From: Patescibacteria group bacterium
Lineage (GTDB): Bacteria > Patescibacteriota > UBA1384 > DATEAH01
Length of the DNA stretch: 64,000 bases
NCBI GenBank assembly: GCA_035288465.1
Contig: DATEAH010000006.1
Span: 27,770 to 91,769 of the forward strand
Direction of reading: 5' to 3'
Shown: piece after piece, positions 1 through 64,000 of the stretch
Position numbering within the stretch: the first letter of the stretch is position 1
How the letters are laid out: each line of letters begins with the position of its first letter
Program-made: the position numbers and the translations under genes
The notes under the pieces: model-generated
The model's database searches: none
What the model was told of the DNA's origin: nothing
What the model saw: the letters and a program-made list of their open reading frames with translations, nothing else

Positions 1-100
1 AATATTCAATTCGCCCTAAACCTTACACTTATTTCATTTACCACCAAATGATTTTTATTATTATTTAATCATTTTTTATCAGCTTCGGAATAAATTTTGT

Positions 101-931
101 CTATTTATATTTTTTCCATTTGACTTTAGTTTTATTGGGTTTTGATTTTTCTGGAGTTGCTTTTTCTAAGGGCTTTCGCATTATAATTAAGTGTTTAAAA
201 CCTCTAAGAAAAAAATTAAATTTTCGAGCTCGATAATGCCAAACTCCTGTGTTTGAACTTTGTTGTCTTCTTGTGACACAGATTAAGTCCACAGGTTCAA
301 AATATTTATCCATCATCGCATATATTTTAAAACCAACCGGCGTGAATTTTCTTTTAACCCATTGGTCGCCGATTAACCACCCGACCACCTTGCCTGGTTT
401 TAAAACGCGATAAATCTCTTTAGTTGTTTTTTCGAGCTCTTGATAAAATTTCGAATCTTCAGCGGATATTTTACCAATATCTAAAGGGTCAGTACCATAA
501 TTTACGTTATCACCATAAGGCGAATCAATAAAAACCATATCGGCCGAATTATCTTTAAGAGGAATTTTACGGGCATCGTTTTTAATAATATCTTCTCTTT
601 GGGGATGGATGTCATAACCGATTACCTTTCTTCCTTCTTCATTACAAACATCAATGGTTGTACCGCTACCACACATTGGATCAACAACTAAATCTCCTGG
701 TTGGGTATATCTTTGAATCATGTTCCAGATAATAAATGCCGGCGTTACTCCCTGAAATTTATTATTACCTTTTGGGATAGCACCATAGCTTTGTTTAGGA
801 TAATCCCATAAAGTTGTGGTTTCAAAAGGTGGCTTTTCGTCATTTTTAGGATTCGTCAGTTTTTTTTGTTTGATTAGTTTGATGTTTTTAGCCTTAAAAA
901 GCATTCCGTTTTTTAATTTTTCATCGCTCAT
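101..931 (-). CDS. SAM-dependent methyltransferase with motif I DPMCGSGTT followed about 44 aa later by a DPPY-like DSPYG; likely N6-adenine/N4-cytosine DNA methyltransferase, with m2G RNA MTase as the alternative
   Basis: Translation shows VVDPMCGSGTTIDV then FIDSPYGDNVNYG and RVLKPGKVVGW. The ORF overlaps the upstream ORF by 4 nt (ATGA), suggesting an operon. Confidence 0.55.
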   Translation of the reverse strand: MSDEKLKNGMLFKAKNIKLIKQKKLTNPKNDEKPPFETTTLWDYPKQSYGAIPKGNNKFQGVTPAFIIWNMIQRYTQPGDLVVDPMCGSGTTIDVCNEEGRKVIGYDIHPQREDIIKNDARKIPLKDNSADMVFIDSPYGDNVNYGTDPLDIGKISAEDSKFYQELEKTTKEIYRVLKPGKVVGWLIGDQWVKRKFTPVGFKIYAMMDKYFEPVDLICVTRRQQSSNTGVWHYRARKFNFFLRGFKHLIIMRKPLEKATPEKSKPNKTKVKWKKYK

Positions 932-1596
932 TTACAAATCCTCCTTAGATCTTCAATAAATTTATCAAATGATTTCACTTTATCGCTTTCATCAATATTC
1001 TTATCAGACATTACATAACTACCATCAGTATCTACCTCGACGATGGCTCGACCTTTTTTGGTCGGTTTTTTGGAAGTTAAAGTGCCATCTTCGTCCGGAG
1101 TAATAAAGAATACTTTTATATTTTTGGTCACCGGGTCTTGCAAAAATTTAAGTTTCCAATACCCTGTTTGGGCAATTCTTTCTCTTAATGTGACCTTACT
1201 TGAGATAGCGGCTAAAACTTTACAGTTTTTGGGGTTGTAAATAATTAAATCAACATCGGGTAAATGATGACCAAATTCTCCATAATCGATTAAAAGATTC
1301 CTTTTTATTTTACTTACATCTGGGGGTAAATTAGCATTTCCTGTCCTTTCAAATGTACTGCCGGAGATAATTTTTAATCCCAAACTCTCGACTTGATCTT
1401 GAATAATATACATTATCAATTTTTCCAAGTTTTTACCCTTAAACGACCTCCAAGATTGTTCATGATCAGTTAGGGTAAAATCTTTTTTGTGGATTTCTTT
1501 TGCTTTTTTAAAAATGTCGGAAATGTGTTTGTAAATTTCCCGGCCATATTTCTTTTTTTCAATCTCATAAATTTTTATTACCTCGTCAAATTTCAT
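928..1596 (-). CDS. Hypothetical protein co-transcribed with the methyltransferase; candidate restriction endonuclease partner
   Basis: A 222 aa ORF translationally coupled to the downstream MTase. It has a weak PD-(D/E)xK-like stretch (LPDVDLIIY...SSKVTLRE). No strong motif is present. Confidence 0.3.
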   Translation of the reverse strand: MKFDEVIKIYEIEKKKYGREIYKHISDIFKKAKEIHKKDFTLTDHEQSWRSFKGKNLEKLIMYIIQDQVESLGLKIISGSTFERTGNANLPPDVSKIKRNLLIDYGEFGHHLPDVDLIIYNPKNCKVLAAISSKVTLRERIAQTGYWKLKFLQDPVTKNIKVFFITPDEDGTLTSKKPTKKGRAIVEVDTDGSYVMSDKNIDESDKVKSFDKFIEDLRRICK

Positions 1597-1703
1597 AATT
1601 CCCCCATATTAAAACACACCAAATATAATATTGCTTTAATTTTACCGCGAATAAAGCTGAAAGGCAAACTTGTGCAGGGTCAAATCTTAATTTGACTGAG
1701 GAA

Positions 1704-1753
1704 ATAAAAAAACGTGGCTAAAAACCGACTTTTGGGTTGGTTTCGAACCACGC
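1704..1753 (-). terminator. Intrinsic terminator-like hairpin downstream of the 1769..2575 gene
   Basis: On the minus strand, an imperfect hairpin (cgtgg...ccacg with inner aaacc/ggttt pairing) is followed by a T-run (plus-strand A-run 1704-1711). It contains a tRNA T-arm-like GGTTCGAAACC, but no full cloverleaf can be drawn. Confidence 0.4.
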
Positions 1754-1768
1754 TTAGAATTTGAAAAT

Positions 1769-2575
1769 TTAAGTTTCTGCCAACAATTGCGCCCTAAACT
1801 TCTGAAGAATAATTGCTTCTTGCCGTTTTTGATCTTGCAAAGCCTGCGCTTGCTGCTGTTCTTGGGCTTTTTTTTTATCTTCCCTCTTTTGGTAATACTG
1901 TTGGTATACTTCAAGATATCCATATTCTTGGGCGATTTTAGAATTTGAAAAGGAATGGGATAGTCTATATCTGACCCTGATATCTGGGATCTCCCAACAA
2001 ATTGATTCTTCTTCAATCTTGGGTGGCTGGACTTTAGGATTAAAACCAAAATATTGTTGGCGATCAGAATCAGAGTGATAAGTAAGAAGAGACGAATCAA
2101 CATGAATTTCACACCAATCATCCTTGCACAATTGATACCGACCATAGCCGATCTCGCGGGAATCCAAAAATTCTTTCCAGGTTCTGATTCGGGCAACTAC
2201 AGGCAACAAATCATCAGGTATTTCTTCTTCGGGCAAATCAGCCGCTATTTCTAATTTGCCATCAGAATGACTCTCTGATTTTCTTGACACGATGTGGGCA
2301 GTAATTGTCTCAAAAATATCAGGGTAAAGTCGATATTGCGCTCTTAGCTCTTCATTATCAACTAAACACTCACGAACAAAGTAAACCGCAGGTTCAACAG
2401 TTTTCCAAAACAAATCTAATTTAGTTTCAGAAAAGCGTCTTTGAAAGATGTTGATTTGAACCCGAAACAAGCGATTAATTGGGGGAAGAGTTCCTGAATC
2501 AACAACAATAACAAAGCCCAAGACACCAAGTCCTGATACATATGTTGTGTAATGATATCTTTTTCCCTCAACCAT
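1769..2575 (-). CDS. Hypothetical protein
   Basis: A 268 aa ORF with no recognisable motif and a Gln/Lys-rich C-terminus. The overlapping alternate-frame ORF 1687..2196 is judged spurious. Confidence 0.45.
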   Translation of the reverse strand: MVEGKRYHYTTYVSGLGVLGFVIVVDSGTLPPINRLFRVQINIFQRRFSETKLDLFWKTVEPAVYFVRECLVDNEELRAQYRLYPDIFETITAHIVSRKSESHSDGKLEIAADLPEEEIPDDLLPVVARIRTWKEFLDSREIGYGRYQLCKDDWCEIHVDSSLLTYHSDSDRQQYFGFNPKVQPPKIEEESICWEIPDIRVRYRLSHSFSNSKIAQEYGYLEVYQQYYQKREDKKKAQEQQQAQALQDQKRQEAIILQKFRAQLLAET

Positions 2576-2860
2576 TAGGATCTGCCTCCTTGGAAGGAAA
2601 AGTTGTAGGGTGCGATGACTGCGTTTATTTTATTATAAATTGATGCCCAAGTCAACCATACAACTCGAACCCCCTGTCATCACATACGAAACTCTTGCAA
2701 TCTTGGAAAAAATCTGATATCTTATAAAGAGTAAAGATAAAAAAGTCAAAAGCAAAAATGAAGATTAAATTTTAAAATTGAATCTTATATTTTATTTTTT
2801 ATCTTAATTTATAATCTTTTCTCTTTAATTTTTAATCTTGACGAGCGAAAGCGAGGAATC

Positions 2861-3262
2861 GTGCCACAAATAAAATCTGCTAAAAAAGCCAAAAAACAAT
2901 CAGCCAAAAGACGACTTGGCAATGTTGTCACCAAAAACGTAATCAAAAAAGCCAAAAAAGCCGCCTCGGCCGCCTTAGCCAAAAAAGCCGGTGCTGCGGA
3001 AGTGAAAAAATTAGTTTCTGTGGTTGATAAAGCCGCCAAAAATCATGTCATTCATAAGAACAAAGCCGCTCGAATTAAATCAAAATATTTAATTCAATTG
3101 GCAAAATTAAAGCTAGCTTTACCCAAAAAAGAAAAAGTCAAACCGGTGGTAAAAAAACCAGCCGCCAAGAAAGCTACCAAACCAACCGCCAAATCTGCTG
3201 CCAAGAAACCGGCTAAAAAAACTGCGGCAAAAACTGCGAAAAAACCGGCTAAAAAATCATAA
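2861..3262 (+). CDS. rpsT: 30S ribosomal protein bS20 with a Lys/Ala/Pro-rich histone H1-like C-terminal extension
   Basis: GTG start. The N-terminus MPQIKSAKKAKKQSAKRR matches the S20 signature (MANIKSAKKR...). The C-terminal roughly 50 aa are AKKPAKK-type repeats. Confidence 0.8.
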   Translation: MPQIKSAKKAKKQSAKRRLGNVVTKNVIKKAKKAASAALAKKAGAAEVKKLVSVVDKAAKNHVIHKNKAARIKSKYLIQLAKLKLALPKKEKVKPVVKKPAAKKATKPTAKSAAKKPAKKTAAKTAKKPAKKS

Positions 3263-3308
3263 TTTTTATATTTAGATAAAGCCCGACTTAACTTATCATT
3301 CGCCTTTC

Positions 3309-3438
3309 CAGTATTACCGCGCCCCGCCATGCAAAACAGTTTGCTGGCGTTGCGGGCGGGTTCATGCACGACTCATGATGCGTTTGGTCGTCGGGCTGCA
3401 CAACCTATTTTTATATAATTTATGGAGTGCAGGAGGGG
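3309..3438 (+). promoter_or_regulatory. Conserved structured leader element, copy A (candidate cis-regulatory RNA) upstream of lepB
   Basis: About 130 nt, sharing conserved blocks with 16266..16387: cagtattaccgcgcc(c)cgcca, ggcgttgcgggcgggttcat, gggctgcacaacc, an AT-rich spacer, then ggagtgcaggagggg immediately 5' of the start codon. A 6-bp inverted repeat ctgcac/gtgcag flanks the AT-rich spacer. Confidence 0.5.
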
Positions 3439-3439
3439 T

Positions 3440-4051
3440 ATGCGCAATGTGATTCGACCGCGTCTATCATTAGAAAATAAAAGTTCTAAAAGCAAAATTT
3501 TTTATAGGTTAGCGCGGTTTTTTGATTTAAGCAAATGGGTTATTTTAATCGCGATTGTGATTTATTTAGGACATTTGTTTGTGGTGAGCATTTTTGCGGT
3601 TTCTGGGGCGAGCATGGAGCCAAATTTTCACGACAAAGAATATTTAATCGTCAATAAAACCTTTCGAATTATTGACCGAATTCAACGCGGTGATGTGGCG
3701 ATTTTTAAATTCCCCGGCGATCCAAACGAGCTTTATATTAAAAGAATAATTGGTTTGCCGGGCGATACGATTGAAATCAAAGATAAAGCGGTTTGGGTTA
3801 ATGGTCGGAAAATGATTGAAATGTATTTAACTAAAGATATGGTCACGGATAAATTATCAAATCAGCAAAAATGGCATCTGGGTGCCAATGAATATTTTGT
3901 GATGGGTGACAATCGCGAAAATTCGAACGACTCGCGGGTTTGGGGCAGTTTACCCAAAGAAAATATTGTTGGCATTGCTAATTTCGTAATTTTGCCAGCA
4001 GCGATGGCTGGCAAGATTCCTATCCCTGATTATTATACGAGCTCAAAATAA
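3440..4051 (+). CDS. lepB: Signal peptidase I
   Basis: S26 motifs GASMEPNF and GDNRENSNDSRVWG, with an N-terminal TM. The track ORF starts at 3422, but the ATG at 3440 directly follows the GGAGGGG SD and is the more likely start. Confidence 0.85.
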   Translation: MRNVIRPRLSLENKSSKSKIFYRLARFFDLSKWVILIAIVIYLGHLFVVSIFAVSGASMEPNFHDKEYLIVNKTFRIIDRIQRGDVAIFKFPGDPNELYIKRIIGLPGDTIEIKDKAVWVNGRKMIEMYLTKDMVTDKLSNQQKWHLGANEYFVMGDNRENSNDSRVWGSLPKENIVGIANFVILPAAMAGKIPIPDYYTSSK

Positions 4052-4054
4052 AAT

Positions 4055-5671
4055 CTAAATTAATGGTTCTTTGAGGGCCATTAGGGTCTGGGTGATAATT
4101 TCAATCATTGGATAAAGCCTTTGCGTAAATTTTGGCAAAGTGCCAATTTCGTGATAAGACAAATACCATTCAGGTAAATTAAAGGGGATACGGCTAAAAT
4201 GATTAGCCCATTCTTTCTCGCAACCCAAAACCACCGCATATGGTAAATAATTAATGAATTCTTCCCGCTGTGCTTCGGCGGCGGTAGTTTGTTTGGGATA
4301 ACGAATTAAATAACGGCGAAAAGCCAGCCAGTCCGACAAGGCGCGTCGGCCTTTTTTAGTGCGCATCGGCATTTTGCTCGATAAAGCAATGATAAATAAA
4401 GCGGCAATTGCAGATCCCGTGAAAACCAAAACTATATAAGGCGGATTGACAAAAGCTGGAGAGATAAAAACTGCCAGCGCTGACAAGAAAAACAATAAAA
4501 TGCCAAAAATTTGATATCGATAGAGTATCGTTCTGGGGCCTTGGACAAAATAACCTAATTTCGCGATTTGATCATATGCTTTGGCATATATTTTAAAAAC
4601 TGCCTCGGAAAATAAGACTTTTTCGGGTTGCTCCTCAATACCGGCTAAACTTTCTTTAAAATGGCCTTTGAGCAATTCTTCAGATAAGGCGCGATCAAAT
4701 GGCTGGGCATCGTTAAATGATTTTTTTTCACCAATATTATAGCCATCGCCTTTTTCAGAAATAACCAAATAGCCACGATTAGCTAAGTCCAAAATTTGGC
4801 TGGCAATTTCCGCCGGCCCGATTTTTTGCCGAAATAAAACGCCCACTAAAAGCGGGCTCATTTGATTGGGAGGCCGATCTGAAACTCGATCGGAAATTTC
4901 CGGCCCACCAGAACGTCGGCGAATTAAAATCATCGCTAACAAACTTAAGATGATCACGCTCGGCAAAAAGATGGTCGCCGCCAGCCAAAAATCCAAACCA
5001 GCTAATCGGATTTCCGTCATTATCTTGACCATAGTCGCCATTTTGATTAAATTTTTATTAAATTTAACTTGGCAGGTAAAGCTACTATACGGCGAGAGAT
5101 TTTTGGCATAATAATACATAGCGCCATTTTTGACTCGCGCCCCACTCTTGCCTACTCCATGAATTGCATAATGAGATAAATAAACCTGGTTAGCTTTGAC
5201 ATTCTGCGGAAAAACGAGAAAGACCTCAAGGCTATCAATATTAATCCCGGGATTTTTAATCGGCTGAAAGCGCAGTTGATATTGGTTTTCGGTTGGCATA
5301 AATTCGGCGGCTTGTTCATATTCAATGCGCCAAGTATCACCCAAATTTGGGCTTGCTAAATCATAGATTAAAATCTGGTTATCAACTTTTCGAATTTTAT
5401 ATTGATCTTTGGAGATTTTCGTGTCTGAACGATAAATTTGTAAATTTGAAATATTTTTGGCATTAATTGCCCAGGCAAAATCAGCCACAAAGCGATTTGA
5501 AAAGACAAAATTTTCCTGCACTTTTAGCCGGCCATTGTTACCAAGAATGGCATTAATTTTAAGCTGGCTAAGACTAATTGGTACAAAATTTTCTTGAGCC
5601 TGAATAGATCTTGGCCAAAACAAGATCAAACTGGCAAAAATAATTAACAAGCACTTAGACCGGAATTTCAC
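4055..5671 (-). CDS. DUF2207-like membrane protein with signal peptide, large extracytoplasmic domain and three TM segments
   Basis: Topology read from the translation: signal peptide, a roughly 200 aa domain, a TM, a roughly 130 aa loop, a TM pair and a C-terminal domain. The call rests on architecture only. Confidence 0.35.
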   Translation of the reverse strand: MKFRSKCLLIIFASLILFWPRSIQAQENFVPISLSQLKINAILGNNGRLKVQENFVFSNRFVADFAWAINAKNISNLQIYRSDTKISKDQYKIRKVDNQILIYDLASPNLGDTWRIEYEQAAEFMPTENQYQLRFQPIKNPGINIDSLEVFLVFPQNVKANQVYLSHYAIHGVGKSGARVKNGAMYYYAKNLSPYSSFTCQVKFNKNLIKMATMVKIMTEIRLAGLDFWLAATIFLPSVIILSLLAMILIRRRSGGPEISDRVSDRPPNQMSPLLVGVLFRQKIGPAEIASQILDLANRGYLVISEKGDGYNIGEKKSFNDAQPFDRALSEELLKGHFKESLAGIEEQPEKVLFSEAVFKIYAKAYDQIAKLGYFVQGPRTILYRYQIFGILLFFLSALAVFISPAFVNPPYIVLVFTGSAIAALFIIALSSKMPMRTKKGRRALSDWLAFRRYLIRYPKQTTAAEAQREEFINYLPYAVVLGCEKEWANHFSRIPFNLPEWYLSYHEIGTLPKFTQRLYPMIEIITQTLMALKEPLI

Positions 5672-5822
5672 AGCCCCCCTTGTGAGCTCCGATGCGATAT
5701 CGGAGCGAATTATGAATCATGAATCGCCTCCTCGGCGATCCACCGAAGAGGTGGATTGAGAATAATAGAATAATTAGAAATTAGACTAATTAGGTTAATT
5801 AGTTAATTCTGTCCTTATTTTA

Positions 5823-6761
5823 TCATCCCATCAAACCCAAGACAAGCAATTCCAAAGCAAAATCTGGATCAATTTGGCCAGTTTTCATGGCAATTTCCGC
5901 CGACATTAATTTTTGATAAATCAGTTTCAGATTTGATAAAGAAAAATTTCTAATCTGTTGCAAACTTTTTTGAATAACAAAAGGGTGCAATCTGGTTTTT
6001 TCGCGAATTTGGGCTGATCCCAAACCAGATTCGGATAAGGCCTTTATAATAATCAAATTTCGAAACTGGTACACAATCATGGTATGAATATATAAAGCAT
6101 TTTCGCCGGCGACGAGTAAATTTTTTAAAATTTGCTGGCTTTTGGCTAAATTTTTCGCGGCTAACGAATCAATAAGCTCAAAAATGCTGGGTGAAAATTG
6201 CGGTTTGACCAAGTCACGAACATCTTCCACGTGAATTTCTTTCCTATCTTTATATTCTATAAGTTTGTCAATTTCTAAATCTAAACGACCCAAATCATTG
6301 CCAACAAAAAAAGTTAAGGTTTCGGCGGCCTCAAAATCAATTTTGCCACCTTTTTCTTCGACTCTTTTTTTAGCCCAAGTCAAAATCCCTTGGCTTGCGA
6401 GAGGCTCAAATTGCCAGACTTTGCCAATTTCAGTGACTTTTTTAAGCACTGGATTTTTTGGGCTAAGTTCTGATTCAACAAAAACCACTGTCACTTCGGC
6501 TGGAATTTTGACAATAATTTTGGCAATTTCTTTGGCATCAGTTGGGCTGGCTTTCTTAAGGAAATTTTTCACGATGATGAGTTTTTGGGCTGATAAAAAA
6601 TTAGTAACGATAAGTGAGTTTTTAAATTGACTCAGGCTCATATTTTCGTCAAATTTTTCAATATTAAACTCAGAACCGGTTTTTTCGACAAATTTTGCTT
6701 GAACCTGGTTCATTTTTTCTAAAACGCGAAAATTGTCCTTACCATAGATTAAAAAAATCAT
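5823..6761 (-). CDS. holA: DNA polymerase III delta subunit
   Basis: N-terminus MIFLIYGKDNF, a size of 312 aa and a position overlapping the polA start by 4 nt fit HolA. Confidence 0.6.
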   Translation of the reverse strand: MIFLIYGKDNFRVLEKMNQVQAKFVEKTGSEFNIEKFDENMSLSQFKNSLIVTNFLSAQKLIIVKNFLKKASPTDAKEIAKIIVKIPAEVTVVFVESELSPKNPVLKKVTEIGKVWQFEPLASQGILTWAKKRVEEKGGKIDFEAAETLTFFVGNDLGRLDLEIDKLIEYKDRKEIHVEDVRDLVKPQFSPSIFELIDSLAAKNLAKSQQILKNLLVAGENALYIHTMIVYQFRNLIIIKALSESGLGSAQIREKTRLHPFVIQKSLQQIRNFSLSNLKLIYQKLMSAEIAMKTGQIDPDFALELLVLGLMG

Positions 6762-9505
6762 AATTTTATTTTTTTCAGTTCTTGCCAGTTGTCGCCAACC
6801 GAAATATCAACCTTGATTGGCACGTCTAATTTAAAAACATTTTCCATAATTTCGCGAATTTTAACCGCAGCACTGGCAACTTGGTCTTTGGGTACCTCAA
6901 AAACCAATTCATCATGAACCTGTAATAACATTTTTACTTTTGGCTCTTTAATTTTTGATTTTATTTTTATCATCGCCATTTTAATAATTTCCGCGGCTGT
7001 GCCTTGCGCCGGCATATTAATCGCCATTCTTTCGGCGGCTTTTTGAACTTGAGACATGCCTGAATGAATTTCTGGCAAATAGCGCTTATGACCTGATAGG
7101 GTTTCGACAAAACCGGTTTCGCGCGTCTCGGCAATCACTTCCTCAAGATATTTTTTAATGCCAGCAAAGGCTTGAAAATAGCGTTCAATAAAATTCGCGG
7201 CTTCTTTTTGGTTAATGCCCAAGCTTTGTGCTAAACCATAGGCGCTCATACCATATAAAACGCCAAAGTTGACGGTTTTGGCAACCCGTCGTTGTTGCGG
7301 AGTTACTTGATTTAAACCAACTCCAAAAATCTCCGCGGCGGTGGCAGCATGAAAATCTTCACCCTCTTTAAAAGCTTTGATGGCTTTTTGATCATCTGCC
7401 AATGACGCCATCACCCTTAATTCAATTTGGGAATAATCTGCGGAAACAATTTTATTGCCAAGACTAGCGATAAAGGCTTTGCGAATTTCCCGTCCCAACT
7501 CAGTTCGAATCGGGATATTTTGCAAATTTGGCTCAGAAGATGACAATCTGCCCGTGGCTGTAATGGTTTGATTAAAACTGGTATGCAGCCGACCAGTTTC
7601 GGGATTGATTAATTTTGGCAAGGCGTCTAGATAAGTATTTTTAAGTTTGGTCATTTCTCGATAATCGCGGATTAGGTCAATAATTTCGTGCTTGCCTTTG
7701 AGTTTTTCAAGTTCAGAGGCGGCCGTAGAATGACCAGTTTTGGTGCGCTTAACCTGAGTCAAAGGAATTTGTAATTTTTCGAACAAAATTTTTGAAAGCT
7801 GCTGGGTGGAACTAATATTAAATTCCTCACCGGCTAATTTCCAAATTTTAGCTTTAAGTTTTTCAATCTTCAAGCTAGTCTGGCGGGATAATTGCTTAAG
7901 GAATTTAGCATCAACCTTGATGCCGGCTAATTCTATTTCGGCTAAAACTTTAATTAAAGGCATTTCAATTTGATAAAAAAGCTGATCAAGTTTTTCTTCG
8001 CTAATTTTGGGCTTAAAAATATTGACCAATCTGAGCGTAATGTCAGCGTCTTCACCAGAATATTGGGCGATTTTGGCAGTTGGCACCTCGGTTAATGATT
8101 TTAAATTTTTACCTTTGCCGATCAAGTCTTCAATCGGAATCATTTCCACGCCTAATTCCGCAAAAGCGATTTGGTCTAAGTTGTGAGCGCGGGTGTGTGG
8201 ATTTAATAAATAGGACGCAATCATCGTATCAAAACTAAGCGGCGTCAATTCAATGCCATTTCTTTTTAAAACTAGATAATCATATTTTAGATTATGGCCG
8301 AATTTGGCAATTTTCGGATTTTCCAAGATTGGTTTGAGTTTTTTAAGCCAAGCTTGACCATGGTCGTTATCAACCGGAATATAAAAGGCTTTTTTTTCTT
8401 CAAAACTGACCGAGATTCCTAATAATTTGGAGGAGATTGCGTCAAGCCGGTCAGTTTCAGTGTCAATGACAATCCCTTTTTGCTGGGAAAGTTTTTGGCA
8501 GATTTGCTCAAATTGATCATTGGTTACTATTAAAAGATATTCAGCTTCAGTTTTGTGGATTGGGATATTTTTTGGGGTGGTTTTGGTTTTTTCAACGGCG
8601 GCCTCAAACAAGTTTGTTTGGCTGGTTTGTCTGGCGCCGGGAATTCTGGTCATTAAACTTCTAAATTCTAATTCTTGGAATAAATTGGCAATTCGGGTAC
8701 GGTCAAAATCGCCAAAAGCGCATTTTGCTAGTTGAATTTCTAGTGGTACATTTTGATCGATGGTGACTAGTTTTTTGGCTAATTCAGCCTGTTTTTCTGC
8801 GCCGGTTAAGAGCTTTTGGAGTTTAGGCGAAAGTTCGTCGAGGTTTTTGAAAATTTGTTCAATTGAGCCGTATTTTTCAATTAATTCCTGGCCGGTTTTT
8901 TCACCAATCCCCGCCACGCCTGGAATATTATCAGATTGATCGCCTCTCAAGGCTTTAAAATCGATCAGGCTCGTTGGTGGGAGCTGGTAGCGTTCTTGAA
9001 CTAAATCTTCATCATAAATGGCGGTATCAGTTAAACCGCGTTTCATGGTGTAAACTTTGGTTTTAGGGTTAACTAATTGCAAAGTATCAAGATCACCGGT
9101 AACAATAATAACTTCATCAACTAATTTTTGGGTCTTGGCTGCAAAAGTGCCAATAATATCGTCGGCTTCAAAACCAGCCTTTTCGATCACTGGCACACTA
9201 AAAGCTTCAATAATTTCTTTAATTTTGGGAATTTGATCGTATAATTCCTGAGGCGCGGCAACCCGTTTGGCTTTGTACTCTTTAAAAGCTTTATGCCTGA
9301 AAGTTGGTTTTTTAATATCAAAAGCCGTCACTAAAAAATCCGGTTTTAAGTCCCGAATCATATTCAAAAAAATCATGCAGAAACCATAAACCGCATTCAC
9401 CGGCTGACCAGATTTTGTGGTAAGATGCGGAATTGCATGAAAGGCGCGGTGCACAATCGCTGGCGCATCGACTAAAACTAATCTTTTTTTAGTTTTGGAC
9501 ATCAA
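6758..9505 (-). CDS. polA: DNA polymerase I
   Basis: A 915 aa protein with a 5'-3' exonuclease N-terminus (LVLVDAPAIVHRAFHA), a 3'-5' exonuclease region and polymerase motifs (DYSQIELR, KTVNFGVLYG, QVHDELVFE). Confidence 0.95.
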   Translation of the reverse strand: MMSKTKKRLVLVDAPAIVHRAFHAIPHLTTKSGQPVNAVYGFCMIFLNMIRDLKPDFLVTAFDIKKPTFRHKAFKEYKAKRVAAPQELYDQIPKIKEIIEAFSVPVIEKAGFEADDIIGTFAAKTQKLVDEVIIVTGDLDTLQLVNPKTKVYTMKRGLTDTAIYDEDLVQERYQLPPTSLIDFKALRGDQSDNIPGVAGIGEKTGQELIEKYGSIEQIFKNLDELSPKLQKLLTGAEKQAELAKKLVTIDQNVPLEIQLAKCAFGDFDRTRIANLFQELEFRSLMTRIPGARQTSQTNLFEAAVEKTKTTPKNIPIHKTEAEYLLIVTNDQFEQICQKLSQQKGIVIDTETDRLDAISSKLLGISVSFEEKKAFYIPVDNDHGQAWLKKLKPILENPKIAKFGHNLKYDYLVLKRNGIELTPLSFDTMIASYLLNPHTRAHNLDQIAFAELGVEMIPIEDLIGKGKNLKSLTEVPTAKIAQYSGEDADITLRLVNIFKPKISEEKLDQLFYQIEMPLIKVLAEIELAGIKVDAKFLKQLSRQTSLKIEKLKAKIWKLAGEEFNISSTQQLSKILFEKLQIPLTQVKRTKTGHSTAASELEKLKGKHEIIDLIRDYREMTKLKNTYLDALPKLINPETGRLHTSFNQTITATGRLSSSEPNLQNIPIRTELGREIRKAFIASLGNKIVSADYSQIELRVMASLADDQKAIKAFKEGEDFHAATAAEIFGVGLNQVTPQQRRVAKTVNFGVLYGMSAYGLAQSLGINQKEAANFIERYFQAFAGIKKYLEEVIAETRETGFVETLSGHKRYLPEIHSGMSQVQKAAERMAINMPAQGTAAEIIKMAMIKIKSKIKEPKVKMLLQVHDELVFEVPKDQVASAAVKIREIMENVFKLDVPIKVDISVGDNWQELKKIKL

Positions 9506-9510
9506 ACCTC

Positions 9511-9660
9511 TGGAAAATTTCTAATTTCTAATTATTCTAATTTCTAAACAAATCCCAATGTTTAAATTCCCAATAACTAAATTCAGATATTTGAAATTGA
9601 GTAATTGGGTATTCATTAGGTCAATTAGAGTAATTAGGTTAATTGAACTAATTATACCTA
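9511..9660. repeat. AT-rich palindromic MITE-like intergenic repeat, copy R2
   Basis: Contains ctaatttctaaacaaatcccaat plus a taattaggttaatt sub-repeat that is also present at 5781..5810. It is the reverse complement of the ttgtttagaaattag arm seen at 27021, 31738 and 49905. Confidence 0.6.
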
Positions 9661-9723
9661 TTCTATTTTACCAAAAAAAGCCCGCTGAAGCGAGCCCATC
9701 ATCGATTTATTTAAAATTAAGGG

Positions 9724-11058
9724 CTATTTTTTCAAATGCTTTTTGAGTTCATCGCGGACGATTTGGCGTTCGTCCCAAGGGATTTTTTTATCACCCACCG
9801 CCATACACATTTCCGCCCCTTTGCCGGTAATGACCACTAAATCATCTTTTTCAGCCAGTTGAATCGCTTTTTTGATCGCTTTTTGGCGATTTAAAATTTT
9901 GTAATAATCTTGACCCAGCACCATTTTTTGATTTTTTTTGCCACGCGGCACACCGGCGGCGACTTGATCAATAATGTCTTTAGGCCTTTCGTGATAGGGA
10001 TCTTCGTCAGTGACAATCACAATATCAGTCCATTGCGAAGCTAAAGCACCCATAATTGGTCGTTTGGTTTTGTCGCGGTCGCCAGTGGCACCTAAAACTG
10101 AAATAATTTTCCCGGGCACCAAAGGCTTGACGGTTTGGTAAATTTTTTGCAAAGCATCTGGGGTGTGGGCATAATCAACAATCACCCCAAAATCCTGGCC
10201 TTCTTCTATTTTTTCCATTCGCCCTGGTACCTGCACTAATCTTTCCAAGCCTAATTTAATATATTTGAGGTCAATATTTTGAGACAAACCAACGCAAATA
10301 GCAGCTAAGGCATTTTCAATGTTGAATTTGCCAGGCAAAGCTAAAACAAATTCCGCTGAGCCAAAAGGTGTTTCGACCACAAATTGGCTGCCGGCAATAT
10401 CTGAAAAAGTGTGGCGAGCAATAATTTCATGGTCAGCTTTGGCGCGCGGTCCAATTCGATATGAATATTTTTTATCAGCCGGAAATTGCCAAAAATATTC
10501 AAAGGTTGGGTCTTCGGCGTTTATGACCGAGACTTTTTTCACGCCTGGTTTGCGTTCAAATTTCATTAATTTGGCAAATAATTTACCTTTGGAGTCGCGA
10601 TATTCAGTCATAGAGTGGTGATAATCTAAATGGTCGTGCGTTAAATTTGTAAAAGCCAAAATATCATAAGGAATGCCCCAAACCCGATTTTGATCAATGG
10701 CGTGAGAAGTGGTTTCCACAACCACATATTGGCAATCAGCTTTGAGGGCTTTGGCTAAAAAACTCTGCAGATGAAAAGCGGAAATCGTGGTCATCTTGGT
10801 TAAGTTTGGCCAAAGCTCATCGCCGATTCGAAAATTAACCGAACTTATGTGCGCGGTTTTATAACCAGCGCCCTGCAAAATTGAACTAATTAAATTAACA
10901 ACCGTAGTTTTGCCGTTGGTGCCGGTGACGCCGATAATGATCATTTTTTGAGCGGGAAAACCAAAACGGACACAGGCAATCCGGCTCTGCATAAGGTGAT
11001 AAAAATTTATAAAACCTGAGGGGAGAATTTTTTTCAAAAATTGTTTAATTTTATACAT
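9724..11058 (-). CDS. Mur ligase family protein, MurE-like
   Basis: P-loop IIGVTGTNGKTT, Mur ligase motifs TTSHAIDQNR and FTNLTHDHLDYH, and DYAHTPDAL, which is typical of MurE. It lacks the usual N-terminal domain. Confidence 0.6.
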   Translation of the reverse strand: MYKIKQFLKKILPSGFINFYHLMQSRIACVRFGFPAQKMIIIGVTGTNGKTTVVNLISSILQGAGYKTAHISSVNFRIGDELWPNLTKMTTISAFHLQSFLAKALKADCQYVVVETTSHAIDQNRVWGIPYDILAFTNLTHDHLDYHHSMTEYRDSKGKLFAKLMKFERKPGVKKVSVINAEDPTFEYFWQFPADKKYSYRIGPRAKADHEIIARHTFSDIAGSQFVVETPFGSAEFVLALPGKFNIENALAAICVGLSQNIDLKYIKLGLERLVQVPGRMEKIEEGQDFGVIVDYAHTPDALQKIYQTVKPLVPGKIISVLGATGDRDKTKRPIMGALASQWTDIVIVTDEDPYHERPKDIIDQVAAGVPRGKKNQKMVLGQDYYKILNRQKAIKKAIQLAEKDDLVVITGKGAEMCMAVGDKKIPWDERQIVRDELKKHLKK

Positions 11059-11132
11059 TGAAGCTCCAAAAACTCATTATTTTTAGGGTGAAACCTCGGC
11101 GAAATTACGATCGCGATTGGGATTTAGACGGG

Positions 11133-12146
11133 TTAAAACTTTCTCCTCAAAAAACTCAAACCGCGATAAAATTGATATAAAACATGCACAAAAACCAAAT
11201 CAAAACCGCCCAAGTAATTTACTCGCTCGCCACCAAAACCCAATTTAAAACGCGTCAAACCCAACCATTTGTGGTGAGATTGGTCAGCAGGCGCCACGCC
11301 CCAAAAATCATAAAATTTCTGGCCATTTTTTTGAGCGTCTTGAATTGCTTGCCATTGTAATAAATGAGGCGCCATAACCTGGTGGAATTTTGGCAAACTG
11401 CCGCCATGCAAATAACAGGCATCGGAACCGAAAAATGAGACTAGAATTCCCGCCACCACCTCATTTTGATGTTCCGCCAGATATAATTTCGCTCGGCCAT
11501 TTTTACCAAAAACCCTTAATAATTTATCATAATGCTCTTTTTTGAAAATATCGAATTTTTGATTTTGGCTCGTCTCAGATAAAATTTTATAAAATGCCTC
11601 GATGTCTTGACTGAAGTTTTCGGAAACTCGAACCTGAACGCCTCTTTTTTCCGCTAACCGGATATTGTAGCGGGTTTTATGATGCATTTGGGCTAACAAT
11701 TTTTCAGGAGATATTTCCAAAGGTAAAACTAAAGTTGAAGCAGGCTGAATCCCGGGTGATTTTTTAAATTTTTCGGGAATTTGAAGCTGATATGGTTTTT
11801 TGACCTTGGGTTCAATTTTGAGGAAAATCGCTTTTTCTTTTTTGGCAATTTGCGCAATTTTAGCAAAAAGCGCTTGGCCAATTTTTAAATCCCAGTTGCG
11901 AATTCCCAAAACTGGACCGCGCGGACAATATAACCAACTCAAATTGCGAGGCAGTTTATGTTTAATAATAAGTGCTATGGCAATTATTTTATCATTTTCA
12001 ATGATTTTAAGGCGAAAAGCGCGATTGCCTAATGATTCTTGAAAATCACCCCATTCCCAACTTTGCAAAAAACTGCCCAATTCTGAGGTTTGGACAAAAT
12101 TATTCCAATTTTCTTGATCGCAAATTTCAGCTGGTAAAATTTCCAT
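11133..12146 (-). CDS. FemAB-family peptidoglycan interpeptide aminoacyltransferase (FemX-like)
   Basis: Carries the FLQSWEWGDFQ motif characteristic of FemAB (PF02388) at a size of 337 aa. It sits next to the Mur ligase gene. Confidence 0.7.
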   Translation of the reverse strand: MEILPAEICDQENWNNFVQTSELGSFLQSWEWGDFQESLGNRAFRLKIIENDKIIAIALIIKHKLPRNLSWLYCPRGPVLGIRNWDLKIGQALFAKIAQIAKKEKAIFLKIEPKVKKPYQLQIPEKFKKSPGIQPASTLVLPLEISPEKLLAQMHHKTRYNIRLAEKRGVQVRVSENFSQDIEAFYKILSETSQNQKFDIFKKEHYDKLLRVFGKNGRAKLYLAEHQNEVVAGILVSFFGSDACYLHGGSLPKFHQVMAPHLLQWQAIQDAQKNGQKFYDFWGVAPADQSHHKWLGLTRFKLGFGGERVNYLGGFDLVFVHVLYQFYRGLSFLRRKF

Positions 12147-12274
12147 TAATTTCGGCTTTCTCTTTTCTCTAATTTTATCATTTCAAGCTAAAAATGACAA
12201 GAAAAAAGCTGGCAAAAGTTCTGTGAGCAGAATTGTTGCCAGCAATTAGAAAAAAATGTTGAATAATTATTATA

Positions 12275-12727
12275 TTATAGGGAAATTGAAGAAGTACTTT
12301 CAGAGGGCAAAACTGCTGGTGGACGCAACATAAAATGTATATCCCGGGCTATTGTCTGGTCAGTATCTTGATCGGATTGTTTGTCAGAAATGCGCATAAG
12401 CCGTCTTAATCTCACAACCCCAGAACAAAGATTTTGTCTTTCAATATCGGGTAGTTTTTGATACCATCTCCGAATATCAATTACCAATGATGCTGAATGC
12501 ATATTCCTGTTTGGCAAAAGGTCCGGGACTGCCTGGGGTCCGTTCTGATTCCAGCCAAAAATACGTAAAGCCTCTTCCATCATCAATTCAATTTCATTTT
12601 TTGGCAATTGTTTTTCTTGGGCTTGAAGATAAAAAGGTTCAAGTGCTTCCTCAATCGCTTTAAAATCTTTTTGGGCTTGAAGAATTTCTCTGGTTTGGTC
12701 TATATCAGTCGCAGTATTTTCCGACAC
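12275..12727 (-). CDS. Hypothetical protein
   Basis: A 150 aa ORF with no recognisable motif. Confidence 0.4.
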   Translation of the reverse strand: MSENTATDIDQTREILQAQKDFKAIEEALEPFYLQAQEKQLPKNEIELMMEEALRIFGWNQNGPQAVPDLLPNRNMHSASLVIDIRRWYQKLPDIERQNLCSGVVRLRRLMRISDKQSDQDTDQTIARDIHFMLRPPAVLPSESTSSISL

Positions 12728-12825
12728 TTTATCTGCCTCCCTTCCGAGATATTTACATTATATCATTCCAATGTTTAACCGTCTATTTCCTTTTAAATCG
12801 AATGGAAAAATGGTAAAATGGCTTT

Positions 12826-13947
12826 ATGAAAATTTTAGGGATTGAAACCTCTTACGACCCCGCAAAGTCCCGACAAGTCGGAACAGCGGGGCAAGTGAAA
12901 CCGCGACAACTTATTCTTGGCATCGAAACTTCATGTGACGAAACAGCAGCAGCGGTTGTTAAAGTAGGTTCTGAAATTGAGATTCTGTCTAATGTCGTTG
13001 CCTCGCAAATTAAATTACATCGCCAATACGGCGGTGTTTTTCCTGAATTAGCCTCCAGAACTCATTTAGAAAATATTTTACCAACCATTAATTTAGCGTT
13101 AAAAAAGGCTCGGACTAATTTTGCCGAACTCGAGGCGATTGCCGTCACGGTCGGGCCGGGTTTAATTGGCTCACTTTTGATGGGGGTGGAGACTGCTAGA
13201 ACCTTGGCATATAGTTTCAAAAAACCTTTAATCGGCATAAATCACCTAGAGGGGCATCTGGCGGCTAATTTTGTTGATAAAAATTTAAAACAAATTGAAT
13301 TTCCGATTATTTGCTTAATCGTGTCGGGCGGGCATACTAGTTTAGTATTAATGCGTAAATTGGGAAATTATAAAACGATTGGCCAAACCCGAGATGATGC
13401 GGCCGGTGAAGCTTTTGATAAGGTGGCGCAGTTGTTGGGCTTAGAATATCCTGGAGGACCAGCAATTGAAGTCGCAGCTTTAAAAAGTAGAAAATTAGAA
13501 CTTAAAATTAAACTTCCAAGACCGATGATTGACAGCGAAGATTTTGATTTTTCGTTTTCCGGACTTAAGACCGCAGTTTTAAGGCTGACTAAAGAATTAG
13601 GACCTAAAAAAATCCAACAATTTAGAAACGAAATCGCGGCTGAATTTCAACAGGCAATTGTGGATGTTTTGGTCGCAAAAACCTTGAAAGCGGCTCAAAA
13701 ATATCAGGCGAAAACTATTTTGCTCTCTGGCGGCGTCGCGGCAAATTCAGCTTTAAGGAAAAAATTAGAAGCTGAAACCCTTAATTCAAAAGCTAATTTT
13801 TTGATGCCGCCCAAAAATCTCTGCACAGACAATGCGGCGATGATCGCGGTCGCCGCGGCTTTAAAAATTAACACAAAATCCGCCGCTCAAGAATTTAATA
13901 AAGGGTGGCAAAAAATCTCCGCGCAATCTAATTTAGAGTTGAGCTAA
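12826..13947 (+). CDS. tsaD: tRNA N6-adenosine threonylcarbamoyltransferase
   Basis: LILGIETSCDETAAAVV and the HxxGH-type Kae1/TsaD core. The first 33 codons duplicate the ILGIETS motif around a GC-rich hairpin. An in-frame GTG at 12895 preceded by GGGG is an alternative start. Confidence 0.85.
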   Translation: MKILGIETSYDPAKSRQVGTAGQVKPRQLILGIETSCDETAAAVVKVGSEIEILSNVVASQIKLHRQYGGVFPELASRTHLENILPTINLALKKARTNFAELEAIAVTVGPGLIGSLLMGVETARTLAYSFKKPLIGINHLEGHLAANFVDKNLKQIEFPIICLIVSGGHTSLVLMRKLGNYKTIGQTRDDAAGEAFDKVAQLLGLEYPGGPAIEVAALKSRKLELKIKLPRPMIDSEDFDFSFSGLKTAVLRLTKELGPKKIQQFRNEIAAEFQQAIVDVLVAKTLKAAQKYQAKTILLSGGVAANSALRKKLEAETLNSKANFLMPPKNLCTDNAAMIAVAAALKINTKSAAQEFNKGWQKISAQSNLELS

Positions 13948-13978
13948 TTATTAAAATCAGCTATAATAAAATTACATT

Positions 13979-16180
13979 ATGAATAAAGAATTGTCTAAAC
14001 AATACGAGCCGAAAAAAGTTGAGCCTGAAATTTATCAATATTGGGAAAAAGGCAAATTTTTTGAAGCTAATATTGATACCGGCAAAGAACCATTCTGCAT
14101 GATGATTCCGCCTCCAAACGTGACCGGTGAATTGCATATGGGTCATGCTTTAAACAATACGATTATTGACAGCTTGATTCGCTGGCAAAGGATGAAAGGC
14201 AAAAACGCTCTCTATCAGCCAGGTACTGATCATGCCGGCATTGCCACTCAAAACAAAGTTGAGCAAAAATTAGCCAAAGAAGGCAAAACCCGCTTGGATC
14301 TTGGCCGAAAAAATTTTGAGAAAGAGGTTTGGAACTGGAAAAACCAATACGAAAAAAGGATTTTGGGCCAGCTAAAAACTTTGGGCTGTTCGTGTGATTG
14401 GCAACGCAACCGCTTTACGATGGATGCCGAATATACTGAAGCGGTCATGACCGCCTTTAAACATTATTATGATAAGGGTTGGATTTATCAAGGTACGCGC
14501 GTAGTTAACTGGTGCCCGCGTTGCGCAACTTCAATTTCCGATATTGAGGTCAAACACAAACCGCAAAAAACTCTCTTATATTATTTTAAATATGATTTAA
14601 AATTTCCGATTACCATCGCCACCACCAGGCCAGAAACAAAACTTGGCGACACTGGCGTGGCAGTGCATCCCAAGGACAAGAGATATAAAAAATTTATTGG
14701 CAAAACTTTTCAAATTGATTTTGCCGGCCAAAAACGCGAGATCAAAGTGGTCGCCGATTCTTCGATTAATCGCAAATTTGGCACCGGGGCAGTGGGCTTG
14801 ACGCCAGCGCATTCAATAATTGATGAAAAAATCGCGGACAAAAATCACTTGGAAAAAATCAAGATAATTGATGAAAAAATTAGAATGACTGAAGCTGCTG
14901 GCAAGGATTTTGTCGGTTTGCGGCCAAAAGCAGCTCGCGAAAAAGTTGTCGCCTGGTTGCGCGATCAAAAATTAATATCAAGGGAAGTTGAAATCGAGCA
15001 TAATTTATCACTTTGTGATCGCTGTTCAACTACGGTTGAACCTTTGCCGTCTTTGCAATGGTTTTTAAAAATGTCGCAATTGGCTAAACCCGCCATTGAA
15101 GCTGTAAAAACGGGGAAAATTAAATTTCACCCCGCATTTTGGAAAAAAGTGTATTTGGCTTGGATGGAAAATATTGAAGATTGGTGCATTTCCAGACAGC
15201 TTTGGTGGGGACACAGATTGCCGGTATGGCACAAACAGGAAGAAATCCGAAATCCGAAATCCGAAATCCTAAACAAATCCCAATTTCAAAATTCCAAAAG
15301 TTTAGAAATTAGAAATTCGGATTTAGACATTTATGTTGGCGATAATCCGCCTGAAGGTTATGAACAAGTTGAAGATGTTTTAGACACTTGGTTTTCATCA
15401 GCCTTGTGGCCGTTTGCGGCTCTGGGTTGGCCGCAACCATCGCCGGTTTTTCAATATTATTTTCCCACCCAAATTTTGTCAACCGCCCGTGATATTATTT
15501 TCTTATGGGTGGCGAGAATGATTTTTTCCAGCTTGGAGTTAACTGGCGAGATTCCCTTTCGCGATGTTTATATCCATCCGACAATTTTTAATATTGAAGG
15601 CAGGCGCATGTCTAAATCTTTAGGCACTGGTGTTGATCCTTTGGAATTAATTAAAAAATACGGTGCAGATGCGGTTAGATTTGGTTTGCTCGCACAAAAT
15701 ACTGGGGTTCAGGATTTAAAATTTTCCGAAGACACCATCGCGGCTGGTGCAAAATTTGCGAACAAAATTTGGAATGCGGTCAGATTCGTGCGCATGAATT
15801 TGGAAATTTCCGACACCAAACTCCAAAAAATGGACAAAGCCCCAAAAGCGATTACTGACCACGATAAGAAGTTTCTCAACAACTTGAATAATATCATCAA
15901 ATCAACTGATAATAATTTGACGAATTTCCGCTTTGGCCAGACTGCCCAAGAATTATATAACTTTTTCTGGCATACTTTTTGCGATCAATATTTGGAATAT
16001 TCCAAAGAGCAGATGAAAGACGAAAAGCTCAAAAAAAATACCCAAAAAATTTTATATTACACCATTTGCCAAAGTTTGAAATTAATGCATCCGATTATGC
16101 CATTTATTACCGAAGAAATTTGGCGTGAACTCGGTCAAAAAACGCCATTGATAATTTCTGAGTGGCCGAAAAGTCAGTAA
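13979..16180 (+). CDS. valS: Valyl-tRNA synthetase (short form lacking the C-terminal coiled coil) with an in-frame repeat-derived insertion
   Basis: PPPNVTGELHMGHA (HIGH), DWCISRQLWWGHRLP, DTWFSSALWPF and GRRMSKSLG (KMSKS) identify the enzyme. A roughly 30 aa insertion lies between the WCISRQ and DTWFSS blocks. Confidence 0.9.
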   Translation: MNKELSKQYEPKKVEPEIYQYWEKGKFFEANIDTGKEPFCMMIPPPNVTGELHMGHALNNTIIDSLIRWQRMKGKNALYQPGTDHAGIATQNKVEQKLAKEGKTRLDLGRKNFEKEVWNWKNQYEKRILGQLKTLGCSCDWQRNRFTMDAEYTEAVMTAFKHYYDKGWIYQGTRVVNWCPRCATSISDIEVKHKPQKTLLYYFKYDLKFPITIATTRPETKLGDTGVAVHPKDKRYKKFIGKTFQIDFAGQKREIKVVADSSINRKFGTGAVGLTPAHSIIDEKIADKNHLEKIKIIDEKIRMTEAAGKDFVGLRPKAAREKVVAWLRDQKLISREVEIEHNLSLCDRCSTTVEPLPSLQWFLKMSQLAKPAIEAVKTGKIKFHPAFWKKVYLAWMENIEDWCISRQLWWGHRLPVWHKQEEIRNPKSEILNKSQFQNSKSLEIRNSDLDIYVGDNPPEGYEQVEDVLDTWFSSALWPFAALGWPQPSPVFQYYFPTQILSTARDIIFLWVARMIFSSLELTGEIPFRDVYIHPTIFNIEGRRMSKSLGTGVDPLELIKKYGADAVRFGLLAQNTGVQDLKFSEDTIAAGAKFANKIWNAVRFVRMNLEISDTKLQKMDKAPKAITDHDKKFLNNLNNIIKSTDNNLTNFRFGQTAQELYNFFWHTFCDQYLEYSKEQMKDEKLKKNTQKILYYTICQSLKLMHPIMPFITEEIWRELGQKTPLIISEWPKSQ
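15241..15330. repeat. MITE-like palindromic repeat copy R3, inserted in-frame inside valS
   Basis: The DNA agaaatccgaaatccgaaatccgaaatcctaaacaaatcccaatttcaaaattccaaaagtttagaaattagaaattcggatttag matches the intergenic copies at 9537, 27021, 31660 and 49830. It includes the same ctaaacaaatcccaat core and has inverted-repeat ends. It encodes EEIRNPKSEILNKSQFQNSKSLEIRNSDLDI. Confidence 0.65.
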
Positions 16181-16265
16181 ACGGTTAACAATCAACAGTT
16201 AATAACTCTGTGGTCCGAAATAGAGATTGGGGATTATGCCCGCCAAGTCTTAGAACTCACCTTTT

Positions 16266-16387
16266 CAGTATTACCGCGCCCGCCATTACTACGCTCAGGC
16301 GTTGCGGGCGGGTTCATACACGGTTCGTGCTGCGAATATCAGCGGGTTGCACACCAATTATATTAATTTTCTGGAGTGCAGGAGGGG
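16266..16387 (+). promoter_or_regulatory. Conserved structured leader element, copy B, upstream of the TPR gene
   Basis: It shares the same conserved blocks as 3309..3438 at about 85-90% identity. Intervening variable segments could each form their own hairpins. It ends ggagtgcaggagggg. Confidence 0.5.
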
Positions 16388-17314
16388 ATTTTGAAGAAAA
16401 AAATTTTAATAATTTTAGGCATTATTCTAGTTCTCGTGGGAATTTTTTTCGCGACTAAACCATACCGAACTAGTTTAGCTGCAACATATCTTAGTTTGGG
16501 TGATAAATTAATGGAAAACCAAGAATATCCGGAAGCGAAGACCCAATATTTAAAAGCGCGCTTGCTTTTACCTGGTAATTTTGGGGTGACTTTTAAAGTG
16601 GCCGAAACATATGAAAAATTGGGAAATTATCAATTATCCTATTCCTATTATAATAAAGCTAGGAAAATCTTACCAAATGACCCGAAAACATATTTAGCAA
16701 TGGCAAATATCAATTGGCGAAATAATAATTTAGACAAAGCGGTCGAGATTTTAAATAAAGGACTTGACAAAATTTCTAACAACAACGATCGCCAACTTTT
16801 ACAAATTAACCTGGGTAAAATTTATTTAATTAAAAAAGATTCCGCCAAAGCGAAAACTGCTTTTTCTGATACTGGTTCTAATTATTGGCTAGGAATTTAT
16901 TTCGCCTATCTCGGTGATTACCAAAGCGCTAAAAATTATTTTAGAAAAGAAACAACTGATAACGCCAAACTTTTTAACCAAGCGACAGTAAAAATTATTA
17001 ATACCAAAAGCGAGCCAACCCAAAAAGCGATTTTGGCCCAGATGCTAAATCAAACTGGTGAAGCCAGACTTGCGCTTCCAATTCTTAAAGATTTGGTTCA
17101 AAAAAATCCCGAATATCGGGATGCCTGGATATTTTTAGGTTATTCGAATTTAGAATTAGGAAATTCCAGTGAAGCCCTTGCTGCGCTCGAAACTGCCCAA
17201 AAATTAGACCCGATATATCCCCTAACATATGAACTCTTGGCCAAGCTCTACCAAAATAAAGGTAATGAGGCAAAAGCCAAAGAATATTTAGACCGCGCTA
17301 ACGCTCTCAAATAA
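16376..17314 (+). CDS. TPR-repeat protein with N-terminal transmembrane anchor
   Basis: An N-terminal TM (ILIILGIILVLVGIFF) followed by multiple TPR-like 34-aa repeats. The likely true start is the TTG at 16391 after the SD. Confidence 0.65.
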   Translation: MQEGILKKKILIILGIILVLVGIFFATKPYRTSLAATYLSLGDKLMENQEYPEAKTQYLKARLLLPGNFGVTFKVAETYEKLGNYQLSYSYYNKARKILPNDPKTYLAMANINWRNNNLDKAVEILNKGLDKISNNNDRQLLQINLGKIYLIKKDSAKAKTAFSDTGSNYWLGIYFAYLGDYQSAKNYFRKETTDNAKLFNQATVKIINTKSEPTQKAILAQMLNQTGEARLALPILKDLVQKNPEYRDAWIFLGYSNLELGNSSEALAALETAQKLDPIYPLTYELLAKLYQNKGNEAKAKEYLDRANALK

Positions 17315-17327
17315 AACTTATTCGAGT

Positions 17328-19154
17328 TTATGGACTTTTGATGCCAAATAAAATGCTGCGAATTGGCGGATCGGAAACTTCAAGATTGGCATTAATCACT
17401 TTGCGCACAGTTTGACCGGTGACTTCAACCGAACCTGCGGAGCCAGTTAAACGAATTGCAATAACGCGGCCGGAAATACCGCGATTTAAAATTTCAATTT
17501 TTTGTAAAGTGCCGACATTGGTTTCGGCATTATTGGCAAAAATTTTTGATAATTCATCGCGACTAAAAACTTTACTGGACCATTTCCACCAGGGCGAATC
17601 TTCTTCCCATAAACTTGGCACTGCTCTCAAATATGGCCGTGGACTACCACCCCAAACATTTTCATTATTTTCCGTATATCCACCAGAAGTGGAATGATAA
17701 TAAGTGGGAATGACTTCGGCGCCATATACAACAACTTGGCCGCTGGTTTCGTCAACGGCTTTGTCTGTTTCGGTTGATTGATGCTTTTTACCTAAATAAA
17801 CTTGAAAACGCGTCGTGTCATCAACATCAAAAACTGCTTGAGGCTTGATGGCTCGAAAAGCATATGACCTGGCCGCGATAGCTTGCGCTTTTAAGGCTTC
17901 AGCGGGCCAGGAATGCGGCATTTCCGAAGGCACGACGCCTTTGAGATATTGCTCAAAACTGACAATATTAATCGTGTATAGCGAGCCACCAATATTTTTA
18001 ACCTGCATTGCGCCGTAATATTCATTATAACCCGACATTTTATAATCCACCCGCAACACGCCAGCAGCTGTCAAAGGTGCTATGGTGACATCGCCGGGAT
18101 TAGTGATGGTGGCGAGATTTTTACCCGAAGCATCAAAAATTGTAATTTGATTTTGAGAAATATTGGCACAGCCATTTTCGGGTATTGTCCTGGCTAAGAC
18201 CTTGGCCGATCCCGCGAGGCTGCAAATTTTTCCACCCGCCCCACCCAAAACTAAGCCGACACGAATTTTTAAACTGGCAGTATTTTTATTGGCAAGGTGA
18301 GTATTTTGATAATAATAACTCAAAATCTCTTGATAATTTTTACCTAATTTTGCTAAACCGCGCGCGCCATACTGGCTCATGCCAATGCCGTGCTCGGTGC
18401 CGCCGCCGGTAAAAATAAAAGTCTCGCCTGAGGCGGAATTTTGAGAAACAAAATCCCGTTCCAATAAAGAATTAATATGTTGCAATCTTAATAAATACTC
18501 TTGAATTTTGGAAGCGCGCAAATCCAAACTGCTTAAGCCTTGTTGCTTGGCAGATAGTTCCACCGCCAACAAAGCCATTCTGCCGGCAATCTCTTGTTGT
18601 TGAGATTTGAGATCGGAAATTTGGTCATCAAATAATTTCTCCCGCCTTGAAATTAGAGACAAAACTCGATCAATTTGACCGATTTTTCTGATTCGATCTT
18701 CAACCATAATCTGGGTTTCATCTTTGCCTTTTAAAAGATCAAAAAAATGCCCGGCATCGACATAATATGTGATATAAAAAAGCTTATCGTCAAAAACCAA
18801 ATAGAGTTCACGAAGAAGTGCTTTCCGCTGGCTAGCTAATTTAGGGGTAATAATTTTTAGCTTGGCTTTTTTGGTTTGCAGGCTGGTGATATCTTGATCT
18901 ATTTTTTGCTGCTGAGCTTCGAGATCTTTGAGTTTAGTGTCAAAATTGATAAATTTTTCTTCTAAATCCGAGACTTGGCTTTCATAAACTTCGCGGTCAG
19001 ATTTAATTTTTTCAAGCTGTGTTTCGGCTTGGCTTTTTTCGCTATCAACCGTTTGGTTGGCGTGAATTGATTGAGTCAGAAAAATACCTGCAAAGAGAAA
19101 AAGGACGAATAATATTTGAAGAATTTTTTTGAATTGTCGATGCACTTGCCCCAC
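17328..19154 (-). CDS. SpoIID/LytB-domain protein with N-terminal signal/TM and a long coiled-coil
   Basis: The C-terminal half has VPSEMPHSWPAEALKAQAIAARSYA, typical of SpoIID/LytB (PF08486). The N-terminal half is a heptad-rich coiled-coil. Confidence 0.65.
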   Translation of the reverse strand: MGQVHRQFKKILQILFVLFLFAGIFLTQSIHANQTVDSEKSQAETQLEKIKSDREVYESQVSDLEEKFINFDTKLKDLEAQQQKIDQDITSLQTKKAKLKIITPKLASQRKALLRELYLVFDDKLFYITYYVDAGHFFDLLKGKDETQIMVEDRIRKIGQIDRVLSLISRREKLFDDQISDLKSQQQEIAGRMALLAVELSAKQQGLSSLDLRASKIQEYLLRLQHINSLLERDFVSQNSASGETFIFTGGGTEHGIGMSQYGARGLAKLGKNYQEILSYYYQNTHLANKNTASLKIRVGLVLGGAGGKICSLAGSAKVLARTIPENGCANISQNQITIFDASGKNLATITNPGDVTIAPLTAAGVLRVDYKMSGYNEYYGAMQVKNIGGSLYTINIVSFEQYLKGVVPSEMPHSWPAEALKAQAIAARSYAFRAIKPQAVFDVDDTTRFQVYLGKKHQSTETDKAVDETSGQVVVYGAEVIPTYYHSTSGGYTENNENVWGGSPRPYLRAVPSLWEEDSPWWKWSSKVFSRDELSKIFANNAETNVGTLQKIEILNRGISGRVIAIRLTGSAGSVEVTGQTVRKVINANLEVSDPPIRSILFGIKSP

Positions 19155-19286
19155 CTTTTTAATTCAAGATTTATATTCTAATTTGACATTTTTAGTCAAT
19201 TTTATGGTATATTATAAATAGTAAAGAATCAAATTTGCTTAGCCTCGCGACGAGGATTATTTTGAGGTTATATATAAAATTCCAAA

Positions 19287-19673
19287 TTGCAACAACCGAT
19301 GACCAATCAAATTACAAATTCCAATCACCAAATAAAATTTGACTTAGAGGAACGTACCTCAAACTTCGGGAAAGAGATAATTAATTTTTCTAAGGGCATT
19401 AAAATAAATCCAATTAATAATCCAATAATTAACCAACTGGTAAGATCCGGAACAAGCGTTGGAGCAAATTATTGTGAAGCAAATGAATCAAATTCAAAAA
19501 GGGATTTTATCCATAAAATATCTATTGCCAAAAAGGAAGCTAAGGAAACCATGTATTGGCTTGGCCTGATAAGTAGTGCCGAACCAACCAAAGAAAATGA
19601 TGCAAAGCAGTTACGTAAGGAAGCTCACGAATTAGTCTTAATATTTTCATCAATAATTAAAAACAAGAAATAA
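19287..19673 (+). CDS. Four-helix-bundle protein (23S rRNA IVS protein / Avd-like family), paralog 1
   Basis: Motif QLVRSGTSVGANYCEANESNSKRDFIHKISIAKKEAKETMYWL matches the LxRSxxSIxANIxE...DF...E signature. It is paralogous to 25676..26050 and 28908..29273. Confidence 0.7.
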   Translation: MQQPMTNQITNSNHQIKFDLEERTSNFGKEIINFSKGIKINPINNPIINQLVRSGTSVGANYCEANESNSKRDFIHKISIAKKEAKETMYWLGLISSAEPTKENDAKQLRKEAHELVLIFSSIIKNKK

Positions 19674-19736
19674 ATTCGCACCTGAATATTGGACATTGAT
19701 TGGTGATTGAAATTTGATAATTGGAATTTATCCTAA

Positions 19737-20933
19737 TTGGGGGGGGCTTTGAAAAAATCAACGAAAATCATTTTAATCGCTTCTGGAACAGTAATATTAG
19801 TAAGCGTTATTTTGATTGTGATTTTTGCCTATATTTCAAAGGCTAGCCCAAACACACCAGAACCAGGACAGCCGAATTTAAAACTACCACCAAAACCTAC
19901 AAATGTTAAAGCCGAGCTGGTTAATGTCCCGGGTAAGGGAAAAGCCATTTATATAACATGGGAAGCGCCTGAAACATACAATATTACTATTACAACATCT
20001 ACACCGACTCTTCCTTCTCGCCCTGGCGAAGGCACCACGCCTCAACAAACCCCAAAAACATATGATTATCATTTTGAAGTTACCATAAACAAAACTTCGC
20101 TTTTTAATGGAAAACCTCAAATTGTAGATGGAATTGTGCCCAGGGACCAAGAAGGTGCTTTTAAAATTGGGAAAAATCGATTTAGATATCAACATTTTAT
20201 TACTTACTCGGATCGAGAACAAAGTTATGGTGTTACAACTATTGCCTCCGGGCAAATCGCCGGATTATATGATAGACCAAATTCTATACCCGTTTATACA
20301 TCTTATAAACCCACCAACCAATCAGATGATGACCTTGCCCGCAATTTAGCCCAAAAATACAGCCAAGCCTGTTCGGATCTTAACGAATTATATAAACCAA
20401 GCAATCGTTCAAAATATTGGTATGATGTCAGCAAAGCCGAAGCCCGGATTCAAGCATTTATTGGAGGCAGTGGTACTGCAATTACCCCATCTGAATTAAC
20501 CGAAGATGGCATTAAATTATATTATCAATTGCAAAATGAGGTTGCAGACGCGAATGCTAATTTAAACGAGCTAAGCGGACGAGGTTGGGATGATGCACAT
20601 TCATTTCCAAGTATCGCAATGTGCGGACCAAGACAGGTGAATATTACAACTTTTGGCAAGATGAAGGAAGAATTAGCAATTTTATCCAAGTCTGCACCTG
20701 GTGCGGGACCAAGTGCTGGAGTAGTTACGGGCGGCAGTGATTGCACACAAAGCAACTTATTAGAAAAAATTAGCTGCGATATTGTTACGGGAATTCTTAA
20801 TTTTTTAGCCCAATCCTTTGATTTTGCTTTAAATTTGGTCAAAGATTGGTCAGGTATTTCAGATTCTCCGGCAACAACCCCAACAACCTCGCCTATACCA
20901 ACTCCCTCCACAGCCCCATCTACTACTCCCTAA
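19737..20933 (+). CDS. Membrane-anchored secreted protein with Ser/Thr/Pro-rich C-terminus
   Basis: An N-terminal TM, a Pro-rich linker and an STP-rich tail (TTPTTSPIPTPSTAPSTTP). TTG start; an alternative TTG at 19749 would give MKKSTKIIL. Confidence 0.45.
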   Translation: MGGALKKSTKIILIASGTVILVSVILIVIFAYISKASPNTPEPGQPNLKLPPKPTNVKAELVNVPGKGKAIYITWEAPETYNITITTSTPTLPSRPGEGTTPQQTPKTYDYHFEVTINKTSLFNGKPQIVDGIVPRDQEGAFKIGKNRFRYQHFITYSDREQSYGVTTIASGQIAGLYDRPNSIPVYTSYKPTNQSDDDLARNLAQKYSQACSDLNELYKPSNRSKYWYDVSKAEARIQAFIGGSGTAITPSELTEDGIKLYYQLQNEVADANANLNELSGRGWDDAHSFPSIAMCGPRQVNITTFGKMKEELAILSKSAPGAGPSAGVVTGGSDCTQSNLLEKISCDIVTGILNFLAQSFDFALNLVKDWSGISDSPATTPTTSPIPTPSTAPSTTP

Positions 20934-20961
20934 ATTAATAATTTATTTAAATTAATATAAT

Positions 20962-23589
20962 ATGAATAAAACCAAAAAGATTTTTCTAATTTATTTAATT
21001 ATTTTTATGCTTTCTATTTTTATTTTACCGAAAGCAATCTTTGCACAAAGTTCAGCGGATAACCAGCAGAATGCCAACCAAACAAATACCACTAATTCTA
21101 CAAATTCCACCAATCCTCTCCCGGGTACGGTTGTCACTGGATCAAACGACCCAACAGCCGCCGAACATCGCAGCCTTTCGACACAATTAAGGAAAAATAA
21201 TTTTATTAAAGAAGCTTGGAAGTATGTTTTAGCCCTTTTAAATGCTGTCGTAGTTTTAGGTTTAATTTTTATCGCCTTGGCTAATATGTTGAGAATTAAT
21301 GTTGAAACATATGAAATCAGGCGAATGCTACCGGCAATTATTATCGGTGTAATTTTAGCGAACTTTAGCTATTTAATTTGCCGAGTAATGGTTGATTTTA
21401 CCCAGGTGTTAGCTGACTTTTTTATTAAAGGCGTTACCGGCCAAGATCTTTTGGTTGTTTTTGGTTTCGCGGATTTGGCGCCGGGTGATACTGCACCAAC
21501 TGTGGGGACAATGCTTAAAGTTTTAATGGCATTTAACATTGGCGGCGGGGTTATTACAGGTGTTGCGACTGGCGGTTTAGGCGGAGCACTTTTTATCATT
21601 GGTGGCGCTTTTTTAATTATTGGGGTACCATTTTTATTAATTTTGTTTATTGGTTTGTTGTTGGCAGTTCGAATTTATATGATTTGGGCATTAGTAATCT
21701 TGTCGCCAATCGCCTTTTTCGGCTTATTTTTTACGCCAATAACTAAATTCACTTGGCAAACCTGGTGGAGCATGTTTGTACGCTGGATCTTTTTTGCCCC
21801 GTTTTCTTTTGTTTTTATTAAATTAGCAACAATTGTGGCTAAATCCAGCTGGCCTGAGGGCTCTGGCCCAGGTTTTGCAAAATGGTTTTTTGGGGTAGTG
21901 CTTTTTGCTTTAGCAATTTATATTCCCTATATGCTCGGTGGGAAAATCGTTTCCGGCTGGACCGGTTTATGGAAAAGCGCCGCTAGATACGGCGCAATCG
22001 GGTTAGATAAAGGTAGAAAAGGGGTTGGGGCCTGGGTTACTGGCAGATATAAAGACGAAAATAGGTGGCAAAATAAATTTGGAAAGGCTTTAATGTTTAG
22101 CCCATCAGTTGTTTGGGCTGATAGAGTAAAACAGTCGCAAAAAGACGTTGAATTAGCAACGCGCACCGGTCCACTCAGATCCATCGGAGGAAAGAGATCT
22201 TTAACTGAAACAAGAATTGGGTTTGGAGAAGCAATGGCCGGCAAAGATCTTGCATTATCAGAAAGTATTTTTACTGCTGCACCAACGAGAAACCCAAATG
22301 TCAATAGGTCGGGAATTGATGAATACATCCAAAACAAAGCAGCTAACCCCAAATATCAACTTGCCGGCGACGATGCAATATTAATTGCTGGAGAATCATG
22401 GATAGGCGAAGCGAAAAGGCAAGCGCAACAAGGAGAAGCTAATGCTCAAACTTTAATGTGGCGCCATTTTAATAATGCTGGGGTTGATTTAAATAATCCC
22501 CTCACCAAACAACAGGAAAAAAACCAGTTCTTAAAAGAAGCCAAGGAATCCTATGACGCTGGCTATAAACGGACCCAATCGGTTGCGGGAACTGTTATTG
22601 GACAAGTTGAACCACCTCCGGGCGGTGGACCCATAGCTGGTGGTCCGGGTGGTCCCGAAGGTCCATCAACTCTACCAAATTTTAATAAGGAATTAGAAAT
22701 TTCCGAACCATTAAGGGTTCATCTTCAACCTGAGATAGAAAGCGGCAGATTAAAACTAAGTGATGTCAGAGCCGCTATTAGAGAACTGGAAAATCCATTG
22801 GCAGGAGACTCAAGCTTTGTAATGAATAGGGCTTTTAGTTTTGTCCAAAGATATACCCCGACCGAAAAAGTTGAAATCGGACACTTAAAAGGAAATCGAG
22901 AAGAATTGCTTAAACATTTACAAAATATGGAAAGTTTGGGAAGAGCGATTAAAGATAATCCTGGGGTAACCCCGGAAGTCATTAAACAAAAACATTTAAT
23001 AAACTTAACGCAAGACTGGGATGTTGGGCAAATTCATGATACAATTTCGGGTGCAACTCAAGGAAAAACCCCTGAAGGAATCCGGGCTGCTTTAAATGAA
23101 GATACATTAAAAGTACCGTTAAAACAGAAAGTTTTGACATATTTAACTACCTCGGGTGTAGGTGTCGAACAAGCCAAAAAACAACTTGATGCAACTTATG
23201 GTGATCTGGTTGATAATCTAAGCAAGTTACCTGCAGGAAGAACAACTCGTAGCGCAACCTCTGAAATATTATTAAGATATACAAAACCTACTCTAAAAGT
23301 TACTGAAACACCTGGTCCTGCTCCAATTCCCAATAAACCTGCTGCTCCCGCCTCTGCATCAACACAAGCTCCCGGCGCTCCCGGTGGCACTGCTCCTGCC
23401 ACGTCAGCAAAAACCAACCCTACCAATTCTGCGGCTCCTGAAGTTAGCGGCAAAACACCTTTCACCGATAAAGATATTGAGAATTTAACGAACCAGATTA
23501 ATGTTGAGCGTGCATCTGGTAATTTCGAAAAGTCTTATCAGCTAACAGAAACTAGAAATAAAATGATTGAAGAAAGAAAAATGAAATAA
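20962..23589 (+). CDS. Large polytopic membrane protein with Asn-rich signal region and a roughly 550 aa C-terminal domain; VirB6/ConG-like by architecture
   Basis: A signal peptide, at least 6 TM helices between aa 90-330, then a soluble domain ending in a Pro/Ala-rich tail. The call rests on topology and T4SS gene context only. Confidence 0.35.
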   Translation: MNKTKKIFLIYLIIFMLSIFILPKAIFAQSSADNQQNANQTNTTNSTNSTNPLPGTVVTGSNDPTAAEHRSLSTQLRKNNFIKEAWKYVLALLNAVVVLGLIFIALANMLRINVETYEIRRMLPAIIIGVILANFSYLICRVMVDFTQVLADFFIKGVTGQDLLVVFGFADLAPGDTAPTVGTMLKVLMAFNIGGGVITGVATGGLGGALFIIGGAFLIIGVPFLLILFIGLLLAVRIYMIWALVILSPIAFFGLFFTPITKFTWQTWWSMFVRWIFFAPFSFVFIKLATIVAKSSWPEGSGPGFAKWFFGVVLFALAIYIPYMLGGKIVSGWTGLWKSAARYGAIGLDKGRKGVGAWVTGRYKDENRWQNKFGKALMFSPSVVWADRVKQSQKDVELATRTGPLRSIGGKRSLTETRIGFGEAMAGKDLALSESIFTAAPTRNPNVNRSGIDEYIQNKAANPKYQLAGDDAILIAGESWIGEAKRQAQQGEANAQTLMWRHFNNAGVDLNNPLTKQQEKNQFLKEAKESYDAGYKRTQSVAGTVIGQVEPPPGGGPIAGGPGGPEGPSTLPNFNKELEISEPLRVHLQPEIESGRLKLSDVRAAIRELENPLAGDSSFVMNRAFSFVQRYTPTEKVEIGHLKGNREELLKHLQNMESLGRAIKDNPGVTPEVIKQKHLINLTQDWDVGQIHDTISGATQGKTPEGIRAALNEDTLKVPLKQKVLTYLTTSGVGVEQAKKQLDATYGDLVDNLSKLPAGRTTRSATSEILLRYTKPTLKVTETPGPAPIPNKPAAPASASTQAPGAPGGTAPATSAKTNPTNSAAPEVSGKTPFTDKDIENLTNQINVERASGNFEKSYQLTETRNKMIEERKMK

Positions 23590-23619
23590 AATAATACAAT
23601 AAAAAGAAAAGGAATAAAT

Positions 23620-24309
23620 ATGTTTAGATTATTTGGTGGTGGTCGCGGACCAGAGGGTATGCCAGACCATTCAACTGTCGGGCCAGAAGCTGAAAGATCC
23701 AATACGCCACCTCAACCTCCCCAAGATACTCCACAAACCCTAGACCCTTCTGAACCCTCAATAACAAATCAACCAGAAACAGGAGAAAATATTTTTATAG
23801 CTGTTCCCAAAGAATTAGCGCAAGAAGTTTTACCTACCATTCAATATATTTACAAAAATAATATAGATAAATTTATATTAAAAAGAAGCCACGATCCAAT
23901 CGCTACATTATTAAATCCGGAGCGAATTAAATCCGCAGGAGAAGAAAGACGGATCGACCAACTCGCTGAGGAAAAAATTACCAAAGGCGAAGCCGAAAAC
24001 CTCGATGAAGCAAGACAAAAATTACTTTATGAACATATTTATGCACCACCGATGGCTCAGCATCTTGATCAATTAAGACGAGGATTAGGCGCAGAAGAGA
24101 AAATAAATTTAACTTTTTTGACGGACAATTTACAAAGCCGGTTTGATCATGAAGATGGAGTAGCAAAGGGCGATCTAAAACACTGGAGTTACGAAAAACA
24201 CGGAGGAAAGGGTCCATCAAAAGAAACGGTCAAAAAATCCGAAAAAGAACGCGATAAAATGGATCGATTTTTAAAGGAATTGGCTAAGTTAATTCCGCCT
24301 AAATCATAA
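23620..24309 (+). CDS. Hypothetical protein
   Basis: A 229 aa ORF with a Pro-rich N-terminus and no recognisable motif. Confidence 0.4.
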   Translation: MFRLFGGGRGPEGMPDHSTVGPEAERSNTPPQPPQDTPQTLDPSEPSITNQPETGENIFIAVPKELAQEVLPTIQYIYKNNIDKFILKRSHDPIATLLNPERIKSAGEERRIDQLAEEKITKGEAENLDEARQKLLYEHIYAPPMAQHLDQLRRGLGAEEKINLTFLTDNLQSRFDHEDGVAKGDLKHWSYEKHGGKGPSKETVKKSEKERDKMDRFLKELAKLIPPKS

Positions 24310-24319
24310 GAGGAAGAAA

Positions 24320-25090
24320 ATGAATATATCGCCAGAAATGTCGCCAGAATTATTATCCCATGAAGGAAAACCAGTCTTTGCTGATTCACCAGAAACAGGT
24401 GATAATAGGTTAAAGATTGAATTCGCGGGGTTTGACCATGAAAAAGCCCCCATCAACGAATCGGAAATTAAAGATAAAGTTGCATGGCTAAAAGATGGCT
24501 TAGACAAAGAAGATCTCCAACCAGGATTGGTTGAGACTCTAATTAGCAAAATAGAATATAATCCTGTTCAAGTAGAAATTGATGAAAAATATGGTCTTGA
24601 GGGTAATGGGGCGCCTCATAAAGCTGCTGCATATTGTTATTTCATGGAAGGCAAAATTGTTTTTTATGACGCAGTTGCAAGTTGTAAAAGTTTTAATTAT
24701 ATTTTAGCCCACGAATTCGGTCATTTGGTTGCGACCCAAACCATGACCGAACCAGCCCGAGCCACATATTTAGCCAAGCGTGCCGATTTGTTGGCACAAG
24801 GAAAAATCCAAGACACGAGATATGTTGCCGGCATGAACGAAGATCTCAAGGATGGCGAAAGATTGGCTGAAGATTTCGCCTTATTAATGACTGATCAAAA
24901 AATGAATCGGGAATTAAGTCAGGCCCTAAAAGAAGCTATCAGGTCCAATTCGGCCGAACAAACTAAAATTAATTTACAAGCATCAATCGAGCGAGCCAAA
25001 AATATTCCTGACCAAGATAAACGTTTTGAAGATTCAAGTTTGATGGGAAGTTTAGAATATCCACGCAAGAAAAAACCCGGCGAAATATAA
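24320..25090 (+). CDS. Putative zinc metallopeptidase-like protein (HExxH)
   Basis: Contains ILAHEFGHLVATQ. No signal peptide is evident. Confidence 0.35.
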   Translation: MNISPEMSPELLSHEGKPVFADSPETGDNRLKIEFAGFDHEKAPINESEIKDKVAWLKDGLDKEDLQPGLVETLISKIEYNPVQVEIDEKYGLEGNGAPHKAAAYCYFMEGKIVFYDAVASCKSFNYILAHEFGHLVATQTMTEPARATYLAKRADLLAQGKIQDTRYVAGMNEDLKDGERLAEDFALLMTDQKMNRELSQALKEAIRSNSAEQTKINLQASIERAKNIPDQDKRFEDSSLMGSLEYPRKKKPGEI

Positions 25091-25179
25091 AAACAGGTTA
25101 TAGCTTTTAGGTTTCAGTTTCTAGAAAAAACCAAAAACCGACAACTATAAGCTAGCAAATAGAATCTAAAAAGGGAAAT

Positions 25180-25686
25180 ATGCAATTTGAGGTGCCGCAA
25201 AAAATTGATTTAGAAGACAAGGTAATCGGACCACTAACTTTAAAGCAGTTCTTTTATCTTTTGGCAGGTGGGATGCTTGATTATATTTGGTTTCGATTTT
25301 TCAGTTTTGCTATTTTCGTGATTTTGGCTTTGCCCACCACCGCCTTTTTTGTGGCCATGGCTTTGGCTCGAGTTCAAGATCAGCCTTTTCCAAAATTTTT
25401 AGGCAGTTTAGTTTTATATACCCTGCGACCAAAACAAAGAACCTGGGGTCGAGGCGCTCCCCTGCCAAAATTAATGGTGCGAACACCAAAATTAAAACAA
25501 GAGATCCAACCAGAAACTAAAAAAATGTCACCCGGGGAACTTGAAAAATTGGCGACAATCTTAGATACTAAAGGTTGGGACAAGGGTGAACCCGAGATGA
25601 AAGAAAGGGTAGTTTCACAGCCCGAAGCTCGTCCCAAACTTAATGTAGAGACGAATTCAAAATTAAAAAATCAAAATGCAAAATGA
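25180..25686 (+). CDS. Small two-TM membrane protein, possible VirB3/PrgI-like
   Basis: A 168 aa ORF with a hydrophobic hairpin (FFSFAIFVILALPTTAFFVAMALA) located just upstream of the VirB4 homolog. This is inference from context. Confidence 0.3.
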   Translation: MQFEVPQKIDLEDKVIGPLTLKQFFYLLAGGMLDYIWFRFFSFAIFVILALPTTAFFVAMALARVQDQPFPKFLGSLVLYTLRPKQRTWGRGAPLPKLMVRTPKLKQEIQPETKKMSPGELEKLATILDTKGWDKGEPEMKERVVSQPEARPKLNVETNSKLKNQNAK

Positions 25687-26050
25687 TAATGAAAATTTTA
25701 AAAATGAATTCAAAAAAAGACTATACTGTTTTGTCTTAAGGCTAATCAAATTTATAGAAAGTCTGTCAAAAAATGATATAGTTTGTAAAACTATTGGTAG
25801 CCAATTACTTAGAAGCGGAACAAGTATTTTAGCAAATTTTGTAGAGGCTAAATCCGCCAGCTCCAAAAGAGATTTTATTAATTTCTTTACGCATTCATTA
25901 AAATCCGCCAATGAATCAAAAATGTGGTTATGTTTATTAAAAGATACGGACAGAGGAAATAAAAACGAATTAAAATTTCTTCTTAAAGAATTAACTGAAA
26001 TATCAAAAGTAATCGCTTCGAGCATATTAACCCTTAAGGGTAAAAAATAA
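25676..26050 (+). CDS. Four-helix-bundle protein (Avd-like family), paralog 2
   Basis: Contains QLLRSGTSILANFVEAKSASSKRDFINFFTHSLKSANESKMWL. It overlaps the preceding gene by 11 nt. Confidence 0.7.
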   Translation: MQNDNENFKNEFKKRLYCFVLRLIKFIESLSKNDIVCKTIGSQLLRSGTSILANFVEAKSASSKRDFINFFTHSLKSANESKMWLCLLKDTDRGNKNELKFLLKELTEISKVIASSILTLKGKK

Positions 26051-26136
26051 TTTTGAATTTTAAACTGTCACTTTGATTTTTACATTTTGCAGTTTGAATT
26101 ATGGAAGTATAAACAACAATAACATAAAGAGGGGCA

Positions 26137-26916
26137 ATGACTAGTTCTAGTTCTGGATTTGGTTCAAATTCGAAGCAGGCGCAGAAGAAAAAAGAAACTA
26201 CCCAGGCTCATTTGCCGATCGCCGAGATTCGAAATGGCTGCGTGGTTTTAAAAGACGGCAGTTTGCGTTTGGTGCTTTTGGTTTCCACTATTAATTTTGA
26301 CCTGAAAAACGAGGACGAGCAAAACGCCCTGGTTTATGCATATCAGAATTTTTTGAATTCCCTGACTTTCCCAATCCAAATTGTGATGCAATCGCGACGA
26401 ATTGATTTGTCGGGCTATTTATCAGAGTTAAGCGCCAGATTGCCGCAAATCGAAAATCCCCTTTTACAGCTTCAGATTGAAGATTATTCAGCGTTTATTC
26501 AAAAATTAATTACTGTCGCCAATATTATGAATAAAAAGTTTTTTATCGTCATCCCTTTTTTCCCGCCAGCCCTGAAACAAACGGCTGGTTTTTGGGAAAA
26601 AGCTAAATCTGCGATCACGGCGCAAGAACCAGTCATTGACATGACTCATTTTGAAGAATACCGCAAAGAATTGATCCAGCGGGCACAAGCAGCCGCTTCC
26701 GGATTAGCGGCTTTAGGTTTGCGAGCAATTCAACTGACAACTCAAGAATTAATTGAATTATATTACCAAAGTTATAACCCAGAATTGGCGGTCCGTGAAA
26801 AATTAATCCCGATTGAGCAATTATCCGCGGCGGTCAGCCAAAGCCGAGACCAAACGCCACCAAGCTCACCACCAACCAACAATTACGGACAAGGTCCAGC
26901 CGCCAATAAGCAGTAA
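26137..26916 (+). CDS. VirB4/TrbE-like N-terminal domain protein (split VirB4, part 1)
   Basis: LPIAEIRNGCVVLKDGSLRLVLLVSTINFDLKNEDEQNALVYAYQNFLNSL resembles the VirB4 N-terminal region (…vLKDGS…e…g.~fe…). Confidence 0.45.
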   Translation: MTSSSSGFGSNSKQAQKKKETTQAHLPIAEIRNGCVVLKDGSLRLVLLVSTINFDLKNEDEQNALVYAYQNFLNSLTFPIQIVMQSRRIDLSGYLSELSARLPQIENPLLQLQIEDYSAFIQKLITVANIMNKKFFIVIPFFPPALKQTAGFWEKAKSAITAQEPVIDMTHFEEYRKELIQRAQAAASGLAALGLRAIQLTTQELIELYYQSYNPELAVREKLIPIEQLSAAVSQSRDQTPPSSPPTNNYGQGPAANKQ

Positions 26917-26974
26917 ACATCCGCCAGCTGGCGGAAACAGACAGCAATCATCAATTACCAATCAAATCTTAAGT

Positions 26975-27056
26975 ATCAAATTCTAAACCGTTTGGAATTT
27001 GAAAATTTAAATTTTAAAAATTGTTTAGAAATTAGGATTTAGAGATTAGAATTTAA
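26975..27056. repeat. MITE-like palindromic repeat copy R4, between the two VirB4 parts
   Basis: Contains ttgtttagaaattaggatttagagattagaattt. It is flanked by GC-rich palindromes ccgccagctggcgg (26922-26935) and aagcccccatgggctt (27058-27073). Confidence 0.55.
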
Positions 27057-27084
27057 CAAGCCCCCATGGGCTTGAAGGAGCTGA

Positions 27085-28860
27085 ATGCCATTTTTAGGAG
27101 ATTTAAGATCAGGTCAAAAATCAGGCACGGAAAAAACCTATCGAGAAGGCTTGGCTTCGGTATTGGATTTAATTGCACCGGGCGATTTTATTGTCACCCC
27201 AAATTATCTGCAAATTAACCAATATTATGTGAAGACTTTATTTGTCTATACATACCCGCGATATTTATACACTAATTGGCTTTCGCCGGTCATCACTTAT
27301 GACGTCACCATGGATTTAGGCATGTTTGTTTATCCGGTGGAAAGCCGTAAAGCCTTAGAGGATTTAAAAAACCGGATTGGGCAGATGGAATCGGCATACC
27401 GAATGGAAAAAGAAAAAGGCTTGGTATCAGATCCTGAATTAGAAACCGCTATGCAAGATGTCGAGTCGTTACGATTTGCCCTACAAAAAGGCGAAGTTAA
27501 ACTTTTCAAGTTTTCACTTTATTTTACGATTTTTGCCAAAACTCCCGAGGAATTAGAAACCGTCACCCAACAACTCGAGAGCCATTTGGGCGGCAAATTG
27601 ATTTACACCAAGCCGGCATTTTTGCAAATGGAAGAAGGCTTTCACTCCACCTTGGCTTTGGGCTTAGATAATATTATGATTACTCAGAATTTGGACACCG
27701 GTTCGGTTTCTTCTACTTTTCCTTTTACCTCAACTGAATTGACCTCAAATGACGGCATTTTATACGGCATTAACCGCCACAACAATTCGCTGATTTTATT
27801 TGACCGCTTTGCTCTGGAAAACGCCAACATGGTGGTTTTTGGCAAGTCAGGCGGCGGTAAAAGCTACGCGATTAAATTAGAAGCGTTGCGGTCTTTGATG
27901 TGGGGTACGGACGTGATTGTCATTGACCCAGAAGATGAATACCGCAAATTAGCCGAATCCGTGGGCGGCACTTATTTAGAAATTTCGGTTAAATCCAAAC
28001 AGCGCATCAATCCGTTTGATCTGCCGAAAATTTCTGAAAATGAAACCGGCGAAGACGTTTTGCGGGAAGCGGTGGTTTCCGCGCATGGTTTGATTAACTT
28101 GATGGTTGGCGGTTTAACACCGGCCGAAGATGCACTGTTGGATCGCGCTTTGTTTGAAACCTATGCAATTAAGGATATTACCGTAGATCCGGTTTCACAT
28201 AAGAATCCCCCACCACTCTTGACGGATCTGCACAATGTGTTGAAAAATATGCGCGGTGCGGAAAATATTGTTTACAAGTTATCCAAATATACCGAAGGTT
28301 CATTTGCCGGCTTATTCAACCAGCCCACAAATGTGAATTTAGGCTCAGGATTTATTGATTTTTCGATTAAAAACTTGGAAGACCAGCTGCGCCCAGTCGG
28401 AATGTATTTGATTTTGAATTTTATTTGGCAAAAGGTCAAGTCTGAGATGCGTCGCCGAATTCTGATTGTTGATGAGGCGTGGTGGATGATGCAATACGAA
28501 GACTCAGCGCAATTTTTGTCAGGTTTGTGCCGGCGAGCCCGAAAATATTATTTGGGCGTCTCGGTGATTTCTCAAGATGTGGAAGATTTTTTGGCGAATA
28601 AATATGGCAAAGTGATTGTGAGCAACTCTGCTTTGCAGTTATTGTTAAAACAGTCACCGGCATCGATTGATAAAATTTGCGAGGTTTTTAATCTTACCGA
28701 AGGTGAAAAGTTTCTAATTTTAGAAGCCGACGTTGGCGAAGGGTTATTTTTTGCCGGTTTAAATCATGTCGCGATTAAGGTTATTGGTTCATATACCGAA
28801 GACCAAATTATTACTTCTGATCCGAAACAGATTCTGGCGATGCGGGGCAAAGCCGCGTAG
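27085..28860 (+). CDS. VirB4/TrbE-family conjugation-type ATPase (split VirB4, part 2)
   Basis: Walker A VVFGKSGGGKSYAI and Walker B RRILIVDEAWWMM at a size of 591 aa. Preceded by an AAGGAG SD. Confidence 0.7.
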   Translation: MPFLGDLRSGQKSGTEKTYREGLASVLDLIAPGDFIVTPNYLQINQYYVKTLFVYTYPRYLYTNWLSPVITYDVTMDLGMFVYPVESRKALEDLKNRIGQMESAYRMEKEKGLVSDPELETAMQDVESLRFALQKGEVKLFKFSLYFTIFAKTPEELETVTQQLESHLGGKLIYTKPAFLQMEEGFHSTLALGLDNIMITQNLDTGSVSSTFPFTSTELTSNDGILYGINRHNNSLILFDRFALENANMVVFGKSGGGKSYAIKLEALRSLMWGTDVIVIDPEDEYRKLAESVGGTYLEISVKSKQRINPFDLPKISENETGEDVLREAVVSAHGLINLMVGGLTPAEDALLDRALFETYAIKDITVDPVSHKNPPPLLTDLHNVLKNMRGAENIVYKLSKYTEGSFAGLFNQPTNVNLGSGFIDFSIKNLEDQLRPVGMYLILNFIWQKVKSEMRRRILIVDEAWWMMQYEDSAQFLSGLCRRARKYYLGVSVISQDVEDFLANKYGKVIVSNSALQLLLKQSPASIDKICEVFNLTEGEKFLILEADVGEGLFFAGLNHVAIKVIGSYTEDQIITSDPKQILAMRGKAA

Positions 28861-28907
28861 CGACTTCAAACTCTAAGCACGAAACTCTAATTACTAAACA
28901 AACTACA

Positions 28908-29273
28908 ATGACACAAATTTCAAATAACAAACAATACGATTTGGAAGATAGAACACTTAAGTTTGCCAAAACTATTATCCGGTTTATTAACAAATTACCC
29001 AAAACTATTTCTAATATTGAAATTGCCAGACAACTAATTAGATCTGCGGGTTCAATTGGTGCAAACTATATTGAAGCTAACGAGTCGTTAAGCAAAAAAG
29101 ATTTTATTATGAGAATAAAAATTTGTAAAAAAGAAGCGAAGGAAAGTCGTTATTGGCTCAATTTGATTGAAATAATTAAAAACCCCGAATTAGATGAAGA
29201 AAGATTAAACTATCTTCAAGAAACTACTGAATTGATGAAAATTTTTGGTTCAATATTAGAAAAAATAAAATAA
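28908..29273 (+). CDS. Four-helix-bundle protein (Avd-like family), paralog 3
   Basis: Contains QLIRSAGSIGANYIEANESLSKKDFIMRIKICKKEAKESRYWL. Confidence 0.7.
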   Translation: MTQISNNKQYDLEDRTLKFAKTIIRFINKLPKTISNIEIARQLIRSAGSIGANYIEANESLSKKDFIMRIKICKKEAKESRYWLNLIEIIKNPELDEERLNYLQETTELMKIFGSILEKIK

Positions 29274-29280
29274 TTTTTTG

Positions 29281-29345
29281 GGATTTTGGAAAATTAATAT
29301 TTATTATTTGTTTAGAATTTAGATATTATAATTTAGGATTTAACT
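29281..29345. repeat. MITE-like repeat copy R6
   Basis: atttgtttagaatttagatattataatttaggatttaac is similar to the right arm of the other copies. Confidence 0.45.
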
Positions 29346-29349
29346 TACA

Positions 29350-30543
29350 ATGGATTTATCTGAATTTAAAGAAAAACTTAACCATTGGTGGGCTTTCCCG
29401 TGTTGTGGTTGCGCATTAATTTTGGCATTAATTATAATTACCATCGCCGCTCTTGCTAGCACCTATACTAAATCACTTGGCGACCAAACCCCAGCTGGCG
29501 GCGGTGCTGGTGTTTGTAGTAACGTTCCTGCGCCATATGATAAAATTTTTGGTACCGCCGGAGACAAGTGGAAAGTTCAGCCAGGTTTTTTGGCAGCAAT
29601 TTTTGTTGCTGAACATGGACCAGTAATACGATATCGATCAGGATATAGTCCGGTTACTTCAAAAACTGCTGAATTTCCTGAAGCGGGTGGCGATCCCGAA
29701 GCAATAATAAAATGGGAAACATCCAGCGCTGGAGCCTTAGGTCCAATGCAATTTATGCCCGGAACATGGCCTGGTTATGCTCAAGATGCAAACGGAGATG
29801 GAAGCACCGATCCTCAAAATATTGTTGATGCCGCCTTTGCTTCTGCAAAATATTTAGCGATGGCCGGAGCTGGAGGAAATACTACCGACCTTGACAAGTT
29901 AAGAGATGCCGCCTCCCAATATAATAGCGGCCGACCATGGAGTCAGGGACAGAATATTAGAGAAACGAGCAGATATGTACCAAAAGTAATTAATAAGTTT
30001 CAACAATTCTATTGTGACGCAGGCGGCGCCGGTTATGCTGCAATAACAGGTAAAACATATTATCCTGTTAAGCCGCCGATTATTAGCTTTGGCAATAGCC
30101 GGCACCATTGCACACGAAATCGACCCTCTCCATGTAATCCTAATGGAACAGGACACAGTAAATTTCATAAAACTGGAGTTGCTATTGGGGATGCGGTTGA
30201 TTTAAAAAGTGGGGCTGGTAATCAAATTTATGCTATTTTTGACGGAGTGGCTGAAAAAAGATATACGAGGAGTGGTGGATTTAGTCACCTCAGGCTACAT
30301 TCTGCTTCAAATTCCGTAGTATTTGCAAATTATGCCCATATAAACGCAACCAAAACTGGAAGGGTTAATGCTGGAGACATAATTGGTTATTATGGAGTTG
30401 GGGCTGGACATCTCCATTTCGAATTGTGGCCGAATGAAGGCAAATCGATAGAAGGAGACCCCGCACGAGGAAGTGGCGCTGCTTATTGCAAATCAATTTG
30501 GGAAAATATGGCAAAATTCTTAGGATTAAGTCCATACCCATAA
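29350..30543 (+). CDS. Bifunctional cell-wall hydrolase: lytic transglycosylase (SLT-like) plus M23 peptidase (VirB1/CwlT-like)
   Basis: An N-terminal TM, then GALGPMQFMPGTWPGYAQDANGDGSTDPQNIVDAAFASAKYL (an SLT catalytic region), then a C-terminal HLHFELW M23 motif. Confidence 0.7.
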   Translation: MDLSEFKEKLNHWWAFPCCGCALILALIIITIAALASTYTKSLGDQTPAGGGAGVCSNVPAPYDKIFGTAGDKWKVQPGFLAAIFVAEHGPVIRYRSGYSPVTSKTAEFPEAGGDPEAIIKWETSSAGALGPMQFMPGTWPGYAQDANGDGSTDPQNIVDAAFASAKYLAMAGAGGNTTDLDKLRDAASQYNSGRPWSQGQNIRETSRYVPKVINKFQQFYCDAGGAGYAAITGKTYYPVKPPIISFGNSRHHCTRNRPSPCNPNGTGHSKFHKTGVAIGDAVDLKSGAGNQIYAIFDGVAEKRYTRSGGFSHLRLHSASNSVVFANYAHINATKTGRVNAGDIIGYYGVGAGHLHFELWPNEGKSIEGDPARGSGAAYCKSIWENMAKFLGLSPYP

Positions 30544-30553
30544 AGGAGGAAGG

Positions 30554-31639
30554 ATGAATAAAAAAACCATTATTTATATAACACTTGGCGGAATATTATT
30601 AGTTTTGATAATCTTGGCTATAATTTTTTCTAAAAATCAAGGCTATAATAATTTATTAAGCAAAAAAGCCACGACTAACATAAATAGTGAAAAAATTTTA
30701 AACAGAAAAATTTCTTATCCCTCCTTATTGAAAGAAAAAAATAATATATTATTTTTAGACATTGTTGAAGAAAAGTTAGGTGTGATTAATTTAGAAACCA
30801 AAGATTCTGAATTTATTTCACCTGATTTAAAATTGTTTGAATCATTATATGATATTATTTGGTCCCCCGAAGCCAAACAAGTATTTTTTAAGATAATTTA
30901 TAATGATAGTTTTAATAAGTGGGGTGGCTTCTTCTGGGAATCTAAAATTAAAGAAGGGGAAAATACAATCTGGCATTTTGATCTAAATGAAAACAAACCA
31001 AAAATACTTCAAAACAATATTGTAGATTTACTATGGTTGTCTGAATCTCAAATTATGTATATTTATCAAGAAAATAATAAAAGCAAATCCTTGTATAAGA
31101 GTAACCCCCAACTTACCAACCAACAAAAATTGTTCAATTTGCCTAACGAGGCCTTTGAATTGTTAAATTATAATCGACAGACTAATATTTTATACTACTC
31201 CAGATCTATACAATCCATAGGGGGAGGTTTTGACATCTATAAACTCAATCTAAATACAGGAAAAGAAGAAAAAATTCTAGGCGGAATTAGGCAAATATTT
31301 ATTTCGCCTGATCAAAGATTTATTGTTTATGGTAAATATGAAGAAGATGACCAAACTTATTTACTTAAAGTAGATGGAAATCAAATCAATAAAATGGATT
31401 TTATCCCCAATGAATGTATTTTTTACATTAAAGATAATAAGCCCCATGCTCTTCTGTCAGGACTCAAAAAAAATGATCCTTTATTGGGAATGATAGATTT
31501 AAATGAGGGGAAAATAATAAAATATATTTATTCAAATAAAGATATAAAATTTTACGAAAATCTAATACTATCCCGTGACGGCAAAGCTTTGTATTTCACA
31601 TCAGATGATTATTTATATAAAATGGAAATAGCAGAATAA
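30554..31639 (+). CDS. Membrane-anchored hypothetical protein (Asn/Lys-rich, beta-rich)
   Basis: An N-terminal TM (IIYITLGGILLVLIILAIIF). No motif was recognised. Confidence 0.4.
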   Translation: MNKKTIIYITLGGILLVLIILAIIFSKNQGYNNLLSKKATTNINSEKILNRKISYPSLLKEKNNILFLDIVEEKLGVINLETKDSEFISPDLKLFESLYDIIWSPEAKQVFFKIIYNDSFNKWGGFFWESKIKEGENTIWHFDLNENKPKILQNNIVDLLWLSESQIMYIYQENNKSKSLYKSNPQLTNQQKLFNLPNEAFELLNYNRQTNILYYSRSIQSIGGGFDIYKLNLNTGKEEKILGGIRQIFISPDQRFIVYGKYEEDDQTYLLKVDGNQINKMDFIPNECIFYIKDNKPHALLSGLKKNDPLLGMIDLNEGKIIKYIYSNKDIKFYENLILSRDGKALYFTSDDYLYKMEIAE

Positions 31640-31640
31640 A

Positions 31641-31772
31641 AAATTCTAAATCCTGAATCCGAGATCCTAAACAAATTCTAATTTTCCAAATTACAAATTT
31701 CAAACAAGTTTGAGATTTAAAACATTGGAATTTAAATATTGTTTAGAAATTAGTGCTTAGGATTTCGAATTT
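31641..31772. repeat. MITE-like palindromic repeat copy R7 (most complete)
   Basis: Left arm gagatcctaaacaaattctaattttcc and right arm attgtttagaaattagtgcttaggatttcgaattt. It is followed by a ccugcc-UUCG-gcggg tetraloop hairpin (31774-31788) just 5' of the AAGGAGGGG SD. Confidence 0.6.
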
Positions 31773-31803
31773 ATCCTGCCTTCGGCGGGACTAAGGAGGG
31801 GTT

Positions 31804-33759
31804 TTGGCAAACAGCGATAATGACGACAAAAAATCACAACTCTCAGCCAAAGAGCTCGAATTATATTTAAAAGAAAAACACGTTCAAACTCCTGCAGATG
31901 AGGAAACTAAACAAATAGAAGGAAAGGACGAAAAAGAAGGAGAAGAAACTGCGGGAGAAGACAAGCTCGAAGAACAAGGCATTAAAATCGAGTCTGTTTC
32001 TGGTGGACCAAAATTTAACCCGCCAGCCCTAAATAAACCAGTTCAACCTGGCACAGAATTAGGTCCCAAGCCAATTAATGTTAATGAGGATTTTAGGCCA
32101 AAATCACCAACCACGGCCCAACCGCAACCGACTCCTCCTGCTCCAGCAGTAACTGCCCCAACGCCAACGCCCACAACGCCAACTTCAACCACCACTACAC
32201 CGACCACAACACCAAGCCCTAAAGAACCGGTAATGCCAGCAGGTGCACCAGTAGTTGTTCCCGCACCTCAAAAACCTAGCACCCCAGAACCGGTTTCTAA
32301 CTCAAAATATTTAAATATTTCCACGCCTGAATCCAATAAAAAATCAGCTGAAACCAACAAACTTCCGTATACTACCCCCGAGCAAGATTCAAACATAGAT
32401 AAAGAAAAACCCTCGGCATTGGGAAAAGTTTTTAAAATATTTTTAATCATAATTCTTTTGGCAGGATTGGGTGGTGGTACTTGGTGGTATTTTTTGGCAC
32501 CAGGTTATTTGAATTTAACCGTGAATCCACCTGGCGCAACAATTCAGGTTGATAATAATAAAACCTCTGATACAAAAACCAAGCTCAAGCCTGGTTCTCA
32601 CACCCTAACGGTTCAAAAGCAAGGTTATGTTAATTATTCAAAACAAATTAACATTAAAAGGCTCCAAACCATCCAATTATCCGTAGAATTAATGAAAAAT
32701 CCTGCTCCGGCAAAAGTCTCCTCGACACAAATTAGTAATTTTTTTACCGATAAAGACGGCTTAGTGGTTTTAGGCAATAACGGCAAAACATTATACAAAA
32801 TAGAATCCGAAACTACCACGACTAATACTTCGAGCTCAAACAGCGATAGCTCCGAATTGACACAAAAGGCGATCAGTCCTGACAACCTGGGCGGAATCGA
32901 GGATATAATCTGGCACCCCAAAGAAAACCTGGCGATTATGAAAATTAAACAGAATAAGGCGGCCTTGGCAACAACGCTTTTTGCCAATAAAAGTGTGGCT
33001 AACGACCAAATTATGACTTATTTATTTGATTTTAAGCGTTATGATTTGGTTAATCAGGAAGTAACTTTTTGGGGAACCGATATTGGCGATATTGTCTGGT
33101 CACCCAGTGGGGAAAATATTTATTATTCATATGCACCAGCTTCTGGAGAAAAAACGCTGATCTCTGCCTCTAAAAACAATCAAAATTTAGAAAGATTGCT
33201 CAACTTCAAAGAAAGTAAAATTGAAAATCCAAATATTTCAATTTCTGCCGACGGTAAGTATTTATTAATCGTCTCGCATTCTTCGAATTATGATTCTAAT
33301 GAGGTGTATTTATTTGAAATTGTCACCAAGCAATTAACCAAATTAACCACCGGCGGGCATAAAATCAAGGCTAAATTTAGCCCAAATAGCCAGCAAATTT
33401 TATACACTTCTTACGGCGCCAACGACATTGAACCTACCGAATATTCGACCCTTGGAGTTGTTAATGTGACCACCAAAAAAACTAAAGCATTAAACGCACG
33501 TGCCACCACTGATCGAGCTGATTTTACCACAGATTCAAAATATATTTTGGCGGCGGTCTCGGTGGGAACTAATAAAAATGATGTCTTTGTTAAAATTGAT
33601 CCTGAAACTGTGGCTAAAACCGAGTTACCAATAGAAATGTCCTCAACACCACCAGACAACAGCAAACTAATTAAACCCGCTAAAGTGATTTTTATCGAAA
33701 ATAAGGCATATTATATTTATTTAGGGAATTTATATAGTCTTAATTTAGTAAATATATAG
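31804..33759 (+). CDS. Membrane protein with Pro/Thr-rich linker, PEGA domain and TolB-like beta-propeller repeats
   Basis: TTG start after SD. PEGA-like LNLTVNPPGATIQVDNNKTSDTKTKLKPGSHTLTVQKQGYVNYSKQINI. Repeated SPDG/SPSGENIYYS/SADGKYLLIV/FSPNSQQILYTS TolB/PD40-like blades. Confidence 0.5.
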   Translation: MANSDNDDKKSQLSAKELELYLKEKHVQTPADEETKQIEGKDEKEGEETAGEDKLEEQGIKIESVSGGPKFNPPALNKPVQPGTELGPKPINVNEDFRPKSPTTAQPQPTPPAPAVTAPTPTPTTPTSTTTTPTTTPSPKEPVMPAGAPVVVPAPQKPSTPEPVSNSKYLNISTPESNKKSAETNKLPYTTPEQDSNIDKEKPSALGKVFKIFLIIILLAGLGGGTWWYFLAPGYLNLTVNPPGATIQVDNNKTSDTKTKLKPGSHTLTVQKQGYVNYSKQINIKRLQTIQLSVELMKNPAPAKVSSTQISNFFTDKDGLVVLGNNGKTLYKIESETTTTNTSSSNSDSSELTQKAISPDNLGGIEDIIWHPKENLAIMKIKQNKAALATTLFANKSVANDQIMTYLFDFKRYDLVNQEVTFWGTDIGDIVWSPSGENIYYSYAPASGEKTLISASKNNQNLERLLNFKESKIENPNISISADGKYLLIVSHSSNYDSNEVYLFEIVTKQLTKLTTGGHKIKAKFSPNSQQILYTSYGANDIEPTEYSTLGVVNVTTKKTKALNARATTDRADFTTDSKYILAAVSVGTNKNDVFVKIDPETVAKTELPIEMSSTPPDNSKLIKPAKVIFIENKAYYIYLGNLYSLNLVNI

Positions 33760-33766
33760 GGGCAAA

Positions 33767-36466
33767 ATGGCAGATGATGACCAAAATTTATTATCGACGC
33801 CAGGAGCTGATGATTCAGAAGAACCGGCGGGAGGGGAAACAAATCAAGAACCAGAACCGCAAATAGATTCAAACCGAGGTCCAGACGTGCGGGATAGATT
33901 GCAACAATGGGGAAAAAATCGAAAAGAAAAACAAGCAGCTAAAAAAGCCGCCAAAACTGTAGCTAAAACCGGTGAAAAAGCGGTTGAGGGTGCAGCAAAA
34001 AAGGGCGCTGCGACCACAGCCAAGGCTGGCGCTCGTGCGGCGGCACAAGCTGTGGGCACGGCGGTTTTGGATGCTCTTGGCGTGGCCACTTCTGAGGCTT
34101 GGGTGCCAATTTTAATTGGGATAATAATTCTGGTGGTTGGTTTTATTGTTTTAATAATTTTAATCATCGTTATTTTTTGGCTTTTGCGGGGCGGGGCCGG
34201 CCAATCCGCATATATGAGTGCGGGCGATCCAATTAATGGCCCAAATGCGGCAGTTTATGCAGATATGAAAAATTTAATTGATAAAGGCAAAATTGTCGCG
34301 CCCTCAGAATCCCCGGAACCCGATAAGACCGAGGTTCCTTCAGAAAAAGAATTTTTATTAGGGAAAAAACATCCCACGGTTGGCCATGTTGATGTCAGGC
34401 TCTTAAAATCCCTGGTTTATTTGGGCGAAAAACACGAACGTATTTACGTTCGTAATGTTTTATATCCTTATGTTTATATGCCCGTCAATACCATTGAGAC
34501 CAAAAATACCAAAGACAACACCTTTGAAAAATCAATTTCTGCCCATAAAGAGGGTAAAGCCGCAGATATTAGCCAAATTGACAAGGGTTGTAAGAAAAAC
34601 TTAGAGGTCTCATGGCAAGATGATCCGGTCCAAACTGAAACCGAGGATCGCGGTATCCAACGCGACGAGGCAATCAATATTTTAGAAGAATCAATGGGCT
34701 TGGCCCAAAATAGCCTTGAGGGTAAAAACTTTGAAGAGATTTTACAGAACACTGGCCAGGCTGAATTAGAAAGATATTTCAAGCTTGAACCGGGCAGTTT
34801 AGACGGCAAGGATTTAAACGAGGTGATTAGTAACTGGGGACAAAGAGAATTTAATGAAAAGTTGAATTTGCCTTACGAAGTTAACGGTGTAAATTTTGAT
34901 CAATATGTCATTGATCTGGCGCAAACCAAAATTGAGGAGGTTTTCGGCTTACCCAATGAAAGCTTGCGCGGTCAAAATTTACAAGAAATTGCCATTAATC
35001 TGGGACAGACTAAAATTGAAAAAGAACTCGGCTTACCGGCCGGCACCCTTACCAATAAAGACAGCTTAAAATTTTATGCCCAAAATAAATGGGGCGACCA
35101 AGTTGATGAAAATCTGCTTAAAATCGCTGCGGATTTAGACCTTGCTCAATTGGGTTTATCCGAGAGAATTTTAATTGATTTATTCCATAAAGCCGAAGCT
35201 GGACAGGATCTTTCTTTTGAATTAAAAAATATTGGTGGTGCGGTTTTGGCAAATTCTCTTGATTTGCCACAAGGTACTAATATTTTTACAAATTATATGA
35301 TTGCACCGGATCCTGGTGGTTTCTCAATTGATTATCAGCAAACCATTGTCAATCAATTTTGGCAAAGTGTCACCGATGCCGAAATAGGATCTGGACTACC
35401 AGAAGGAAGCATTAAAAATTTCCTAAACGCAATGGCAAAAGGCGAAAATCCCCAAGATTATTTTAGAAATATCGGCAGCGATATTATTGATAATAATATT
35501 GGCTGGAAGGCTCGAACTGCCTATCAGCTGGCGACGGGCGCGATTGGGGTGGAACAAGCCCTGGCCAATACTGATTATTCAATTTCTGATCTGTCAGCCC
35601 GATGGAATGTCTCCGAACAATCGGTGAGAAATTTTTTATCAGGTAATATTAGCGCCGCGATTAAAGAAGAAGGCCAGCTCAGGCTTTCCTCGACCTTTAA
35701 TCTTCCCTATGATTTGGCGGGTGATTTAATTAATGGCAGAATAAATTATCAAACCGCCTTAAGTCTTGCCGGTATCAACTTAAATGATTTAGCCAAACAG
35801 TGGGATGTGCCAATTAATTCCTTAACAAGTTTTATGTCTGGGGATATAAAGGGTGCGGCAACTTCTTATGGAATTCAGATTATGAAGGAGAATTTTAAAA
35901 TGTCTGATGCGCAGATTAATGCCGCCCTTACCCTAATTCAAACCGGCGACATTAAGGGCGCTGCTGAACAATTTGCTAAAAACTATGCTCTAAACGCGAT
36001 TGGCGTTGCCTTCGGTTTGCCGCCTGGCACGATTCAGGCGGTGTTAATGGTGATTGAAAATCCAGAACTACTCTTAAATCCTTTAAAACAATTAGGCTCG
36101 ATGGCAAAAGAAGCGATTAGCGGCATTAGCAAAACCATCAAAAGTATTTTAAGTTTTGGCGGAATTTTCGGCCGAAAAAAATGCAGCACGCGCGACAAGG
36201 TGAGAGCAAAAATTCATCAAGTTACTAAAGAATTATTAGAAATGCCTGCGGCGAATATTCCAAAACTTGGTTTGCCTGACCGGTCCGAAATGAGGGTGAC
36301 GCAACTAATTGTCTGGAGCTATGAACGCGACGTGATGCCACTTGAAATTGGGACCGAGCAACCGACCTTAGATTATGTGTATGGCACCGGTCGGCAACCA
36401 AATTATGGACTTTTTGCGACAAAGGGTAATAATTATTTACTTGATCATATTCACGTTGGTTACTAA
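33767..36466 (+). CDS. Large membrane-anchored protein with LAS/M15-like peptidase motif and about eight internal ~35-aa GQ/GLP repeats
   Basis: An acidic then AKK-rich cytoplasmic N-terminus and one TM. HPTVGHVD...SISAHKEGKAADIS fits the M15 (VanY-like) H...SxHxxGxAxD pattern. Repeats such as NLQEIAINLGQTKIEKELGLPAGTLT recur. Confidence 0.4.
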   Translation: MADDDQNLLSTPGADDSEEPAGGETNQEPEPQIDSNRGPDVRDRLQQWGKNRKEKQAAKKAAKTVAKTGEKAVEGAAKKGAATTAKAGARAAAQAVGTAVLDALGVATSEAWVPILIGIIILVVGFIVLIILIIVIFWLLRGGAGQSAYMSAGDPINGPNAAVYADMKNLIDKGKIVAPSESPEPDKTEVPSEKEFLLGKKHPTVGHVDVRLLKSLVYLGEKHERIYVRNVLYPYVYMPVNTIETKNTKDNTFEKSISAHKEGKAADISQIDKGCKKNLEVSWQDDPVQTETEDRGIQRDEAINILEESMGLAQNSLEGKNFEEILQNTGQAELERYFKLEPGSLDGKDLNEVISNWGQREFNEKLNLPYEVNGVNFDQYVIDLAQTKIEEVFGLPNESLRGQNLQEIAINLGQTKIEKELGLPAGTLTNKDSLKFYAQNKWGDQVDENLLKIAADLDLAQLGLSERILIDLFHKAEAGQDLSFELKNIGGAVLANSLDLPQGTNIFTNYMIAPDPGGFSIDYQQTIVNQFWQSVTDAEIGSGLPEGSIKNFLNAMAKGENPQDYFRNIGSDIIDNNIGWKARTAYQLATGAIGVEQALANTDYSISDLSARWNVSEQSVRNFLSGNISAAIKEEGQLRLSSTFNLPYDLAGDLINGRINYQTALSLAGINLNDLAKQWDVPINSLTSFMSGDIKGAATSYGIQIMKENFKMSDAQINAALTLIQTGDIKGAAEQFAKNYALNAIGVAFGLPPGTIQAVLMVIENPELLLNPLKQLGSMAKEAISGISKTIKSILSFGGIFGRKKCSTRDKVRAKIHQVTKELLEMPAANIPKLGLPDRSEMRVTQLIVWSYERDVMPLEIGTEQPTLDYVYGTGRQPNYGLFATKGNNYLLDHIHVGY

Positions 36467-36557
36467 GATCATTTAATAAACAGCTAACAGTAAATGATTA
36501 ACAATAAATAAATCAAGCGGCAATGTTTAATATTGTTAATTATTAATTGTTGGTTGC

Positions 36558-36845
36558 TTATTGTTTATAGATCTTTGTTCTAATGTGCCGGATGAGATCT
36601 TTTTTTAATTTATGGTTAATTTTTTTAATTAATTCCGCAGACTTAAAACGAATTTCTCCGGCGAGAATTGGATGAGAGGTTTGTAAAACCAAAGTATTAT
36701 TTTTAAAAGATGCGGCGCTAATTTCGTCATTTTTTATTATTTCATCAATGACTTGCTGAGCGCAATAACAAACCCAGGCTGATTCAATCGGAGATTGGCC
36801 TTTTTTCTTTTTGTTTAAAATATTTTCAATTTTATCAAAAGACAT
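36558..36845 (-). CDS. DUF721/DciA-like protein downstream of recF
   Basis: A 95 aa ORF at the canonical position following dnaA-dnaN-recF. The call rests on size and context. Confidence 0.45.
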   Translation of the reverse strand: MSFDKIENILNKKKKGQSPIESAWVCYCAQQVIDEIIKNDEISAASFKNNTLVLQTSHPILAGEIRFKSAELIKKINHKLKKDLIRHIRTKIYKQ

Positions 36846-36855
36846 TTTTGTCCTT

Positions 36856-37938
36856 TTATAATTTAATAATTTTAGCTTTCTTTTTTAAACTTTCTGGGAC
36901 GGTTTTTAAATCGCAGCTGCTAATAATGGTTTGGGCAGATTGGGCAACCTGCACCAAAAAATTACGGCGCTGTTCGTCTAATTCCGAAAAAGCATCATCC
37001 AATAATAATAGCGGGTAATTGTCATCTTCAACCAAAAAATCTACTTCAGCCATTTTTAAAGCCAAAACCGCAGTTCTGATTTCGCCTCTTGAGCCGAAAT
37101 GATTAATATTTTTGTCATCAATTTTAAAAATCAAGTTGTCCCGTTGTGGACCAACAATGGTTTTTTGGAAAATAATTTCCCGCTGTTGGAAGAGCTTAAG
37201 TTTTTCGCTAAATTTAGCTTTGATATCGGCAAGGTTTTTGCCGGTTAATGTATTTTTATATTCAATTTTTAAAGCTTGATTTTTACCGGCAATTTCTTGA
37301 TATTTTTCGGAAAGGTGGCGATTAAATTTAGAAATCAATTCTTGCCTTGATAAAATAATAAAACCGCCATAATCAATTAATTCCTGAGACCAAAAGTCTA
37401 ATTCCCCCACCCTGGCTAATCCCTGATTAATTTTTGCCAAAATAATATTACGGTTTTTTAAAACCCTCATAAAATACAATAAATACTTGGCATATTTGGG
37501 ATCGTGCTGGCAAATCAAAAAATCCAAAAAACGGCGCCTAAAGCTCGGCGCGCCCAAGACTATATCTAAGCTTTCCGGAGAAAACATCACAGTTTTTAAT
37601 TTTCCGATTACAAAAAAGAGTTTTCGGGCTCGATCGTCAATTTTGACGATTTTGGGTAGTTTTCGGTCAGGCCTCAAATCAATCATAAATTCAATTTTAA
37701 GTTTTTTATCATTATCCTTAATTCGAGCTTCAAGTCTGGCAAAATCCTTACCCCACAAAACTAAATCTGAATTTTTAGCGGGACGGAAAGACTTTGTCGA
37801 TGATAATAAATAAATCGCTTCCAAAAGATTAGTTTTGCCACGACCGTTTGGACCAGTAATAATATTAAATTGAGAAAAATCAAGACTGAATTTGGCAAAA
37901 TTGCGAAAATTCGTCAAGTTTAGTTTTTTTAAAAACAT
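36856..37938 (-). CDS. recF: DNA replication/repair protein RecF
   Basis: MFLKKLNLTNFRNF...NIITGPNGRGKTNLLEAIY (Walker A) and LLLDDAFSELD. Confidence 0.9.
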   Translation of the reverse strand: MFLKKLNLTNFRNFAKFSLDFSQFNIITGPNGRGKTNLLEAIYLLSSTKSFRPAKNSDLVLWGKDFARLEARIKDNDKKLKIEFMIDLRPDRKLPKIVKIDDRARKLFFVIGKLKTVMFSPESLDIVLGAPSFRRRFLDFLICQHDPKYAKYLLYFMRVLKNRNIILAKINQGLARVGELDFWSQELIDYGGFIILSRQELISKFNRHLSEKYQEIAGKNQALKIEYKNTLTGKNLADIKAKFSEKLKLFQQREIIFQKTIVGPQRDNLIFKIDDKNINHFGSRGEIRTAVLALKMAEVDFLVEDDNYPLLLLDDAFSELDEQRRNFLVQVAQSAQTIISSCDLKTVPESLKKKAKIIKL

Positions 37939-37942
37939 TTTG

Positions 37943-39055
37943 TTATTCTTCGGTTCTTAGCGGCATAATAATGTAAAAATAGTCTTTTGAATCTTCTAAA
38001 TATAATTTAGCAGGACTCAAGTTTCCCGAAAAATCAAAATTAATTTTGCCTTTTTTAAGCGCTGACATACCATCAAAAATAAATTTTGCGTTAAAAGAAA
38101 CTTCTAAATCACTGCCGGTAATCTCTGCGGCGGCGCTGGCTTTTGAGGTTCCGATCTGTTCAGCACGGGCCGAGATTATCATTTGGTTTGGGGCTTTTAG
38201 TTTGATTTTAATATTATTAGCAGATTCTTTAGCAAATAAGCTGGCAATTTTTAGGGCTGATTGGAGATCTTCAAAATTAATTTTTACTTTAGCGGTGTAT
38301 TTGGTGGGAATAATTTGTTCATAATCTGGAAAGTTACCTTCAATTAATCTTGAAATTACTTCAATATCTTCATTAATGGCAAATCTGATTTGATTTTCCG
38401 AAACTGAAACCTGAACATTTTCAGACGAAACAGCACCTAAGATTCGACCAATTTCTGAAACTGCTTTTAGGGGCACAATTACTGAATAATCTTTACCAAC
38501 AGCTTTTTCTAAAGGAATGGTTTTTTCCGCTAAACGGTAGCTATCTGTGGCGACTAATTTTAATTTATCTTTGATAAATTTAAAACAAACTCCAGATAAA
38601 ACTGGCCTAGTCTCATCCATGGCGGTCGCGCTCACTACTTGTGGGATGGCTTCTTCTAAAATTTTTCCTGAAATGGCGCAAGTTGGTTTTTCGGAAATTT
38701 CCGGAATTAAAGGAAAATCATCAGCCGCAGTGCCTTGTAAAGTAGCGGAGTATTTTTCACTTTTTAAATCAATTTTAAAATCAGTTTGTTCAAGATCTAT
38801 TTTTTTATCATTACAAGATGAGACAAATTCACTAAAAATTTTTGCCGGTAAGGTGATTTTGCCTGGTTTTTCGATTTTGGCGCCAATCCAGATATTAATC
38901 CCAATTTCTAAATCAGTGACTGATAATTTTAACCTACCTTCATCGGTTGATAATAAAACATTACTTAATATAGGAAGAGTAATTTTAGGGGTGACAACTC
39001 GACCAACTAAATTTAAACCGTGATGTAAATTTTCTTGTGTGCATGATAATTTCAT
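37943..39055 (-). CDS. dnaN: DNA polymerase III beta sliding clamp
   Basis: A 370 aa protein in the conserved position between dnaA and recF, with beta-clamp-like three-domain repeats. Confidence 0.85.
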   Translation of the reverse strand: MKLSCTQENLHHGLNLVGRVVTPKITLPILSNVLLSTDEGRLKLSVTDLEIGINIWIGAKIEKPGKITLPAKIFSEFVSSCNDKKIDLEQTDFKIDLKSEKYSATLQGTAADDFPLIPEISEKPTCAISGKILEEAIPQVVSATAMDETRPVLSGVCFKFIKDKLKLVATDSYRLAEKTIPLEKAVGKDYSVIVPLKAVSEIGRILGAVSSENVQVSVSENQIRFAINEDIEVISRLIEGNFPDYEQIIPTKYTAKVKINFEDLQSALKIASLFAKESANNIKIKLKAPNQMIISARAEQIGTSKASAAAEITGSDLEVSFNAKFIFDGMSALKKGKINFDFSGNLSPAKLYLEDSKDYFYIIMPLRTEE

Positions 39056-39357
39056 TTTTTTATTCTCCTTTTTAGGGTTGGTTCTAAATCTTATTTATCC
39101 ACAGGTTTATGTTTAATTTAAAAGTAATTAAATAAATTAGTAGTAATAATAAGGGTTAAAAAAACAGTGGATAACTAGGTTTTTAAATAAGAATTAAGGT
39201 GGATAATATGAGGACAATTTAAACCTAAATTATGGATAAGATGAGGATAATTTGTGGATAAGATTATCCATAATATTTTTTATTTTTTAGAGTTTGATAT
39301 TAATTTTTATTTAAGTGTTAAATCTTCCACAACTTATCCACAAGTTCTGTGGATAAG
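39056..39357. promoter_or_regulatory. DnaA-box cluster (oriC candidate) between dnaN and dnaA
   Basis: Perfect or near-perfect TTATCCACA/TGTGGATAA boxes at 39095-39103, 39166-39175, 39198-39206, 39231-39239, 39253-39261, 39265-39273, 39334-39342 and 39348-39356, in AT-rich DNA. Confidence 0.7.
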
Positions 39358-40704
39358 TTACATATAAAGCTTTTCTTTAATTAAAATGATTTCTTTATGA
39401 ATATTATGACCGGTCCTGATTTGTTTTTCGATTTTTTCACAACCGTACATAATTGTGGTGTGATCTTTTTTGCCGATTTTTATAGCAATCTGTGGATAAG
39501 AGTATTGTAATTCTTGTCTTAATAAATACATGGCGATTTGTCTAGGGATTACAATTTGTTTATTTCTTCTGGCACCGAGCAAATCTTCAACTTGAACATT
39601 ATAAAAACCTGCCACTGTATCCACAATCTTATCAAAAGATAAACTTTTATTTTTTGAAGAAATTGAATTGCCCAAAGCGGCCATGGCCACATCAACCGAG
39701 GGTTTGAGATTGTAAAATTGAACATGGGCAATTAATTTATTAAGCGCGCCTTCAAGTTCTCGGATATTTTGTTGGACATTGCGGGCAATAAAATCTGCGA
39801 CGTCTTCGGTAATTTCGAATTCCTTTTCCTGAGCCTTATTTTGTAAAATTGCTCTTCTCATTTCAAAATCTGGCGCTTGAATGTCGCAGGTCAAACCCCA
39901 TTCAAATCTAGACTTTAACCTATTTCCGAGAGTGGGAATTTCTTTGGGCGGCCGGTCAGAAGTGAGGATAATTTGTTTTTTGGCTTGGTGTAAAGCGTTA
40001 AAAGTATGGAAAAATTCTTCTTGGGTACCTTCTTTGCCAGCAATAAACTGAATATCATCAACTAACAAGGCATCGATTAAACGATATTTATTTTTAAATT
40101 GCTCGGCTTTGCCCCGGCCTTCTCGGACAGCCAAAATAAAATCATTGGTAAATTTTTCACAAGGTACATATAAAATTTTATAATCTGGATATCTTTTGGT
40201 AATTTCATTTTTAACAGCTTGAATTAAATGGGTTTTACCCAAACCAGAACCTCCCCAAATAAATAAAGGATTGTAGGTCAAGCCTGGTTTTTCTGCCACA
40301 GACAACGAGGCAGCATGAGCTAATTTATTACTATTGCCAACCACAAAGTTTCCAAAGGTATGATAATCAGCGCTCATTTTAGTTTCTTTGGCTTGGCTAA
40401 CCGGGCTTGGTTGAATCGCGTCTAATTTGATTTCAGGGATTTGGGTCTCATTCGATCTTTTTGAAGCAACTCTGTAATCTACGGTTTGAATTTGAGGCAT
40501 TAATTTTTTAAGTGCGGATAAAATTTCCAGATTATATTTTTTCTTAAGCCATTCAATGTAGAAATTGCTCGGTACGCCAATTACTGCACGATCATCATCA
40601 ATACTGTAAATAAAAGTATTTTTAAACCAGGTGCTAAAATTGGCCTTGGAAAGGTTTACTTCTAATTCACCGAGAACCGCCCTCCACATTGTATCTGGGT
40701 TCAT
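39358..40704 (-). CDS. dnaA: Chromosomal replication initiator DnaA
   Basis: AAA+ GGSGLGKTHL, a box VII region and the C-terminal DNA-binding domain signature. Confidence 0.95.
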   Translation of the reverse strand: MNPDTMWRAVLGELEVNLSKANFSTWFKNTFIYSIDDDRAVIGVPSNFYIEWLKKKYNLEILSALKKLMPQIQTVDYRVASKRSNETQIPEIKLDAIQPSPVSQAKETKMSADYHTFGNFVVGNSNKLAHAASLSVAEKPGLTYNPLFIWGGSGLGKTHLIQAVKNEITKRYPDYKILYVPCEKFTNDFILAVREGRGKAEQFKNKYRLIDALLVDDIQFIAGKEGTQEEFFHTFNALHQAKKQIILTSDRPPKEIPTLGNRLKSRFEWGLTCDIQAPDFEMRRAILQNKAQEKEFEITEDVADFIARNVQQNIRELEGALNKLIAHVQFYNLKPSVDVAMAALGNSISSKNKSLSFDKIVDTVAGFYNVQVEDLLGARRNKQIVIPRQIAMYLLRQELQYSYPQIAIKIGKKDHTTIMYGCEKIEKQIRTGHNIHKEIILIKEKLYM

Positions 40705-40860
40705 AAGCCTCCAAAAAAGAAATCCACAATTTCCATTTTAATGCTGTTAAATTTAGAGCTTATTGTTTTTGTTTTTGAAATTTATCCACAGGACATTACT
40801 ACTTATACACATCTTAACAAATTTATCCACAGGTGGCAAATTTATAGTCCTAATTATTTA
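40705..40860. promoter_or_regulatory. Second DnaA-box cluster upstream of dnaA (divergent dnaA/rpmH region)
   Basis: TTATCCACA at 40782-40790 and 40823-40831, plus a partial AATCCACAA at 40723-40731. Confidence 0.6.
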
Positions 40861-40898
40861 TTTAATCATTTTTTTGGTGTTTTTTGCAACCTTAAACC

Positions 40899-40927
40899 TT
40901 GACCCTGAATTCAAATCAGAGTATAAT
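40899..40927 (+). promoter_or_regulatory. Sigma70-type promoter for rpmH
   Basis: TTGACC (40899-40904), a 17-nt spacer and TATAAT (40922-40927), 24 nt upstream of the rpmH ATG. Confidence 0.6.
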
Positions 40928-40950
40928 TAAAGAGAAAGGATTGCCAGGCC

Positions 40951-41085
40951 ATGAAAAGAACATATCAGCCGAAAAAACGCAAACGCGCTAAAACCCACGG
41001 TTTCTTAGTTAGAATGAGAACCAGGGCTGGTCAAAATATTTTGAAAAGACGACGCCGCAAACTTCGAAAAAATTTAACCGTTTAA
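40951..41085 (+). CDS. rpmH: 50S ribosomal protein bL34 (44 aa; absent from the ORF track because it is under 60 aa)
   Basis: Translation [44 protein letters not shown] matches the L34 signature. It is followed by rnpA as usual. Confidence 0.85.
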
Positions 41086-41112
41086 AAATGGTAATTTTAA
41101 TTTAACCTAATT

Positions 41113-41457
41113 ATGTTACCCAAAGCAAATCGCCTTCGAAGAAATCGAGATTTTAGAAAAATATATCAAAAAAGTCGGAAATTTCGGGCAGATTTTTTTA
41201 TTATCCGATACTTACCTAATAATTTGCCAGATTCAAGAATCGGAATTGTAATTTCCGCGAAAGCGGTTAAAAAAGCGGTCCGTCGAAATTTACTGAAACG
41301 AAAAATATCTGAAATTATCAGGCTTAATCTTAATAAAATTAAACCTGGTTTAGATATTATTATTTCAGTTTTTCAGATGCCTGAAGATTTATCATCATCA
41401 ACCCTGACCCAGACAGTGATTAAAAATTTGGCATTAGCTAAAATAATTAATGATTAA
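41113..41457 (+). CDS. rnpA: RNase P protein component
   Basis: [24 protein letters not shown] at 114 aa, downstream of rpmH. Confidence 0.85.
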
Positions 41458-41686
41458 AAAAATTGCTTTACAATTAATAATTTGGTATCAAAAAACCCTT
41501 TCTCTGGATCATGGCCCATTCAATATTTTATACTCCGAAGGTTTTTGTCGTTTTAAGCCTACCTGTTCACAATATACATATTCGACAATCGAAAAATATG
41601 GGGTGATTAGGGGTGGCGCTAAAGGTTTGTGGCGGATAATGCGCTGCAACCCATGGAGCAAGGGTGGTTGGGATCCAGTTAAATAG
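41450..41686 (+). CDS. yidD: Membrane protein insertion efficiency factor YidD
   Basis: [45 protein letters not shown]. Confidence 0.85.
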
Positions 41687-41716
41687 TAATAAAATAAATG
41701 AATCAAAAGGAATAAT

Positions 41717-42460
41717 ATGAGTTCAATTTGGCATGAGGTTTTATATCGTCCCTTGTTCAATGTTTTAATATTAATTTATCATTATTTGCCAGACATTGGG
41801 GTGGCGATTATTATTTTAACGATCATTATTCGTTTGATTTTGTATCCTTCCCAATCCAAGGCTTTGCGTGCAGCTAAGAAAATGCGCGATCTCCAGCCTG
41901 AAATTAATAAGATTCAAGAGAAATACAAGCACGACAAACAAAAGCAATCTAAAGCGATGATGGAATTTTGGCAAACCCACCGTGTTAACCCCCTATCAAG
42001 CTGTTTGGGACAAATCATCCAGATTCCAATTTTGATCGCCCTGTATCAAGTTTTTAGTACTGGTTTGGATATTTCAAGGCTAACAGAATTATATTCATTT
42101 ATTCCCAAACCCACCACCATTGATCCAACCCTTTTTGGTTTAATTAATTTGGCTGAGCCAAATCGTTATATTTTACCAGTAATTGCTGGTATTGCCCAAT
42201 TTTTCCAGATGAAAATTATGATGCCGCCTGCCCTGCCCAGCCCAGCAAGTGCGAAAAAATCAAACCTTCCCAACACTCAGGAAATGATATCCAAACAAAT
42301 GATTTATTTTATGCCAGTGATGATTGTTTTCTTTGCCGCCAGCTTGCCGGCCGCCCTGCCTTTATACTGGATTGTGATTTCGATTATTGCCATTATCCAG
42401 CAAGTTTTAATTAATCGTGAAACCACCCAGAAAAAAGTGACAGTAAGGATTAAAAAATAA
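41717..42460 (+). CDS. yidC: Membrane protein insertase YidC (short form)
   Basis: A 247 aa protein with about 5 TM helices, conserved context and a C-terminal basic tail. Confidence 0.75.
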   Translation: MSSIWHEVLYRPLFNVLILIYHYLPDIGVAIIILTIIIRLILYPSQSKALRAAKKMRDLQPEINKIQEKYKHDKQKQSKAMMEFWQTHRVNPLSSCLGQIIQIPILIALYQVFSTGLDISRLTELYSFIPKPTTIDPTLFGLINLAEPNRYILPVIAGIAQFFQMKIMMPPALPSPASAKKSNLPNTQEMISKQMIYFMPVMIVFFAASLPAALPLYWIVISIIAIIQQVLINRETTQKKVTVRIKK

Positions 42461-42928
42461 ATGACTAATAAAGATGATAAATTAGGACAAATTAAACAAA
42501 TTACCTTAGATCTATTTGGTGGCTTGGGTTGGCAGGTTGAACCTGAGATTGAAATTACAGATAAAATAATTTTTGTTAAAATAGAAGCTGATCAACCCTC
42601 GTTATTAATTGGAAAAGAGGGAGAAACCTTAGCTTCTTTACAGCACATTTTGCGGTTAATGGTAAATCGCCAATTAGATGAATTTGTCCATTTAGTACTC
42701 GACATTTCAAATTATAAAAGCCGACAGCAGCTAATATTGGAGCAAGTTGGTGTCGAAAAAGCCAATTTTGTTAAAAAAACCGGCAAAAAAATTGTGTTAT
42801 CACCAATGAATAGCTACGAACGTCGAATTGTTCATTTAGCGATTAAAAAAATTGACGGAATCTCCTCGGAAAGCATCAATGAAGAGGGTGGACGCCGGAT
42901 TGTGATTAAACCGGTTGTTAAAGACTAA
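42461..42928 (+). CDS. Jag/KhpB-like RNA-binding protein (KH + R3H)
   Basis: C-terminal R3H motif NSYERRIVHLAIKK and position after yidC. Confidence 0.7.
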   Translation: MTNKDDKLGQIKQITLDLFGGLGWQVEPEIEITDKIIFVKIEADQPSLLIGKEGETLASLQHILRLMVNRQLDEFVHLVLDISNYKSRQQLILEQVGVEKANFVKKTGKKIVLSPMNSYERRIVHLAIKKIDGISSESINEEGGRRIVIKPVVKD

Positions 42929-42951
42929 TTTACGCTTGTTAATTTGTCGAT

Positions 42952-43041
42952 GGAAGGGTGTCTGAGTGGTTTAAAGAGCTGGTCTCGAAAACCAGTGGGC
43001 TCGTAAGGGTCTCGTGGGTTCGAATCCCACCCCTTCCGCCA
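42952..43041 (+). tRNA. tRNA-Ser (anticodon CGA), CCA encoded
   Basis: Acceptor GGAAGGG/CCCTTCC, anticodon stem CTGGT/ACCAG with loop CTCGAAA, a long variable arm, T-arm TGGGTTCGAATCCCA, discriminator G and CCA. Confidence 0.85.
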
Positions 43042-43181
43042 CAGCGAAGTCTCCAACCATTATTGGGGTTTTCGCTGTGGCGAGGGAGTGTTGAGAACCC
43101 GCAGGCGAAAAATTAATATTAAAAATGAAGTGATATTTGGATAATGACCTTAAAAGCTAAAAACCGAAATTGCATTGAGAC

Positions 43182-43213
43182 GGGCTTTAGCCCTTCGAAT
43201 CCCACCCCTTCCG
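43182..43213 (+). repeat. Partial direct repeat of the tRNA-Ser 3' end (T-arm plus acceptor), att-like
   Basis: gggctttagcccttcgaatcccaccccttccg matches tRNA positions 43008-43038, with 18 nt identical in cgaatcccaccccttccg. It lies about 150 bp downstream of the intact tRNA. Confidence 0.5.
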
Positions 43214-43351
43214 TTTTGTGCGGGACAAATCCTCTCTCCACCGCCAATTGGTGATATAATAAAAATAGTAAACAATTAATATTTATGCGTGTAATTTATT
43301 TATTGTTGGTCGTTATCTGCTAACCGTTAATTGATAAGCCCGCCTAAGTTT

Positions 43352-43450
43352 AGTGTTCGCCTTTTGGGAACTATTCGTTCACGGCTTACGCCGCACTTTA
43401 GCGACGGGCTGCACAACCTATTTGATAATAAATAATAGAGTGCAGGAGGG
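43352..43450 (+). promoter_or_regulatory. Conserved leader element, copy C (shorter and degenerate at the 5' side), upstream of pilB
   Basis: gggctgcacaacctattt, an AT-rich spacer, then agagtgcaggagggg immediately before the GTG start. The upstream gttcacgg...gccgcac block resembles the gttcatgcacg blocks of copies A and B. Confidence 0.4.
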
Positions 43451-45172
43451 GTGTTGGACTCAAAAAATCAAAACAATCAGTTGCCATATGATTCGGCTTC
43501 ATCGTCCCCAAAACCTGCACCCAAGGCTGGGCTTGAGCGGGTTTTTTCTGAATATATTAAAGATCAACAAGAAACCGCCACCGAAAATCGAGCTAAGAGT
43601 TTCGGCCTTTCCTATATTAACCTAATTGGTTATCCGATAAGCAATCAAACTATGCAATTAATTCCCGAAGAAATTGCCCAAAAATATCGAGTCGTCGCCT
43701 TTATGAAAGCTGAGGGGCAATTACGAGTCGCTTGCCAAGATCCAGAAAACGAACAGATGAAAATTGAATTAGCCCAAGTTGCGAAAAATTTAGACTTACA
43801 AATAATTTATACCTTGACTTCAAAAAATAGCCTAGATTATGCTTTAAAAAATTACCAATTTATTCCCAAACTCACGACGAGTGAAATTAAAGTTTCGCAG
43901 GCAGAGGAAAAAGATTTTGCCAAAGAGATTAAAAACCTTTCTGATTTGAAGGAAAAAATTAGCCAGGTGCCGATAACTAAGATTTTTGAAATTATATTAA
44001 CTGGAGCGATTAAATCTAAAGCTTCTGATGTTCATGTTGAGCCTGGGCAAAATGGCATGAAAATGCGTTACCGAATTGATGGAGTTTTGCAGGACGTGGT
44101 GAGTTTGCCTACCGAAGTTTATCGGGCTTTGTTATCTCGAGTAAAATATTTAGCCAAAATGAAGCTGGACATTAATAATAAACCGCAAAATGGCCGTTTT
44201 TCAATTACAGCCCTAGACGTGCCCATTGATTTAAGGGTTTCAACCTTGCCCACGATTTATGGCGAAAATGTGGTGATGAGACTTTTGGAGCACGGGAAAG
44301 GATTTTTGAGTTTGGAACAGCTTGATTTTTCCCCTGAAATTAAAAAGATGGTGGCTGAGGCGATTAAAAAACCATCAGGGATGATATTGAACACTGGGCC
44401 AACCGGTTCTGGCAAAACCACGACGCTTTATGCAATTTTAGAGACCTTGAATAAGCCCGGAGTAAAAATAATTACTTTGGAAGATCCGGTTGAATATCGT
44501 TTGCCGGGAATTAATCAGACTCAAGTGAATGTGGAGTTGGGCTTGGATTTTGCCAGCGGTTTGAAATCAGCTTTAAGGCAAGATCCAGACGTGCTGATGG
44601 TGGGTGAAATTCGCGATTTAGAAACCGCCGAAATCGCTTTGCAAGCGGCAATGACTGGACATTTGGTGCTATCAACCTTGCATACCAATAACGCGCCAAC
44701 CGCGATGCCTCGCTTGATTGATTTGGGCATTAAACCCTTTTTATTGCCCGGATCTGTGGATTTGGTAATGGCGCAGCGCTTGGTGAGAAAAATTTGTAAA
44801 AAATGCAAAGAAGAATATAAACCCACAGCTGAAGTAATGGAAAAGATTAAAAAAGCGCTCACAAGGATTAATCCGTCTCCTGTTAAGGCTGGAGCCGAGA
44901 CAGGTACAAAAATCCCCTCCAAACTTTTCAGGGGGAGGGGATGTCCTGTTTGCAATCAGACTGGTTATATGGGTAGAACGCCGATTGCCGAAGGCTTAAA
45001 ACCTAATGCAAAAATTGAAAAATTAGTGATTAATCGGGCGACCATATCAGAACTATATCGAACCGCAGTTGAATTAGGAATGGTTACTATGGAACAAGAC
45101 GGATTGCGAAAAGCTTTGGCGGGCGTAACTACAATTGAAGAAGTCTGGCGAGTTACCGCGAGTGAGACATAA
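43451..45172 (+). CDS. pilB: Type IV pilus assembly ATPase PilB (GspE family)
   Basis: Walker A GPTGSGKTTTLYA, GEIRDLETAEIALQAAMTGHLVLSTLHTNNA, and a tetracysteine motif CKKCKEE...CPVCNQTG. Confidence 0.9.
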   Translation: MLDSKNQNNQLPYDSASSSPKPAPKAGLERVFSEYIKDQQETATENRAKSFGLSYINLIGYPISNQTMQLIPEEIAQKYRVVAFMKAEGQLRVACQDPENEQMKIELAQVAKNLDLQIIYTLTSKNSLDYALKNYQFIPKLTTSEIKVSQAEEKDFAKEIKNLSDLKEKISQVPITKIFEIILTGAIKSKASDVHVEPGQNGMKMRYRIDGVLQDVVSLPTEVYRALLSRVKYLAKMKLDINNKPQNGRFSITALDVPIDLRVSTLPTIYGENVVMRLLEHGKGFLSLEQLDFSPEIKKMVAEAIKKPSGMILNTGPTGSGKTTTLYAILETLNKPGVKIITLEDPVEYRLPGINQTQVNVELGLDFASGLKSALRQDPDVLMVGEIRDLETAEIALQAAMTGHLVLSTLHTNNAPTAMPRLIDLGIKPFLLPGSVDLVMAQRLVRKICKKCKEEYKPTAEVMEKIKKALTRINPSPVKAGAETGTKIPSKLFRGRGCPVCNQTGYMGRTPIAEGLKPNAKIEKLVINRATISELYRTAVELGMVTMEQDGLRKALAGVTTIEEVWRVTASET

Positions 45173-45176
45173 TCAA

Positions 45177-45563
45177 TTAAGTCAAAAACCTTGAAAAAAC
45201 AAAGGTGATAATTAAATAAGATGCAAAAATTACCACCAAACCGATAATCGCATTTAGTATGCCAGTGCGAGCTTCGGTAGCCGTCTCAGCATTGCCCCCA
45301 GCCGTGATGTACTTGTAACCAGCTAAAATCAAATAGATTAATGCAACTACACCAGCCGCTATCAGAAGGAGACGAATAGCATTACTAACTATACTTTGAA
45401 GGCTTCCTCTGAAAAATTCTCCCCGTGGAACCCAATTTTTCCATGCTTCAGAGGCACCGGAAGTAGGAACTGGAACAATGTCGGCTGAGGCGCTTGCCGG
45501 AGTCAACAACAGCAAAGAGGTGGCGAAAAGATACTGAATGATTTTTGAAAAAAACTTTTTCAT
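45177..45563 (-). CDS. VirB2/TrbC-type (T4SS) pilin-like small membrane protein, paralog a
   Basis: A signal peptide, then two hydrophobic helices flanking the conserved loop AGYKYITAGGNAETATEARTGILNAIIGLVV. Confidence 0.45.
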   Translation of the reverse strand: MKKFFSKIIQYLFATSLLLLTPASASADIVPVPTSGASEAWKNWVPRGEFFRGSLQSIVSNAIRLLLIAAGVVALIYLILAGYKYITAGGNAETATEARTGILNAIIGLVVIFASYLIITFVFSRFLT

Positions 45564-45649
45564 TTTCCTCTCCTTAATTTAAATAATCAGTTATTAATTA
45601 TATTGTAAGATGATTATTTTTTTTGTCAATTTTTAGTCTTAATTAAAAT

Positions 45650-46006
45650 TTACGGCGCCTGTGGCGGTAAACCACCAATAATCGAACCCCAAGCAAAATT
45701 AATAATTGCCAGCGCTGCAAAACAAATCACCAAACCAATTACTGCCCATAAAATGGTGCTTTTCGCCTGAGCGATTGCATCTGGATTGCCGGCAGAAATG
45801 ATATATTTATATCCGCCGATAATAATATAAATAATCGCAATTGCACCAGCGAGGGTTAAAGCAACATTAATGACATTGCCAATCAAATAAACCACATCCC
45901 ATAAATCATATTCAGTACCACTACCGCCAGCATGGGGAGCTTGAAGAATTGGAAACATGGCAATTTTTGTAGATTGAATTGTCGCAAAAGTTATTAAACT
46001 ATTCAT
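45650..46006 (-). CDS. T4SS pilin-like protein, paralog b
   Basis: The same GGYKYIISAGNPDAIAQAKSTILWAVIGLVI motif architecture. Confidence 0.45.
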   Translation of the reverse strand: MNSLITFATIQSTKIAMFPILQAPHAGGSGTEYDLWDVVYLIGNVINVALTLAGAIAIIYIIIGGYKYIISAGNPDAIAQAKSTILWAVIGLVICFAALAIINFAWGSIIGGLPPQAP

Positions 46007-46008
46007 AA

Positions 46009-46602
46009 TTATTTCAAAATAAAATTAACAATTAAATATGACGAAAAAGCAATAATTATTCCGATGACCGCGCCTAAAATGGCATTTTTACCTTTATTGG
46101 CAATTTCGGGATTTCCAGCCGAAGTGATGTATAAATAACCACCATAAATTAAGACCACGGTTGCGACTACGCCAATTAAAACCAAGAGAATTGTAATAAT
46201 ATTCTGTACCACATCCTCCCATCTTCCTGGAGCATAATTGGGAATATTAATTGGCTCTAAGGGCTCTGAGTCTGATTGGGCTTGGGGAACCGTACCTCCA
46301 ACGTTTGGATTTTGTTTGAGCCAATCGTTGAAAACATCTTCAAAATACCAACCAGTTGGCAATTCAGCAGTGCCGCTTGAGCGGTAAAAAACTTTTTTAC
46401 CATCGTACATTCCATATGGAATGGTAGTTTTGTCTGGCTGAGGTTGTTTCCATTGATCGGTTACTTTGGGGTCATTGGCATCGGTTGAAACCGGCACAGG
46501 TTTTATTGCTATATCAGCTAAGGCTGGTGTCGAAATTACAAAAAAGATTCCTAAAATCAAAACCGCCCAAATTGTAAAAATATATTTTTTAAATACCATC
46601 AT
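46009..46602 (-). CDS. T4SS pilin-like protein, paralog c, with an extra roughly 110 aa N-terminal extracytoplasmic region
   Basis: GGYLYITSAGNPEIANKGKNAILGAVIGIIIAF. It has an N-terminal TM. Confidence 0.45.
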   Translation of the reverse strand: MMVFKKYIFTIWAVLILGIFFVISTPALADIAIKPVPVSTDANDPKVTDQWKQPQPDKTTIPYGMYDGKKVFYRSSGTAELPTGWYFEDVFNDWLKQNPNVGGTVPQAQSDSEPLEPINIPNYAPGRWEDVVQNIITILLVLIGVVATVVLIYGGYLYITSAGNPEIANKGKNAILGAVIGIIIAFSSYLIVNFILK

Positions 46603-46609
46603 ATTTTCC

Positions 46610-46915
46610 TTATTGTACCAAGTTCCCGCTTATTGAGGAAAGAATTAAATAACCTAAGCCCAAAACCAACAAACTGATAATTGTCCCGAAAATAATATCT
46701 TTGGCTTCGGTTAAGGCGTCTGGATTACCCTGACTACTCATATATTTATAGCCAGCATAAATTAACATTAAAATTGCCAGTCCGACCGCTAAATAACTCA
46801 CAAATTCATAAATACAGCCAATATATACACTTAAAACCACATCCATGCCTTGTTCGCAAAGACCACCTCGGGTTGGAATGGTGACGCCAATTACAGCTGG
46901 CAAAAAAGTATACAT
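46610..46915 (-). CDS. T4SS pilin-like protein, paralog d
   Basis: AGYKYMSSQGNPDALTEAKDIIFGTIISLLV. Confidence 0.45.
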   Translation of the reverse strand: MYTFLPAVIGVTIPTRGGLCEQGMDVVLSVYIGCIYEFVSYLAVGLAILMLIYAGYKYMSSQGNPDALTEAKDIIFGTIISLLVLGLGYLILSSISGNLVQ

Positions 46916-46939
46916 AATTTTCCTTTGTTGAAAAATTTA

Positions 46940-48346
46940 TTATGGAGCGTCAGTTTCTTTATTGGCCCACAGGGTTTTGATATTTTCCACGGCCGCATCA
47001 ATGGCTTTTTGTGCAGGTTGTGATTTAGCAGTAACCGCGGTAATCATACTATTAAAAATTTGATCAATTTTATTTGGCGCCTGCCCCTTGTACCAGCTCT
47101 GGGCAGTAGAAATTTGGTTTTTAAACACTGAAATATCAACATCGCCAAGATACTCTGAAACCAAATCAAGCCTCGAGGTTGGCCGGCCAGTAATTTCTAG
47201 ATATTTATATTGAATCATATTATCTTTGTCGGTAGCAAATTTTAGAAAATCCCAAGCCACAACCGAATTTTGAGAATTTTTTGAAACCACATTTGGCCAA
47301 TAACTGGCATAATTTATTCTATTATCCGATCCTTTGACTTGTGGGATTGGTGCAAAATCATATTCTAAATCTGGGGCAGAATTTTTGATTTGTTTAATTT
47401 GATAGGAATAATTGATCATCATCGCGGTTTTATTAGCGATAAAAGCTTCAGTGGAAGTAGCTTGGGAAGCATTCCAAGAATATGTTTCTTTAGCGGGTTT
47501 GGCAAAACTGGTGTAAAAATCTAAAGCCGAGGTGCCAGGATAATAGATTTGGTCATTGCTTTTTTCAATTGATAAATTAAGGGTTGGGGTGTTTTTATCT
47601 TCAGAAACCATTTTGGTACCATTTTGGAGCATTAATAACGATAAAATATCTTGTGAAGCCTCAACATTATTTGAGGTACCTAAGGCAATGCCGGACTGGG
47701 CAATATTGGTACCATTTTTTGCGGTTAGTTTTTTAATTTGACCAATTAAATCTGTCCAATTTTCAGCCACCTTATCAATTCTTAATTTGTCGATTTGGTC
47801 TGAGGAAAGGTCTGCTTGTCGGCCCACAGAATAATTATAATTACCAATTAGGGTTTTATTGTAATATAAACCCAGAGTGTCGACATAAAAAGGAATCCCC
47901 CAAATTCGATTATCAGCAATTAAGTCTTGAGCTGCAACTGGCGCAAAGATTTTTTTGTAATCATCTGTAGACATATAATCTTCGGGCATGGGACTAAGTT
48001 TGTCTTCGTGTTTGGTCAGCCAATCATTTTTAATTTGGAATAAATCTGGACCTGAGCCGTTGGCAATAGCATTAATTAATTCGGTTTCATACCCTGAGGG
48101 ATTTTTTTTGACTAAATTAATAGTGGCATTGTCATGAGCTTGTTTATATGCCTGAACAGTTGGCGTGAGAGCAGCTTCGTCGTCGTATAAATACCACCAG
48201 GTTAGCGTGACTGGGCCTGAAGGGTAGGCGGTTTTTGAGGTGTTGGTAGGTTGGTCTGAGCCCTTTTTAAAAACAACCGCGACCACAATTAAAATCACGA
48301 TTAATAAAAAAATAATTATGCCGCCGATAATGAGTCCTTTTTTCAA
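46940..48346 (-). CDS. ABC transporter extracellular solute-binding protein (family 1, sugar-type), membrane-anchored
   Basis: TTG start, an N-terminal TM and a roughly 440 aa SBP-like domain. It is preceded on the minus strand by aaattatggagtgcaggaggggat (minimal copy D of the conserved leader 3' box, 48347-48368). Confidence 0.6.
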   Translation of the reverse strand: MKKGLIIGGIIIFLLIVILIVVAVVFKKGSDQPTNTSKTAYPSGPVTLTWWYLYDDEAALTPTVQAYKQAHDNATINLVKKNPSGYETELINAIANGSGPDLFQIKNDWLTKHEDKLSPMPEDYMSTDDYKKIFAPVAAQDLIADNRIWGIPFYVDTLGLYYNKTLIGNYNYSVGRQADLSSDQIDKLRIDKVAENWTDLIGQIKKLTAKNGTNIAQSGIALGTSNNVEASQDILSLLMLQNGTKMVSEDKNTPTLNLSIEKSNDQIYYPGTSALDFYTSFAKPAKETYSWNASQATSTEAFIANKTAMMINYSYQIKQIKNSAPDLEYDFAPIPQVKGSDNRINYASYWPNVVSKNSQNSVVAWDFLKFATDKDNMIQYKYLEITGRPTSRLDLVSEYLGDVDISVFKNQISTAQSWYKGQAPNKIDQIFNSMITAVTAKSQPAQKAIDAAVENIKTLWANKETDAP

Positions 48347-48368
48347 ATCCCCTCCTGCACTCCATAAT

Positions 48369-49250
48369 TTAATGTTTGTTAATTTTCAACCCTTTTAAAT
48401 AAGCGCGAAAATCACCATTAATTTCGGGTCGCATTAAAGCAAAATCAACCACCGCTTTAAGATATTCGGTTTTATTGCCAGTATCGTAATATTTGCCACC
48501 TTCAATTTCTTTGGCATATATTTTATGATTTGGTCGTAATTTGTTAATCGCATCCACCAGCCAAATTTCACCACCTTTGCCAGGTTTAAGCTCGCGCAAG
48601 GCTTGAAAAATGTCTGGAGTTAAGATATAGGCGCCGTGCACGGCTAAATCTGAAGGGGCTTTATCTGGTTCGGGTTTTTCGATAATTTCTTCAATCTCAT
48701 AAAATTTGTCTTCAACTTCATTAACTTTGCCAATCCCATATTTGGATAAATTCTCTCGATTTTTGATTTTTACGGCCGAAATGATGATGTCTTGATATTT
48801 TTCATAAGCTTCAATCATTTGTTTCAGGCGCGGCTTTTTAGCATAAATAAATTCATCACCCCATAAAACCGCAAATGGTTCATTGCCAATAATCGGCTCA
48901 GCATTTAAAATCGGCGTGCCATTGCCGTAAGGTCCTTTTTGTCGAATATAGATAAAATTGGCTAATCGTGCGATACGTCTAATTTCTTCTAATTGTTCGG
49001 TTTTGCCGGCTTTTTCTAAGCGGTTTTCTAATTCAATACTGTGATCAAAATGATCTTCGATTGCCCGTTTGCTGTAGCCAGTGACAATGACAATATCTTC
49101 AATTCCAGAGTTGACCGCTTCCTCAACTACATACTGAATAATCGGTTTGTCAACTACCGGCAACATTTCTTTGGGAGAGGCCTTGGTCATCGGTAAAAAT
49201 CTTGTGCCAAAACCTGCTGCCGGGATGACAGCTTTTCTAATTTTTTTCAT
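48369..49250 (-). CDS. galU: UTP--glucose-1-phosphate uridylyltransferase
   Basis: AVIPAAGFGTRFLPMTKASPKEMLPVVDKPIIQY. Confidence 0.85.
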   Translation of the reverse strand: MKKIRKAVIPAAGFGTRFLPMTKASPKEMLPVVDKPIIQYVVEEAVNSGIEDIVIVTGYSKRAIEDHFDHSIELENRLEKAGKTEQLEEIRRIARLANFIYIRQKGPYGNGTPILNAEPIIGNEPFAVLWGDEFIYAKKPRLKQMIEAYEKYQDIIISAVKIKNRENLSKYGIGKVNEVEDKFYEIEEIIEKPEPDKAPSDLAVHGAYILTPDIFQALRELKPGKGGEIWLVDAINKLRPNHKIYAKEIEGGKYYDTGNKTEYLKAVVDFALMRPEINGDFRAYLKGLKINKH

Positions 49251-49370
49251 CTAATTTTACTCCGTCTTGATTAAATTATAATCTTTGTATTTTTAATTGT
49301 CAATTTAAATTGTTAGATAACAAAAATATCAACCCTATTGGGTTGATATTTTTAATAAGGAATTTTATGC

Positions 49371-49844
49371 TTATTCAGATTCGGTATCAACTTTAACAAT
49401 TTGGGTTTTACTTTTGGCTTCTTTGGGAACAATGATAGTTAAAACCCCATGTTTAAGAGTAGCTTTAGCTTTTTCTGGATCAACGCCGGTTGGTAAGGAA
49501 ACTTGTCTGGAAAATGTCCCCCAATAACATTCTTGAGCAAAATAATCTTCTGCTTTGACTTCAGCTTCTTGTTGTCGCGAACCTTTAACGGTGACGGTAT
49601 TATCAACGATGGAAACTTCTAAGTTTTCGGGTTTAACACCGGCAATAGGCGCCTTAATCACAATCGATTCCGCGGTTTGGTAAGCATCAAGCGCTAATTG
49701 GCCTTCGATTTCGGCCATCCACTCTTCTTTATTTTCAGGATTATCATCGGCTTTTTCACCGAAAATTTTAGAAACAGTTGGACTTTCTTTCGCCATCTTG
49801 CCCTCCTTTCCTGCCACAGCGGGAAAAATTGAAATCCTAAGCAC
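49371..49844 (-). CDS. Hsp20/alpha-crystallin small heat-shock protein
   Basis: ACD region ...VSLPTGVDPEKAKATLKHGVLTIIVPK at 157 aa. Confidence 0.85.
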   Translation of the reverse strand: MLRISIFPAVAGKEGKMAKESPTVSKIFGEKADDNPENKEEWMAEIEGQLALDAYQTAESIVIKAPIAGVKPENLEVSIVDNTVTVKGSRQQEAEVKAEDYFAQECYWGTFSRQVSLPTGVDPEKAKATLKHGVLTIIVPKEAKSKTQIVKVDTESE

Positions 49845-49946
49845 TAATTTCTAAACAAATCTTAAATCTCAATTTTCCAATTTTTTAAATATGTTTCTAA
49901 TTTCTAATTTGTTTAGGATTTAGAATTCCGATATTCGGATATTGTT
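49809..49946. repeat. MITE-like palindromic repeat copy R8
   Basis: Hairpin cctgcc-acag-cggg, then aaattgaaatcctaagcactaatttctaaacaaatc ... tctaatttgtttaggatttagaattcc plus the tccgatattcgga palindrome. It is the inverse complement of the R7 right arm. Confidence 0.6.
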
Positions 49947-50035
49947 AACTGTGGATAACTATTTTTATTATAAAACATTCAGAGATTTTTGCAAGTCCCG
50001 CCTTAAAGCTTTAAGATAAAAATTGGGCAAATAAA

Positions 50036-50725
50036 ATGTCAAATTTTAAAGAATTGTTTTATGATTTAATTTTTCCCAAAAAATGTATAGGCTGTGGAGC
50101 GGAAGGGAATTGGTTATGTCGGGATTGTTTTGAAAAAATTGTGATCGTGCGCCAGCCCTTTTGTCCCAATTGCCAAAAACTGACAAAATCTGGCCAATAT
50201 TGTTCAAGATGCCGGGTTCGGCAGTCTTTGACCGGAGTAATAATCGCGGCTCATTATGAAAACCCGCTCAAGGAAGCGATCCACAAATTTAAATATGAGA
50301 AATTGACTGAGTTGTCAGATCCTTTTTTGGAGATTCTGATTACTCGACTTGAAGCGGGATTTCCGGTCGGAAAATTGGTTTTGGTGCCGGTGCCGTTAAC
50401 CAAAAAAAGAGAATCGGAAAGAGGGTATAATCAAGCGGAAATTTTGGCAAATTTATTAGCCGAAGCTTTTGAAATTCCCACGATAAATAACTTATTGGTT
50501 AGGATTAAAGAAAAGCCGAGTCAGGTAAGCTTGAGAGGTGAAGAGCGGCGGAAAAATGTATTGGGGATTTTTGCGGTTCGGGGCGAGACGGCGAAAATTA
50601 AAAATAAAACAATTTTGTTGGTTGATGACGTGATGACTACTGGCGCGACCTTAAATGAATGTGCTCAGGTGCTTAAAAGCGCCGAGGCTAAAAATGTTTG
50701 GGGAGTAGTGATTGCTAAAGCCTGA
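50036..50725 (+). CDS. ComF-family phosphoribosyltransferase (competence protein ComFC-like)
   Basis: An N-terminal Cys4 (CIGCG...CRDC...CPNC...CSRC) and a PRTase motif ILLVDDVMTTGATL. Confidence 0.75.
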   Translation: MSNFKELFYDLIFPKKCIGCGAEGNWLCRDCFEKIVIVRQPFCPNCQKLTKSGQYCSRCRVRQSLTGVIIAAHYENPLKEAIHKFKYEKLTELSDPFLEILITRLEAGFPVGKLVLVPVPLTKKRESERGYNQAEILANLLAEAFEIPTINNLLVRIKEKPSQVSLRGEERRKNVLGIFAVRGETAKIKNKTILLVDDVMTTGATLNECAQVLKSAEAKNVWGVVIAKA

Positions 50726-50783
50726 TATTTTATATTTGGATTTTGGTCATAAAAATGGTATAATTATGCTTGAAAAATAAGTT

Positions 50784-51083
50784 TTGAATCCCGCACCGAG
50801 AATGTATTATATTTATATATTAAAAAGTCTAATAAATGGTAAATTATATAAAGGATATACTAGAGATATTAATAAAAGAATTTTAGGTTATAACCAAGGT
50901 AGGGTTAAATCAATAAAATCTGGGTTTCGGTGGAAATTGATTTATTATGAAGGATTTATAAATAAAACCGACGCATTGCGAGAAGAAATATTTTTAAAAT
51001 CAGATAAAGGAAAAGATAGACCTAAATATTTATTAAAAAATTCTACGGAGGAGTGCCAGAGCGGTTTAATGGGCCGGTCTTGA
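50784..51083 (+). CDS. GIY-YIG nuclease-family small protein (YhbQ/UPF0213-like)
   Basis: MYYIYILKSLINGKLYKGYTRDINKRILGYN is a GIY-YIG core. The likely start is the ATG at 50802. The stop lies 37 nt inside the downstream tRNA-Ser. Confidence 0.65.
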   Translation: MNPAPRMYYIYILKSLINGKLYKGYTRDINKRILGYNQGRVKSIKSGFRWKLIYYEGFINKTDALREEIFLKSDKGKDRPKYLLKNSTEECQSGLMGRS

Positions 51084-51133
51084 AAACCGGTGTATCCGCA
51101 AGGGTACCAGAGGTTCGAATCCTCTCTCCTCCG
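51047..51133 (+). tRNA. tRNA-Ser (anticodon TGA), CCA not encoded
   Basis: Acceptor GGAGGAG/CTCCTCC, anticodon stem CCGGT/ACCGG with loop CTTGAAA, a long variable arm and T-arm AGAGGTTCGAATCCTCT. Confidence 0.85.
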
Positions 51134-51143
51134 AATTTTTATT

Positions 51144-51171
51144 AAAAAAGCAGCTAAATAGCTGCTTTTTT
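51144..51171. terminator. Bidirectional intrinsic terminator between tRNA-Ser and the convergent radical SAM gene
   Basis: An A-run, stem agcagc/gctgct with loop taaata, then a T-run. Confidence 0.55.
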
Positions 51172-51195
51172 GAGTCTTAGTTTTTACTCAATATT

Positions 51196-52644
51196 TTATT
51201 TTTCAGCCCAGTCTTTGAAAAAACTAATACCCTGTTTTAAAAATGGCCAAAAATCTTTCGGATTTTTAACAAATTTTTTCATACTATGCAAAATATAGGT
51301 TGGCCTTAAGTAAAATTGTAAATAAGCTTTTTTGCGGAATTTCGCGAGATCTTCAACTGATAACTGCGGAGTCGAAATGATATTTTTTCCTTGTTCATAA
51401 TCCGCCCAGCTTTTAGCGGTGATCCAGCCTTTTTTAGCGGCTTCGTCGTGAAAGCGAGTCCCGGGATATGGAATAGCGGAATAAAATTGGACATAGTCTG
51501 GATTTATTTCCTTAACCAATTTCATGGTTTTTTTAATGGTTTGTTTGGTTTCGCCCGGCAAGCCAAAAATAATATAAGCGGCACTTTCAAGTTTGGCAGC
51601 CCTAGTCCATTTAAAAGCTTGCCTGATTTGCGCCAAAGTGATATTTTTGCCAACGCGGTTTAAAATCTTTTGAACACCTGATTCGACTCCATATGAGACA
51701 ACCTGGCAGCCGGTTTCTTTCATCGCTTTTAACATTTTAGGATTAATTCTGTCCACGCGCGAATTTGCCATCCAGCGAAATTTCAGCTTCCTTTTTTTAA
51801 TACCTTCACATAATCTAAAAACATAATTTCGGTCAAAAGTAAAAGAATCCGCCCAAAAAGTAATATCTTTAATTTTATAAACTTTGAGAATTTCTTCAAC
51901 TTCATCTAAGACATTTTTAACGCTCCTCATCCTAATTTTTGAGCCATAATATAGGCTGGCGGTGCAAAAACTACAATTATTTGGACAGCCGCGGGAGGTA
52001 ATGACTAAGGTATAGGGTCGGTTATAGACCGGCATTTTGTAGCGTCGATTTTTAATTAAGTCTCGAGCAGGAAAGGGTAAAAGATCTAAATTTTCGATAA
52101 AGGGCCGGTCCACATTGCTAATAAATGACGGGTTACTCTTAAAACTGAGCCCCTTAACCTTTTTCAAAGATTTTTTATCACGCAGGGAAAGCGCGAGCTC
52201 GAGCGAAGTCATTTCCGGTTCTCCTCTAATAATCGAATCCAGCGCAGTATCTTTTAGGGTTTTTAAAGGAAGGCTGGTGACATGAATGCCAATGGCGGTT
52301 AAGTGCGTCTTGGGCTGATTTTTTTTGACCTTGGCAATAAAAATTCGATCCCCATAATAGGTAACAGTGGCGAGATTTATAATAATTAAATTCGGTTGAA
52401 ATTTTTTAATCGCTCTAATTGCTTTTTTCGAGTCCAAATCTTCGGCCATTGAGTCTAAAACTTTAACCTCAATCCCATTTTCGCGCAAAAGGCCGGCAAT
52501 CGATGGCAGAGAAATCGGTACCATCAGATATTGAAAAGACGAAGCACGCTGTTCACATCGGCCTTCTCTAACATATTTTTCGTGATTTGGGCTAGGCGGA
52601 TTGACAATCATAACCTTCACATTATCCCCACTTTCAAAGATCAA
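51196..52644 (-). CDS. B12-binding radical SAM protein, paralog 1
   Basis: An N-terminal B12-binding-type domain, CxxxCxxC (RGCPNNCSFCTA) and IIFGLPGETKQT. It is paralogous to 54598..56037 over its full length. Confidence 0.8.
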   Translation of the reverse strand: MIFESGDNVKVMIVNPPSPNHEKYVREGRCEQRASSFQYLMVPISLPSIAGLLRENGIEVKVLDSMAEDLDSKKAIRAIKKFQPNLIIINLATVTYYGDRIFIAKVKKNQPKTHLTAIGIHVTSLPLKTLKDTALDSIIRGEPEMTSLELALSLRDKKSLKKVKGLSFKSNPSFISNVDRPFIENLDLLPFPARDLIKNRRYKMPVYNRPYTLVITSRGCPNNCSFCTASLYYGSKIRMRSVKNVLDEVEEILKVYKIKDITFWADSFTFDRNYVFRLCEGIKKRKLKFRWMANSRVDRINPKMLKAMKETGCQVVSYGVESGVQKILNRVGKNITLAQIRQAFKWTRAAKLESAAYIIFGLPGETKQTIKKTMKLVKEINPDYVQFYSAIPYPGTRFHDEAAKKGWITAKSWADYEQGKNIISTPQLSVEDLAKFRKKAYLQFYLRPTYILHSMKKFVKNPKDFWPFLKQGISFFKDWAEK

Positions 52645-52658
52645 ATCAATAAAATGAT

Positions 52659-53072
52659 TTAGATATGATTAAATTTATCATCTTTCGCCAGAAAAATAAA
52701 CCTTTTTACTAACCAAAAATTAGTGACCGCCGCAGCAAATGTGGCGAATATTTTAGCAAAAAGATACCATAAATGAAAAAACTGTACCAATGACGCCAGA
52801 ATTAATAAATTAATTGCTAAACCAACGCTATGAGAAATAATATATTTTATAAACTGCTGAAAATATTTTTTTTCAGAATTAGCAAAAGTCCAAAATTTAT
52901 TCAAGCTAAAACTAATCCAAACTATCACCACAATTGAAATAATCGCTGCCAGCAAATAATGAAGATGGACAAATTCAACTAAAATATAAAGAAAAATGAA
53001 ATCCAATAAAGTCGCCAAACCCCCGACCATAATGTATTTTAAAAATTGTTTTGACATAATCATTTTTACCAT
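52659..53072 (-). CDS. GtrA-family small membrane protein (polyprenol-P-sugar flippase-like)
   Basis: A 137 aa protein with 4 TM helices, YIMVGGLATLLDFIFLYIL at the start and KRFIFL at the end, typical of the GtrA family. Confidence 0.65.
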   Translation of the reverse strand: MVKMIMSKQFLKYIMVGGLATLLDFIFLYILVEFVHLHYLLAAIISIVVIVWISFSLNKFWTFANSEKKYFQQFIKYIISHSVGLAINLLILASLVQFFHLWYLFAKIFATFAAAVTNFWLVKRFIFLAKDDKFNHI

Positions 53073-53776
53073 TTATTCCTTTGCCGATAAGCACTTATTA
53101 AAATAGCCATAAAAAGAGCAAAAAGCACCACTATAAAATAATAAAATATAATTACAATTTGATTCAAAATCACCCCGATAAAAACAACAATCCAAATGGT
53201 GCCAGAACGATACGATTCGGAAAACAAGAAGGCGATTATTTTTAAAAATTTTGGAAGATTTTTTAGACTTTCCTTTTTAATATTTTCAACATCTTTATTA
53301 AATAAGAGCTGATATCTGGGTAGGGTTCTGCCAAACATTCTTTGCAAAAAAATTACCAAGGCTAAATAAAAAAAGATATGATCATTATGCACTTGCCGAA
53401 AGTTGGCCCAGGCAAGCGCGAAAAAAACCAAACTTTCTTTGATGCTGTCAAGAGAAGTATCAAGTAAGGCGCCAAAGTGGCTGATTTTTTTAAAGCCTCG
53501 GGCAAGCTGGCCGTCAACACAATCAAAAATATAAGAAATAATTAAAATACCCGCCCCCAAAATCCTTTCTGATAAATTCCCGTAAGCGATCAAGCCGATT
53601 CCGATTAGGCCGACCCCAAAACCTAAAAAATTAACAAAAGTTGGTGATAAATTGATGCTGGCAAAACCAGGAGTGATCACGCTGGCAATCGGACGATAAA
53701 AAACCCGTTCGAAAAATGGGTAAAAGGGCTTGTGCATAATTTTAGCATTAAATTTTGGTTTATGATTTTTTTTCAT
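53066..53776 (-). CDS. CDP-alcohol phosphatidyltransferase family protein
   Basis: Motif DCVDGQLARGFKKISHFGALLDTSLDSIKE matches D-G-x2-A-R-x8-G-x3-D-x3-D. Confidence 0.7.
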   Translation of the reverse strand: MKKNHKPKFNAKIMHKPFYPFFERVFYRPIASVITPGFASINLSPTFVNFLGFGVGLIGIGLIAYGNLSERILGAGILIISYIFDCVDGQLARGFKKISHFGALLDTSLDSIKESLVFFALAWANFRQVHNDHIFFYLALVIFLQRMFGRTLPRYQLLFNKDVENIKKESLKNLPKFLKIIAFLFSESYRSGTIWIVVFIGVILNQIVIIFYYFIVVLFALFMAILISAYRQRNKW

Positions 53777-54575
53777 TTAAGCTTTTTGGCTTTTGACAAA
53801 TTACCACAAATTCACGGGTTTTGGCAGTATTTTTAGAAAAATAAACATCTGATAATTTTATTTTGGCAGACTGATAAATTTTTTTCACATAAAGCCAAGA
53901 AAAAACCCTCAGATAGGTTCTGGTTGCCCAGATTTTGATGGTATGCGGTAAATTTGCATAAATAATTCTAATTAATCTTTTCGGGTTCCAGCGGGAATAA
54001 AGTAACAATTTTCGACCACGAACATATTGGCCTAAAATTTTTTGGACCTCAAAATCAGCGAGCATTTTTTTTAAATCTTCTAAATAAAATTCATAAAAAT
54101 GAAAAGGGTAAAAAGGTTTAAAAGTGCCAGGGGAATAAACCGCTTTATTTGGAGTGGAAAGAATCAGTAAGCCCCCAGGTTTTAGAACTCGGTAAATTTC
54201 GTCGATGGCCTTAGAGTAATTTTTAACATGCTCAATGGTTTCAAACATAGATACTAAATCAAAATAATTATTAGGAAAATCAAGATTGGTTAAGTCGGCT
54301 CTTTTAAAAATTAAATTTTTCCGAAGATATTTAGATTGGCAATACTGGATTGATTCGGCGACTATGTCAATTCCATAAACTTTTTTAGCGCCAGACTTAG
54401 CTAAAATATTGGCGCCGTAACCTGCTCCGCAACCAGCGTCTAAGATAATTTTATTTTGAGCATATTTGGTGGCCAATTGATAACGAGAAATGGCTAAACC
54501 ATAAATATCTTGCAAAAACTTTGCCTGGGGCATAATTGAGCCCTCGAGTCTGGGCATTAAATTGTCGGTGGGCAT
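53760..54575 (-). CDS. Class I SAM-dependent methyltransferase
   Basis: ILDAGCGAGYGANIL (motif I) and VLKPGGLLILSTPN. Confidence 0.75.
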   Translation of the reverse strand: MPTDNLMPRLEGSIMPQAKFLQDIYGLAISRYQLATKYAQNKIILDAGCGAGYGANILAKSGAKKVYGIDIVAESIQYCQSKYLRKNLIFKRADLTNLDFPNNYFDLVSMFETIEHVKNYSKAIDEIYRVLKPGGLLILSTPNKAVYSPGTFKPFYPFHFYEFYLEDLKKMLADFEVQKILGQYVRGRKLLLYSRWNPKRLIRIIYANLPHTIKIWATRTYLRVFSWLYVKKIYQSAKIKLSDVYFSKNTAKTREFVVICQKPKSLNEKKS

Positions 54576-54597
54576 AATTGTCCTTTCTGCGGGATTT

Positions 54598-56037
54598 TTA
54601 ACCCCAATTTATCAAAAAACTTGAACCTTTCTGAATAAGATTGAGCAAGTCTCGGAATGATTTAACTTTTTTTAATTGACGGGAGATAAATTTTTTGCGT
54701 AAATAAAAACCAACCATTGCTTTTTTTCGAGCCTTAGCTAAGTCTTTTTGAGACAACTCTGAAGTATTAATTATCGCTCGGTTTAGTTCGTACTGGTTCC
54801 AATCAGAAGCCTTGATCCACCCCCTTTTGACGGCTAACTTGCGAAACTCAGTGCCGGGGAATGGAATGGCACAATAAAATTGGACATAATCTGGATCGAT
54901 TTTGCGAATAAATTTAATGGTTTGATTTATGGTTTTTTTTGTTTCACCGGGAAGACCAAAAATAACATGGGCTAAAGAATCTATATTCGCTTTTCGGGTT
55001 AGCTTAAAAGCTCTTTCAATCTGTTTTAAGGTGGTGCCCTTTTTGACATTATTTAATATTTTTTGAACGCCTGACTCAACTCCATATGCCACGCCCATAC
55101 AACCAGCCTTTTTCATGGCTTTGAGCATTTCCAGATCAACCGTATTGACTCGGGCATTGCACATCCAGTTAAATTTTATTTTTTTATCAATAATTTGTTG
55201 GCAAAGTTCAAGGACAAATTTTTTATCAAAAGTAAAAGTATCAGCCCACATGGTAATATCTTTGATCTGGTCGTGATTGACAATTTGCTCAATTTCCTCA
55301 ATCACTTTTTCGACTCGGCGGACTCTAAATTTATTCCCATAATATTGTTTGGCAGTACAAAAAGTACATTTATTGGGGCATCCACGAGCCGTAATTAGCA
55401 GTGTATAGGGTCGGTTGTAAACTGGCATAAAATAGCGGTCGTTTTTAAGGAGGTGGCGGGCGGCAAAAGGTAAAGAGTCTAAATCTTTAAAATGCGGCCT
55501 CGCCGGATTATTAATAATTTGCCCATCTTTTTTATAAGATAAACCGCGAATATTATCGAGTAATTTTTTATTTTTTAGGGCCGTGGCGAGTTTTAAAACC
55601 GTTATTTCCGGTTCGCCCCGTACCACTGAATCTAATCGGGTTTCTCGAAGCACTTTTTTAGGCAGGGTCGTGACATGGACGCCAATAGCGACCAGATGAG
55701 CATTGGGCAGTTTTTTCTTCAAGCGCATCACAAATTCTGCATCTGATTTATAAGTTAAGGTTGAAAAATTTATAATCACCAAATCAGGCTTAAATCTTGC
55801 CGAGGCCGAGATCGCACCGGAAAAATCAAAATCTTCGACCATAAAATCATAAATTTTAACTTCAAAATTATTCTGTAAAAGTAAACCGGCAGTCATAGGT
55901 AAAGAAATCGGCACCATCACATATTGAAATGAGGATAGGCGCTGCTCACACCTGCCTTCTCTAATTACTTTTGGGCCATTTAATGGGGGCGGATTGATAA
56001 GTAAAATTTTCAAGATCTTCTCCATAATATTTGCCAA
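54598..56037 (-). CDS. B12-binding radical SAM protein, paralog 2
   Basis: RGCPNKCTFCTA and VIFGLPGETKKT. The N-terminus LINPPPLNGPKVIREGRCEQRLSSFQYVMVPISLP parallels paralog 1. Confidence 0.8.
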   Translation of the reverse strand: MANIMEKILKILLINPPPLNGPKVIREGRCEQRLSSFQYVMVPISLPMTAGLLLQNNFEVKIYDFMVEDFDFSGAISASARFKPDLVIINFSTLTYKSDAEFVMRLKKKLPNAHLVAIGVHVTTLPKKVLRETRLDSVVRGEPEITVLKLATALKNKKLLDNIRGLSYKKDGQIINNPARPHFKDLDSLPFAARHLLKNDRYFMPVYNRPYTLLITARGCPNKCTFCTAKQYYGNKFRVRRVEKVIEEIEQIVNHDQIKDITMWADTFTFDKKFVLELCQQIIDKKIKFNWMCNARVNTVDLEMLKAMKKAGCMGVAYGVESGVQKILNNVKKGTTLKQIERAFKLTRKANIDSLAHVIFGLPGETKKTINQTIKFIRKIDPDYVQFYCAIPFPGTEFRKLAVKRGWIKASDWNQYELNRAIINTSELSQKDLAKARKKAMVGFYLRKKFISRQLKKVKSFRDLLNLIQKGSSFLINWG

Positions 56038-56699
56038 CGTTTTTTAAATAAAAACAATAAATTTGGGATGCCATCGCGCATACGACGGAGTTTGGAATTA
56101 CCAATGCGATCTCGATAATTGATATGATACTCTCCGTATTTAATTTTAGGGTGTAATAAAGCTTCCATTTTGATTTCTTCAGAAAAAGACATTTTATTGG
56201 AAAAGGGGTGAATTTTTTTTAAAATTGAGCGTCGAAATACCCACATGCCGGTTTGGGAATCTTCGACCGGTTTTAGGGTTAGTGAATTCATCGTGAGGGT
56301 TAATATTAGATTACCTAAACGGTTTGGCCAAGGCATGGCGGATTTATATTTTAAGGGAAAACGATTTCCAGCTACAAAATCAAGATTATTTTTGAGCAAA
56401 TAATCAATCATTCGCCCAATTTCTTGCAAAGGATATGTGCAGTCAGCATCACTGGTAATAATAATGTTGCCCTTGGCTGACTTGATGCCTTTTTGGCAAG
56501 CGGCGCCATAACCTTGTTTTTTTTCGCGAATTACGGTCGCGCCGAGTTTGCGGGCAATGGGGGCGGTTTTATCAAAGGAATTATTATCAACCACCATAAT
56601 TTCATCAACCCATTTTGGGATGCTTTTGATAGTAAGGGGAATCGCTTTTTCCTCATTATAGCATGGAATCACCACAGAAATTTTATATTTTTTATACAT
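56010..56699 (-). CDS. Family 2 glycosyltransferase (polyprenol-phosphate sugar synthase / GtrB-like)
   Basis: ISVVIPCYNEEKAI, a DxD-type TSDAD and a size of 229 aa. Confidence 0.7.
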   Translation of the reverse strand: MYKKYKISVVIPCYNEEKAIPLTIKSIPKWVDEIMVVDNNSFDKTAPIARKLGATVIREKKQGYGAACQKGIKSAKGNIIITSDADCTYPLQEIGRMIDYLLKNNLDFVAGNRFPLKYKSAMPWPNRLGNLILTLTMNSLTLKPVEDSQTGMWVFRRSILKKIHPFSNKMSFSEEIKMEALLHPKIKYGEYHINYRDRIGNSKLRRMRDGIPNLLFLFKKRWQILWRRS

Positions 56700-59322
56700 T
56701 TTCTTTGCCCCCCTTTTTGGAGAGATAAAAAATAGTCCCTAATAAAATCAGCGTTACAATCGAAATAATCTTGGCAAAGTTGTGATTGGGAAGATTTTCG
56801 TATTTTAGTTTAACATTGTTATTGCCGGCGGGCAAATTGAGGGCCATCATACTATCTATATTATAAATTTTTAGAGGCTGACCATTTAAATAAGCTTTCC
56901 AGTGAGGTGAAATCGTATATGAAACAAGGACTGGGGTATTTTTTTCGGCCGTATAATTAAATTCTAAAATACCAGCCTCGGGATCTAAATTCTGGGAAGT
57001 AAATTCAATCTCCGAAATAATTTCAGAGGCAGGATTTAGACTGCCGGTCGTGATACCAGTGAGAAATTTTTGCTCTTTTTGATCGTGAGTTAAGTAGGCA
57101 TGATAAAATAAATTTCCGCCAATAAACCAGACCTTGTGGCCCTCAACATTTTTATAGCCAATTAAATTATATAAACCGCTGTCTTCATTGGTTTGATTTT
57201 TCCAGCGCGCCAGGGTACTATCCAAATTTAAATATTGAGGAAAGCGCCATTCTTTAAGCGGTGTATATTTAGCTTTCCCCAAATCAGTACCGCCAAAATC
57301 TTTGAGTGAAGGAATTTCCAAGGTTTTAGGGAGGGTATCTGCCGGAATATTTTCAGCTAATTCTAATTGCATGGTGGTAGTAGTTTTTTCGAGTGAACTT
57401 TGGACACCCAAAAAAGTTGGTTCGCCCTCAAGTTTTGAATTTTCGATATTGAGCATATCAATCGTGACATTGCCACCGTTTTTCGCATAATCTTGAATTA
57501 ATTTTTCCGCTTTCTGTTTGTTGTGGTATCCAAAACCATATAAAACTAAATTATCAAAATTGCTTAAAAATTCTAAATCATAATCATCAATATAATTTGA
57601 GCCAGCTAAATTTGAATGTGATTGAAAGGCAGCATAGTTATAACCATGCTTGCCAACGACGAGCGTTTTTTGATTTATGGGAATAAGACCATTTGACGGT
57701 TTGTCTTGGTAATATAAGGCGGTAACTGATTCGCCCGGAGCCTCAAAAACCGGTTGATAACCATTTTCTTTGAGCTTGGCCATAAAATTAGGTTTAAGCT
57801 CGGGATTGTTTTGAAAAAAGTTTTCAATATACGATGTCATCACAAAATAACGATCATTAAACAGCGCCATTTTGGAGAAGAAATAATCATAATAATCATT
57901 GTTAAAAGCGTCATTCATCCAAGCAATTTCTTTGTTTAAGCGGGTGATTGAAAAATAATGTCCTTCAGAGTAATACTTGTGATTAACGCTGGGAATTACC
58001 CAGTCAATTTTCCCAATGTTTTTAACGGTGAAAACTCGTCCCTGATTATCAATTTTCTCAAATGCTTGATTGAGTTTGGGGAAAATATTTTCAAATGGTT
58101 GTACCCAAATTCGATTAATAAAAGGATGTTGGTAGTGGAAATTTAAAATGCTAAGACCGGCAACCAAAGGGATAGCAAGAATCGAAATAGAAATTCTTAG
58201 CCAGGGTTTTAGTTTGGGAAATTCGAAAAAGGTAGTTCCCCAATAAAGCATCACCACGCAAATCCAGGTTAAAGCCGCATAAGGAAAGACCCAAGTTAAT
58301 AATTTATAGATTGGCAAACTCCAAGGGGTAGTGAGATAAAAAGCAAATAGGACCGAAGCCAGAAGCGCCCAATCTTTCGGAGTGCGCCGGCGTAAAAATA
58401 CAAATAAACCTGAAATTATGACCAAAGCGCCGCCGCTTAAAACGATTAATTCTAGAAATGACCCTGCCCCAATTTCAGAGTGGAAGGTAACGGTGGTAAT
58501 GGCCGGATAAGTATAATTTGCAGGTTCAGCAAGGAAAGGGATCGCCCACCAGGCAATTAATCCACAAGCAGTCAGAAAAGCCATCCCCCATATTTCTAAT
58601 TTTCTAAAAGTAATTTCGGAATCGAACAAGACGCGTGCTACCACATAAATAATTAAAAAAGCGAGTGAGTTGATGGCAGTAATTGGATGAGCCACAATCA
58701 TGGAGGCGATAATTATGGTCAAAATCAGGAAATTTCGAAAGCGGAACTTCTGTTCTAAGATTAGATCTGTGTAATAGAAAGCTAGGGGCAGGAGGATAAA
58801 AGGGGTGACGCGAGTGACTGAAGTTCGGGCGAGGTAAAAAATTCCCGGTACAAAAGGATAAATTATACCACCGATAATCGCCGCCCTAATATTATTTTTT
58901 TTATATAGGAAGAAAAACATTGACAGACCGGCTGATAATAAAAGTAGCAAAGAAAAAATTCGGTTAGTATAATAAATATCTTTGACTAAGTGATAGATGA
59001 TGGCGATCGGAATATAGTCTAAAAATGGGGTATGGTGTAAAGTTTCAATACCATTATACCAATAAGGATTAATGACCGGAAAACGATGATTAATTTTATA
59101 ATATTCATAAACATATTTTGGAATAAACATATGAGCGGCTTCGTCGCCACCTCGCATCATTCCCTCGGCAAAGAAGTTGGGAGAAAAAAGATAAAAAATC
59201 ACTCCCAAAACAAGCGCAACTGCCCCAATTAATACTATCCAGTGCCAAAAAGTTTTTTTAAACATTATATTTCTCCATCTATTTTTGTTCTTTAAGATTA
59301 TAATCCTGATTAATTCCGTCAA
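56692..59322 (-). CDS. Large polytopic GT-C-like membrane protein (YfhO/ArnT-like)
   Basis: An 876 aa protein with more than 12 TM helices in the N-terminal 450 aa, then a large extracytoplasmic domain and a C-terminal TM. The call rests on topology and context. Confidence 0.4.
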   Translation of the reverse strand: MTELIRIIILKNKNRWRNIMFKKTFWHWIVLIGAVALVLGVIFYLFSPNFFAEGMMRGGDEAAHMFIPKYVYEYYKINHRFPVINPYWYNGIETLHHTPFLDYIPIAIIYHLVKDIYYTNRIFSLLLLLSAGLSMFFFLYKKNNIRAAIIGGIIYPFVPGIFYLARTSVTRVTPFILLPLAFYYTDLILEQKFRFRNFLILTIIIASMIVAHPITAINSLAFLIIYVVARVLFDSEITFRKLEIWGMAFLTACGLIAWWAIPFLAEPANYTYPAITTVTFHSEIGAGSFLELIVLSGGALVIISGLFVFLRRRTPKDWALLASVLFAFYLTTPWSLPIYKLLTWVFPYAALTWICVVMLYWGTTFFEFPKLKPWLRISISILAIPLVAGLSILNFHYQHPFINRIWVQPFENIFPKLNQAFEKIDNQGRVFTVKNIGKIDWVIPSVNHKYYSEGHYFSITRLNKEIAWMNDAFNNDYYDYFFSKMALFNDRYFVMTSYIENFFQNNPELKPNFMAKLKENGYQPVFEAPGESVTALYYQDKPSNGLIPINQKTLVVGKHGYNYAAFQSHSNLAGSNYIDDYDLEFLSNFDNLVLYGFGYHNKQKAEKLIQDYAKNGGNVTIDMLNIENSKLEGEPTFLGVQSSLEKTTTTMQLELAENIPADTLPKTLEIPSLKDFGGTDLGKAKYTPLKEWRFPQYLNLDSTLARWKNQTNEDSGLYNLIGYKNVEGHKVWFIGGNLFYHAYLTHDQKEQKFLTGITTGSLNPASEIISEIEFTSQNLDPEAGILEFNYTAEKNTPVLVSYTISPHWKAYLNGQPLKIYNIDSMMALNLPAGNNNVKLKYENLPNHNFAKIISIVTLILLGTIFYLSKKGGKENV

Positions 59323-61006
59323 GCCTTAAGGCTTCTTTTTTGAAGTTAATGGCATTATTTTTATTATTATTTTGTGCGGTTGGGTTTCCAAAATTCGCTT
59401 CGGCGCCGAAACTATCTAATTCAGGGATTTTTTCCTCATATACGATATCAGAAGATGGTTTTTGGCCAGTCACAAATTGAAGAAGATTGCTGCCAAGGGC
59501 GGAAATCTTTTGTTGGCCGGTACTAATGGTGCCTTGATAATCTTTTATGGACTTAACCGGATTAACTGGTGTGGTCCAAGCCTGAGGTTCTTTTAAGACT
59601 TCCAAATATCCCGCAAAGCGGAAGAAGAAAGTAATGATTCTGAACAAGGGCATGACAAGATTATAGTGATAGCTTTTTTTAATTTTTTTCCGAGTTTCTG
59701 AATCAGCCACCACATAACAATATAAAGAATTGAAACAATCCATCACAATATAAAAAATATACATTAACAAAATGGCTTTAATGATTAATGTGGTGGAATA
59801 ACCGAAAAGGAAGAAAAGCGGCAGTAAAAACATCCAAATAATACGAGGGAAACCAAAGGTGTGGTCGATCATCAACTGCAAGCCTAACCAGAAATTACGC
59901 CAAAAACCCTTGGTTAAGTTGGCATACCAATCAAGGTGAGTACCAACCACTTCAATTTGGCCGCGATGCCAGCGCGCGCGTTGGGCATAAAATCGTTCGT
60001 AGGAAATAACTGGCTTTAAAAAGGCTTTGGCTTCTTCGGCAAAACCTAAGCGGACATTTTGCCGTTGCAGATCAAGGGTTAAATCCGTATCTTCGGAAAC
60101 GGTTCGGCTACTATAAAGGTTAGTTTTCATTAAAACCTCGCGCCTAAAAGCGGAAAAAGCCCCGGAAAAAGTATACATTGAGCCGGTAATATCTTGAAAT
60201 TGTCGTCCCAGCCTAAATGAGGTTAAGTATTCTAAAAATTGGCACTTGGCTAAAACTTTTTCTTTAAGGGTTAATTTTCTGGAGACATAATGGCCGTTTT
60301 CATCTAAAATATATTGACCTTGTGCATTCTTGCGGTAAATTAAATTCCAATCAATTTCAATATTGCCGGTGGCAGCGCCATATTTGGGATTTTCGACAAA
60401 TTTTGCCACCATATTATAAATCGCGTCTGGCGCCAAAAAGGAACGACAATCGATATTGATAATAATTCCGCCCTGAGACAATTTAATGCCGGCGTTTAAA
60501 GCCCTGGCTTTGCCTTTTTCGTATCTGACAACCAACCTAAGTAAGCCGCCAAAACCATCTGCCTGATATGTTTTGCCATTTACTTTGATCTTGCCGTTAA
60601 GATGATGGTTGAGGTTTTTAAAAGTGACGGCTTGATGTAATTTATTATGGCCGTTTTTATTCAACCAAATCTCGCGCATATGGTCTTTGACAATTTCCGA
60701 GGTTTGGTCGGTCGAGCCATTATCAACCACAATAATTTCCATTTTTTCTTGGGGATAAGTTTGAATTTTAAGGTAATTGAGGCATTCGTTGATGTTGTCT
60801 TCTTCGTTATAAGTTGGAATAATAATTGAGACCTTTGGCAGAGTCGCGGGATCAATAGGACGAATGATTCGTTTTGCTCTTTTGGTAATAATGTGAATCA
60901 TATAAATTAAAGCTAAAAATCCATCAAAAATGATCGGAATGATGATCCAGACTCCCCAAAAGATGGCCAAAATAAAGAGATTATTATTCATTCGTTTTGT
61001 CCTCAA
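59279..61006 (-). CDS. Processive family 2 glycosyltransferase (cellulose/chitin/PNAG synthase-like) with TM segments
   Basis: VSIIIPTYNEEDNI, D,D,D motifs and QRARWHRGQ (QxxRW), with N- and C-terminal TM helices. Confidence 0.75.
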   Translation of the reverse strand: MRTKRMNNNLFILAIFWGVWIIIPIIFDGFLALIYMIHIITKRAKRIIRPIDPATLPKVSIIIPTYNEEDNINECLNYLKIQTYPQEKMEIIVVDNGSTDQTSEIVKDHMREIWLNKNGHNKLHQAVTFKNLNHHLNGKIKVNGKTYQADGFGGLLRLVVRYEKGKARALNAGIKLSQGGIIINIDCRSFLAPDAIYNMVAKFVENPKYGAATGNIEIDWNLIYRKNAQGQYILDENGHYVSRKLTLKEKVLAKCQFLEYLTSFRLGRQFQDITGSMYTFSGAFSAFRREVLMKTNLYSSRTVSEDTDLTLDLQRQNVRLGFAEEAKAFLKPVISYERFYAQRARWHRGQIEVVGTHLDWYANLTKGFWRNFWLGLQLMIDHTFGFPRIIWMFLLPLFFLFGYSTTLIIKAILLMYIFYIVMDCFNSLYCYVVADSETRKKIKKSYHYNLVMPLFRIITFFFRFAGYLEVLKEPQAWTTPVNPVKSIKDYQGTISTGQQKISALGSNLLQFVTGQKPSSDIVYEEKIPELDSFGAEANFGNPTAQNNNKNNAINFKKEALRLDGINQDYNLKEQK

Positions 61007-62162
61007 TTATATTGATGGTGTAATTTGCCCGATGGCCAGAAAGATTTTTATATCTGATGGTGATAATATCGTCTGGTTGAACCTTAAGCGGTTTTTCAAA
61101 AACATTTTGATTATTTATCAATTCGCTTTCTGAACTCGTTGAAAGAGAAGTGAATTTTTGCAGAATGCCATTTTTGTATAACTCAATCCGAATCGGCTGG
61201 TCGCCGTGGATAATTTGCAGATTGATTTTGGTAGTTGATCCGGCCATAAAGCCGAAATCAATGGCTTTCCAAGCGCGCAATCTTTCGATGACAAATTGAT
61301 CTAATATAATAGGTGCTTTTTCACCTAAAATATCCCCTTGATTCTGGTTTGATGGCAGTGGCGTTGGAGTTTCAATTCCAGTTTCATCTTTATATATGAT
61401 AGGTCTATTGACGCGGGCAACTGGGGCAAAGGCTTTTTGCCAATCTTTTGAGGCAATAAAGCTATAAACGCCGGCTAAAACAACCACGACAATGACTGCT
61501 ATTTGAGTATACGCATGTCGAAGCTGTAAAGATCGGCCTGGCTGGGCGGTTTTATTGATGGGAACATCATTTTCAATACTATCACCAACAGATTTAACTG
61601 TGGTTTTGGTGATAATATACCAATAGAGAAGCAGTTCGCAGATAAAGAAGAAAATACGAGCCACGCCAGCATGAGCTAAGAAAATATAGTTTGATCCAAA
61701 CCGGTAAGCGATGATGACGATAATCATCAAGCGAAGAATATTAATCACATAAGTGACGACGAGGGCAAAAACAGATCTAAGGATTTTTTGTTTCCAGTCA
61801 AAAAGTGGATAAAAGATAATTAAGGCAAAAGCAATTGATGATTCCAAAATTGCCGAACATTCAATGCCCAACTTGAGAATGTCGGATCCTCCCACTGGCC
61901 GGATTAGCTGGAATCGGCCTGAAGAAAGCAGTTCAGTTTGGAATTTAAAGAGGTTTTTGGAAATTAGTTCCACATGGAAACTTGCCATATTAACTAAGGT
62001 TTGGTCAAAGCCGAAATATTCAGCTAACAGCACGATCATGATCGTCAAGCCAAAAGCGGCGATAAGGTAATAGAAAAGCCACTGACGATGCTGTCTAAAC
62101 AACAGCACTAAAGTCAGCCAGATGGGGAAGATGATGATTGTGGCTAACAATCGACTTTCCAT
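60984..62162 (-). CDS. Exosortase/archaeosortase-family protein with a roughly 190 aa C-terminal extracytoplasmic domain
   Basis: A multi-TM N-terminal half with a Cys motif GIECSAILES and NILRLMIIVIIAYR, resembling exosortase catalytic Cys/Arg/Asn motifs. Confidence 0.4.
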   Translation of the reverse strand: MESRLLATIIIFPIWLTLVLLFRQHRQWLFYYLIAAFGLTIMIVLLAEYFGFDQTLVNMASFHVELISKNLFKFQTELLSSGRFQLIRPVGGSDILKLGIECSAILESSIAFALIIFYPLFDWKQKILRSVFALVVTYVINILRLMIIVIIAYRFGSNYIFLAHAGVARIFFFICELLLYWYIITKTTVKSVGDSIENDVPINKTAQPGRSLQLRHAYTQIAVIVVVVLAGVYSFIASKDWQKAFAPVARVNRPIIYKDETGIETPTPLPSNQNQGDILGEKAPIILDQFVIERLRAWKAIDFGFMAGSTTKINLQIIHGDQPIRIELYKNGILQKFTSLSTSSESELINNQNVFEKPLKVQPDDIITIRYKNLSGHRANYTINIIEDKTNE

Positions 62163-63935
62163 TTATTTCCTTTTTTCTCGAGATGTAATCCCATCAATCG
62201 ACCTTCGGGGTAAATTTTGATGGGTTTTGTCTGGGGCAAGCGGGGCAGAATTTTTAGGCGGAATCAGGGTATTTTTTGGATCAGATTTTTTCTCTTTTTT
62301 AAGTTTAATTACACCCATTTTTACTCCTAGAAAAACGGCTGAACCAACCAAGATTAGGAATAATATTTCAGTTAAAGTCGGGATTGAAGTGAAAGTCACC
62401 GATTTTTCATAATAGATGTTATAGGCATAACTCGTGCTATCCCACCAGCGTGTCCATATCGTATAAGTCGTGTTTGAGGGGAAATTAGTATTAACACAGG
62501 TCCAGTTGTCATTGGCGCTGCCGCTGGCGGCCGTATCAACATTGGTATTTTGATGGGTATAATTGCCTGAAGCCCAAGACGCAGAACCAGCGCAGCCATT
62601 GGTAATGTAGGTTTCGCCGGCGTCAGGTTGGCCGTCCGCGTCGCCATCTATAAAGATGACCGCATCAATATATTTATCGTTTAAAGCGGTGCTGGCATGA
62701 TAATTGTTAACCGTGGTGGAGACAGAAATGGTTTCGCCCAGAGTCGGATAGCTTCCGGCGTCAGTGGATAAAGTCGTGGTGACGGTTTGCTTTTTAGCGA
62801 TGACAACATTGGTGTAAGGAGGAAGATTAGTGTTGGTGCCGTCGGCTAAAGTGAGCGTTGTCGGGTGTGCGTGGCCGGGAATAGTGCCCGAGCCAGAGCC
62901 GCCGACATCACTGGCGCTGGTAGAAGAAGTAGCGTTTATGTCGATATGCGAGTGTTGGTTGGCGCCACCGGTGCTACCATATGAGCCGGTAGGGCTTAAT
63001 AATTTCTGATAAAATGGTCCGCCTGAATCCGAGAGCCGCGTCCAGCCGGCAACAGAAAAACCAACTGAACTATCAGTATCGTCGAACATTGCAATCATCC
63101 CGTTGGGAATGGCGGTGTTGGCGGTGGCTTTGCCCAGGATAATGGTGATGTACGGCGGTTGAGTACCGGGCGCACTAGAAGTGCCCGAGGCGGTATGAGT
63201 GTGATTAGCTAAAGAAGAGCGGTTGGCGGTTGATCCTGATGCGGCAATGGTGCCGGCCACACCGGTTAAAGTTGCCGAAACTGAATGGCTGGTGCCTTGA
63301 TGAGCATCGCTCCCCCCAACGCCACCAGCGCTGGAGTTGCCTCGAATATAACGAAAGCCACCAGTAAAATAACCGGAAACATCCGACCAATTGGCACCGG
63401 GCACCGCGGCGTCAAAAATGGCAATTGCACCCGAAGGAATTGCCGAGTTGCCATTGGGGATGCCAGTGTTTTTAATGACGCAGAGATTTCTATAGGTGGG
63501 CAAATTGCTGATATTGCTGACACTATCAACTGTCACCGGATGGGTATGAGTATCGCTGTTATGGGTACTGCCCGCCGCGGTCTTTCGGTCAGTAGCGGTG
63601 GCGGCGGTACTGCTTCCTGTTCCGCTGTGGGTATGGGTTAAGGCACCGCCGGCGTTTCTGGCATAGCTTGAATTGCCTCTGGGGAAAAGACCGCCATTGG
63701 TTGCATCATAAAATTCTTCACCATCAGCATCAGAAACAACTGACCAGCCAGTTGGTGGAGAGGTACAATCGTCATTCCAGAAAAGCAGCATGTGGTCTGA
63801 GGCATCAACCGCTTTGGCAGGCTTTACAAAAGTGAAAAGATTTAAAATATTGGCAAAAATTGTTATGACCAAAAACACGGCAATTATTTTAGTAATTCTG
63901 ATGGCTCGAATTTTATTGGTAATATTTTTAGCCAT
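62163..63935 (-). CDS. Thr/Ser/Gly-rich cell-surface protein with signal peptide and an IPTL-type C-terminal TM anchor
   Basis: A signal peptide, a long T/S/G/A-rich region with HTH/HxH repeats, then FTSIPTLTEILFLILVGSAVFLGVKMGVIKLKKEKK (IPTL + TM + basic cluster), followed by a roughly 40 aa tail. Confidence 0.45.
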   Translation of the reverse strand: MAKNITNKIRAIRITKIIAVFLVITIFANILNLFTFVKPAKAVDASDHMLLFWNDDCTSPPTGWSVVSDADGEEFYDATNGGLFPRGNSSYARNAGGALTHTHSGTGSSTAATATDRKTAAGSTHNSDTHTHPVTVDSVSNISNLPTYRNLCVIKNTGIPNGNSAIPSGAIAIFDAAVPGANWSDVSGYFTGGFRYIRGNSSAGGVGGSDAHQGTSHSVSATLTGVAGTIAASGSTANRSSLANHTHTASGTSSAPGTQPPYITIILGKATANTAIPNGMIAMFDDTDSSVGFSVAGWTRLSDSGGPFYQKLLSPTGSYGSTGGANQHSHIDINATSSTSASDVGGSGSGTIPGHAHPTTLTLADGTNTNLPPYTNVVIAKKQTVTTTLSTDAGSYPTLGETISVSTTVNNYHASTALNDKYIDAVIFIDGDADGQPDAGETYITNGCAGSASWASGNYTHQNTNVDTAASGSANDNWTCVNTNFPSNTTYTIWTRWWDSTSYAYNIYYEKSVTFTSIPTLTEILFLILVGSAVFLGVKMGVIKLKKEKKSDPKNTLIPPKNSAPLAPDKTHQNLPRRSIDGITSREKRK

Positions 63936-64000
63936 ATCTAAACCTCGCTCTTTCTGAGAAAGTCTTCAAAATCTTTTTCTCTAACACGATAAAACTTACC

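Follow-up and report, generated by a model that had tools for sequence, protein, structure and literature searches.

The gene cluster at positions 19287-36466 (forward strand) of the 64-kb stretch of patescibacterial DNA analyzed here (the window) is real and intact, and its sequence makes it highly likely to be a chromosomal, origin-proximal type IV secretion system (T4SS) typical of Patescibacteria. As relaxase-less T4SSs of the Patescibacteria (CPR) are already in the literature and this type has been described across the group, the locus is one more instance of an established system. More specifically, it encodes an inner-membrane translocon of the monoderm type (MPF-FATA-like), made up of PrgI/VirB3, a VirB6-like channel protein, and a VirB4 motor with its N-terminal domain on a separate TrsD-like polypeptide. 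An enzyme for opening the wall (SLT plus an M23-like domain) and lineage-specific envelope proteins are also encoded, the latter comprising two TolB-like propellers, one large protein of helical repeats, and three orphans. A VirB8-like component was not found. The original prediction, which took the locus for a surface or secretion apparatus derived from a T4SS and not for a conjugative element, was right in its main interpretation but had been anticipated: both Wang et al. 2023 and Quinonero-Coronel et al. 2025 had already come to this reading for the clade. Our data support a T4SS-derived envelope apparatus over an ordinary conjugative element because the cluster lies in housekeeping chromosomal surroundings near oriC, because relaxase, type IV coupling protein (T4CP), and integrase genes are absent from the window, and because its gene order recurs in Patescibacteria MAGs labeled with several different candidate phyla.

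The interval 26137-28860 had been predicted to hold a single VirB4-family ATPase gene. Profile searches bore out the VirB4 assignment, but the translated interval contains four in-frame stops, so the single gene was rejected in favor of two ORFs. The first (26137-26916; 259 amino acids, aa) encodes a stand-alone TrsD-like protein that is homologous to the N-terminal domain of VirB4 and matches NCBIfam TrsD (3.4e-8) and the N-terminal region of VirB4_plasma (model positions 95-233, 9.4e-10). The second (27085-28860; 591 aa) encodes the C-terminal motor part of VirB4, with matches to NCBIfam conju_CD1110 (E 2.9e-107; 359.8 bits versus a cut-off of 325) and Pfam P-loop_TraG (3.8e-27), and with both the Walker A (GKSGGGKS, aa 253) and Walker B (ILIVDE, aa 459) motifs intact. 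Between them lies a 168-nt, AT-rich intergenic spacer without an ORF (26917-27084; fold -45.3 kcal/mol) that belongs to hairpin repeat family D1/D8; its AT-rich hairpin is followed by a small GC hairpin and then by the AAGGAG ribosome-binding site of VirB4. Across 185,579 species genomes, the best VirB4 match has no more than 64% identity, and relatives at 50-64% identity are nearly all from MAGs labeled Patescibacteria/CPR, with a few labeled Bdellovibrionales.

Upstream, the small membrane protein at 25180-25686, previously called VirB3-like, matched Pfam PrgI (E 3.3e-9) and carries a transmembrane (TM) hairpin at aa 33-62. The VirB6-like call for the polytopic protein at 20962-23589 is consistent with its topology (seven hydrophobic segments within aa 1-330, followed by a large hydrophilic C-terminal half), its position, and its predicted fold, the best seven Foldseek matches in the PDB all being R388 TrwI/VirB6 (E 7e-3 to 0.25, probability 0.95-1.0). 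However, there was no Pfam match, and comparison of a profile with R388 TrwI in the PDB gave E 0.18, so the statistics behind this assignment are weak (E 7e-3 by fold, 0.18 by profile) and the call is less firm than had been claimed.

We compared the cluster with 80 related loci. A separate TrsD ORF precedes VirB4 in 77 of them, PrgI is present directly before TrsD in 73, and 53 have a VirB6-like homologue 5' of PrgI. In the 25 loci that were mapped, the core order VirB6, PrgI, TrsD, VirB4 holds, and the longer order continuing with hydrolase(s), propeller, and giant protein is common to the closest loci (L001-L010). The MAGs sharing this order are Patescibacteria bearing several different candidate-phylum labels. 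Consistently, the Patescibacteria T4SS has been described as relaxase-less, derived from the monoderm conjugation type MPF-FATA, and located near dnaA (Wang 2023, PMC10633639; Quinonero-Coronel 2025, PMC12102498), with a VirB4 that forms a distinct clade related to MPF-FATA, TrsD as its most frequent partner, PrgI, VirB6, VirB1 with M23, and VirB2 arrays (PMC12102498). With such systems, e.g., Southlakia epibionticum ML1 SEML1_0006-0019, our locus shares VirB4 and a separate TrsD-like partner, PrgI/VirB3, VirB6, a VirB1-type hydrolase with an M23 domain, a divergent VirB2-like pilin array, the lack of a nearby relaxase or T4CP, and a chromosomal site beside dnaA/dnaN; in S. epibionticum, too, coupling protein and relaxase are unrecognizable (PMC10633639; PMC12857230). 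It differs in the placement of its pilin array, in PF05635 genes and hairpin repeats that punctuate the operon, and in the two TolB-like propellers, the helical-repeat protein with a LAS-like motif, and the three orphans, which are not discussed in the main text of Quinonero-Coronel 2025.

The pilin array, overlooked by the original prediction, consists of four tandem VirB2-like genes of the T4SS_pilin family (Pfam PF18895) on the reverse strand (45177-46915), i.e., 45177-45563 (E 3.7e-10), 45650-46006 (2.4e-13), 46009-46602 (1.3e-10), and 46610-46915 (5.7e-8). It is found not inside the cluster but on the far side of oriC, with about 16 kb between it and VirB4, and on the opposite strand; its co-function with the T4SS is therefore suggested by family and literature only; among the related loci, 37 of 80 carry pilin arrays within 10 kb of VirB4. 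On this basis, we infer that the four divergent pilins belong to the T4SS.

Downstream of VirB4, the protein at 29350-30543 is a VirB1-like cell-wall enzyme with an N-terminal TM segment, an MltB-type lytic transglycosylase domain (SLT_2, 1.3e-10), and an M23/LytM domain (Peptidase_M23, 4e-8). Profiles thus agree with the predicted bifunctional SLT+M23 architecture, but in alignments with PDB structures Gly280 replaces the canonical HxxxD histidine (GDAVD) whereas the HLH motif is kept, so that the aligned M23 domain has a non-canonical first metal site and may be inactive as an enzyme. The next two genes encode TM-anchored propeller proteins. That at 31804-33759, correctly recognized before as a PEGA/TolB-like propeller, has a low-complexity N-terminal region, a TM segment (aa 205-223), a PEGA domain (8.5e-12), and a beta-propeller (PD40, 4.8e-5; Peptidase_S9_N, 3.1e-4), and is kept downstream of VirB4 in relatives. 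Its distant paralogue at 30554-31639 (24% identity across 189 aa) gave weak TolB (0.0018) and PD40 matches; the two families merge upon HMM iteration and were found in 36-40 of the 80 loci. The orphans lie at the other end of the cluster. The membrane-anchored protein at 19737-20933 (one N-terminal TM segment, aa 11-29; Pro/Thr-rich tail) had no Pfam or NCBIfam match and only partial matches among 5.8e9 sequences, and in relatives the same slot upstream of VirB6 is filled by an ORF of about 350-650 aa that is unrelated to it. The soluble protein at 23620-24309 had no Pfam or NCBIfam match, no TM segment, and no homologue in the 80 loci, and that at 24320-25090, with an HEFGH (HExxH) motif at aa 131, had no family match and matched only itself among 1.84e9 representative proteins.

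Three Avd-like four-helix-bundle genes had been reported as interleaved with the cluster, and all three match the 23S_rRNA_IVP family (PF05635; E 1e-15 to 1e-18), namely copy 1 at 19287-19673 (1.6e-17), copy 2 at 25676-26050 (6.8e-18), and copy 3 at 28908-29273 (1.9e-15). Copy 1 is flanked by complementary arms (duplex -46.6 kcal/mol versus -25.6 ± 4.4 in shuffled sequences), as is copy 2 (-34.9 versus -21.1 ± 4.0), and the interleaved repeats noted earlier form an AT-rich hairpin family between cluster genes, with strong ribosome-binding sites 3' of the hairpin spacers. Among relatives, L002 and L004 carry a PF05635 gene at the post-VirB4 position occupied here by copy 3, and L008 has a PF05635-type gene at the TrsD/VirB4 junction, where our locus has the hairpin spacer. 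The three genes, like the hairpin repeats, most likely stem from an intervening-sequence-like element that inserted into gaps between genes, and would not be parts of the machine; copy 1 is probably such an inserted element and not a T4SS component.

The cluster sits between spoIID and dciA-recF-dnaN-dnaA, among housekeeping neighbors, and ends about 2.6 kb from oriC, where DnaA-box clusters flank dnaA (39095-40831; eight exact TTATCCACA sites); allowing up to one mismatch, the window holds 34 DnaA boxes versus 17.2 ± 4.1 in shuffles. Also nearby are comFC, a competence gene, and pilB, which encodes a pilus ATPase. An ordinary conjugative element (an ICE or plasmid-derived) with its relaxase, coupling protein, and oriT beyond the examined stretch is a very remote prospect, even though VirB4 exceeds the curated cut-off of the conjugative-transposon model conju_CD1110 and virB4 and T4CP genes often lie apart (PMC12102498). 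As predicted, profile searches and precomputed Pfam annotation detected no relaxase or VirD4/T4CP in any ORF of the window, nor an integrase, and none of the three occurs in about 10 kb beyond its left end or 6.7 kb beyond its right end. Likewise, the 64 kb together with some 17 kb of flanking sequence contain no tRNA-flanked boundary, base composition of the cluster is not distinct from the rest of the window, and housekeeping context and gene order conserved in divergent Patescibacteria also argue against an element of this kind. Moreover, no more than 103 Patescibacteria genomes have a relaxase, which in 15 of them lies near virB4 (PMC12102498). The absence of a coupling protein holds for window and flanks, but not as a genome-wide claim, because many Patescibacteria carry VirD4-like genes, mostly distant from virB4 (2025 survey, PMC12102498); a T4CP or relaxase could thus lie elsewhere in the genome. 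Compared with monoderm MPF-FATA systems (CTn2 CD1110-type, pCF10 Prg/Pcf, pGO1 Trs), the locus has the same minimal translocon (TrsD, PrgI/VirB3, VirB6-like protein, multi-domain wall hydrolase), but lacks relaxase, T4CP, oriT, and a recognizable VirB8-like (PrgL) protein, has VirB2-like pilins, which are absent from Gram-positive systems, and is not on a mobile element.

The original prediction further proposed attack on a partner's cell wall, and a weapon encoded at 29350-36466, with the 899-aa protein (33767-36466) as a second, M15/LAS-type peptidase, appears improbable. In its favor, the SxHxxGxAxD motif of this membrane-anchored protein (SAHKEGKAAD, aa 258; 34538-34567) is invariant in its only six homologues, with 2e-4 occurrences expected from composition, and the DHIH (36443-36454) of its C-terminal end, DHIHVGY, resembles the DxxH of VanY-type enzymes; related locus L004 has a genuine Peptidase_M15_4 protein after VirB4, other loci have CHAP, Amidase_3, or M23, and the membrane-anchored proteins have large external parts. 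However, M15 profiles did not match the protein, even when its N- and C-terminal segments were spliced, and against genuine M15_4 domains from related loci hhalign aligned the motif alone (probability 5%). The motif halves would be ~620 residues apart, and the AlphaFold model is confident for the alpha-helical repeats (pLDDT 70-88) but not for the motif segments (<50), so the conserved motif is what the M15/LAS call retains. Instead of eight ~35-aa repeats, we found four clear ~30-aa copies (aa 304-432) and about three degenerate traces; relatives encode 1,070- to 2,060-aa versions at the same position, several cut by the locus end. The other candidate weapon lacks the canonical M23 histidine, and in monoderm T4SSs, SLT, M23, CHAP, and amidase enzymes are regularly found beside VirB4 and act on the wall of the donor itself, as established for PrgK, CwlT, and TraG (PMC12102498). 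A somewhat better, though still doubtful, proposal is an uptake machine like H. pylori ComB or archaeal Ced, which would supply a cell unable to make nucleotides with nucleic acids or other building blocks imported from its host. Both are relaxase-independent, VirB4-centered T4SS relatives, and their function offers a plausible analogy for an epibiont auxotrophic for nucleotides, but ComB is a diderm VirB2-4, 6-10 set, and Ced uses CedA/CedB, with our VirB4 scoring CedB only at 4.6e-12 over part of the protein. The architecture lacking relaxase and T4CP, the nearby comFC and pilB, speculation in PMC11665869, and a 2026 preprint on a parasite that reportedly feeds on the RNA of its host and has tubular structures, perhaps T4SS pili, favor import. 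Nevertheless, nothing in the sequence fixes the direction of transport, and for the only genetically tested relative, the literature cannot separate protein export from uptake: delivery appears in one model figure (PMC10633639) and uptake was proposed by a later review (PMC11665869). Import overlaps with the best explanation, differing in direction and substrate only.

That best explanation, a Patescibacteria-type T4SS, would place the locus in a family whose member in Saccharibacteria (S. epibionticum) is essential for epibiotic growth (PMC10633639). In the cytoplasmic membrane, PrgI and VirB6 would serve as the docking site of VirB4/TrsD, the hydrolase would open the cell's own peptidoglycan locally, and the pilins would form a tube extending to the cell that the epibiont lives on. 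Such a machine would move macromolecules between epibiont and host cells, most likely proteins outward or host material inward rather than the cell's own DNA by conjugation.

All sizeable ORFs between positions 19287 and 36466 lie on the + strand and are separated by short gaps. GC content across the window (~0.33-0.41) is that of an AT-rich bacterial chromosome, and translation with table 11 yields long ORFs throughout, so that no alternative genetic code is needed. Profile searches assigned proteins of this cluster to PrgI, VirB4, SLT_2 plus M23, PEGA plus PD40, and PF05635, which shows the cluster to be genuine rather than a product of chance.

The original prediction had placed a single VirB4 gene at 26137-28860. 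We found that a VirB4 ATPase is encoded there, at 27085-28860 (+), with matches to NCBIfam conju_CD1110 (2.9e-107; 359.8 bits, curated cut-off 325) and Pfam P-loop_TraG (3.8e-27) and with intact NTP-binding motifs (Walker A, GKSGGGKS; Walker B, ILIVDE), but the interval is not one gene, as its translation carries four in-frame stops. More specifically, its first part is a TrsD-like ORF of 259 aa (+; NCBIfam TrsD, 3.4e-8; N-terminal part of the VirB4 model, 9.4e-10), followed by a 168-nt spacer, which contains an AT-rich hairpin and then a small GC hairpin, and by the VirB4 ORF of 591 aa, whose start codon lies five bases past AAGGAG. The same arrangement could be read as a single VirB4 gene broken by a repeat. 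We rejected this alternative on the grounds that VirB4 has its own ribosome-binding site and that a separate TrsD-like ORF lies ahead of VirB4 in 77 of the 80 related loci, which were fetched with the VirB4 protein and kept as the best 80 of 570 confirmed relatives. Separate ORFs are thus the usual arrangement in this clade and do not mark a disruption.

Likewise, the VirB3-like small membrane protein proposed at 25180-25686 (+) was recovered by Pfam PrgI (3.3e-9; 37.6 bits against a cut-off of 27). The VirB6-like protein (875 aa; start at 20962, +) was examined by topology, position, profile, and fold. Seven hydrophobic (TM) segments fall within residues 1-330 and are followed by a long hydrophilic tail; homologues occupy the same slot in 53 of the best 80 of 570 related loci; a profile built from 16 homologues ranked R388 TrwI/VirB6 second in PDB (E 0.18); and the seven best Foldseek matches of the AlphaFold model (residues 1-400, mean pLDDT 69) were TrwI/VirB6 chains (E 7e-3 to 0.25; probability 0.95-1.0). 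No Pfam model, TrbL included, matched this protein, and PF19590, a precomputed match of several of its homologues, did not reappear when these were scanned against the current Pfam with hmmscan and was therefore set aside as evidence. Overall, these data lend moderate support to the earlier assignment, and the 20962 protein is reasonably regarded as an extended VirB6. Among the window ORFs, no Pfam or NCBIfam profile match to a VirB8-like (PrgL/TraM) bitopic protein was obtained; the product of ORF 19737 is a bitopic orphan without usable homologues. A promoter/terminator scan of the cluster returned nothing informative.

No homologue of the proteins encoded by ORFs 19737, 23620, and 24320 was present in the best 80 of 570 related loci. 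The homologue search with the 19737 protein gave partial matches only, and the 24320 protein, which carries an HEFGH motif, matched only itself among 1.84e9 representatives. The PEGA/TolB-like propeller protein anticipated at 31804-33759 (+) did match both PEGA and PD40 in the profile search, and the 30554 protein is a distant paralogue of its propeller part.

Next to these genes, the original prediction had described a bifunctional SLT+M23 hydrolase. Both domains (SLT_2 and Peptidase_M23) were matched in the protein encoded at 29350-30543 (+), but the M23 domain lacks the canonical first zinc-binding His: alignment to the solved M23 peptidase 9gy1_A places Gly280 at this position of the HxxxD motif, while HxH is kept as HLH. 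Peptidase activity of the M23 domain is therefore uncertain. The neighboring 899-aa protein (start at 33767) had been called an M15/LAS-type hydrolase with about eight repeats of ~35 aa. It has an N-terminal transmembrane segment and a core of helical repeats (AlphaFold pLDDT 70-88 over residues 300-740), in which we counted four clear copies of ~30 residues plus degenerate traces instead of the eight. Only six homologues were found among 5.8 billion sequences. Both metal motifs of LAS/M15 enzymes, SxHxxGxAxD and (D/E)xxH, are present: the former, as SAHKEGKAAD at aa 258, is invariant in 6/6 homologues, with 2e-4 occurrences expected from the composition of the protein; and the C-terminus reads DHIHVGY, in which DHIH resembles the DxxH of VanY-type enzymes and is found in 4/6 homologues, only its last His being invariant. 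Set against these motifs, the whole protein gave no M15 match in Pfam, NCBIfam, or PDB; a profile of its spliced N- and C-terminal segments matched nothing in PDB or Pfam; and hhalign against genuine M15_4 domains of related loci aligned only 26 columns around the motif (probability 5%). The AlphaFold model, built from six sequences, had a pLDDT of 59 overall and <50 in both motif segments, and Foldseek returned no match to it. We consequently treat the 899-aa protein as a candidate M15/LAS hydrolase, that is, as a lead and not as a result.

Among relatives, the hydrolase slots after VirB4 hold different domains (SLT+Amidase_3, M23, CHAP, and M15_4+3D in related loci L001, L003, L004, L006, and L008), and a rich hydrolase load of changing composition thus characterises the clade. 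This comparison indicates that the wall-hydrolase domains following VirB4 turn over rapidly. The suggestion that the hydrolase load fits attack on a partner's wall is possible but unsupported.

The best match to VirB4 among 185,579 GTDB species genomes had 64% identity, and such matches came from MAGs labelled Berkelbacteria, Saccharibacteria, or Patescibacteria; the next matches (50-60% identity) were from Kazan, Moranbacteria, Falkowbacteria, and Saccharimonadia. As its best relatives are nearly all in Patescibacteria/CPR-labelled MAGs, this VirB4 appears to belong to the Patescibacteria T4SS clade. Synteny with related CPR genomes, a comparison proposed with the original prediction, was evident in the closest loci, which keep the order VirB6, one or two unknown genes, PrgI, TrsD, VirB4, hydrolase(s), PEGA/propeller protein, and giant repeat protein. 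Proteins identical to those of the window recur on contigs of many public assemblies (loci L081-L086; the methylase in 33 index blocks); taken with the 64% identity of the best VirB4 match, the lineage is thus widespread yet unrepresented by a reference.

The cluster is flanked by spoIID and by dciA-recF-dnaN-dnaA. DnaA boxes are crowded at 39095-39356 and 40782-40831, which therefore puts oriC ~2.6 kb from the cluster end. Outside the coordinates of the cluster, and missed by the original prediction, lie four tandem VirB2-like pilin genes (45177-46915, -; Pfam T4SS_pilin PF18895, 5.7e-8 to 2.4e-13); comparable arrays are found ≤10 kb from VirB4 in 37 of the best 80 of 570 related loci. Beside this array, and converging with it, is a gene for a PilB-type (T2SSE) type IV pilus ATPase (43451-45172, +), and comFC lies at 50036-50725; genes of three envelope machines are thus clustered around oriC. 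Elsewhere the window carries housekeeping genes (polA, holA, Mur ligase, femAB, tsaD, class I tRNA synthetase, yidC, pilB, comFC, and a glycosyltransferase/radical-SAM block). Two paralogous B12-binding radical-SAM genes of this block (51196-52644 and 54598-56037, -) are 74% identical over a stretch of 161 nt; their neighbors in the block include genes for a CDP-alcohol phosphatidyltransferase, GtrA, and an exosortase-like protein. A restriction-modification pair on the - strand comprises an N4/N6 DNA methylase (101-931) and a BsaWI-like endonuclease (928-1596). In addition, a GC-rich leader of up to ~170 nt is repeated at 3275-3440, 16232-16390, 43374-43452, and 48338-48392 (- strand), each copy ending in an invariant GGAGTGCAGGAGGGG directly ahead of the start codon of one of four unrelated genes (3422, TPR gene 16376, pilB 43451, and a solute-binding gene ending at 48346). 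This leader, which has no Rfam match, may represent a regulatory RNA common to the four genes or a promoter cassette.

The original prediction had also noted Avd-like genes and MITE-like repeats interleaved with the cluster. Three four-helix-bundle genes are present on the + strand (19287-19673, 25676-26050, and 28908-29273), and repeats are interleaved with them, but their assignment to Avd of a diversity-generating retroelement (DGR) was discarded because no window ORF carries a reverse transcriptase domain; the genes match Pfam PF05635 (23S_rRNA_IVP) and lie in hairpin-flanked units. Complementary ends bound these units, with flank duplexes of -46.6 kcal/mol for copy 1 (shuffles, -25.6 ± 4.4) and -34.9 for copy 2 (shuffles, -21.1 ± 4.0); that of copy 3 was not significant relative to shuffles. 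Hairpins of the same AT-rich palindromic family (core ...AAATCCTAAAC / GTTTAGAAATT...), which forms both the arms around PF05635 genes and the empty hairpins, occur without an ORF at 9534-9640, 15240-15324, 26960-27065, 31645-31790, and 49822-49940. Rfam detected two tRNA-Ser genes only and no family for the repeats. In relatives, PF05635-type genes sit at varying positions and junctions of the T4SS locus: L004 has five, and L008 carries one at the very TrsD-VirB4 junction that is occupied by an empty hairpin in the window. The rRNA intervening sequences of CPR bacteria also encode proteins of this family. The PF05635/hairpin units look like insertions, and the repeat family behaves like a mobile intervening-sequence-type element inserting between genes.

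One of these hairpins (15240-15324) lies in frame within the essential class I tRNA synthetase gene (13979-16180) and encodes EEIRNPKSEILNKSQFQNSKSLEIRNSDLD, which sits in a loop that homologues either lack or have in shorter form; the palindromic insertion is apparently tolerated as an extra peptide. We also observed that hairpin repeats are followed by a short GC-rich hairpin, a strong AAGGAG(G), and the next start codon (27055-27084 before VirB4; 31775-31803 before the PEGA protein; also 19243-19255). One possible role of this arrangement is to stabilise pieces of processed mRNA or to re-initiate them.

No relaxase, VirD4/TcpA-type coupling protein, or integrase was detected among the window ORFs. 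The original prediction had recognized that a relaxase or VirD4 immediately outside the window would make this an ordinary conjugative element; we extended the search to contigs carrying the end genes of the window, ~10 kb further left (DHH-family protein, S15, PNPase, RNase J, bona fide FtsK, and RodZ) and 6.7 kb further right (HTH protein, GIY-YIG protein, HD protein, and sugar-nucleotide enzymes), and found no relaxase, coupling protein, or integrase in either flank, so the non-conjugative interpretation is retained. The sole FtsK-family protein nearby has 4TM, alpha, and gamma domains and is the chromosomal FtsK. Unlike a conjugative MPF-FATA element, the window and flanks also have no oriT or element boundaries. 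The cell is unlikely to conjugate its own DNA through this system; a coupling protein may be encoded elsewhere in the genome. The locus corresponds to the Patescibacteria T4SS described by Wang et al. 2023 in Southlakia epibionticum (PMC10633639) and surveyed phylum-wide by Quinonero-Coronel et al. 2025 (PMC12102498). In that survey VirB4 forms a clade of its own, related to MPF-FATA and most often partnered by TrsD; also reported were PrgI, VirB6, VirB1 homologues bearing M23 or LysM domains, VirB2 arrays, frequent proximity to dnaA/dnaN, and relaxases in only 103 genomes; a 2025 review counts the system as a new branch of the superfamily (PMC12857230). The window has VirB4, a separate TrsD, PrgI, a VirB6-like protein, and a pilin array, it lies near dnaA, and its virB4 comes without relaxase or T4CP in window and flanks. 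The T4SS-derived, non-conjugative reading of the original prediction coincides with the published one, and the locus is a divergent example of a system already in the literature.

Going by the families to which these conserved, sequence-derived parts are assigned, TrsD/VirB4 would energise a membrane channel of VirB3/VirB6, the SLT/M23-type enzyme would open the cell's own wall, the pilins would build a tube toward the host cell, and macromolecules would pass through in one direction or the other; both effector export and host-material uptake (PMC11665869) have been proposed for the Patescibacteria T4SS. A more elaborate reading, which we consider improbable, is that in this lineage the T4SS operon recruited a private outer module, consisting of the two TolB-like propellers, the 899-aa helical-repeat protein with a LAS-type peptidase domain split by a ~600-residue insertion, and the orphans, including the HExxH protein. 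With the host envelope breached by this module, the pilus-bearing T4SS would serve as a feeding conduit; the mRNA would be cut at the inserted, intervening-sequence-like hairpins and its pieces translated separately, a GC hairpin and a strong ribosome-binding site lying downstream of each of these hairpins.

This locus leaves the present view of the Patescibacteria T4SS unchanged. The system is one of few machines known to be essential for an epibiotic lifestyle, a requirement for host-dependent growth being known only for S. epibionticum, by Tn-seq (PMC10633639), and the locus is a further example of it, complete though divergent, in a lineage without a close reference genome. Its constant parts are VirB6, PrgI, TrsD, VirB4, and the pilins, whereas hydrolase domains, giant surface proteins, and orphans turn over, and this contrast helps to choose candidates for host-contact or substrate proteins.

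Follow-up and report, generated by a model that had tools for sequence, protein, structure and literature searches.

We have found that three genes coding for small four-helix-bundle (4HB) proteins, located in a T4SS-like gene cluster, are each the cargo of an insertion cassette of ~460–480 nt flanked on both sides by arrays of 7-base repeats in inverted orientation. We consider it probable that these cassettes are selfish elements of the type of the 23S rRNA intervening sequences (IVSs), located here within transcribed spacers of an operon of protein genes, and that their genes have no T4SS or DGR role. They are read as selfish passengers and not as parts of the secretion system because they come and go among close relatives and occur in unrelated operons of many phyla. 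The inverted heptamer arrays found around each ORF, missed by the earlier note on this DNA, tie the genes to the ORF-bearing 23S rRNA IVSs. The window refers here to the whole stretch of DNA analyzed, 64 kb long.

The 4HB genes and their cassettes

The earlier note had placed the three ORFs at 19287–19673, 25676–26050 and 28908–29273, each in a gap that immediately precedes a cluster gene. Both observations stand, with all three ORFs on the + strand; the gene calls of identical public contigs start the first ORF at ATG 19299 and not at TTG 19287. The family assignment, based on a shared motif, was also correct. The three proteins pass the profile searches with PF05635 (57–65 bits each, cut-off 33.8) and TIGR02436 (77–86 bits each, cut-off 24), and they keep the R..S...N..E...D F...E...W pattern invariant over pairwise identities of 34–47%. 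Judged by profile and alignment, they are true members of the "23S rRNA intervening-sequence protein" (S23p/IVS) family, and a six-frame hmmsearch of the 64 kb window recovered exactly these three ORFs (next match at E = 0.3). The AF2 model of 4HB-3 (pLDDT 92) has four helices, with no apparent signal peptide or TM segment, and its top structural match by Foldseek is 2RLD (TM 0.71–0.79). The PDB matches of the window proteins include 2RLD and 2GSC, both deposited with five chains and both ranking above Avd (4DWL, rank 11, TM 0.65–0.71). The term "Avd-like" used in the earlier note is thus adequate for the fold but not for the sequence, since the window proteins match neither the bAvd profile (PF22296) nor, at E ≤ 1, Avd itself. 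The features are as follows.

19183..19255, + strand: promoter-like block (TTGACA-N19-TATATT) and leader hairpin CCTCGCGACGAGG, upstream of E1, conserved in the aligned sequences of L091 and L093
19277..19733 (ends approximate), + strand: cassette E1, whole insertion, within the T4SS-like operon's 5' leader
19277..19321, + strand: E1 left arm, imperfect heptamers aaaattc caaattg caacaac cgatgac caatcaa attacaa, contains the ATG
19299..19673, + strand: 4HB-1 ORF, 124 aa from ATG (128 aa from TTG 19287), PF05635 64.1 bits, TIGR02436 85.6 bits
19684..19729, + strand: E1 right arm, reverse-complementary to 19277..19321
25646..26122 (ends approximate), + strand: cassette E2, at the junction of the PrgI-family and TraC-like genes
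25654..25703, + strand: E2 left arm, aattcaa aattaaa aaatcaa aatgcaa aatgata ..., overlaps the PrgI stop (25684–25686) and the 4HB-2 ATG (25676)
25676..26050, + strand: 4HB-2 ORF, 124 aa, PF05635 65.3 bits, TIGR02436 77.4 bits
26051..26100, + strand: E2 right arm, inverted-repeat match to the left arm
26964..27062, no strand: ORF-less palindrome of the same heptamer family as the cassettes, at the TraC-like/VirB4 junction
28864..29345 (ends approximate), + strand: cassette E3, at the junction of the VirB4-like ATPase and SLT/M23 hydrolase genes
28868..28935, + strand: E3 left arm in two registers (28868–28902 and 28886–28935), "AAAYTCTAA..CTAAACAAA" family, 4HB-3 ATG at 28908
28908..29273, + strand: 4HB-3 ORF, 121 aa, PF05635 57.4 bits, TIGR02436 79.2 bits
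29273..29343, + strand: E3 right arm, repeat match to the left arm
31640..31780, no strand: ORF-less palindrome of ~140 nt with ~65-nt arms, 3' of the last cluster gene

The upstream arm is an A-rich stretch of 45–50 nt made of ~6–8 imperfect heptamers that spans the start codon, and the downstream arm is its T-rich reverse complement, starting at the stop codon or a few bases past it. The earlier note had described MITE-like repeats next to two of the three genes; in fact, all three are bracketed by the arrays, which belong to the insertion. E1 interrupts a leader that is conserved in L091 and L093: the homology along the promoter-like block and the hairpin stops at "GGTTATATAT" (19276) and picks up again at "TAATTGGGGGGGG", 3' of the right arm. 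Its left arm is complementary to 19684–19729 at 33/45 positions, the flank duplex reaches -45.8 kcal/mol versus -27.2 ± 4.2 for shuffles (z = -4.4, with 0/300 shuffles equalling it), and the inverted repeat (IR) score is in the top 0.3% among 1284 control ORFs. In the case of E2, the homology of PrgI with L091, L093 and L094 stops at "..PKLN(V/I)" and restarts at the TraC-like gene's SD, the final 12 residues of the window PrgI being encoded by the left arm. This arm is complementary to 26051–26100 at 35/50 positions (IR score in the top 1.25% of controls), with a weak duplex energy (z = -1.6). The left arm of E3 is complementary to 29273–29323 at 36/49 positions, with a duplex z of -3.2 equalled by 1/300 shuffles. 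The folds of the whole elements E1 and E3 were no stabler than shuffles (z = -0.17 and -1.1). We detected no transposase or RT inside the cassettes and no promoter of their own. At none of them could a target-site duplication or the exact limits of the insertion be made out. The three cassettes are on the strand of the host operon and all are inside the T4SS-like cluster (p roughly 0.007 by junction count), a location that purely random insertion fails to explain.

We have examined the arms of many other 4HB loci. All 13 4HB ORFs from the window and the 80 loci of relatives were in the top 8.6% of the 1284 control ORFs by IR score, 11 of them in the top 1.25%. Of 75 further 4HB ORFs, an independent metagenomic set, 77% scored at least 12, versus 2.8% of controls (Mann-Whitney p = 4e-31). 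The best self-match offset of the right flanks was 7 in 77/99, i.e., they are heptamer arrays. Arm sequences vary from cassette to cassette, and arms match their own partner better than those of other cassettes (medians 17.25 versus 12, Wilcoxon p = 2.5e-8). The polarity is fixed, with the A-rich arm upstream in 97/107 cassettes and in 22/27 of a diverse subset.

Junction occupancy and range of hosts

We have compared the cluster with those of close relatives, taken by VirB4 identity (L091 and L093, 87%; L094, 85%; L095, 70%). The earlier note had proposed to check whether the insertions recur in relatives, and over this 70–87% range the occupancy varies. The window has cassettes at sites A, B (the PrgI/TraC-like junction) and D (the VirB4/hydrolase junction) and a palindrome at C, while L091 and L093 are occupied only at D, L094 at none, and L095 at P, B and C with D empty. 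The same junctions in relatives are empty, contain an ORF-less palindrome or carry a non-orthologous 4HB (17–23% identity). The junctions of L094 are gaps of 8–33 nt in the same operon, with ~33 nt at the site of E2, and the site of E3 measures 10–13 nt in L094 and L095. Between the 4HBs found at site D in the window, in L091 and in L093, identity is 17–32%; the downstream hydrolase gene is also swapped between relatives, and these non-orthologous copies could have come via recombination of a larger segment. The nearest homologue of 4HB-3 is L095_B (73% identity), found at a different junction (PrgI/TraC), and the whole E3 unit, arms and ORF, is homologous to L095:4010–4496. Similarly, 4HB-2 is 54–55% identical to L095_P and L095_C, which are located at other junctions. 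At the level of sequence homology, arms and ORF are shown to travel together. Variable occupancy, non-orthologous 4HBs per junction and a nearest homologue at a different junction support the selfish-cassette alternative that the earlier note had offered. Among contigs with identical VirB4, each of the three cassettes is at its window junction in 18/18, ten of these contigs (L081–L090) being 100% identical to the window across the cassettes spanned, and no ongoing movement was seen among these 18.

Outside this group, 4HB proteins ~70% identical and with the same arms were found in unrelated operons (FabA/KAS, ABC-transporter and NirD-like contexts) of MAGs labelled Nitrospirota, Planctomycetes and Euryarchaeota, labels that for MAG contigs depend on binning. 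The GC content of these ORFs is 7–9 points under that of the surrounding locus, and that of the window 4HB ORFs is 6–11 points under the window mean of 38%. The same anatomy appears on plasmids of Nostoc punctiforme, N. flagelliforme and Chlorohelix, and on two Nostoc plasmids the inverted arrays around the 4HB genes are complementary at 35/36 and 31/31 positions. The architecture of 4HB plus arms is retained across subfamilies with 17–25% identity in several phyla, with arm sequences unrelated between subfamilies. T4SS genes adjoin only 2/80 loci of the same 4HB subfamily, and the downstream neighbours of 4HB loci belong to 52 unrelated Pfam families.

Expression, mechanism and alternative explanations

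The dN/dS of the 4HB ORFs was 0.11–0.21 (0.11 for 4HB-3 versus L095_B), and substitution ratios show the protein to be under purifying selection. An SD-like motif precedes 8/103 4HB ORFs versus 20/27 host genes, and there is none upstream of 4HB-1. The downstream neighbour is co-oriented with the 4HB gene in 60/71 cases, just one cassette being antisense to both neighbours, and in T4SS-type loci 18/18 4HB ORFs are on the cluster strand (3 in the window, 10 in the loci of GTDB relatives and 5 in L091, L093 and L095). Under the IVS-type reading, the cassette would be transcribed by read-through from the host promoter. The arrays in the RNA would pair into an imperfect stem of 45–50 bp around the ORF, as in rRNA IVSs, and double-strand-specific processing of the RNase III type would release or insulate the ORF-bearing loop. 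We propose that this processing would keep the flanking cistrons functional and that the insertion would therefore be tolerated. Avd is a nucleic-acid-binding pentamer; its 4HB relative would most likely bind to the cassette that encodes it, at the stem or the array, and promote persistence or copying of that cassette.

The mismatches between arms were also compared. G:U-compatible transition mismatches were not commoner on the sense strand (196 versus 210 antisense, p = 0.52), and hence there is no RNA-specific signature; an inverted repeat acting at the DNA level would fit these data equally well. This brings in a non-autonomous DNA cassette (a MITE or mobile insertion cassette) with arms that act as TIRs or ssDNA hairpins, a transposase located elsewhere (DDE, or IS200/RAYT-like Y1) and the 4HB as a passenger with no RNA stem, which we regard as the less likely origin. 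Besides the missing G:U signal, it would suit the variable junctions, the presence of inverted arms with ORF-less derivatives in the same genome, the lack of any enzyme within the cassette and the evolution in concert of the two arms of one cassette. However, the window and the neighbours examined have no transposase, and copies within one genome are far from near-identical (34–47% amino-acid identity). The retention of 4HB plus arms across such divergent subfamilies and phyla is unexpected for an arbitrary passenger, and purifying selection, host-strand bias and the A-rich upstream polarity indicate that expression of the ORF matters.

Domestication by the host appears improbable. The arrays would be inter-cistronic RNA processing, stability or attenuation elements tuning stoichiometry, and the 4HB protein an RNA-binding regulator for the benefit of the host, as could be expected from intergenic, co-oriented cassettes directly upstream of genes, fixed and identical in every sampled contig of the population, with a protein under purifying selection and with ORF-less palindromes at the same junctions in relatives. 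Against this, close relatives have the same operon with empty junctions, one junction can be taken by different 4HB subfamilies, the ORFs keep their low GC, and a palindrome has entered an aaRS gene in frame (see below), as selfish elements do. A role as subunits of the T4SS-like apparatus, whether accessory or chaperone-like, also suggested in the earlier note and in line with the position of all three window copies inside the cluster and with the stacks of 3–4 copies in the L095 and L004 clusters, can practically be discarded, given that most clusters of relatives lack the gene (10 copies in 6/80 GTDB loci), that none of the 78 loci with both genes found has one at the PrgI/TraC-like junction, that positions and subfamilies are not conserved, that 78/80 loci of the subfamily are elsewhere among diverse neighbours, and that the model shows no export or membrane signal. 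Equally hard to sustain is that they are orphan Avd subunits for a DGR elsewhere in the genome: CPR genomes often carry DGRs, the fold is similar and the precomputed Pfam annotation of the copies in L091 and L093 includes bAvd, but the absence of an RT or TR/VR pair reported in the earlier note holds for the 64 kb window, those parts of the 98-kb source contig that we examined likewise have no RT, YxDD/GxxxSQ ORF or TR/VR-like repeat, the window proteins lack the profile and sequence matches, and three divergent copies with their own inverted arms differ from DGR anatomy.

Known elements and ORF-less palindromes

The IVS of Coxiella burnetii 23S rRNA is 428–444 nt long, has a 28-bp terminal stem and carries an S23p ORF whose SD is poor; it is excised by RNase III and regarded as selfish. 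Leptospira also has an ORF-bearing IVS according to work cited in the same source (PMC4990558). The window cassettes (~460–480 nt) share with it the size, the terminal inverted repeats enclosing an ORF of the S23p/PF05635 family, the poor or absent SD and the existence of short ORF-less forms. They differ in location, in mRNA leader or inter-cistronic spacers and not in helix 9, 25 or 45 of the 23S rRNA (the 64 kb window contains no rRNA), and in their arms, degenerate heptamer arrays of 45–50 nt with 70–75% complementarity where the Coxiella stem is near-perfect over 28 bp. The Coxiella ORF is also decaying and apparently untranslated, while the window ORFs are under purifying selection.

In the RAYT arrangement a gene is flanked by inverted copies of a dispersed repeat, which the cassettes resemble. 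As in MITEs, mobile insertion cassettes and REPIN-RAYT systems, inverted repeats surround a short transposase-less unit and ORF-less palindromes are dispersed intergenically, but the cargo is neither an HUH nor a DDE enzyme, copies in the same genome diverge, and the arms are tandem heptamer arrays instead of a fixed TIR or REP sequence. We know of no description of Avd genes bracketed by inverted heptamer arrays. Avd and the window proteins belong to the same broad superfamily (PMC10053308). They share the four-helix-bundle fold, and the five-chain deposits of 2RLD and 2GSC are like the Avd pentamers; the window genes differ by having no adjacent RT or TR/VR pair and no bAvd profile or sequence match.

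Tandem heptamer arrays in intergenic DNA are also found in Xanthomonas and Nostoc, and on Nostoc plasmids inverted arrays bracket 4HB genes. Cyanobacterial heptanucleotide repeats of this kind are called STRR repeats. Over-represented heptameric repeats in the intergenic DNA of Xanthomonas and of Nostoc are the subject of Rehm et al. (2015, PMC4692102), who also cite such repeats in Calothrix PCC 7601 and describe 70–75 convergent (inverted) array pairs close together in Xanthomonas. Their study mentions S23p or four-helix-bundle genes 0 times and reads G-rich repeats as quadruplex formers (PMC4692102).

ORF-less versions of the cassette palindromes were found at 26964–27062, 31640–31780 and five other sites of the window. 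At the first of these, the TraC-like/VirB4 junction, L095, L008 and L035 have a 4HB cassette. The E3 left-arm motif TTGTTTAGAAATTAG is present 8 times in the window, where 0.8 copies would be expected.

Rickettsia palindromic elements are repeats inserted in frame in housekeeping genes. The palindrome at 15243–15324 of the window is of another sequence family and in another host clade, and is the one in-frame case seen here. Like them, it lies in frame within a gene, in this case that of a class-I aaRS, adding ~17 residues relative to L091, which is the behaviour of a selfish element.

Three S23p-family genes enclosed by inverted heptamer arrays

The three short ORFs that the earlier note had ascribed to the 23S rRNA intervening sequence (IVS) protein family exist and belong there, scoring 57-65 bits with PF05635 (profile search, curated cut-off 33.8) and 77-86 bits with TIGR02436 (curated cut-off 24), with the motif residues conserved. 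A six-frame profile search detected no further four-helix-bundle (4HB) gene in the 64 kb window. The three proteins are 34-47% identical to each other, with invariant R, S, N, E, D-F, E and W residues, and in alignments the R, S, N and E of the published family motif GxxRxxxSxxxNxxE (PMC3936711) are invariant or nearly so. The family is orphan and very large, with 15,554 clusters when grouped at 50% identity. To our knowledge its sole characterised relative is Avd, the accessory protein of diversity-generating retroelements (DGRs). A superfamily link between PF05635 and HEPN was considered and dropped, the HEPN survey paper making no mention of PF05635.

As expected of this family of single-domain proteins of ~110-130 aa, an AF2 model of the 4HB-3 protein (pLDDT 92) is an up-down bundle with helices at residues 13-28, 34-59, 63-86 and 93-120. 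Its first eight residues are disordered and are encoded by the cassette arm described below. The best Foldseek matches were the S23p-family structures 2RLD (TM 0.71-0.79) and 2GSC (TM 0.66-0.78), which were reached by sequence too (profile E=8e-31 and 1e-26, respectively). Both have five chains in the PDB deposition, suggesting that the window proteins may form a homopentameric ring. The dN/dS of the 4HB ORFs was 0.11-0.21 with dS saturated, indicating that they are maintained.

Each gene is the sole ORF of a cassette (E1 to E3) bounded by inverted arms, with the start codon lying within the left arm and the right arm beginning at the stop codon or just 3' of it.

The 4HB cassettes and ORF-less heptamer palindromes of the window
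19287-19673, +, 4HB-1 ORF (public gene callers start at ATG 19299 in identical public contigs)
19277-19321 and 19684-19729, +, left and right arms of E1, 33/45 positions complementary
25676-26050, +, 4HB-2 ORF
25654-25703 and 26051-26100, +, left and right arms of E2, 35/50 positions complementary
28908-29273, +, 4HB-3 ORF
28886-28935 and 29273-29323, +, left and right arms of E3, 36/49 positions complementary
28868-28902 and 29309-29343, left and right arms of E3, outer register
5762-5826, ORF-less palindrome, intergenic
~9500-9625, ORF-less palindrome, intergenic
15243-15324, ORF-less palindrome, inside an aminoacyl-tRNA synthetase (aaRS) ORF
26964-27062, ORF-less palindrome, intergenic
31640-31780, ORF-less palindrome, intergenic
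36475-36562, ORF-less palindrome, intergenic
49825-49935, ORF-less palindrome, intergenic

The arms are degenerate heptamer arrays, e.g., 'aattcaa aattaaa aaatcaa aatgcaa' in E2. Their duplex energies were beyond those of shuffled sequences in E1 (z = -4.4) and E3 (z = -3.2) and weak in E2 (z = -1.6). When whole elements were folded as RNA, terminal pairing appeared in the MFE structures, and the z-scores of E1 and E3 were not significant, so that at such length the test is uninformative. The motif TTGTTTAGAAATTAG occurs eight times in the window, with 0.8 copies expected. The seven ORF-less palindromes share their heptamer families with the cassette arms, and at least two families are represented among them, AAATYC/CTAAAC and TAACAGT, the latter being the arm family of the cassettes and palindromes in two close relatives (L091 and L093). 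The palindrome at 15243-15324 lies in frame in a class-I aaRS ORF (13979-16180), where it corresponds to ~17 extra residues ('..EIRNPKSEILNKSQFQNSKSLEIRNSD..') relative to the L091 orthologue, a situation that resembles the Rickettsia palindromic elements.

Occupancy of the operon junctions

The genes around the cassettes form a Gram-positive-type T4SS-like cluster with a PrgI-family protein, a TraC-like protein, a VirB4-like ATPase and an SLT+M23 hydrolase. It also contains an 875-aa protein without a Pfam family match, in whose place relatives have a TrbL/VirB6-like protein (the L091 counterpart gave a faint TrbL_3 match). The cluster is located in the chromosomal origin region, adjoining dciA, recF, dnaN, dnaA, rnpA and yidC, and a group of TTATCCACA-like DnaA boxes at 39185-39346, some of them as inverted pairs, between dnaN (37943-39055, -) and dnaA (39358-40704, -), is probably oriC. 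Some 15 kb away from the VirB4 cluster, a PilB/T2SSE-type ATPase (43451-45172, +) adjoins four tandem small genes (45177-46915, -) with T4SS_pilin/TrbC matches.

The three cassettes were found at the same junctions in 18/18 contigs encoding an identical VirB4. The ten of these that were fetched (L081-L090) were 100% identical to the window over the cassettes and palindromes that they span and had no filled/empty polymorphism, indicating that the cassettes are fixed in this population. The nearest genomes, with VirB4 identities of at most 64%, are MAGs of Patescibacteria (CPR) that belong to the Berkelbacteria/Kazan type, and closer relatives (L091, L093-L095) were obtained by protein search. 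We compared the junctions between SpoIID and the first cluster gene (A), before PrgI (P), between PrgI and the TraC-like gene (B), between the latter and VirB4 (C), and between VirB4 and the hydrolase (D). The earlier note had raised the question of whether the insertions recur at these positions in relatives, where the junctions turned out to be filled, empty or occupied by an ORF-less palindrome.

Occupancy of cluster junctions (VirB4 identity to the window in brackets)
Window (100%): A cassette; P none; B cassette; C ORF-less palindrome; D cassette
L091 (87%): A short unrelated spacer; P none; B ORF-less palindrome; C empty; D cassette
L093 (87%): A ORF-less palindrome; P none; B ORF-less palindrome; C empty; D cassette
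L094 (85%): A and P not on contig; B, C and D empty
L095 (70%): A not on contig; P, B and C cassette; D empty

Even at site D, which is filled in three genomes, the 4HB genes are not the same. The site-D proteins of the window, L091 and L093 have just 17-32% mutual identity, unlike the VirB4 proteins of L091 and L093, which are 87% identical to that of the window. The site-D protein of the window (W_D, encoded by E3) is 73% identical to the site-B protein of L095, with homologous arms. E1 lies within, and interrupts, a promoter-plus-leader block that L091 and L093 have conserved. The promoter was called from this conservation; a sigma-70/terminator scan gave 54 promoter-like sites where 39 would be expected in DNA so rich in AT, and was therefore not usable. 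E2 replaced the C-terminal tail of PrgI, with the 4HB ATG overlapping the PrgI stop. Arms and ORF thus move as one unit, and cassettes have been gained and lost at operon junctions, the flanks of the empty junctions in L094 and L095 being too diverged to place boundaries or a target-site duplication to the base.

The hydrolase slot downstream of VirB4 is itself variable among close relatives, with conserved flanking genes.

Hydrolases downstream of VirB4
Window, 29350-30543: SLT+M23
L091, 12210-13310: Glucosaminidase+NlpC/P60
L093, 12204-13253: DPBB+Peptidase_C39
L094, 3244-4446: NlpC/P60

Because this gene differs among the relatives, recombination of a larger segment may contribute at site D.

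Cassettes in other loci, phyla and plasmids

We fetched 80 loci of relatives via VirB4 and searched them by iterated profile, which gave 10 further 4HB ORFs (13 with those of the window). All 13 are on the strand of the cluster and, ranked against 1284 control ORFs, have flank inverted-repeat scores within the top 8.6% (11/13 within the top 1.25%), with arm sequences that are unrelated from copy to copy. A second, independent sample comprised 80 metagenomic loci with the W_D subfamily, in which an inverted-repeat score of at least 12 was reached by 77% of the 75 scorable ORFs versus 2.8% of controls (Mann-Whitney p=4e-31). The best self-match of the right flank had an offset of 7 nt in 77/99 cassettes, and arms matched better within one cassette than across cassettes (Wilcoxon p=2.5e-8). 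The upstream arm was A-rich on the coding strand in 97/107 cassettes, and an SD-like motif preceded 8/103 4HB ORFs versus 20/27 host genes. The downstream neighbour was co-oriented in 60/71 cassettes and only one cassette was antisense to both neighbours. A single weak candidate (L151) for an ORF-free, possibly rRNA, setting appeared among 86 metagenomic 4HB ORFs. The three genes of the window are therefore cargo of enzyme-less cassettes bounded by inverted repeats, in which no promoter was identified, and the 4HB ORF is under selection and oriented for read-through expression.

W_D matches more than 8000 proteins. The best 120 of these are 58-75% identical, apart from one truncated exact copy, and several of the listed matches have sources named as Nitrospirota, Planctomycetes, Deltaproteobacteria, Euryarchaeota and Microgenomates MAGs. 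The three matches that we inspected (FabA/4HB/KAS, ABC-transporter auxiliary/4HB/DUF4340 and NirD-like/4HB) were each a co-oriented insertion with the same 'AAATYC..CTAAAC' arms and an ORF GC content 7-9 points under that of its own locus. In the metagenomic subfamily, 29 downstream neighbours matched 52 different Pfam families.

Among annotated plasmids, those of heterocystous cyanobacteria hold the main concentration of the family.

4HB genes on plasmids
Nostoc punctiforme pNPUN02, NPUN_RS35560: flanks (CAATTCG)x4.5 and reverse complement, 35/36 complementary
N. flagelliforme pNFSY05: flanked by (AATTCAA)x4, 31/31 complementary
Chlorohelix (Chloroflexota) plasmid: ATGAAGG-type arrays
Anabaena cylindrica pANACY.01 (L182): between cas2 and cas1, antisense
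Pseudanabaena galeata pPg_04 (L186): between csx2 and cas1, sense

The 23S_rRNA_IVP genes scattered in cas loci have been given a functional interpretation (PMC3936711; PMC10910872). The two cas-locus genes found here are cases of this kind, and are more simply explained by cassette insertion than by a CRISPR-associated function. No relatives of the 4HB genes were found in IMG/VR viral contigs, PHROGs phage families or PADLOC defence systems.

Likeness to rRNA intervening sequences and alternative readings

The anatomy of these cassettes is that of the ORF-bearing 23S rRNA IVSs, the difference being the host transcript. Both consist of an S23p-family ORF within terminal inverted repeats and measure 0.4-0.8 kb overall. 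The Coxiella IVS has 428-444 nt, a 28-bp terminal stem and an S23p ORF with a poor SD, and is excised by RNase III (PMC4990558). RNase III removes the rRNA IVSs from the transcript with no religation. The IVS-like terminal inverted-repeat signal is strong in E1 and E3 and weaker in E2. The rRNA IVSs sit in helix 9, 25 or 45, whereas the window cassettes do not: they are flanked by protein genes, and the only Rfam matches in the window were two tRNAs. From the shared anatomy we infer that the two arms would pair in the operon RNA, that the stem would be processed or insulated so that the flanking cistrons survive, and that the 4HB protein, a relative of Avd, may bind its own stem or array. It is fully possible that the arms are instead a DNA-level inverted repeat without an RNA stem. 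The G:U strand-asymmetry test of the arms (196 versus 210) gave no RNA-specific signal, which is compatible with the DNA-level alternative and neither supports nor excludes RNA pairing.

What appears to be new is a conserved cassette architecture, found across phyla, that ties together orphan Avd-like genes, rRNA IVSs and heptamer repeats, i.e., an IVS-type element outside rRNA. An excess of heptameric repeats in intergenic DNA has been reported for Xanthomonas and Nostoc, the former having 70-75 convergent pairs (PMC4692102), in a study that does not mention S23p or 4HB genes. In the openly accessible literature we found no paper linking inverted heptamer arrays to the PF05635 family. A wider reading, tentative and in our opinion rather improbable as a whole, is that S23p 4HB genes and inverted heptamer arrays might constitute a self-contained, hitherto unrecognised class of mobile elements. 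In it the small 4HB pentamer, which does not look like an enzyme, would serve its own element in mobility or maintenance, working on the arm stem or array, and Avd would be a domesticated offshoot. Such a class would explain the ORF-bearing IVSs, the thousands of orphan 'Avd-like' genes (including those in cas loci) and the heptamer excess in Nostoc, Xanthomonas and CPR. Members of PF05635 are routinely read as parts of their host operon, in cas or polysaccharide loci or, in the present case, a T4SS-like cluster. Should they prove to be the cargo of a cassette that crosses phyla and has a recognisable DNA signature, these guilt-by-association annotations should be dropped, the ORF-bearing rRNA IVSs would gain a concrete source population and the intergenic heptamer excess a testable explanation. 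Since the cassette anatomy is present on plasmids of cultured N. punctiforme PCC 73102, which is genetically tractable, and of N. flagelliforme CCNUN1, the mechanism can be addressed experimentally.

The cassettes share with MITEs and mobile insertion cassettes the terminal inverted repeats and the lack of an internal transposase (none was found in the window either), but unlike those elements the three copies are only 34-47% identical and their arms differ. The earlier note had left the choice between selfish cassettes and chaperone-like factors of the secretion system. The variable junctions and non-orthologous 4HB genes favour the former, while an accessory T4SS role, to which the location inside the cluster might point, requires a presence and position that are not conserved: PrgI, TraC-like and VirB4 genes were syntenic in every relative's locus where found, but a 4HB gene was present in only 6/80 of these loci, at varying junctions, and T4SS genes were nearby in only 2/80 metagenomic W_D-subfamily loci. 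A DGR is dismissed as well. The note had already seen no reverse transcriptase (RT) or TR/VR pair, and our searches agree: RT domains and motifs were absent from the window and from the annotation of the adjoining contig, the window has no TR/VR pair with adenine-specific differences, and its 4HB proteins gave no bAvd (PF22296) match at E<=0.01.

The likeness to Avd that the note proposed therefore holds for the fold and not for the sequence. PF05635 has been described as the Avd-like Pfam (PMC10053308). Avd (4DWL) was not reached by a profile search of the PDB at E<=1, and ranked 11th in Foldseek (TM 0.65-0.71, 12% identity, E=0.11). All direct repeats of at least 45 nt that the window contains belong to heptamer arms, tRNAs, radical-SAM paralogues or leader copies. 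The longest come from the radical-SAM paralogues and are thus not a TR/VR pair. These are two B12-binding radical-SAM genes (51196-52644 and 54598-56037, -), 3.4 kb apart in a glycosyltransferase/lipid-like cluster.

The leader is a GC-rich conserved stretch of ~170 nt, with four copies each located directly upstream of a gene.

Copies of the conserved leader
3260-3445, +, upstream of the ORF at 3422
16215-16386, +, upstream of the ORF at 16376
43290-43458, +, upstream of the PilB-like ATPase at 43451
~48350-48500, -, upstream of the solute-binding protein at 48346 (-)

Each copy has GGAGTGCAGGAGGG at its end, directly against the start codon (four matches versus 0 expected). RNAalifold of three aligned copies gave a long-range GCCCGCC/CGGGC helix and a CTGCAC/GTGCAG hairpin with nine compensatory pairs, and Rfam had no match to the leader at E<=1, making it a candidate new cis-regulatory RNA. 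At one end of the window (101-1596, -) a BsaWI-like type II endonuclease (PF18643) and an N6/N4 DNA methylase form a restriction-modification pair.

Follow-up and report, generated by a model that had tools for sequence, protein, structure and literature searches.

The window analysed here (the whole stretch of DNA, 64,000 nucleotides) comes from a Patescibacteria (CPR) MAG, which carries a four-gene pilin array on the minus strand at 45177-46915, tail to tail with a gene for a pilB-type ATPase. The question raised by this locus is which machine these pilins belong to, and whether the four of them are variants of one subunit or different parts of one structure.

Four T4SS-type pilins and their positional orthologs

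The four consecutive minus-strand ORFs that a sequence-only reading had described are present where it placed them, and we confirm them as real genes encoding four distinct T4SS_pilin paralogs: P4 (46610-46915; 101 aa) at position 1, directly after the gene for a binding protein (SBP), P3 (46009-46602; 197 aa) at position 2, P2 (45650-46006; 118 aa) at position 3, and P1 (45177-45563; 128 aa) at position 4, the last gene of the array. The two hydrophobic helices and conserved loop noticed in that reading form a shared core that can be aligned in P1-P4, with the loop motif (A/G)GY(K/L)Y(I/M)xxxGN(A/P)(E/D) between a hydrophobic helix on either side, and across this core alignment P2, P3 and P4 are 32-42% identical to P1. 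The likeness is not due to chance, because all four whole proteins score 33-50 bits against PF18895 T4SS_pilin (P1 40.2, P2 50.4, P3 41.6, P4 33.2), for which the curated gathering score is 26.6 bits. Of the VirB2/TrbC and CPR T4SS-pilin models against which a search had been suggested, PF18895 is thus passed by all four proteins and PF04956 (TrbC/VirB2; gathering score 27.9 bits) by P3 at 31.8 bits, with P2 (22.2), P4 (17.0) and P1 (13.9) below it. These scores support placing P1-P4 among predicted T4SS-type pilins of the VirB2/TrbC superfamily, in the Patescibacteria family PF18895. The family is large, with 3423 relatives in a profile search and 21248 with phmmer, and a precomputed PF18895 domain is present on all homologous-protein matches listed. 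A protein identical to P2 occurs on at least 24 metagenome contigs. No fifth copy was found when an HMM built from P1-P4 was run against the 353 six-frame ORFs of the window.

The predicted fold (AF2; P2 and P3) is a confident two-helix hairpin, with a block-mean pLDDT of about 84-96; in P2, whose whole model has a pLDDT of 78.9, the helices span residues 35-70 and 75-111. Each pilin is accordingly modelled as a small hairpin of two helices in the inner membrane, joined by a short basic loop. The sequence-only reading had staked its call on similarity to conjugative pilins and on the absence of a different fold, and what we find is a PF18895 match and a helical hairpin.

Arrays of this type have been described before. 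Quinonero-Coronel et al. 2025 (PMC12102498) reported 441 VirB2-like arrays of 2-11 genes each in Patescibacteria, with a mean paralog identity of 25%; in Southlakia epibionticum an array of six pilins is essential (Wang et al. 2023, PMC10633639), and published precedent is also found in PMC12857230. The published "VirB2 array" is defined by at least two PF18895/PF04956 genes, in tandem or with one gene between them, together with VirB4 in a Patescibacteria genome, and here four consecutive such genes and a VirB4 occur. The four-gene array is a further example of this published phenomenon, and for that reason changes little by itself.

The individual genes differ in their N-termini and their expression signals. 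Sec-type N-termini had been attributed to all four proteins; P1 and P3 do carry classical Sec signal peptides, with a basic n-region, a hydrophobic core and an AxA site, but the N-termini of P2 and P4 are short, uncharged and atypical. The signal peptide of P1 runs from MKKFF to ASASA, with cleavage site ASA/D, and is followed by hydrophobic segments at residues 57-84 and 98-127. P1 has a strong Shine-Dalgarno sequence (SD; AAGGAGAGG), and the spacer between P2 and P1 holds, about 39 nt ahead of the P1 start, a near-consensus sigma-70-like promoter on the minus strand (TTGACA-16-TACAAT, 45602-45629; 11/12 matches, a pattern match only). Its orthologs in related loci L099, L088 and L087 are 52-59% identical, and a signal peptide is present in those of L099, L088 (copy L088b) and L087 and absent from the duplicate L088a. 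Because a promoter-like site of its own precedes it, its SD is the best in the array and most of its orthologs have a signal peptide, P1 is a candidate major subunit, the division into major and minor subunits being a candidate assignment drawn entirely from promoter and SD patterns.

P2 has no canonical signal peptide and no SD, and starts 2 nt after the P3 stop, a spacing that suggests translational coupling of P3 and P2. The signal peptide of P3 is of the Sec type (ALA/D) and is followed by the extra N-terminal domain that had been put at roughly 110 aa; the extension is about 100 aa long (residues ~30-127). In the AF2 model it holds a ~60-aa beta-beta-beta-alpha module (strands 63-66, 69-74 and 84-87, helix 88-97), after which the pilin hairpin follows at 128-196 (helices 128-159 and 165-196). 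Among 1.84 billion representatives the extension has a single relative, P0125, in which the module is duplicated. No relative was found in a word-indexed search, no Pfam domain matches it, and it has no similarity to the 350-aa extension of a Berkelbacteria position-2 pilin. The second pilin carries a variable, lineage-specific N-terminal module, and some related loci also encode pilins with large extensions, of 450 aa in L007 and 278-280 aa in L094. For the adhesins that had been proposed, this P3 module alone offers a plausible candidate.

P4, whose SD is AAAGGAAAA, is the most conserved of the four, with an identity of 63-67% to its position-1 counterparts in L099, L088, L087 and L090, with which it shares the motif IGV-xIP...C...YIGCIYEF. 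Its two cysteines, C20 and C34, are conserved in close orthologs but not in L007. From the signs that P1 may be the major subunit, together with the Cys pair of P4 and the module of P3, we infer that P4, P3 and P2 are candidate minor or tip subunits.

The four paralogs had also been taken to suggest variable pilus subunits, with paralog-specific diversification to be looked for across strains. No such variation was found: along 10-20 kb that include the array, six contigs taken from different metagenomes show 99.98-100% identity, and the one thing that this identity teaches about variation is that the sampled population is clonal. Close relatives have the same four pilin types in the same order, and each array position has its own ortholog there with position-specific motifs, a pattern that points to differentiated subunits of fixed type and not to variants that can replace one another. 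In relatives with PilB 65-73% identical, the array-position orthologs are 46-67% identical. The pilins are not hypervariable, because this range resembles that of the flanking SBP (57-61%) and hsp20 (54-62%) in the same relatives. Array size among relatives ranges from 1 to 7 genes, with an extra position-4 copy in L088. As a separate observation, a GIY-YIG gene that seems to be present on some strain contigs and absent from others reflects a difference in gene calling, the DNA being identical.

The galU-SBP-pilin block

The sequence-only reading had singled out pilB as the neighbour of the array and did not mention the gene upstream, which is a far more widely conserved partner. This gene (46940-48346, minus strand) encodes a membrane-anchored, MalE-like SBP (family 1, carbohydrate-type; PF01547 SBP_bac_1, E=8e-27, 95.5 bits against a gathering score of 26), with weak matches to GanS/MalE models and also to solved sugar-binding proteins. 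Upstream of it lies galU (UTP-glucose-1-phosphate uridylyltransferase; 48369-49250, minus strand; TIGR01099, 346 bits, above cut-off), and 25 nt upstream of galU a perfect sigma-70-like promoter match on the minus strand (TTGACA-17-TATAAT, 49275-49303; 12/12 matches, pattern only), which is a candidate promoter for a galU-SBP-P4-P3-P2(-P1) transcript. The SDs, the 2-nt P3/P2 junction, the gap of 24 nt between the SBP stop and the P4 gene and the promoter-like sites are all operon signals, and the array is the distal part of a conserved galU-SBP-pilin block that is probably co-transcribed.

Conservation of the block was followed in metagenome loci with an SBP relative, a sample that was seeded with the SBP subfamily and does not itself give the share of all arrays that are SBP-linked. 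Pilin genes directly adjoin the SBP gene in 66 of its 68 evaluable loci, lying directly behind it on the same strand in 62 and preceding it in 4, with an SBP identity of 31-61% across the adjacent loci. Relative to the end of the SBP ORF, the opening of the first pilin ORF usually falls between about -31 and +50 nt, and in L007 and L179 the two genes overlap. At least 42 of 80 SBP-retrieved loci have galU directly upstream of SBP, and VirB4 was never found within their flanks of up to 6 kb. Among pilin-seeded loci outside the window's own clade, one of seven is SBP-linked, and the galU-SBP block is absent from the sampled Saccharibacteria-type loci. Beyond galU, an hsp20 gene (49371-49844, minus strand) and a comF-like phosphoribosyltransferase gene (50036-50725, plus strand) follow, both recognised by Pfam models; this pair stands beside pilin arrays also in L169, L170, L171, L181, L182, L056 and L019, and it flanks T4SS-pilin arrays across Patescibacteria, Saccharibacteria-type loci included.

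We found no published description of the SBP-pilin link, and no ABC permease or ATPase partner for the SBP among the scanned ORFs (120 aa or longer) of the 64-kb window. The SBP is tethered by a plain TM anchor here and through a lipobox in L007; a bindosome-like reading, in which the SBP would carry a class III signal, was rejected on account of these N-termini. A tethered MalE-like SBP and a heteromeric VirB2-like pilus or stalk might form an undescribed module of many non-Saccharibacteria Patescibacteria, one that could recognise a substrate or host glycan for a T4SS-derived conduit of uptake or attachment, a proposal that we put forward as tentative.

Possible assembly by the T4SS and competing explanations

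The presumed handler of P1-P4 is a T4SS core of the monoderm MPF-FATA type (PrgI, TrsD) on the plus strand at 25180-30543. Pfam/NCBIfam models identify in it a PrgI/VirB3-like protein (25180-25686), a TrsD-like protein (26137-26916) that also matches the Mycoplasma ICE VirB4 model, a VirB4-like ATPase (27085-28860) and a VirB1-like SLT+M23 hydrolase (29350-30543). Two small genes matching Pfam PF05635 (25676-26050 and 28908-29273) are interspersed in the core. The three PF05635 genes of the T4SS cluster are 34-47% identical to one another, and no template/variable repeat pairs were found that would mark recent duplication or DGR-like repeats in them. As had been claimed, the array and the VirB4 cluster lie on opposite sides of oriC, because dnaA (39358-40704, minus strand; identified, like dnaN, by Pfam) and the DnaA-box clusters on both sides of it sit between them, at 39095-39356 in the dnaA-dnaN spacer and at 40782-40831 upstream of dnaA. 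With up to one mismatch, the box scan gave 34 DnaA boxes in the window against 17 expected, nine of them within 39095-39356. About 16 kb that include oriC and housekeeping genes separate the array from VirB4. In six sampled Saccharibacteria-type loci, the PF18895 family stands directly beside VirB6/PrgI/TraC/VirB4, and in L056 the gene order is pilB-comF-hsp20-pilins-PrgI-TrsD-VirB4.

The analysis shows family membership, a predicted hairpin, and gene order with its conservation; from there we infer how the pilins may be processed and assembled, what each paralog may do and any part that the SBP may play. P1-P4 would enter the membrane via Sec/YidC. The YidC membrane insertase of the window (41717-42460, plus strand; PF02096, E=3e-52) is a candidate for inserting P2 and P4, the hairpins without a leader. 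Signal peptidase I, the type of enzyme by which the VirB2/TraA propilins of known systems are processed, would remove the Sec leader from P1 and P3, the candidate enzyme being a LepB homolog at 3422-4051 (plus strand; PF10502 Peptidase_S26, E=2e-46). The T4SS across oriC (PrgI/VirB3, TrsD, VirB4 and the VirB1-like hydrolase, 15-20 kb away) would then extract and polymerise the pilins into a heteromeric pilus or stalk where the host cell is contacted, with P3 displaying its lineage-specific module outside. To our knowledge, no pilus has been seen for any PF18895-family member. Taken as a whole, the explanation that PF18895 paralogs in a galU-SBP-pilin block supply fixed subunit types to a heteromeric pilus or stalk built by the T4SS has, in our estimate, a probability of about 0.6. 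Against it speak the separation of the array from the T4SS core, the weak sequence similarity to pilins characterised by experiment, and the lack of recognisable signal peptides in P2 and P4.

The neighbour that first suggests another machine is the pilB-type T4P/T2SS assembly ATPase gene (43451-45172, plus strand; PF00437 T2SSE, E=1e-122, with MshEN), whose product might drive P1-P4 as type IV pilus (T4P) subunits or pseudopilins. The array had been described as abutting pilB, and the stops of P1 and pilB are indeed only 4 nt apart; the two are convergent, however, and for that reason not co-transcribed. Of the 39 SBP-seeded loci whose downstream sequence reaches 2.5 kb or more, six show this adjacency, L099 among them; it also occurs in L088 and in L007, a distant locus, and probably in L087, whose pilB-like ORFs are fragmented, but most related loci lack it. 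A class III signal (a short basic leader, G at -1, F/M at +1 and E at +5, then a single long hydrophobic helix) is absent from P1-P4, as the sequence-only reading had noted, and its motif from all 353 six-frame ORFs of the window, in which no other T4P genes were found. The T4P-pilin reading was rejected on this signal, and the family match to T4SS pilins and the hairpin fold, as opposed to the single long N-terminal helix and globular head of type IV pilins, make it very improbable. A pilB-seeded genome scan gave no close genome, its best PilB match being 46% identical (Berkelbacteria). That the paralogs are instead alternative, interchangeable major subunits for antigenic or host-range variation, as both the earlier reading and the literature suggest, is in keeping with the divergence from P1 within the array, with the differing array sizes and extra L088 copy among relatives, and with the analogy to Bartonella and Anaplasma VirB2 paralogs drawn in PMC12102498. 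The near-identity of the six contigs from different samples, the position-specific orthologs with their own motifs and a pilin identity on par with the flanking SBP and hsp20 argue against it; no repeats or recombination cassettes were seen, and we consider it improbable.

Two further alternatives keep the pilin family assignment and question the filament. The hairpins could be non-filamentous channel or stalk parts of the T4SS, or membrane-resident assembly factors, with the paralogs building a short heteromeric conduit. The core is of the MPF-FATA type, a class reported to be pilus-less (PMC12102498), most Gram-negative T4SSs require such pilin-like subunits even where they make no pilus (PMC12857230), and the closest curated family from cultivated organisms, NF045849, offers a parallel in a Mycoplasma ICE "pilin-like" protein for which no pilus is known. 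Nevertheless, the secreted module of P3 and the extensions in L007 and L094 suggest display beyond the membrane, and four to seven differentiated subunits seem too many for a short stalk, so that we regard this as a minority possibility. Somewhat less likely still is that the pilins serve mainly the SBP, in a surface device for the capture or uptake of host-derived sugars with a secondary or no T4SS role, where they might anchor or present the SBP or supply the membrane portion of a conduit for uptake. The tight and recurrent adjacency, including the gene overlaps, favours such a device, as do the lack of an ABC permease or ATPase among the scanned ORFs and of VirB4 in the flanks of SBP loci, and reviews speculate that the T4SS or pilus imports host molecules (PMC12857230, PMC11665869). 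Adjacency of genes is no proof of physical or functional partnership, however, and the SBP is attached to the membrane as is usual in monoderms, with no pilin-like signal. Moreover, the Saccharibacteria-type loci hold the same pilin family inside the T4SS cluster without an SBP, and outside the SBP-seeded sample the link was seen in the single pilin-seeded locus mentioned above.

Relation to known systems

Reviews call the role of the Patescibacteria T4SS "completely unknown" and speculate on uptake from the host. Should each paralog prove to be a differentiated type tied to its position in the array, the pilus or stalk would be heteromeric, a picture that differs from the antigenic or host-range variation model of the literature. 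Across dozens of divergent metagenomic lineages in the SBP-seeded sample, a sugar-type SBP is almost always pilin-linked, and this link is a testable clue to the purpose of the Patescibacteria T4SS; an SBP-pilus module, if true, would be the first concrete handle on this enigmatic, essential machine.

Coupling of an SBP to a conjugation- or pilus-type machine has analogies elsewhere, though we claim no membership in these systems. PrgZ of pCF10 is a pheromone-binding OppA homolog on a conjugative plasmid and a family 5 peptide binder, while ChvE of Agrobacterium is a sugar-binding protein that signals to VirA and is unlinked to virB. In the archaeal bindosome (Bas), a PilB-like ATPase together with small pilin-like proteins assembles sugar-binding proteins, and the locus described here likewise has small pilin-like proteins and a PilB-family ATPase beside a sugar-type binding protein. 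Bas uses class III (type IV pilin-like) signals, however, which neither the pilins nor the SBP carry here.

With TrbC/VirB2 pilins (PF04956; Agrobacterium VirB2, F TraA), P1-P4 share the predicted two-helix hairpin of ~70 residues with a short loop and would share a leader cut by signal peptidase I in some members and the dependence on a VirB4 ATPase, and P3 passes the gathering score of that family, whereas the other three fall below it. Aligned by hhalign with seven MPF-T VirB2/TrbC proteins from annotated plasmids, the family profile gave a match too weak to settle homology by itself (probability 13.5%, E 0.0021, 64 colinear columns). The same profile HMM found no pilin match among PDB sequences, and Foldseek returned generic helical hairpins with no specific pilin match. 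The genes are not adjacent to virB3/virB4 here, whereas Saccharibacteria-type relatives adjoin VirB6/PrgI/VirB4; the host is monoderm, with several paralogs in place of the one major pilin plus VirB5 of Gram-negative systems, and the genes alone give no evidence of cyclisation or acetylation.

Another parallel is the Mbov_0395/MMCAP2_0565 protein of Mycoplasma ICEs, whose 80-residue hairpin profile matches P1-P4 end to end. In NF045849 (the Mbov_0395 family), P2 scores 40.0 bits (E=2e-10), exactly at the cut-off of 40, while P3 (29.6 bits, E=4e-7), P1 (25.1 bits, E=1e-5) and P4 (16.8 bits) fall below it, and this appears to be a related family rather than an equivalog. The Mycoplasma ICE T4SS is of the monoderm MPF-FATA type, as is the core here, although its pilin-like gene is single-copy on a mobile element with a relaxase, in contrast to a chromosomal, multi-copy array with apparently no ICE.

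The nearest known systems are the VirB2 arrays of Patescibacteria themselves (S. epibionticum and the "Sec secreted array" of TM7x), which belong to the same phylum and the same family (PF18895 with or without PF04956), are likewise tandem arrays of divergent paralogs, and likewise accompany a monoderm-type T4SS without a nearby relaxase, close to dnaA/oriC. The array described here differs from them in its position, with the oriC block and pilB lying between it and the T4SS core, and in being joined to the galU-SBP block that the sampled Saccharibacteria-type loci lack. Finally, where PMC12102498 proposes host-range versatility for such arrays, the positional orthology seen here argues for fixed subunit types.

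A four-gene array of the PF18895 pilin family

The array consists of four minus-strand ORFs, P1 (45177-45563, 128 aa), P2 (45650-46006, 118 aa), P3 (46009-46602, 197 aa), and P4 (46610-46915, 101 aa), which share in alignment a C-terminal core of ~75 residues with the loop (A/G)GY(K/L)Y(I/M)xxxGN(A/P)(E/D) between two hydrophobic helices, much as the sequence-only reading had described them. Its placement of these proteins in a T4SS-type pilin family was borne out by HMM search: all four lie above the curated gathering score of PF18895 'T4SS_pilin' (33-50 bits vs 26.6) and P3 also above that of PF04956 'TrbC/VirB2' (31.8 vs 27.9). P1-P4 are real genes and their array is not due to chance; Shine-Dalgarno (SD) sequences accompany P4, P3, and P1, the P2 start lies 2 nt past the P3 stop, and a protein identical to P2 is an NCBI entry from a 'Patescibacteria group bacterium' MAG and is present on 24 or more metagenome contigs. 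An HMM built from P1-P4 detected no fifth copy among 353 six-frame window ORFs. The PF18895-type family is very large (at least 3423 profile-search matches; 21248 phmmer representatives at E <=0.001).

Compared with seven annotated MPF-T VirB2/TrbC proteins from plasmids (the Agrobacterium VirB2 sequence used agreed at 99.2% with the annotated gene), hhalign gave a weak helix-to-helix alignment over 64 columns (probability 13.5%, pairwise E 0.002). P2 matches the NCBIfam 'Mbov_0395 family pilin-like conjugal transfer protein' of a Mycoplasma ICE (E 2e-10, 40.0 bits) exactly at its cut-off, and a profile of the array's own family found no solved relative by sequence. Given the Pfam scores, the weak hhalign result, and the NCBIfam match, PF18895 membership is solid and strict-sense VirB2/TrbC membership borderline. 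Many relatives are fused 'poly-pilins' carrying 2 to 10 tandem T4SS_pilin hairpins in one polypeptide with no stops between them; among database relatives, P0126 (555 aa) has six such domains, P0215 (966 aa) has ten, and P0012-P0021 are of this kind too. The available portions of the literature on such arrays yielded no mention of them.

AlphaFold2 with a 99-sequence alignment predicted P2 as a two-helix hairpin (residues 35-70 and 75-111, block-mean pLDDT ~84-96) and P3 residues 128-196 as the same hairpin, a fold too simple for structure search to discriminate its relatives. Type IV pilin identity is excluded, as had been proposed earlier: the family is PF18895, the fold is a two-helix hairpin, and the window lacks any class III prepilin motif. 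Sec-type N-termini had been suggested for all four proteins; P1 (MKKFF...ASASA/D) and P3 (...TPALA/D) do have classical Sec signal peptides, while P2 and P4, like most of their orthologs, begin with short, uncharged N-termini. Signal peptidase I (3422-4051) and YidC (41717-42460) are encoded in the window and, from known VirB2/TraA processing, may take part in handling P1-P4.

Differentiation of the subunits by position

Over 10-20 kb, the window matches six contigs from separate metagenomes at 99.98-100% identity, and no strain variation in the array is visible among them. In three relatives (L099, L088, and L087; PilB 65-73% identical to the window's) the gene order of the array is kept. Position 1 (P4) is 66-67% identical to its counterparts in these loci, with two cysteines conserved in close orthologs and the motif IGV-xIP...C...YIGCIYEF; position 2 (P3 core), with a variable N-terminal extension, 47-57%; position 3 (P2), with FP-ILxxP...EYxLW, 46-63%; and position 4 (P1), with a signal peptide in most and a GGYQYVTAGGNAE loop, 52-59%. 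The flanking genes encoding a MalE-like solute-binding protein (SBP; 57-61%), Hsp20 (54-62%), and GalU (78-83%) indicate that the pilins diverge at about the rate of their neighbors and not above it. In the Berkelbacteria locus L007 (PilB 46% identical), pilB is followed on the opposite strand by four pilins, SBP, galU, and hsp20, and then by comF; its second pilin is again the long one (450 aa). The positional orthologs, conserved order, and neighbor-like divergence are more consistent with four differentiated subunits than with antigenic variants that can replace one another, and the 'variable pilus subunits' suggested earlier find no counterpart in these comparisons. In L087 (2400-4176, minus strand), the pilB beside the array appears split into three ORFs (136, 387, and 84 aa); the gene may have decayed to a pseudogene, or the break may stem from a frameshift or assembly error.

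Upstream of P1 lies a near-consensus promoter-like site (TTGACA-16-TACAAT, 45629-45602, by pattern match), and its SD sequence is the strongest of the array; we propose from these two features that P1 could be the major subunit. The P3 extension is a ~60-aa module between low-confidence linkers, predicted by AlphaFold2 as three short strands and a helix (pLDDT 65-80). It has no Pfam match, no similarity to the L007 extension, and, across 1.84 billion representative proteins, just one relative: the pilin at position 2 of L088, which carries the module in duplicate; the position-2 genes of L099 and L087 are without it. In VirB2/TraA pilus architecture an N-terminal appendage is expected on the filament exterior, which makes an adhesin or tip role plausible for the extension.

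Genomic setting and linkage to a solute-binding protein gene

The origin of replication is marked by nine DnaA boxes (<=1 mismatch) at 39095-39356 and three at 40782-40831, flanking dnaA (39358-40704). To its left lies a monoderm-type T4SS core with PrgI/VirB3-like (25180-25686), TrsD-like (26137-26916), VirB4-like (27085-28860), and SLT+M23 VirB1-like (29350-30543) genes, so that core and array do lie on opposite sides of the origin, as noted earlier. Three PF05635 genes ('23S rRNA-intervening sequence protein', four-helix bundle; mutually 34-47% identical) occur on the plus strand just upstream of the T4SS gene cluster (19287-19673) and twice inside the core, overlapping the PrgI gene end (25676-26050) and directly after VirB4 (28908-29273), with no DGR-like template/variable repeats near them. 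Large ORFs without Pfam or NCBIfam match (392, 590, 398, 875, 229, 256, and 361 aa) are located in 60984-63935 (minus), 19737-25090 (plus), and 30554-36466 (plus), and an 899-aa ORF has sub-threshold Pfam matches only. Some of the ORFs near the T4SS core, above all those of 875 and 899 aa, may encode the VirB6-like and VirB8-like components that published work leads one to expect.

Right of the origin follow rpmH-rnpA-yidD-yidC-jag, tRNA-Ser, pilB (43451-45172, plus), and the array; beyond P4 come SBP (46940-48346, minus), galU (48369-49250, minus), hsp20 (minus), and comF (plus). The window also holds a minus-strand cluster (51196-59322) that resembles a locus for modifying lipids or glycans of the cell envelope, with a pair of paralogous B12-binding radical SAM enzymes (51196-52644 and 54598-56037), a GtrA-like protein, a CDP-alcohol phosphatidyltransferase, a methyltransferase, glycosyltransferases, and a large PTPS-related membrane protein, as well as a type II restriction-modification pair (101-1596, minus; N6/N4 DNA methylase 101-931, BsaWI-family endonuclease 928-1596).

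SBP is a membrane-anchored, family 1 solute-binding protein encoded directly upstream of the array, ending 24 nt from P4. Metagenome contigs were scanned with an alignment of four SBPs, and 80 loci (31-61% identity) were kept, 68 of them evaluable (at least 400 nt downstream). Same-strand T4SS_pilin ORFs directly follow SBP in 62 of the 68, the first usually opening about -31 to +50 nt from the SBP ORF end (the genes overlap in L007 and in another locus, L179), and directly precede it in a further four. Where 2.5 kb or more lies downstream (39 loci), arrays of four pilins are the most frequent (10 loci), followed by those of five and of three (7 loci each), then six, two, and seven (3 each) and a single pilin (1 locus); five loci have none downstream. 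At least 42 of the 80 have galU ahead of SBP, just 6 of the 39 have a convergent pilB after the array, and VirB4 was never seen within flanks of up to 6 kb. As a rough control, pilB-retrieved loci had pilins within 8 kb in 2 of 19 named Patescibacteria and in one other 'bacterium' locus. Scans of window ORFs of at least 120 aa turned up no ABC permease or ATPase. We found no paper mentioning the SBP-pilin link, in a literature coverage that was incomplete and leaves room for prior mention.

Sampling from the pilin side gave six Saccharibacteria-type loci with VirB4, TraC-like, PrgI, and VirB6 genes on one strand and the pilin array on the other; in five of them the array is followed by hsp20, comF, and a further pilin gene (the contig of the sixth, L180, ends right after the first pilin); SBP is in none of the six. 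Since these differ from the SBP-linked loci, pilin arrays have at least two conserved contexts, with the hsp20-comF pair beside the array in most. The pair, encoding Hsp20 and a ComF-like phosphoribosyltransferase, flanks arrays in L169, L170, L171, L181, and L182, as well as in L056 (9683-13436), L019 (3082-5363), and the window (49371-50725), and spans very different Patescibacteria lineages in both arrangements. Such deep synteny suggests that the T4SS core, pilins, hsp20, and comF were ancestrally neighbors, and that pilB lay close by.

A heterotypic pilus or stalk and its alternatives

The best-supported reading is that P1-P4 would assemble as heterotypic subunits into a pilus or stalk that depends on the T4SS and serves the epibiotic life style; their genes would form the tail of a galU-SBP-pilin operon. 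Of four main rivals, one is a non-filamentous channel or stalk, a role likewise suspected for the Mycoplasma ICE homolog; another, in keeping with the SBP linkage, is that P1-P4 would primarily be partners of SBP, with which they would capture or take up solutes. The third, antigenic or host-range variation, is disfavored by the near-identity of the six contigs, the positional orthology, and the neighbor-like divergence. A type IV pilus role is also disfavored: the array does abut pilB, but the two are convergent, with stop codons 4 nt apart and hence no common transcript, and the 64-kb window contains no further type IV pilus gene. Of the sequence-only reading, the family thus stands, while variability, Sec leaders for all four, and the weight given to pilB proved wrong or unproven.

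The array belongs to a kind already described in Patescibacteria. A screen of 3035 Patescibacteria genomes that used the very same Pfam models found 441 arrays of 2-11 VirB2-like pilin genes (mean within-array identity 25%), with relaxase usually absent and the T4SS frequently near dnaA (PMC12102498); in Southlakia epibionticum, the series of pilin genes within the T4SS cluster is essential (PMC10633639), and a review, which puts the number of VirB2-like pilins there at six, describes the possible pilus as 'remarkable' (PMC12857230). The T4SS role has been termed 'completely unknown' (PMC11665869), an acknowledged open question on which SBP linkage and positional orthology, both cheap to test, bear. 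Among cultivated bacteria, the Mbov_0395 family of Mycoplasma ICEs offers a closer relative, in agreement with the MPF-FATA character of the window's T4SS core.
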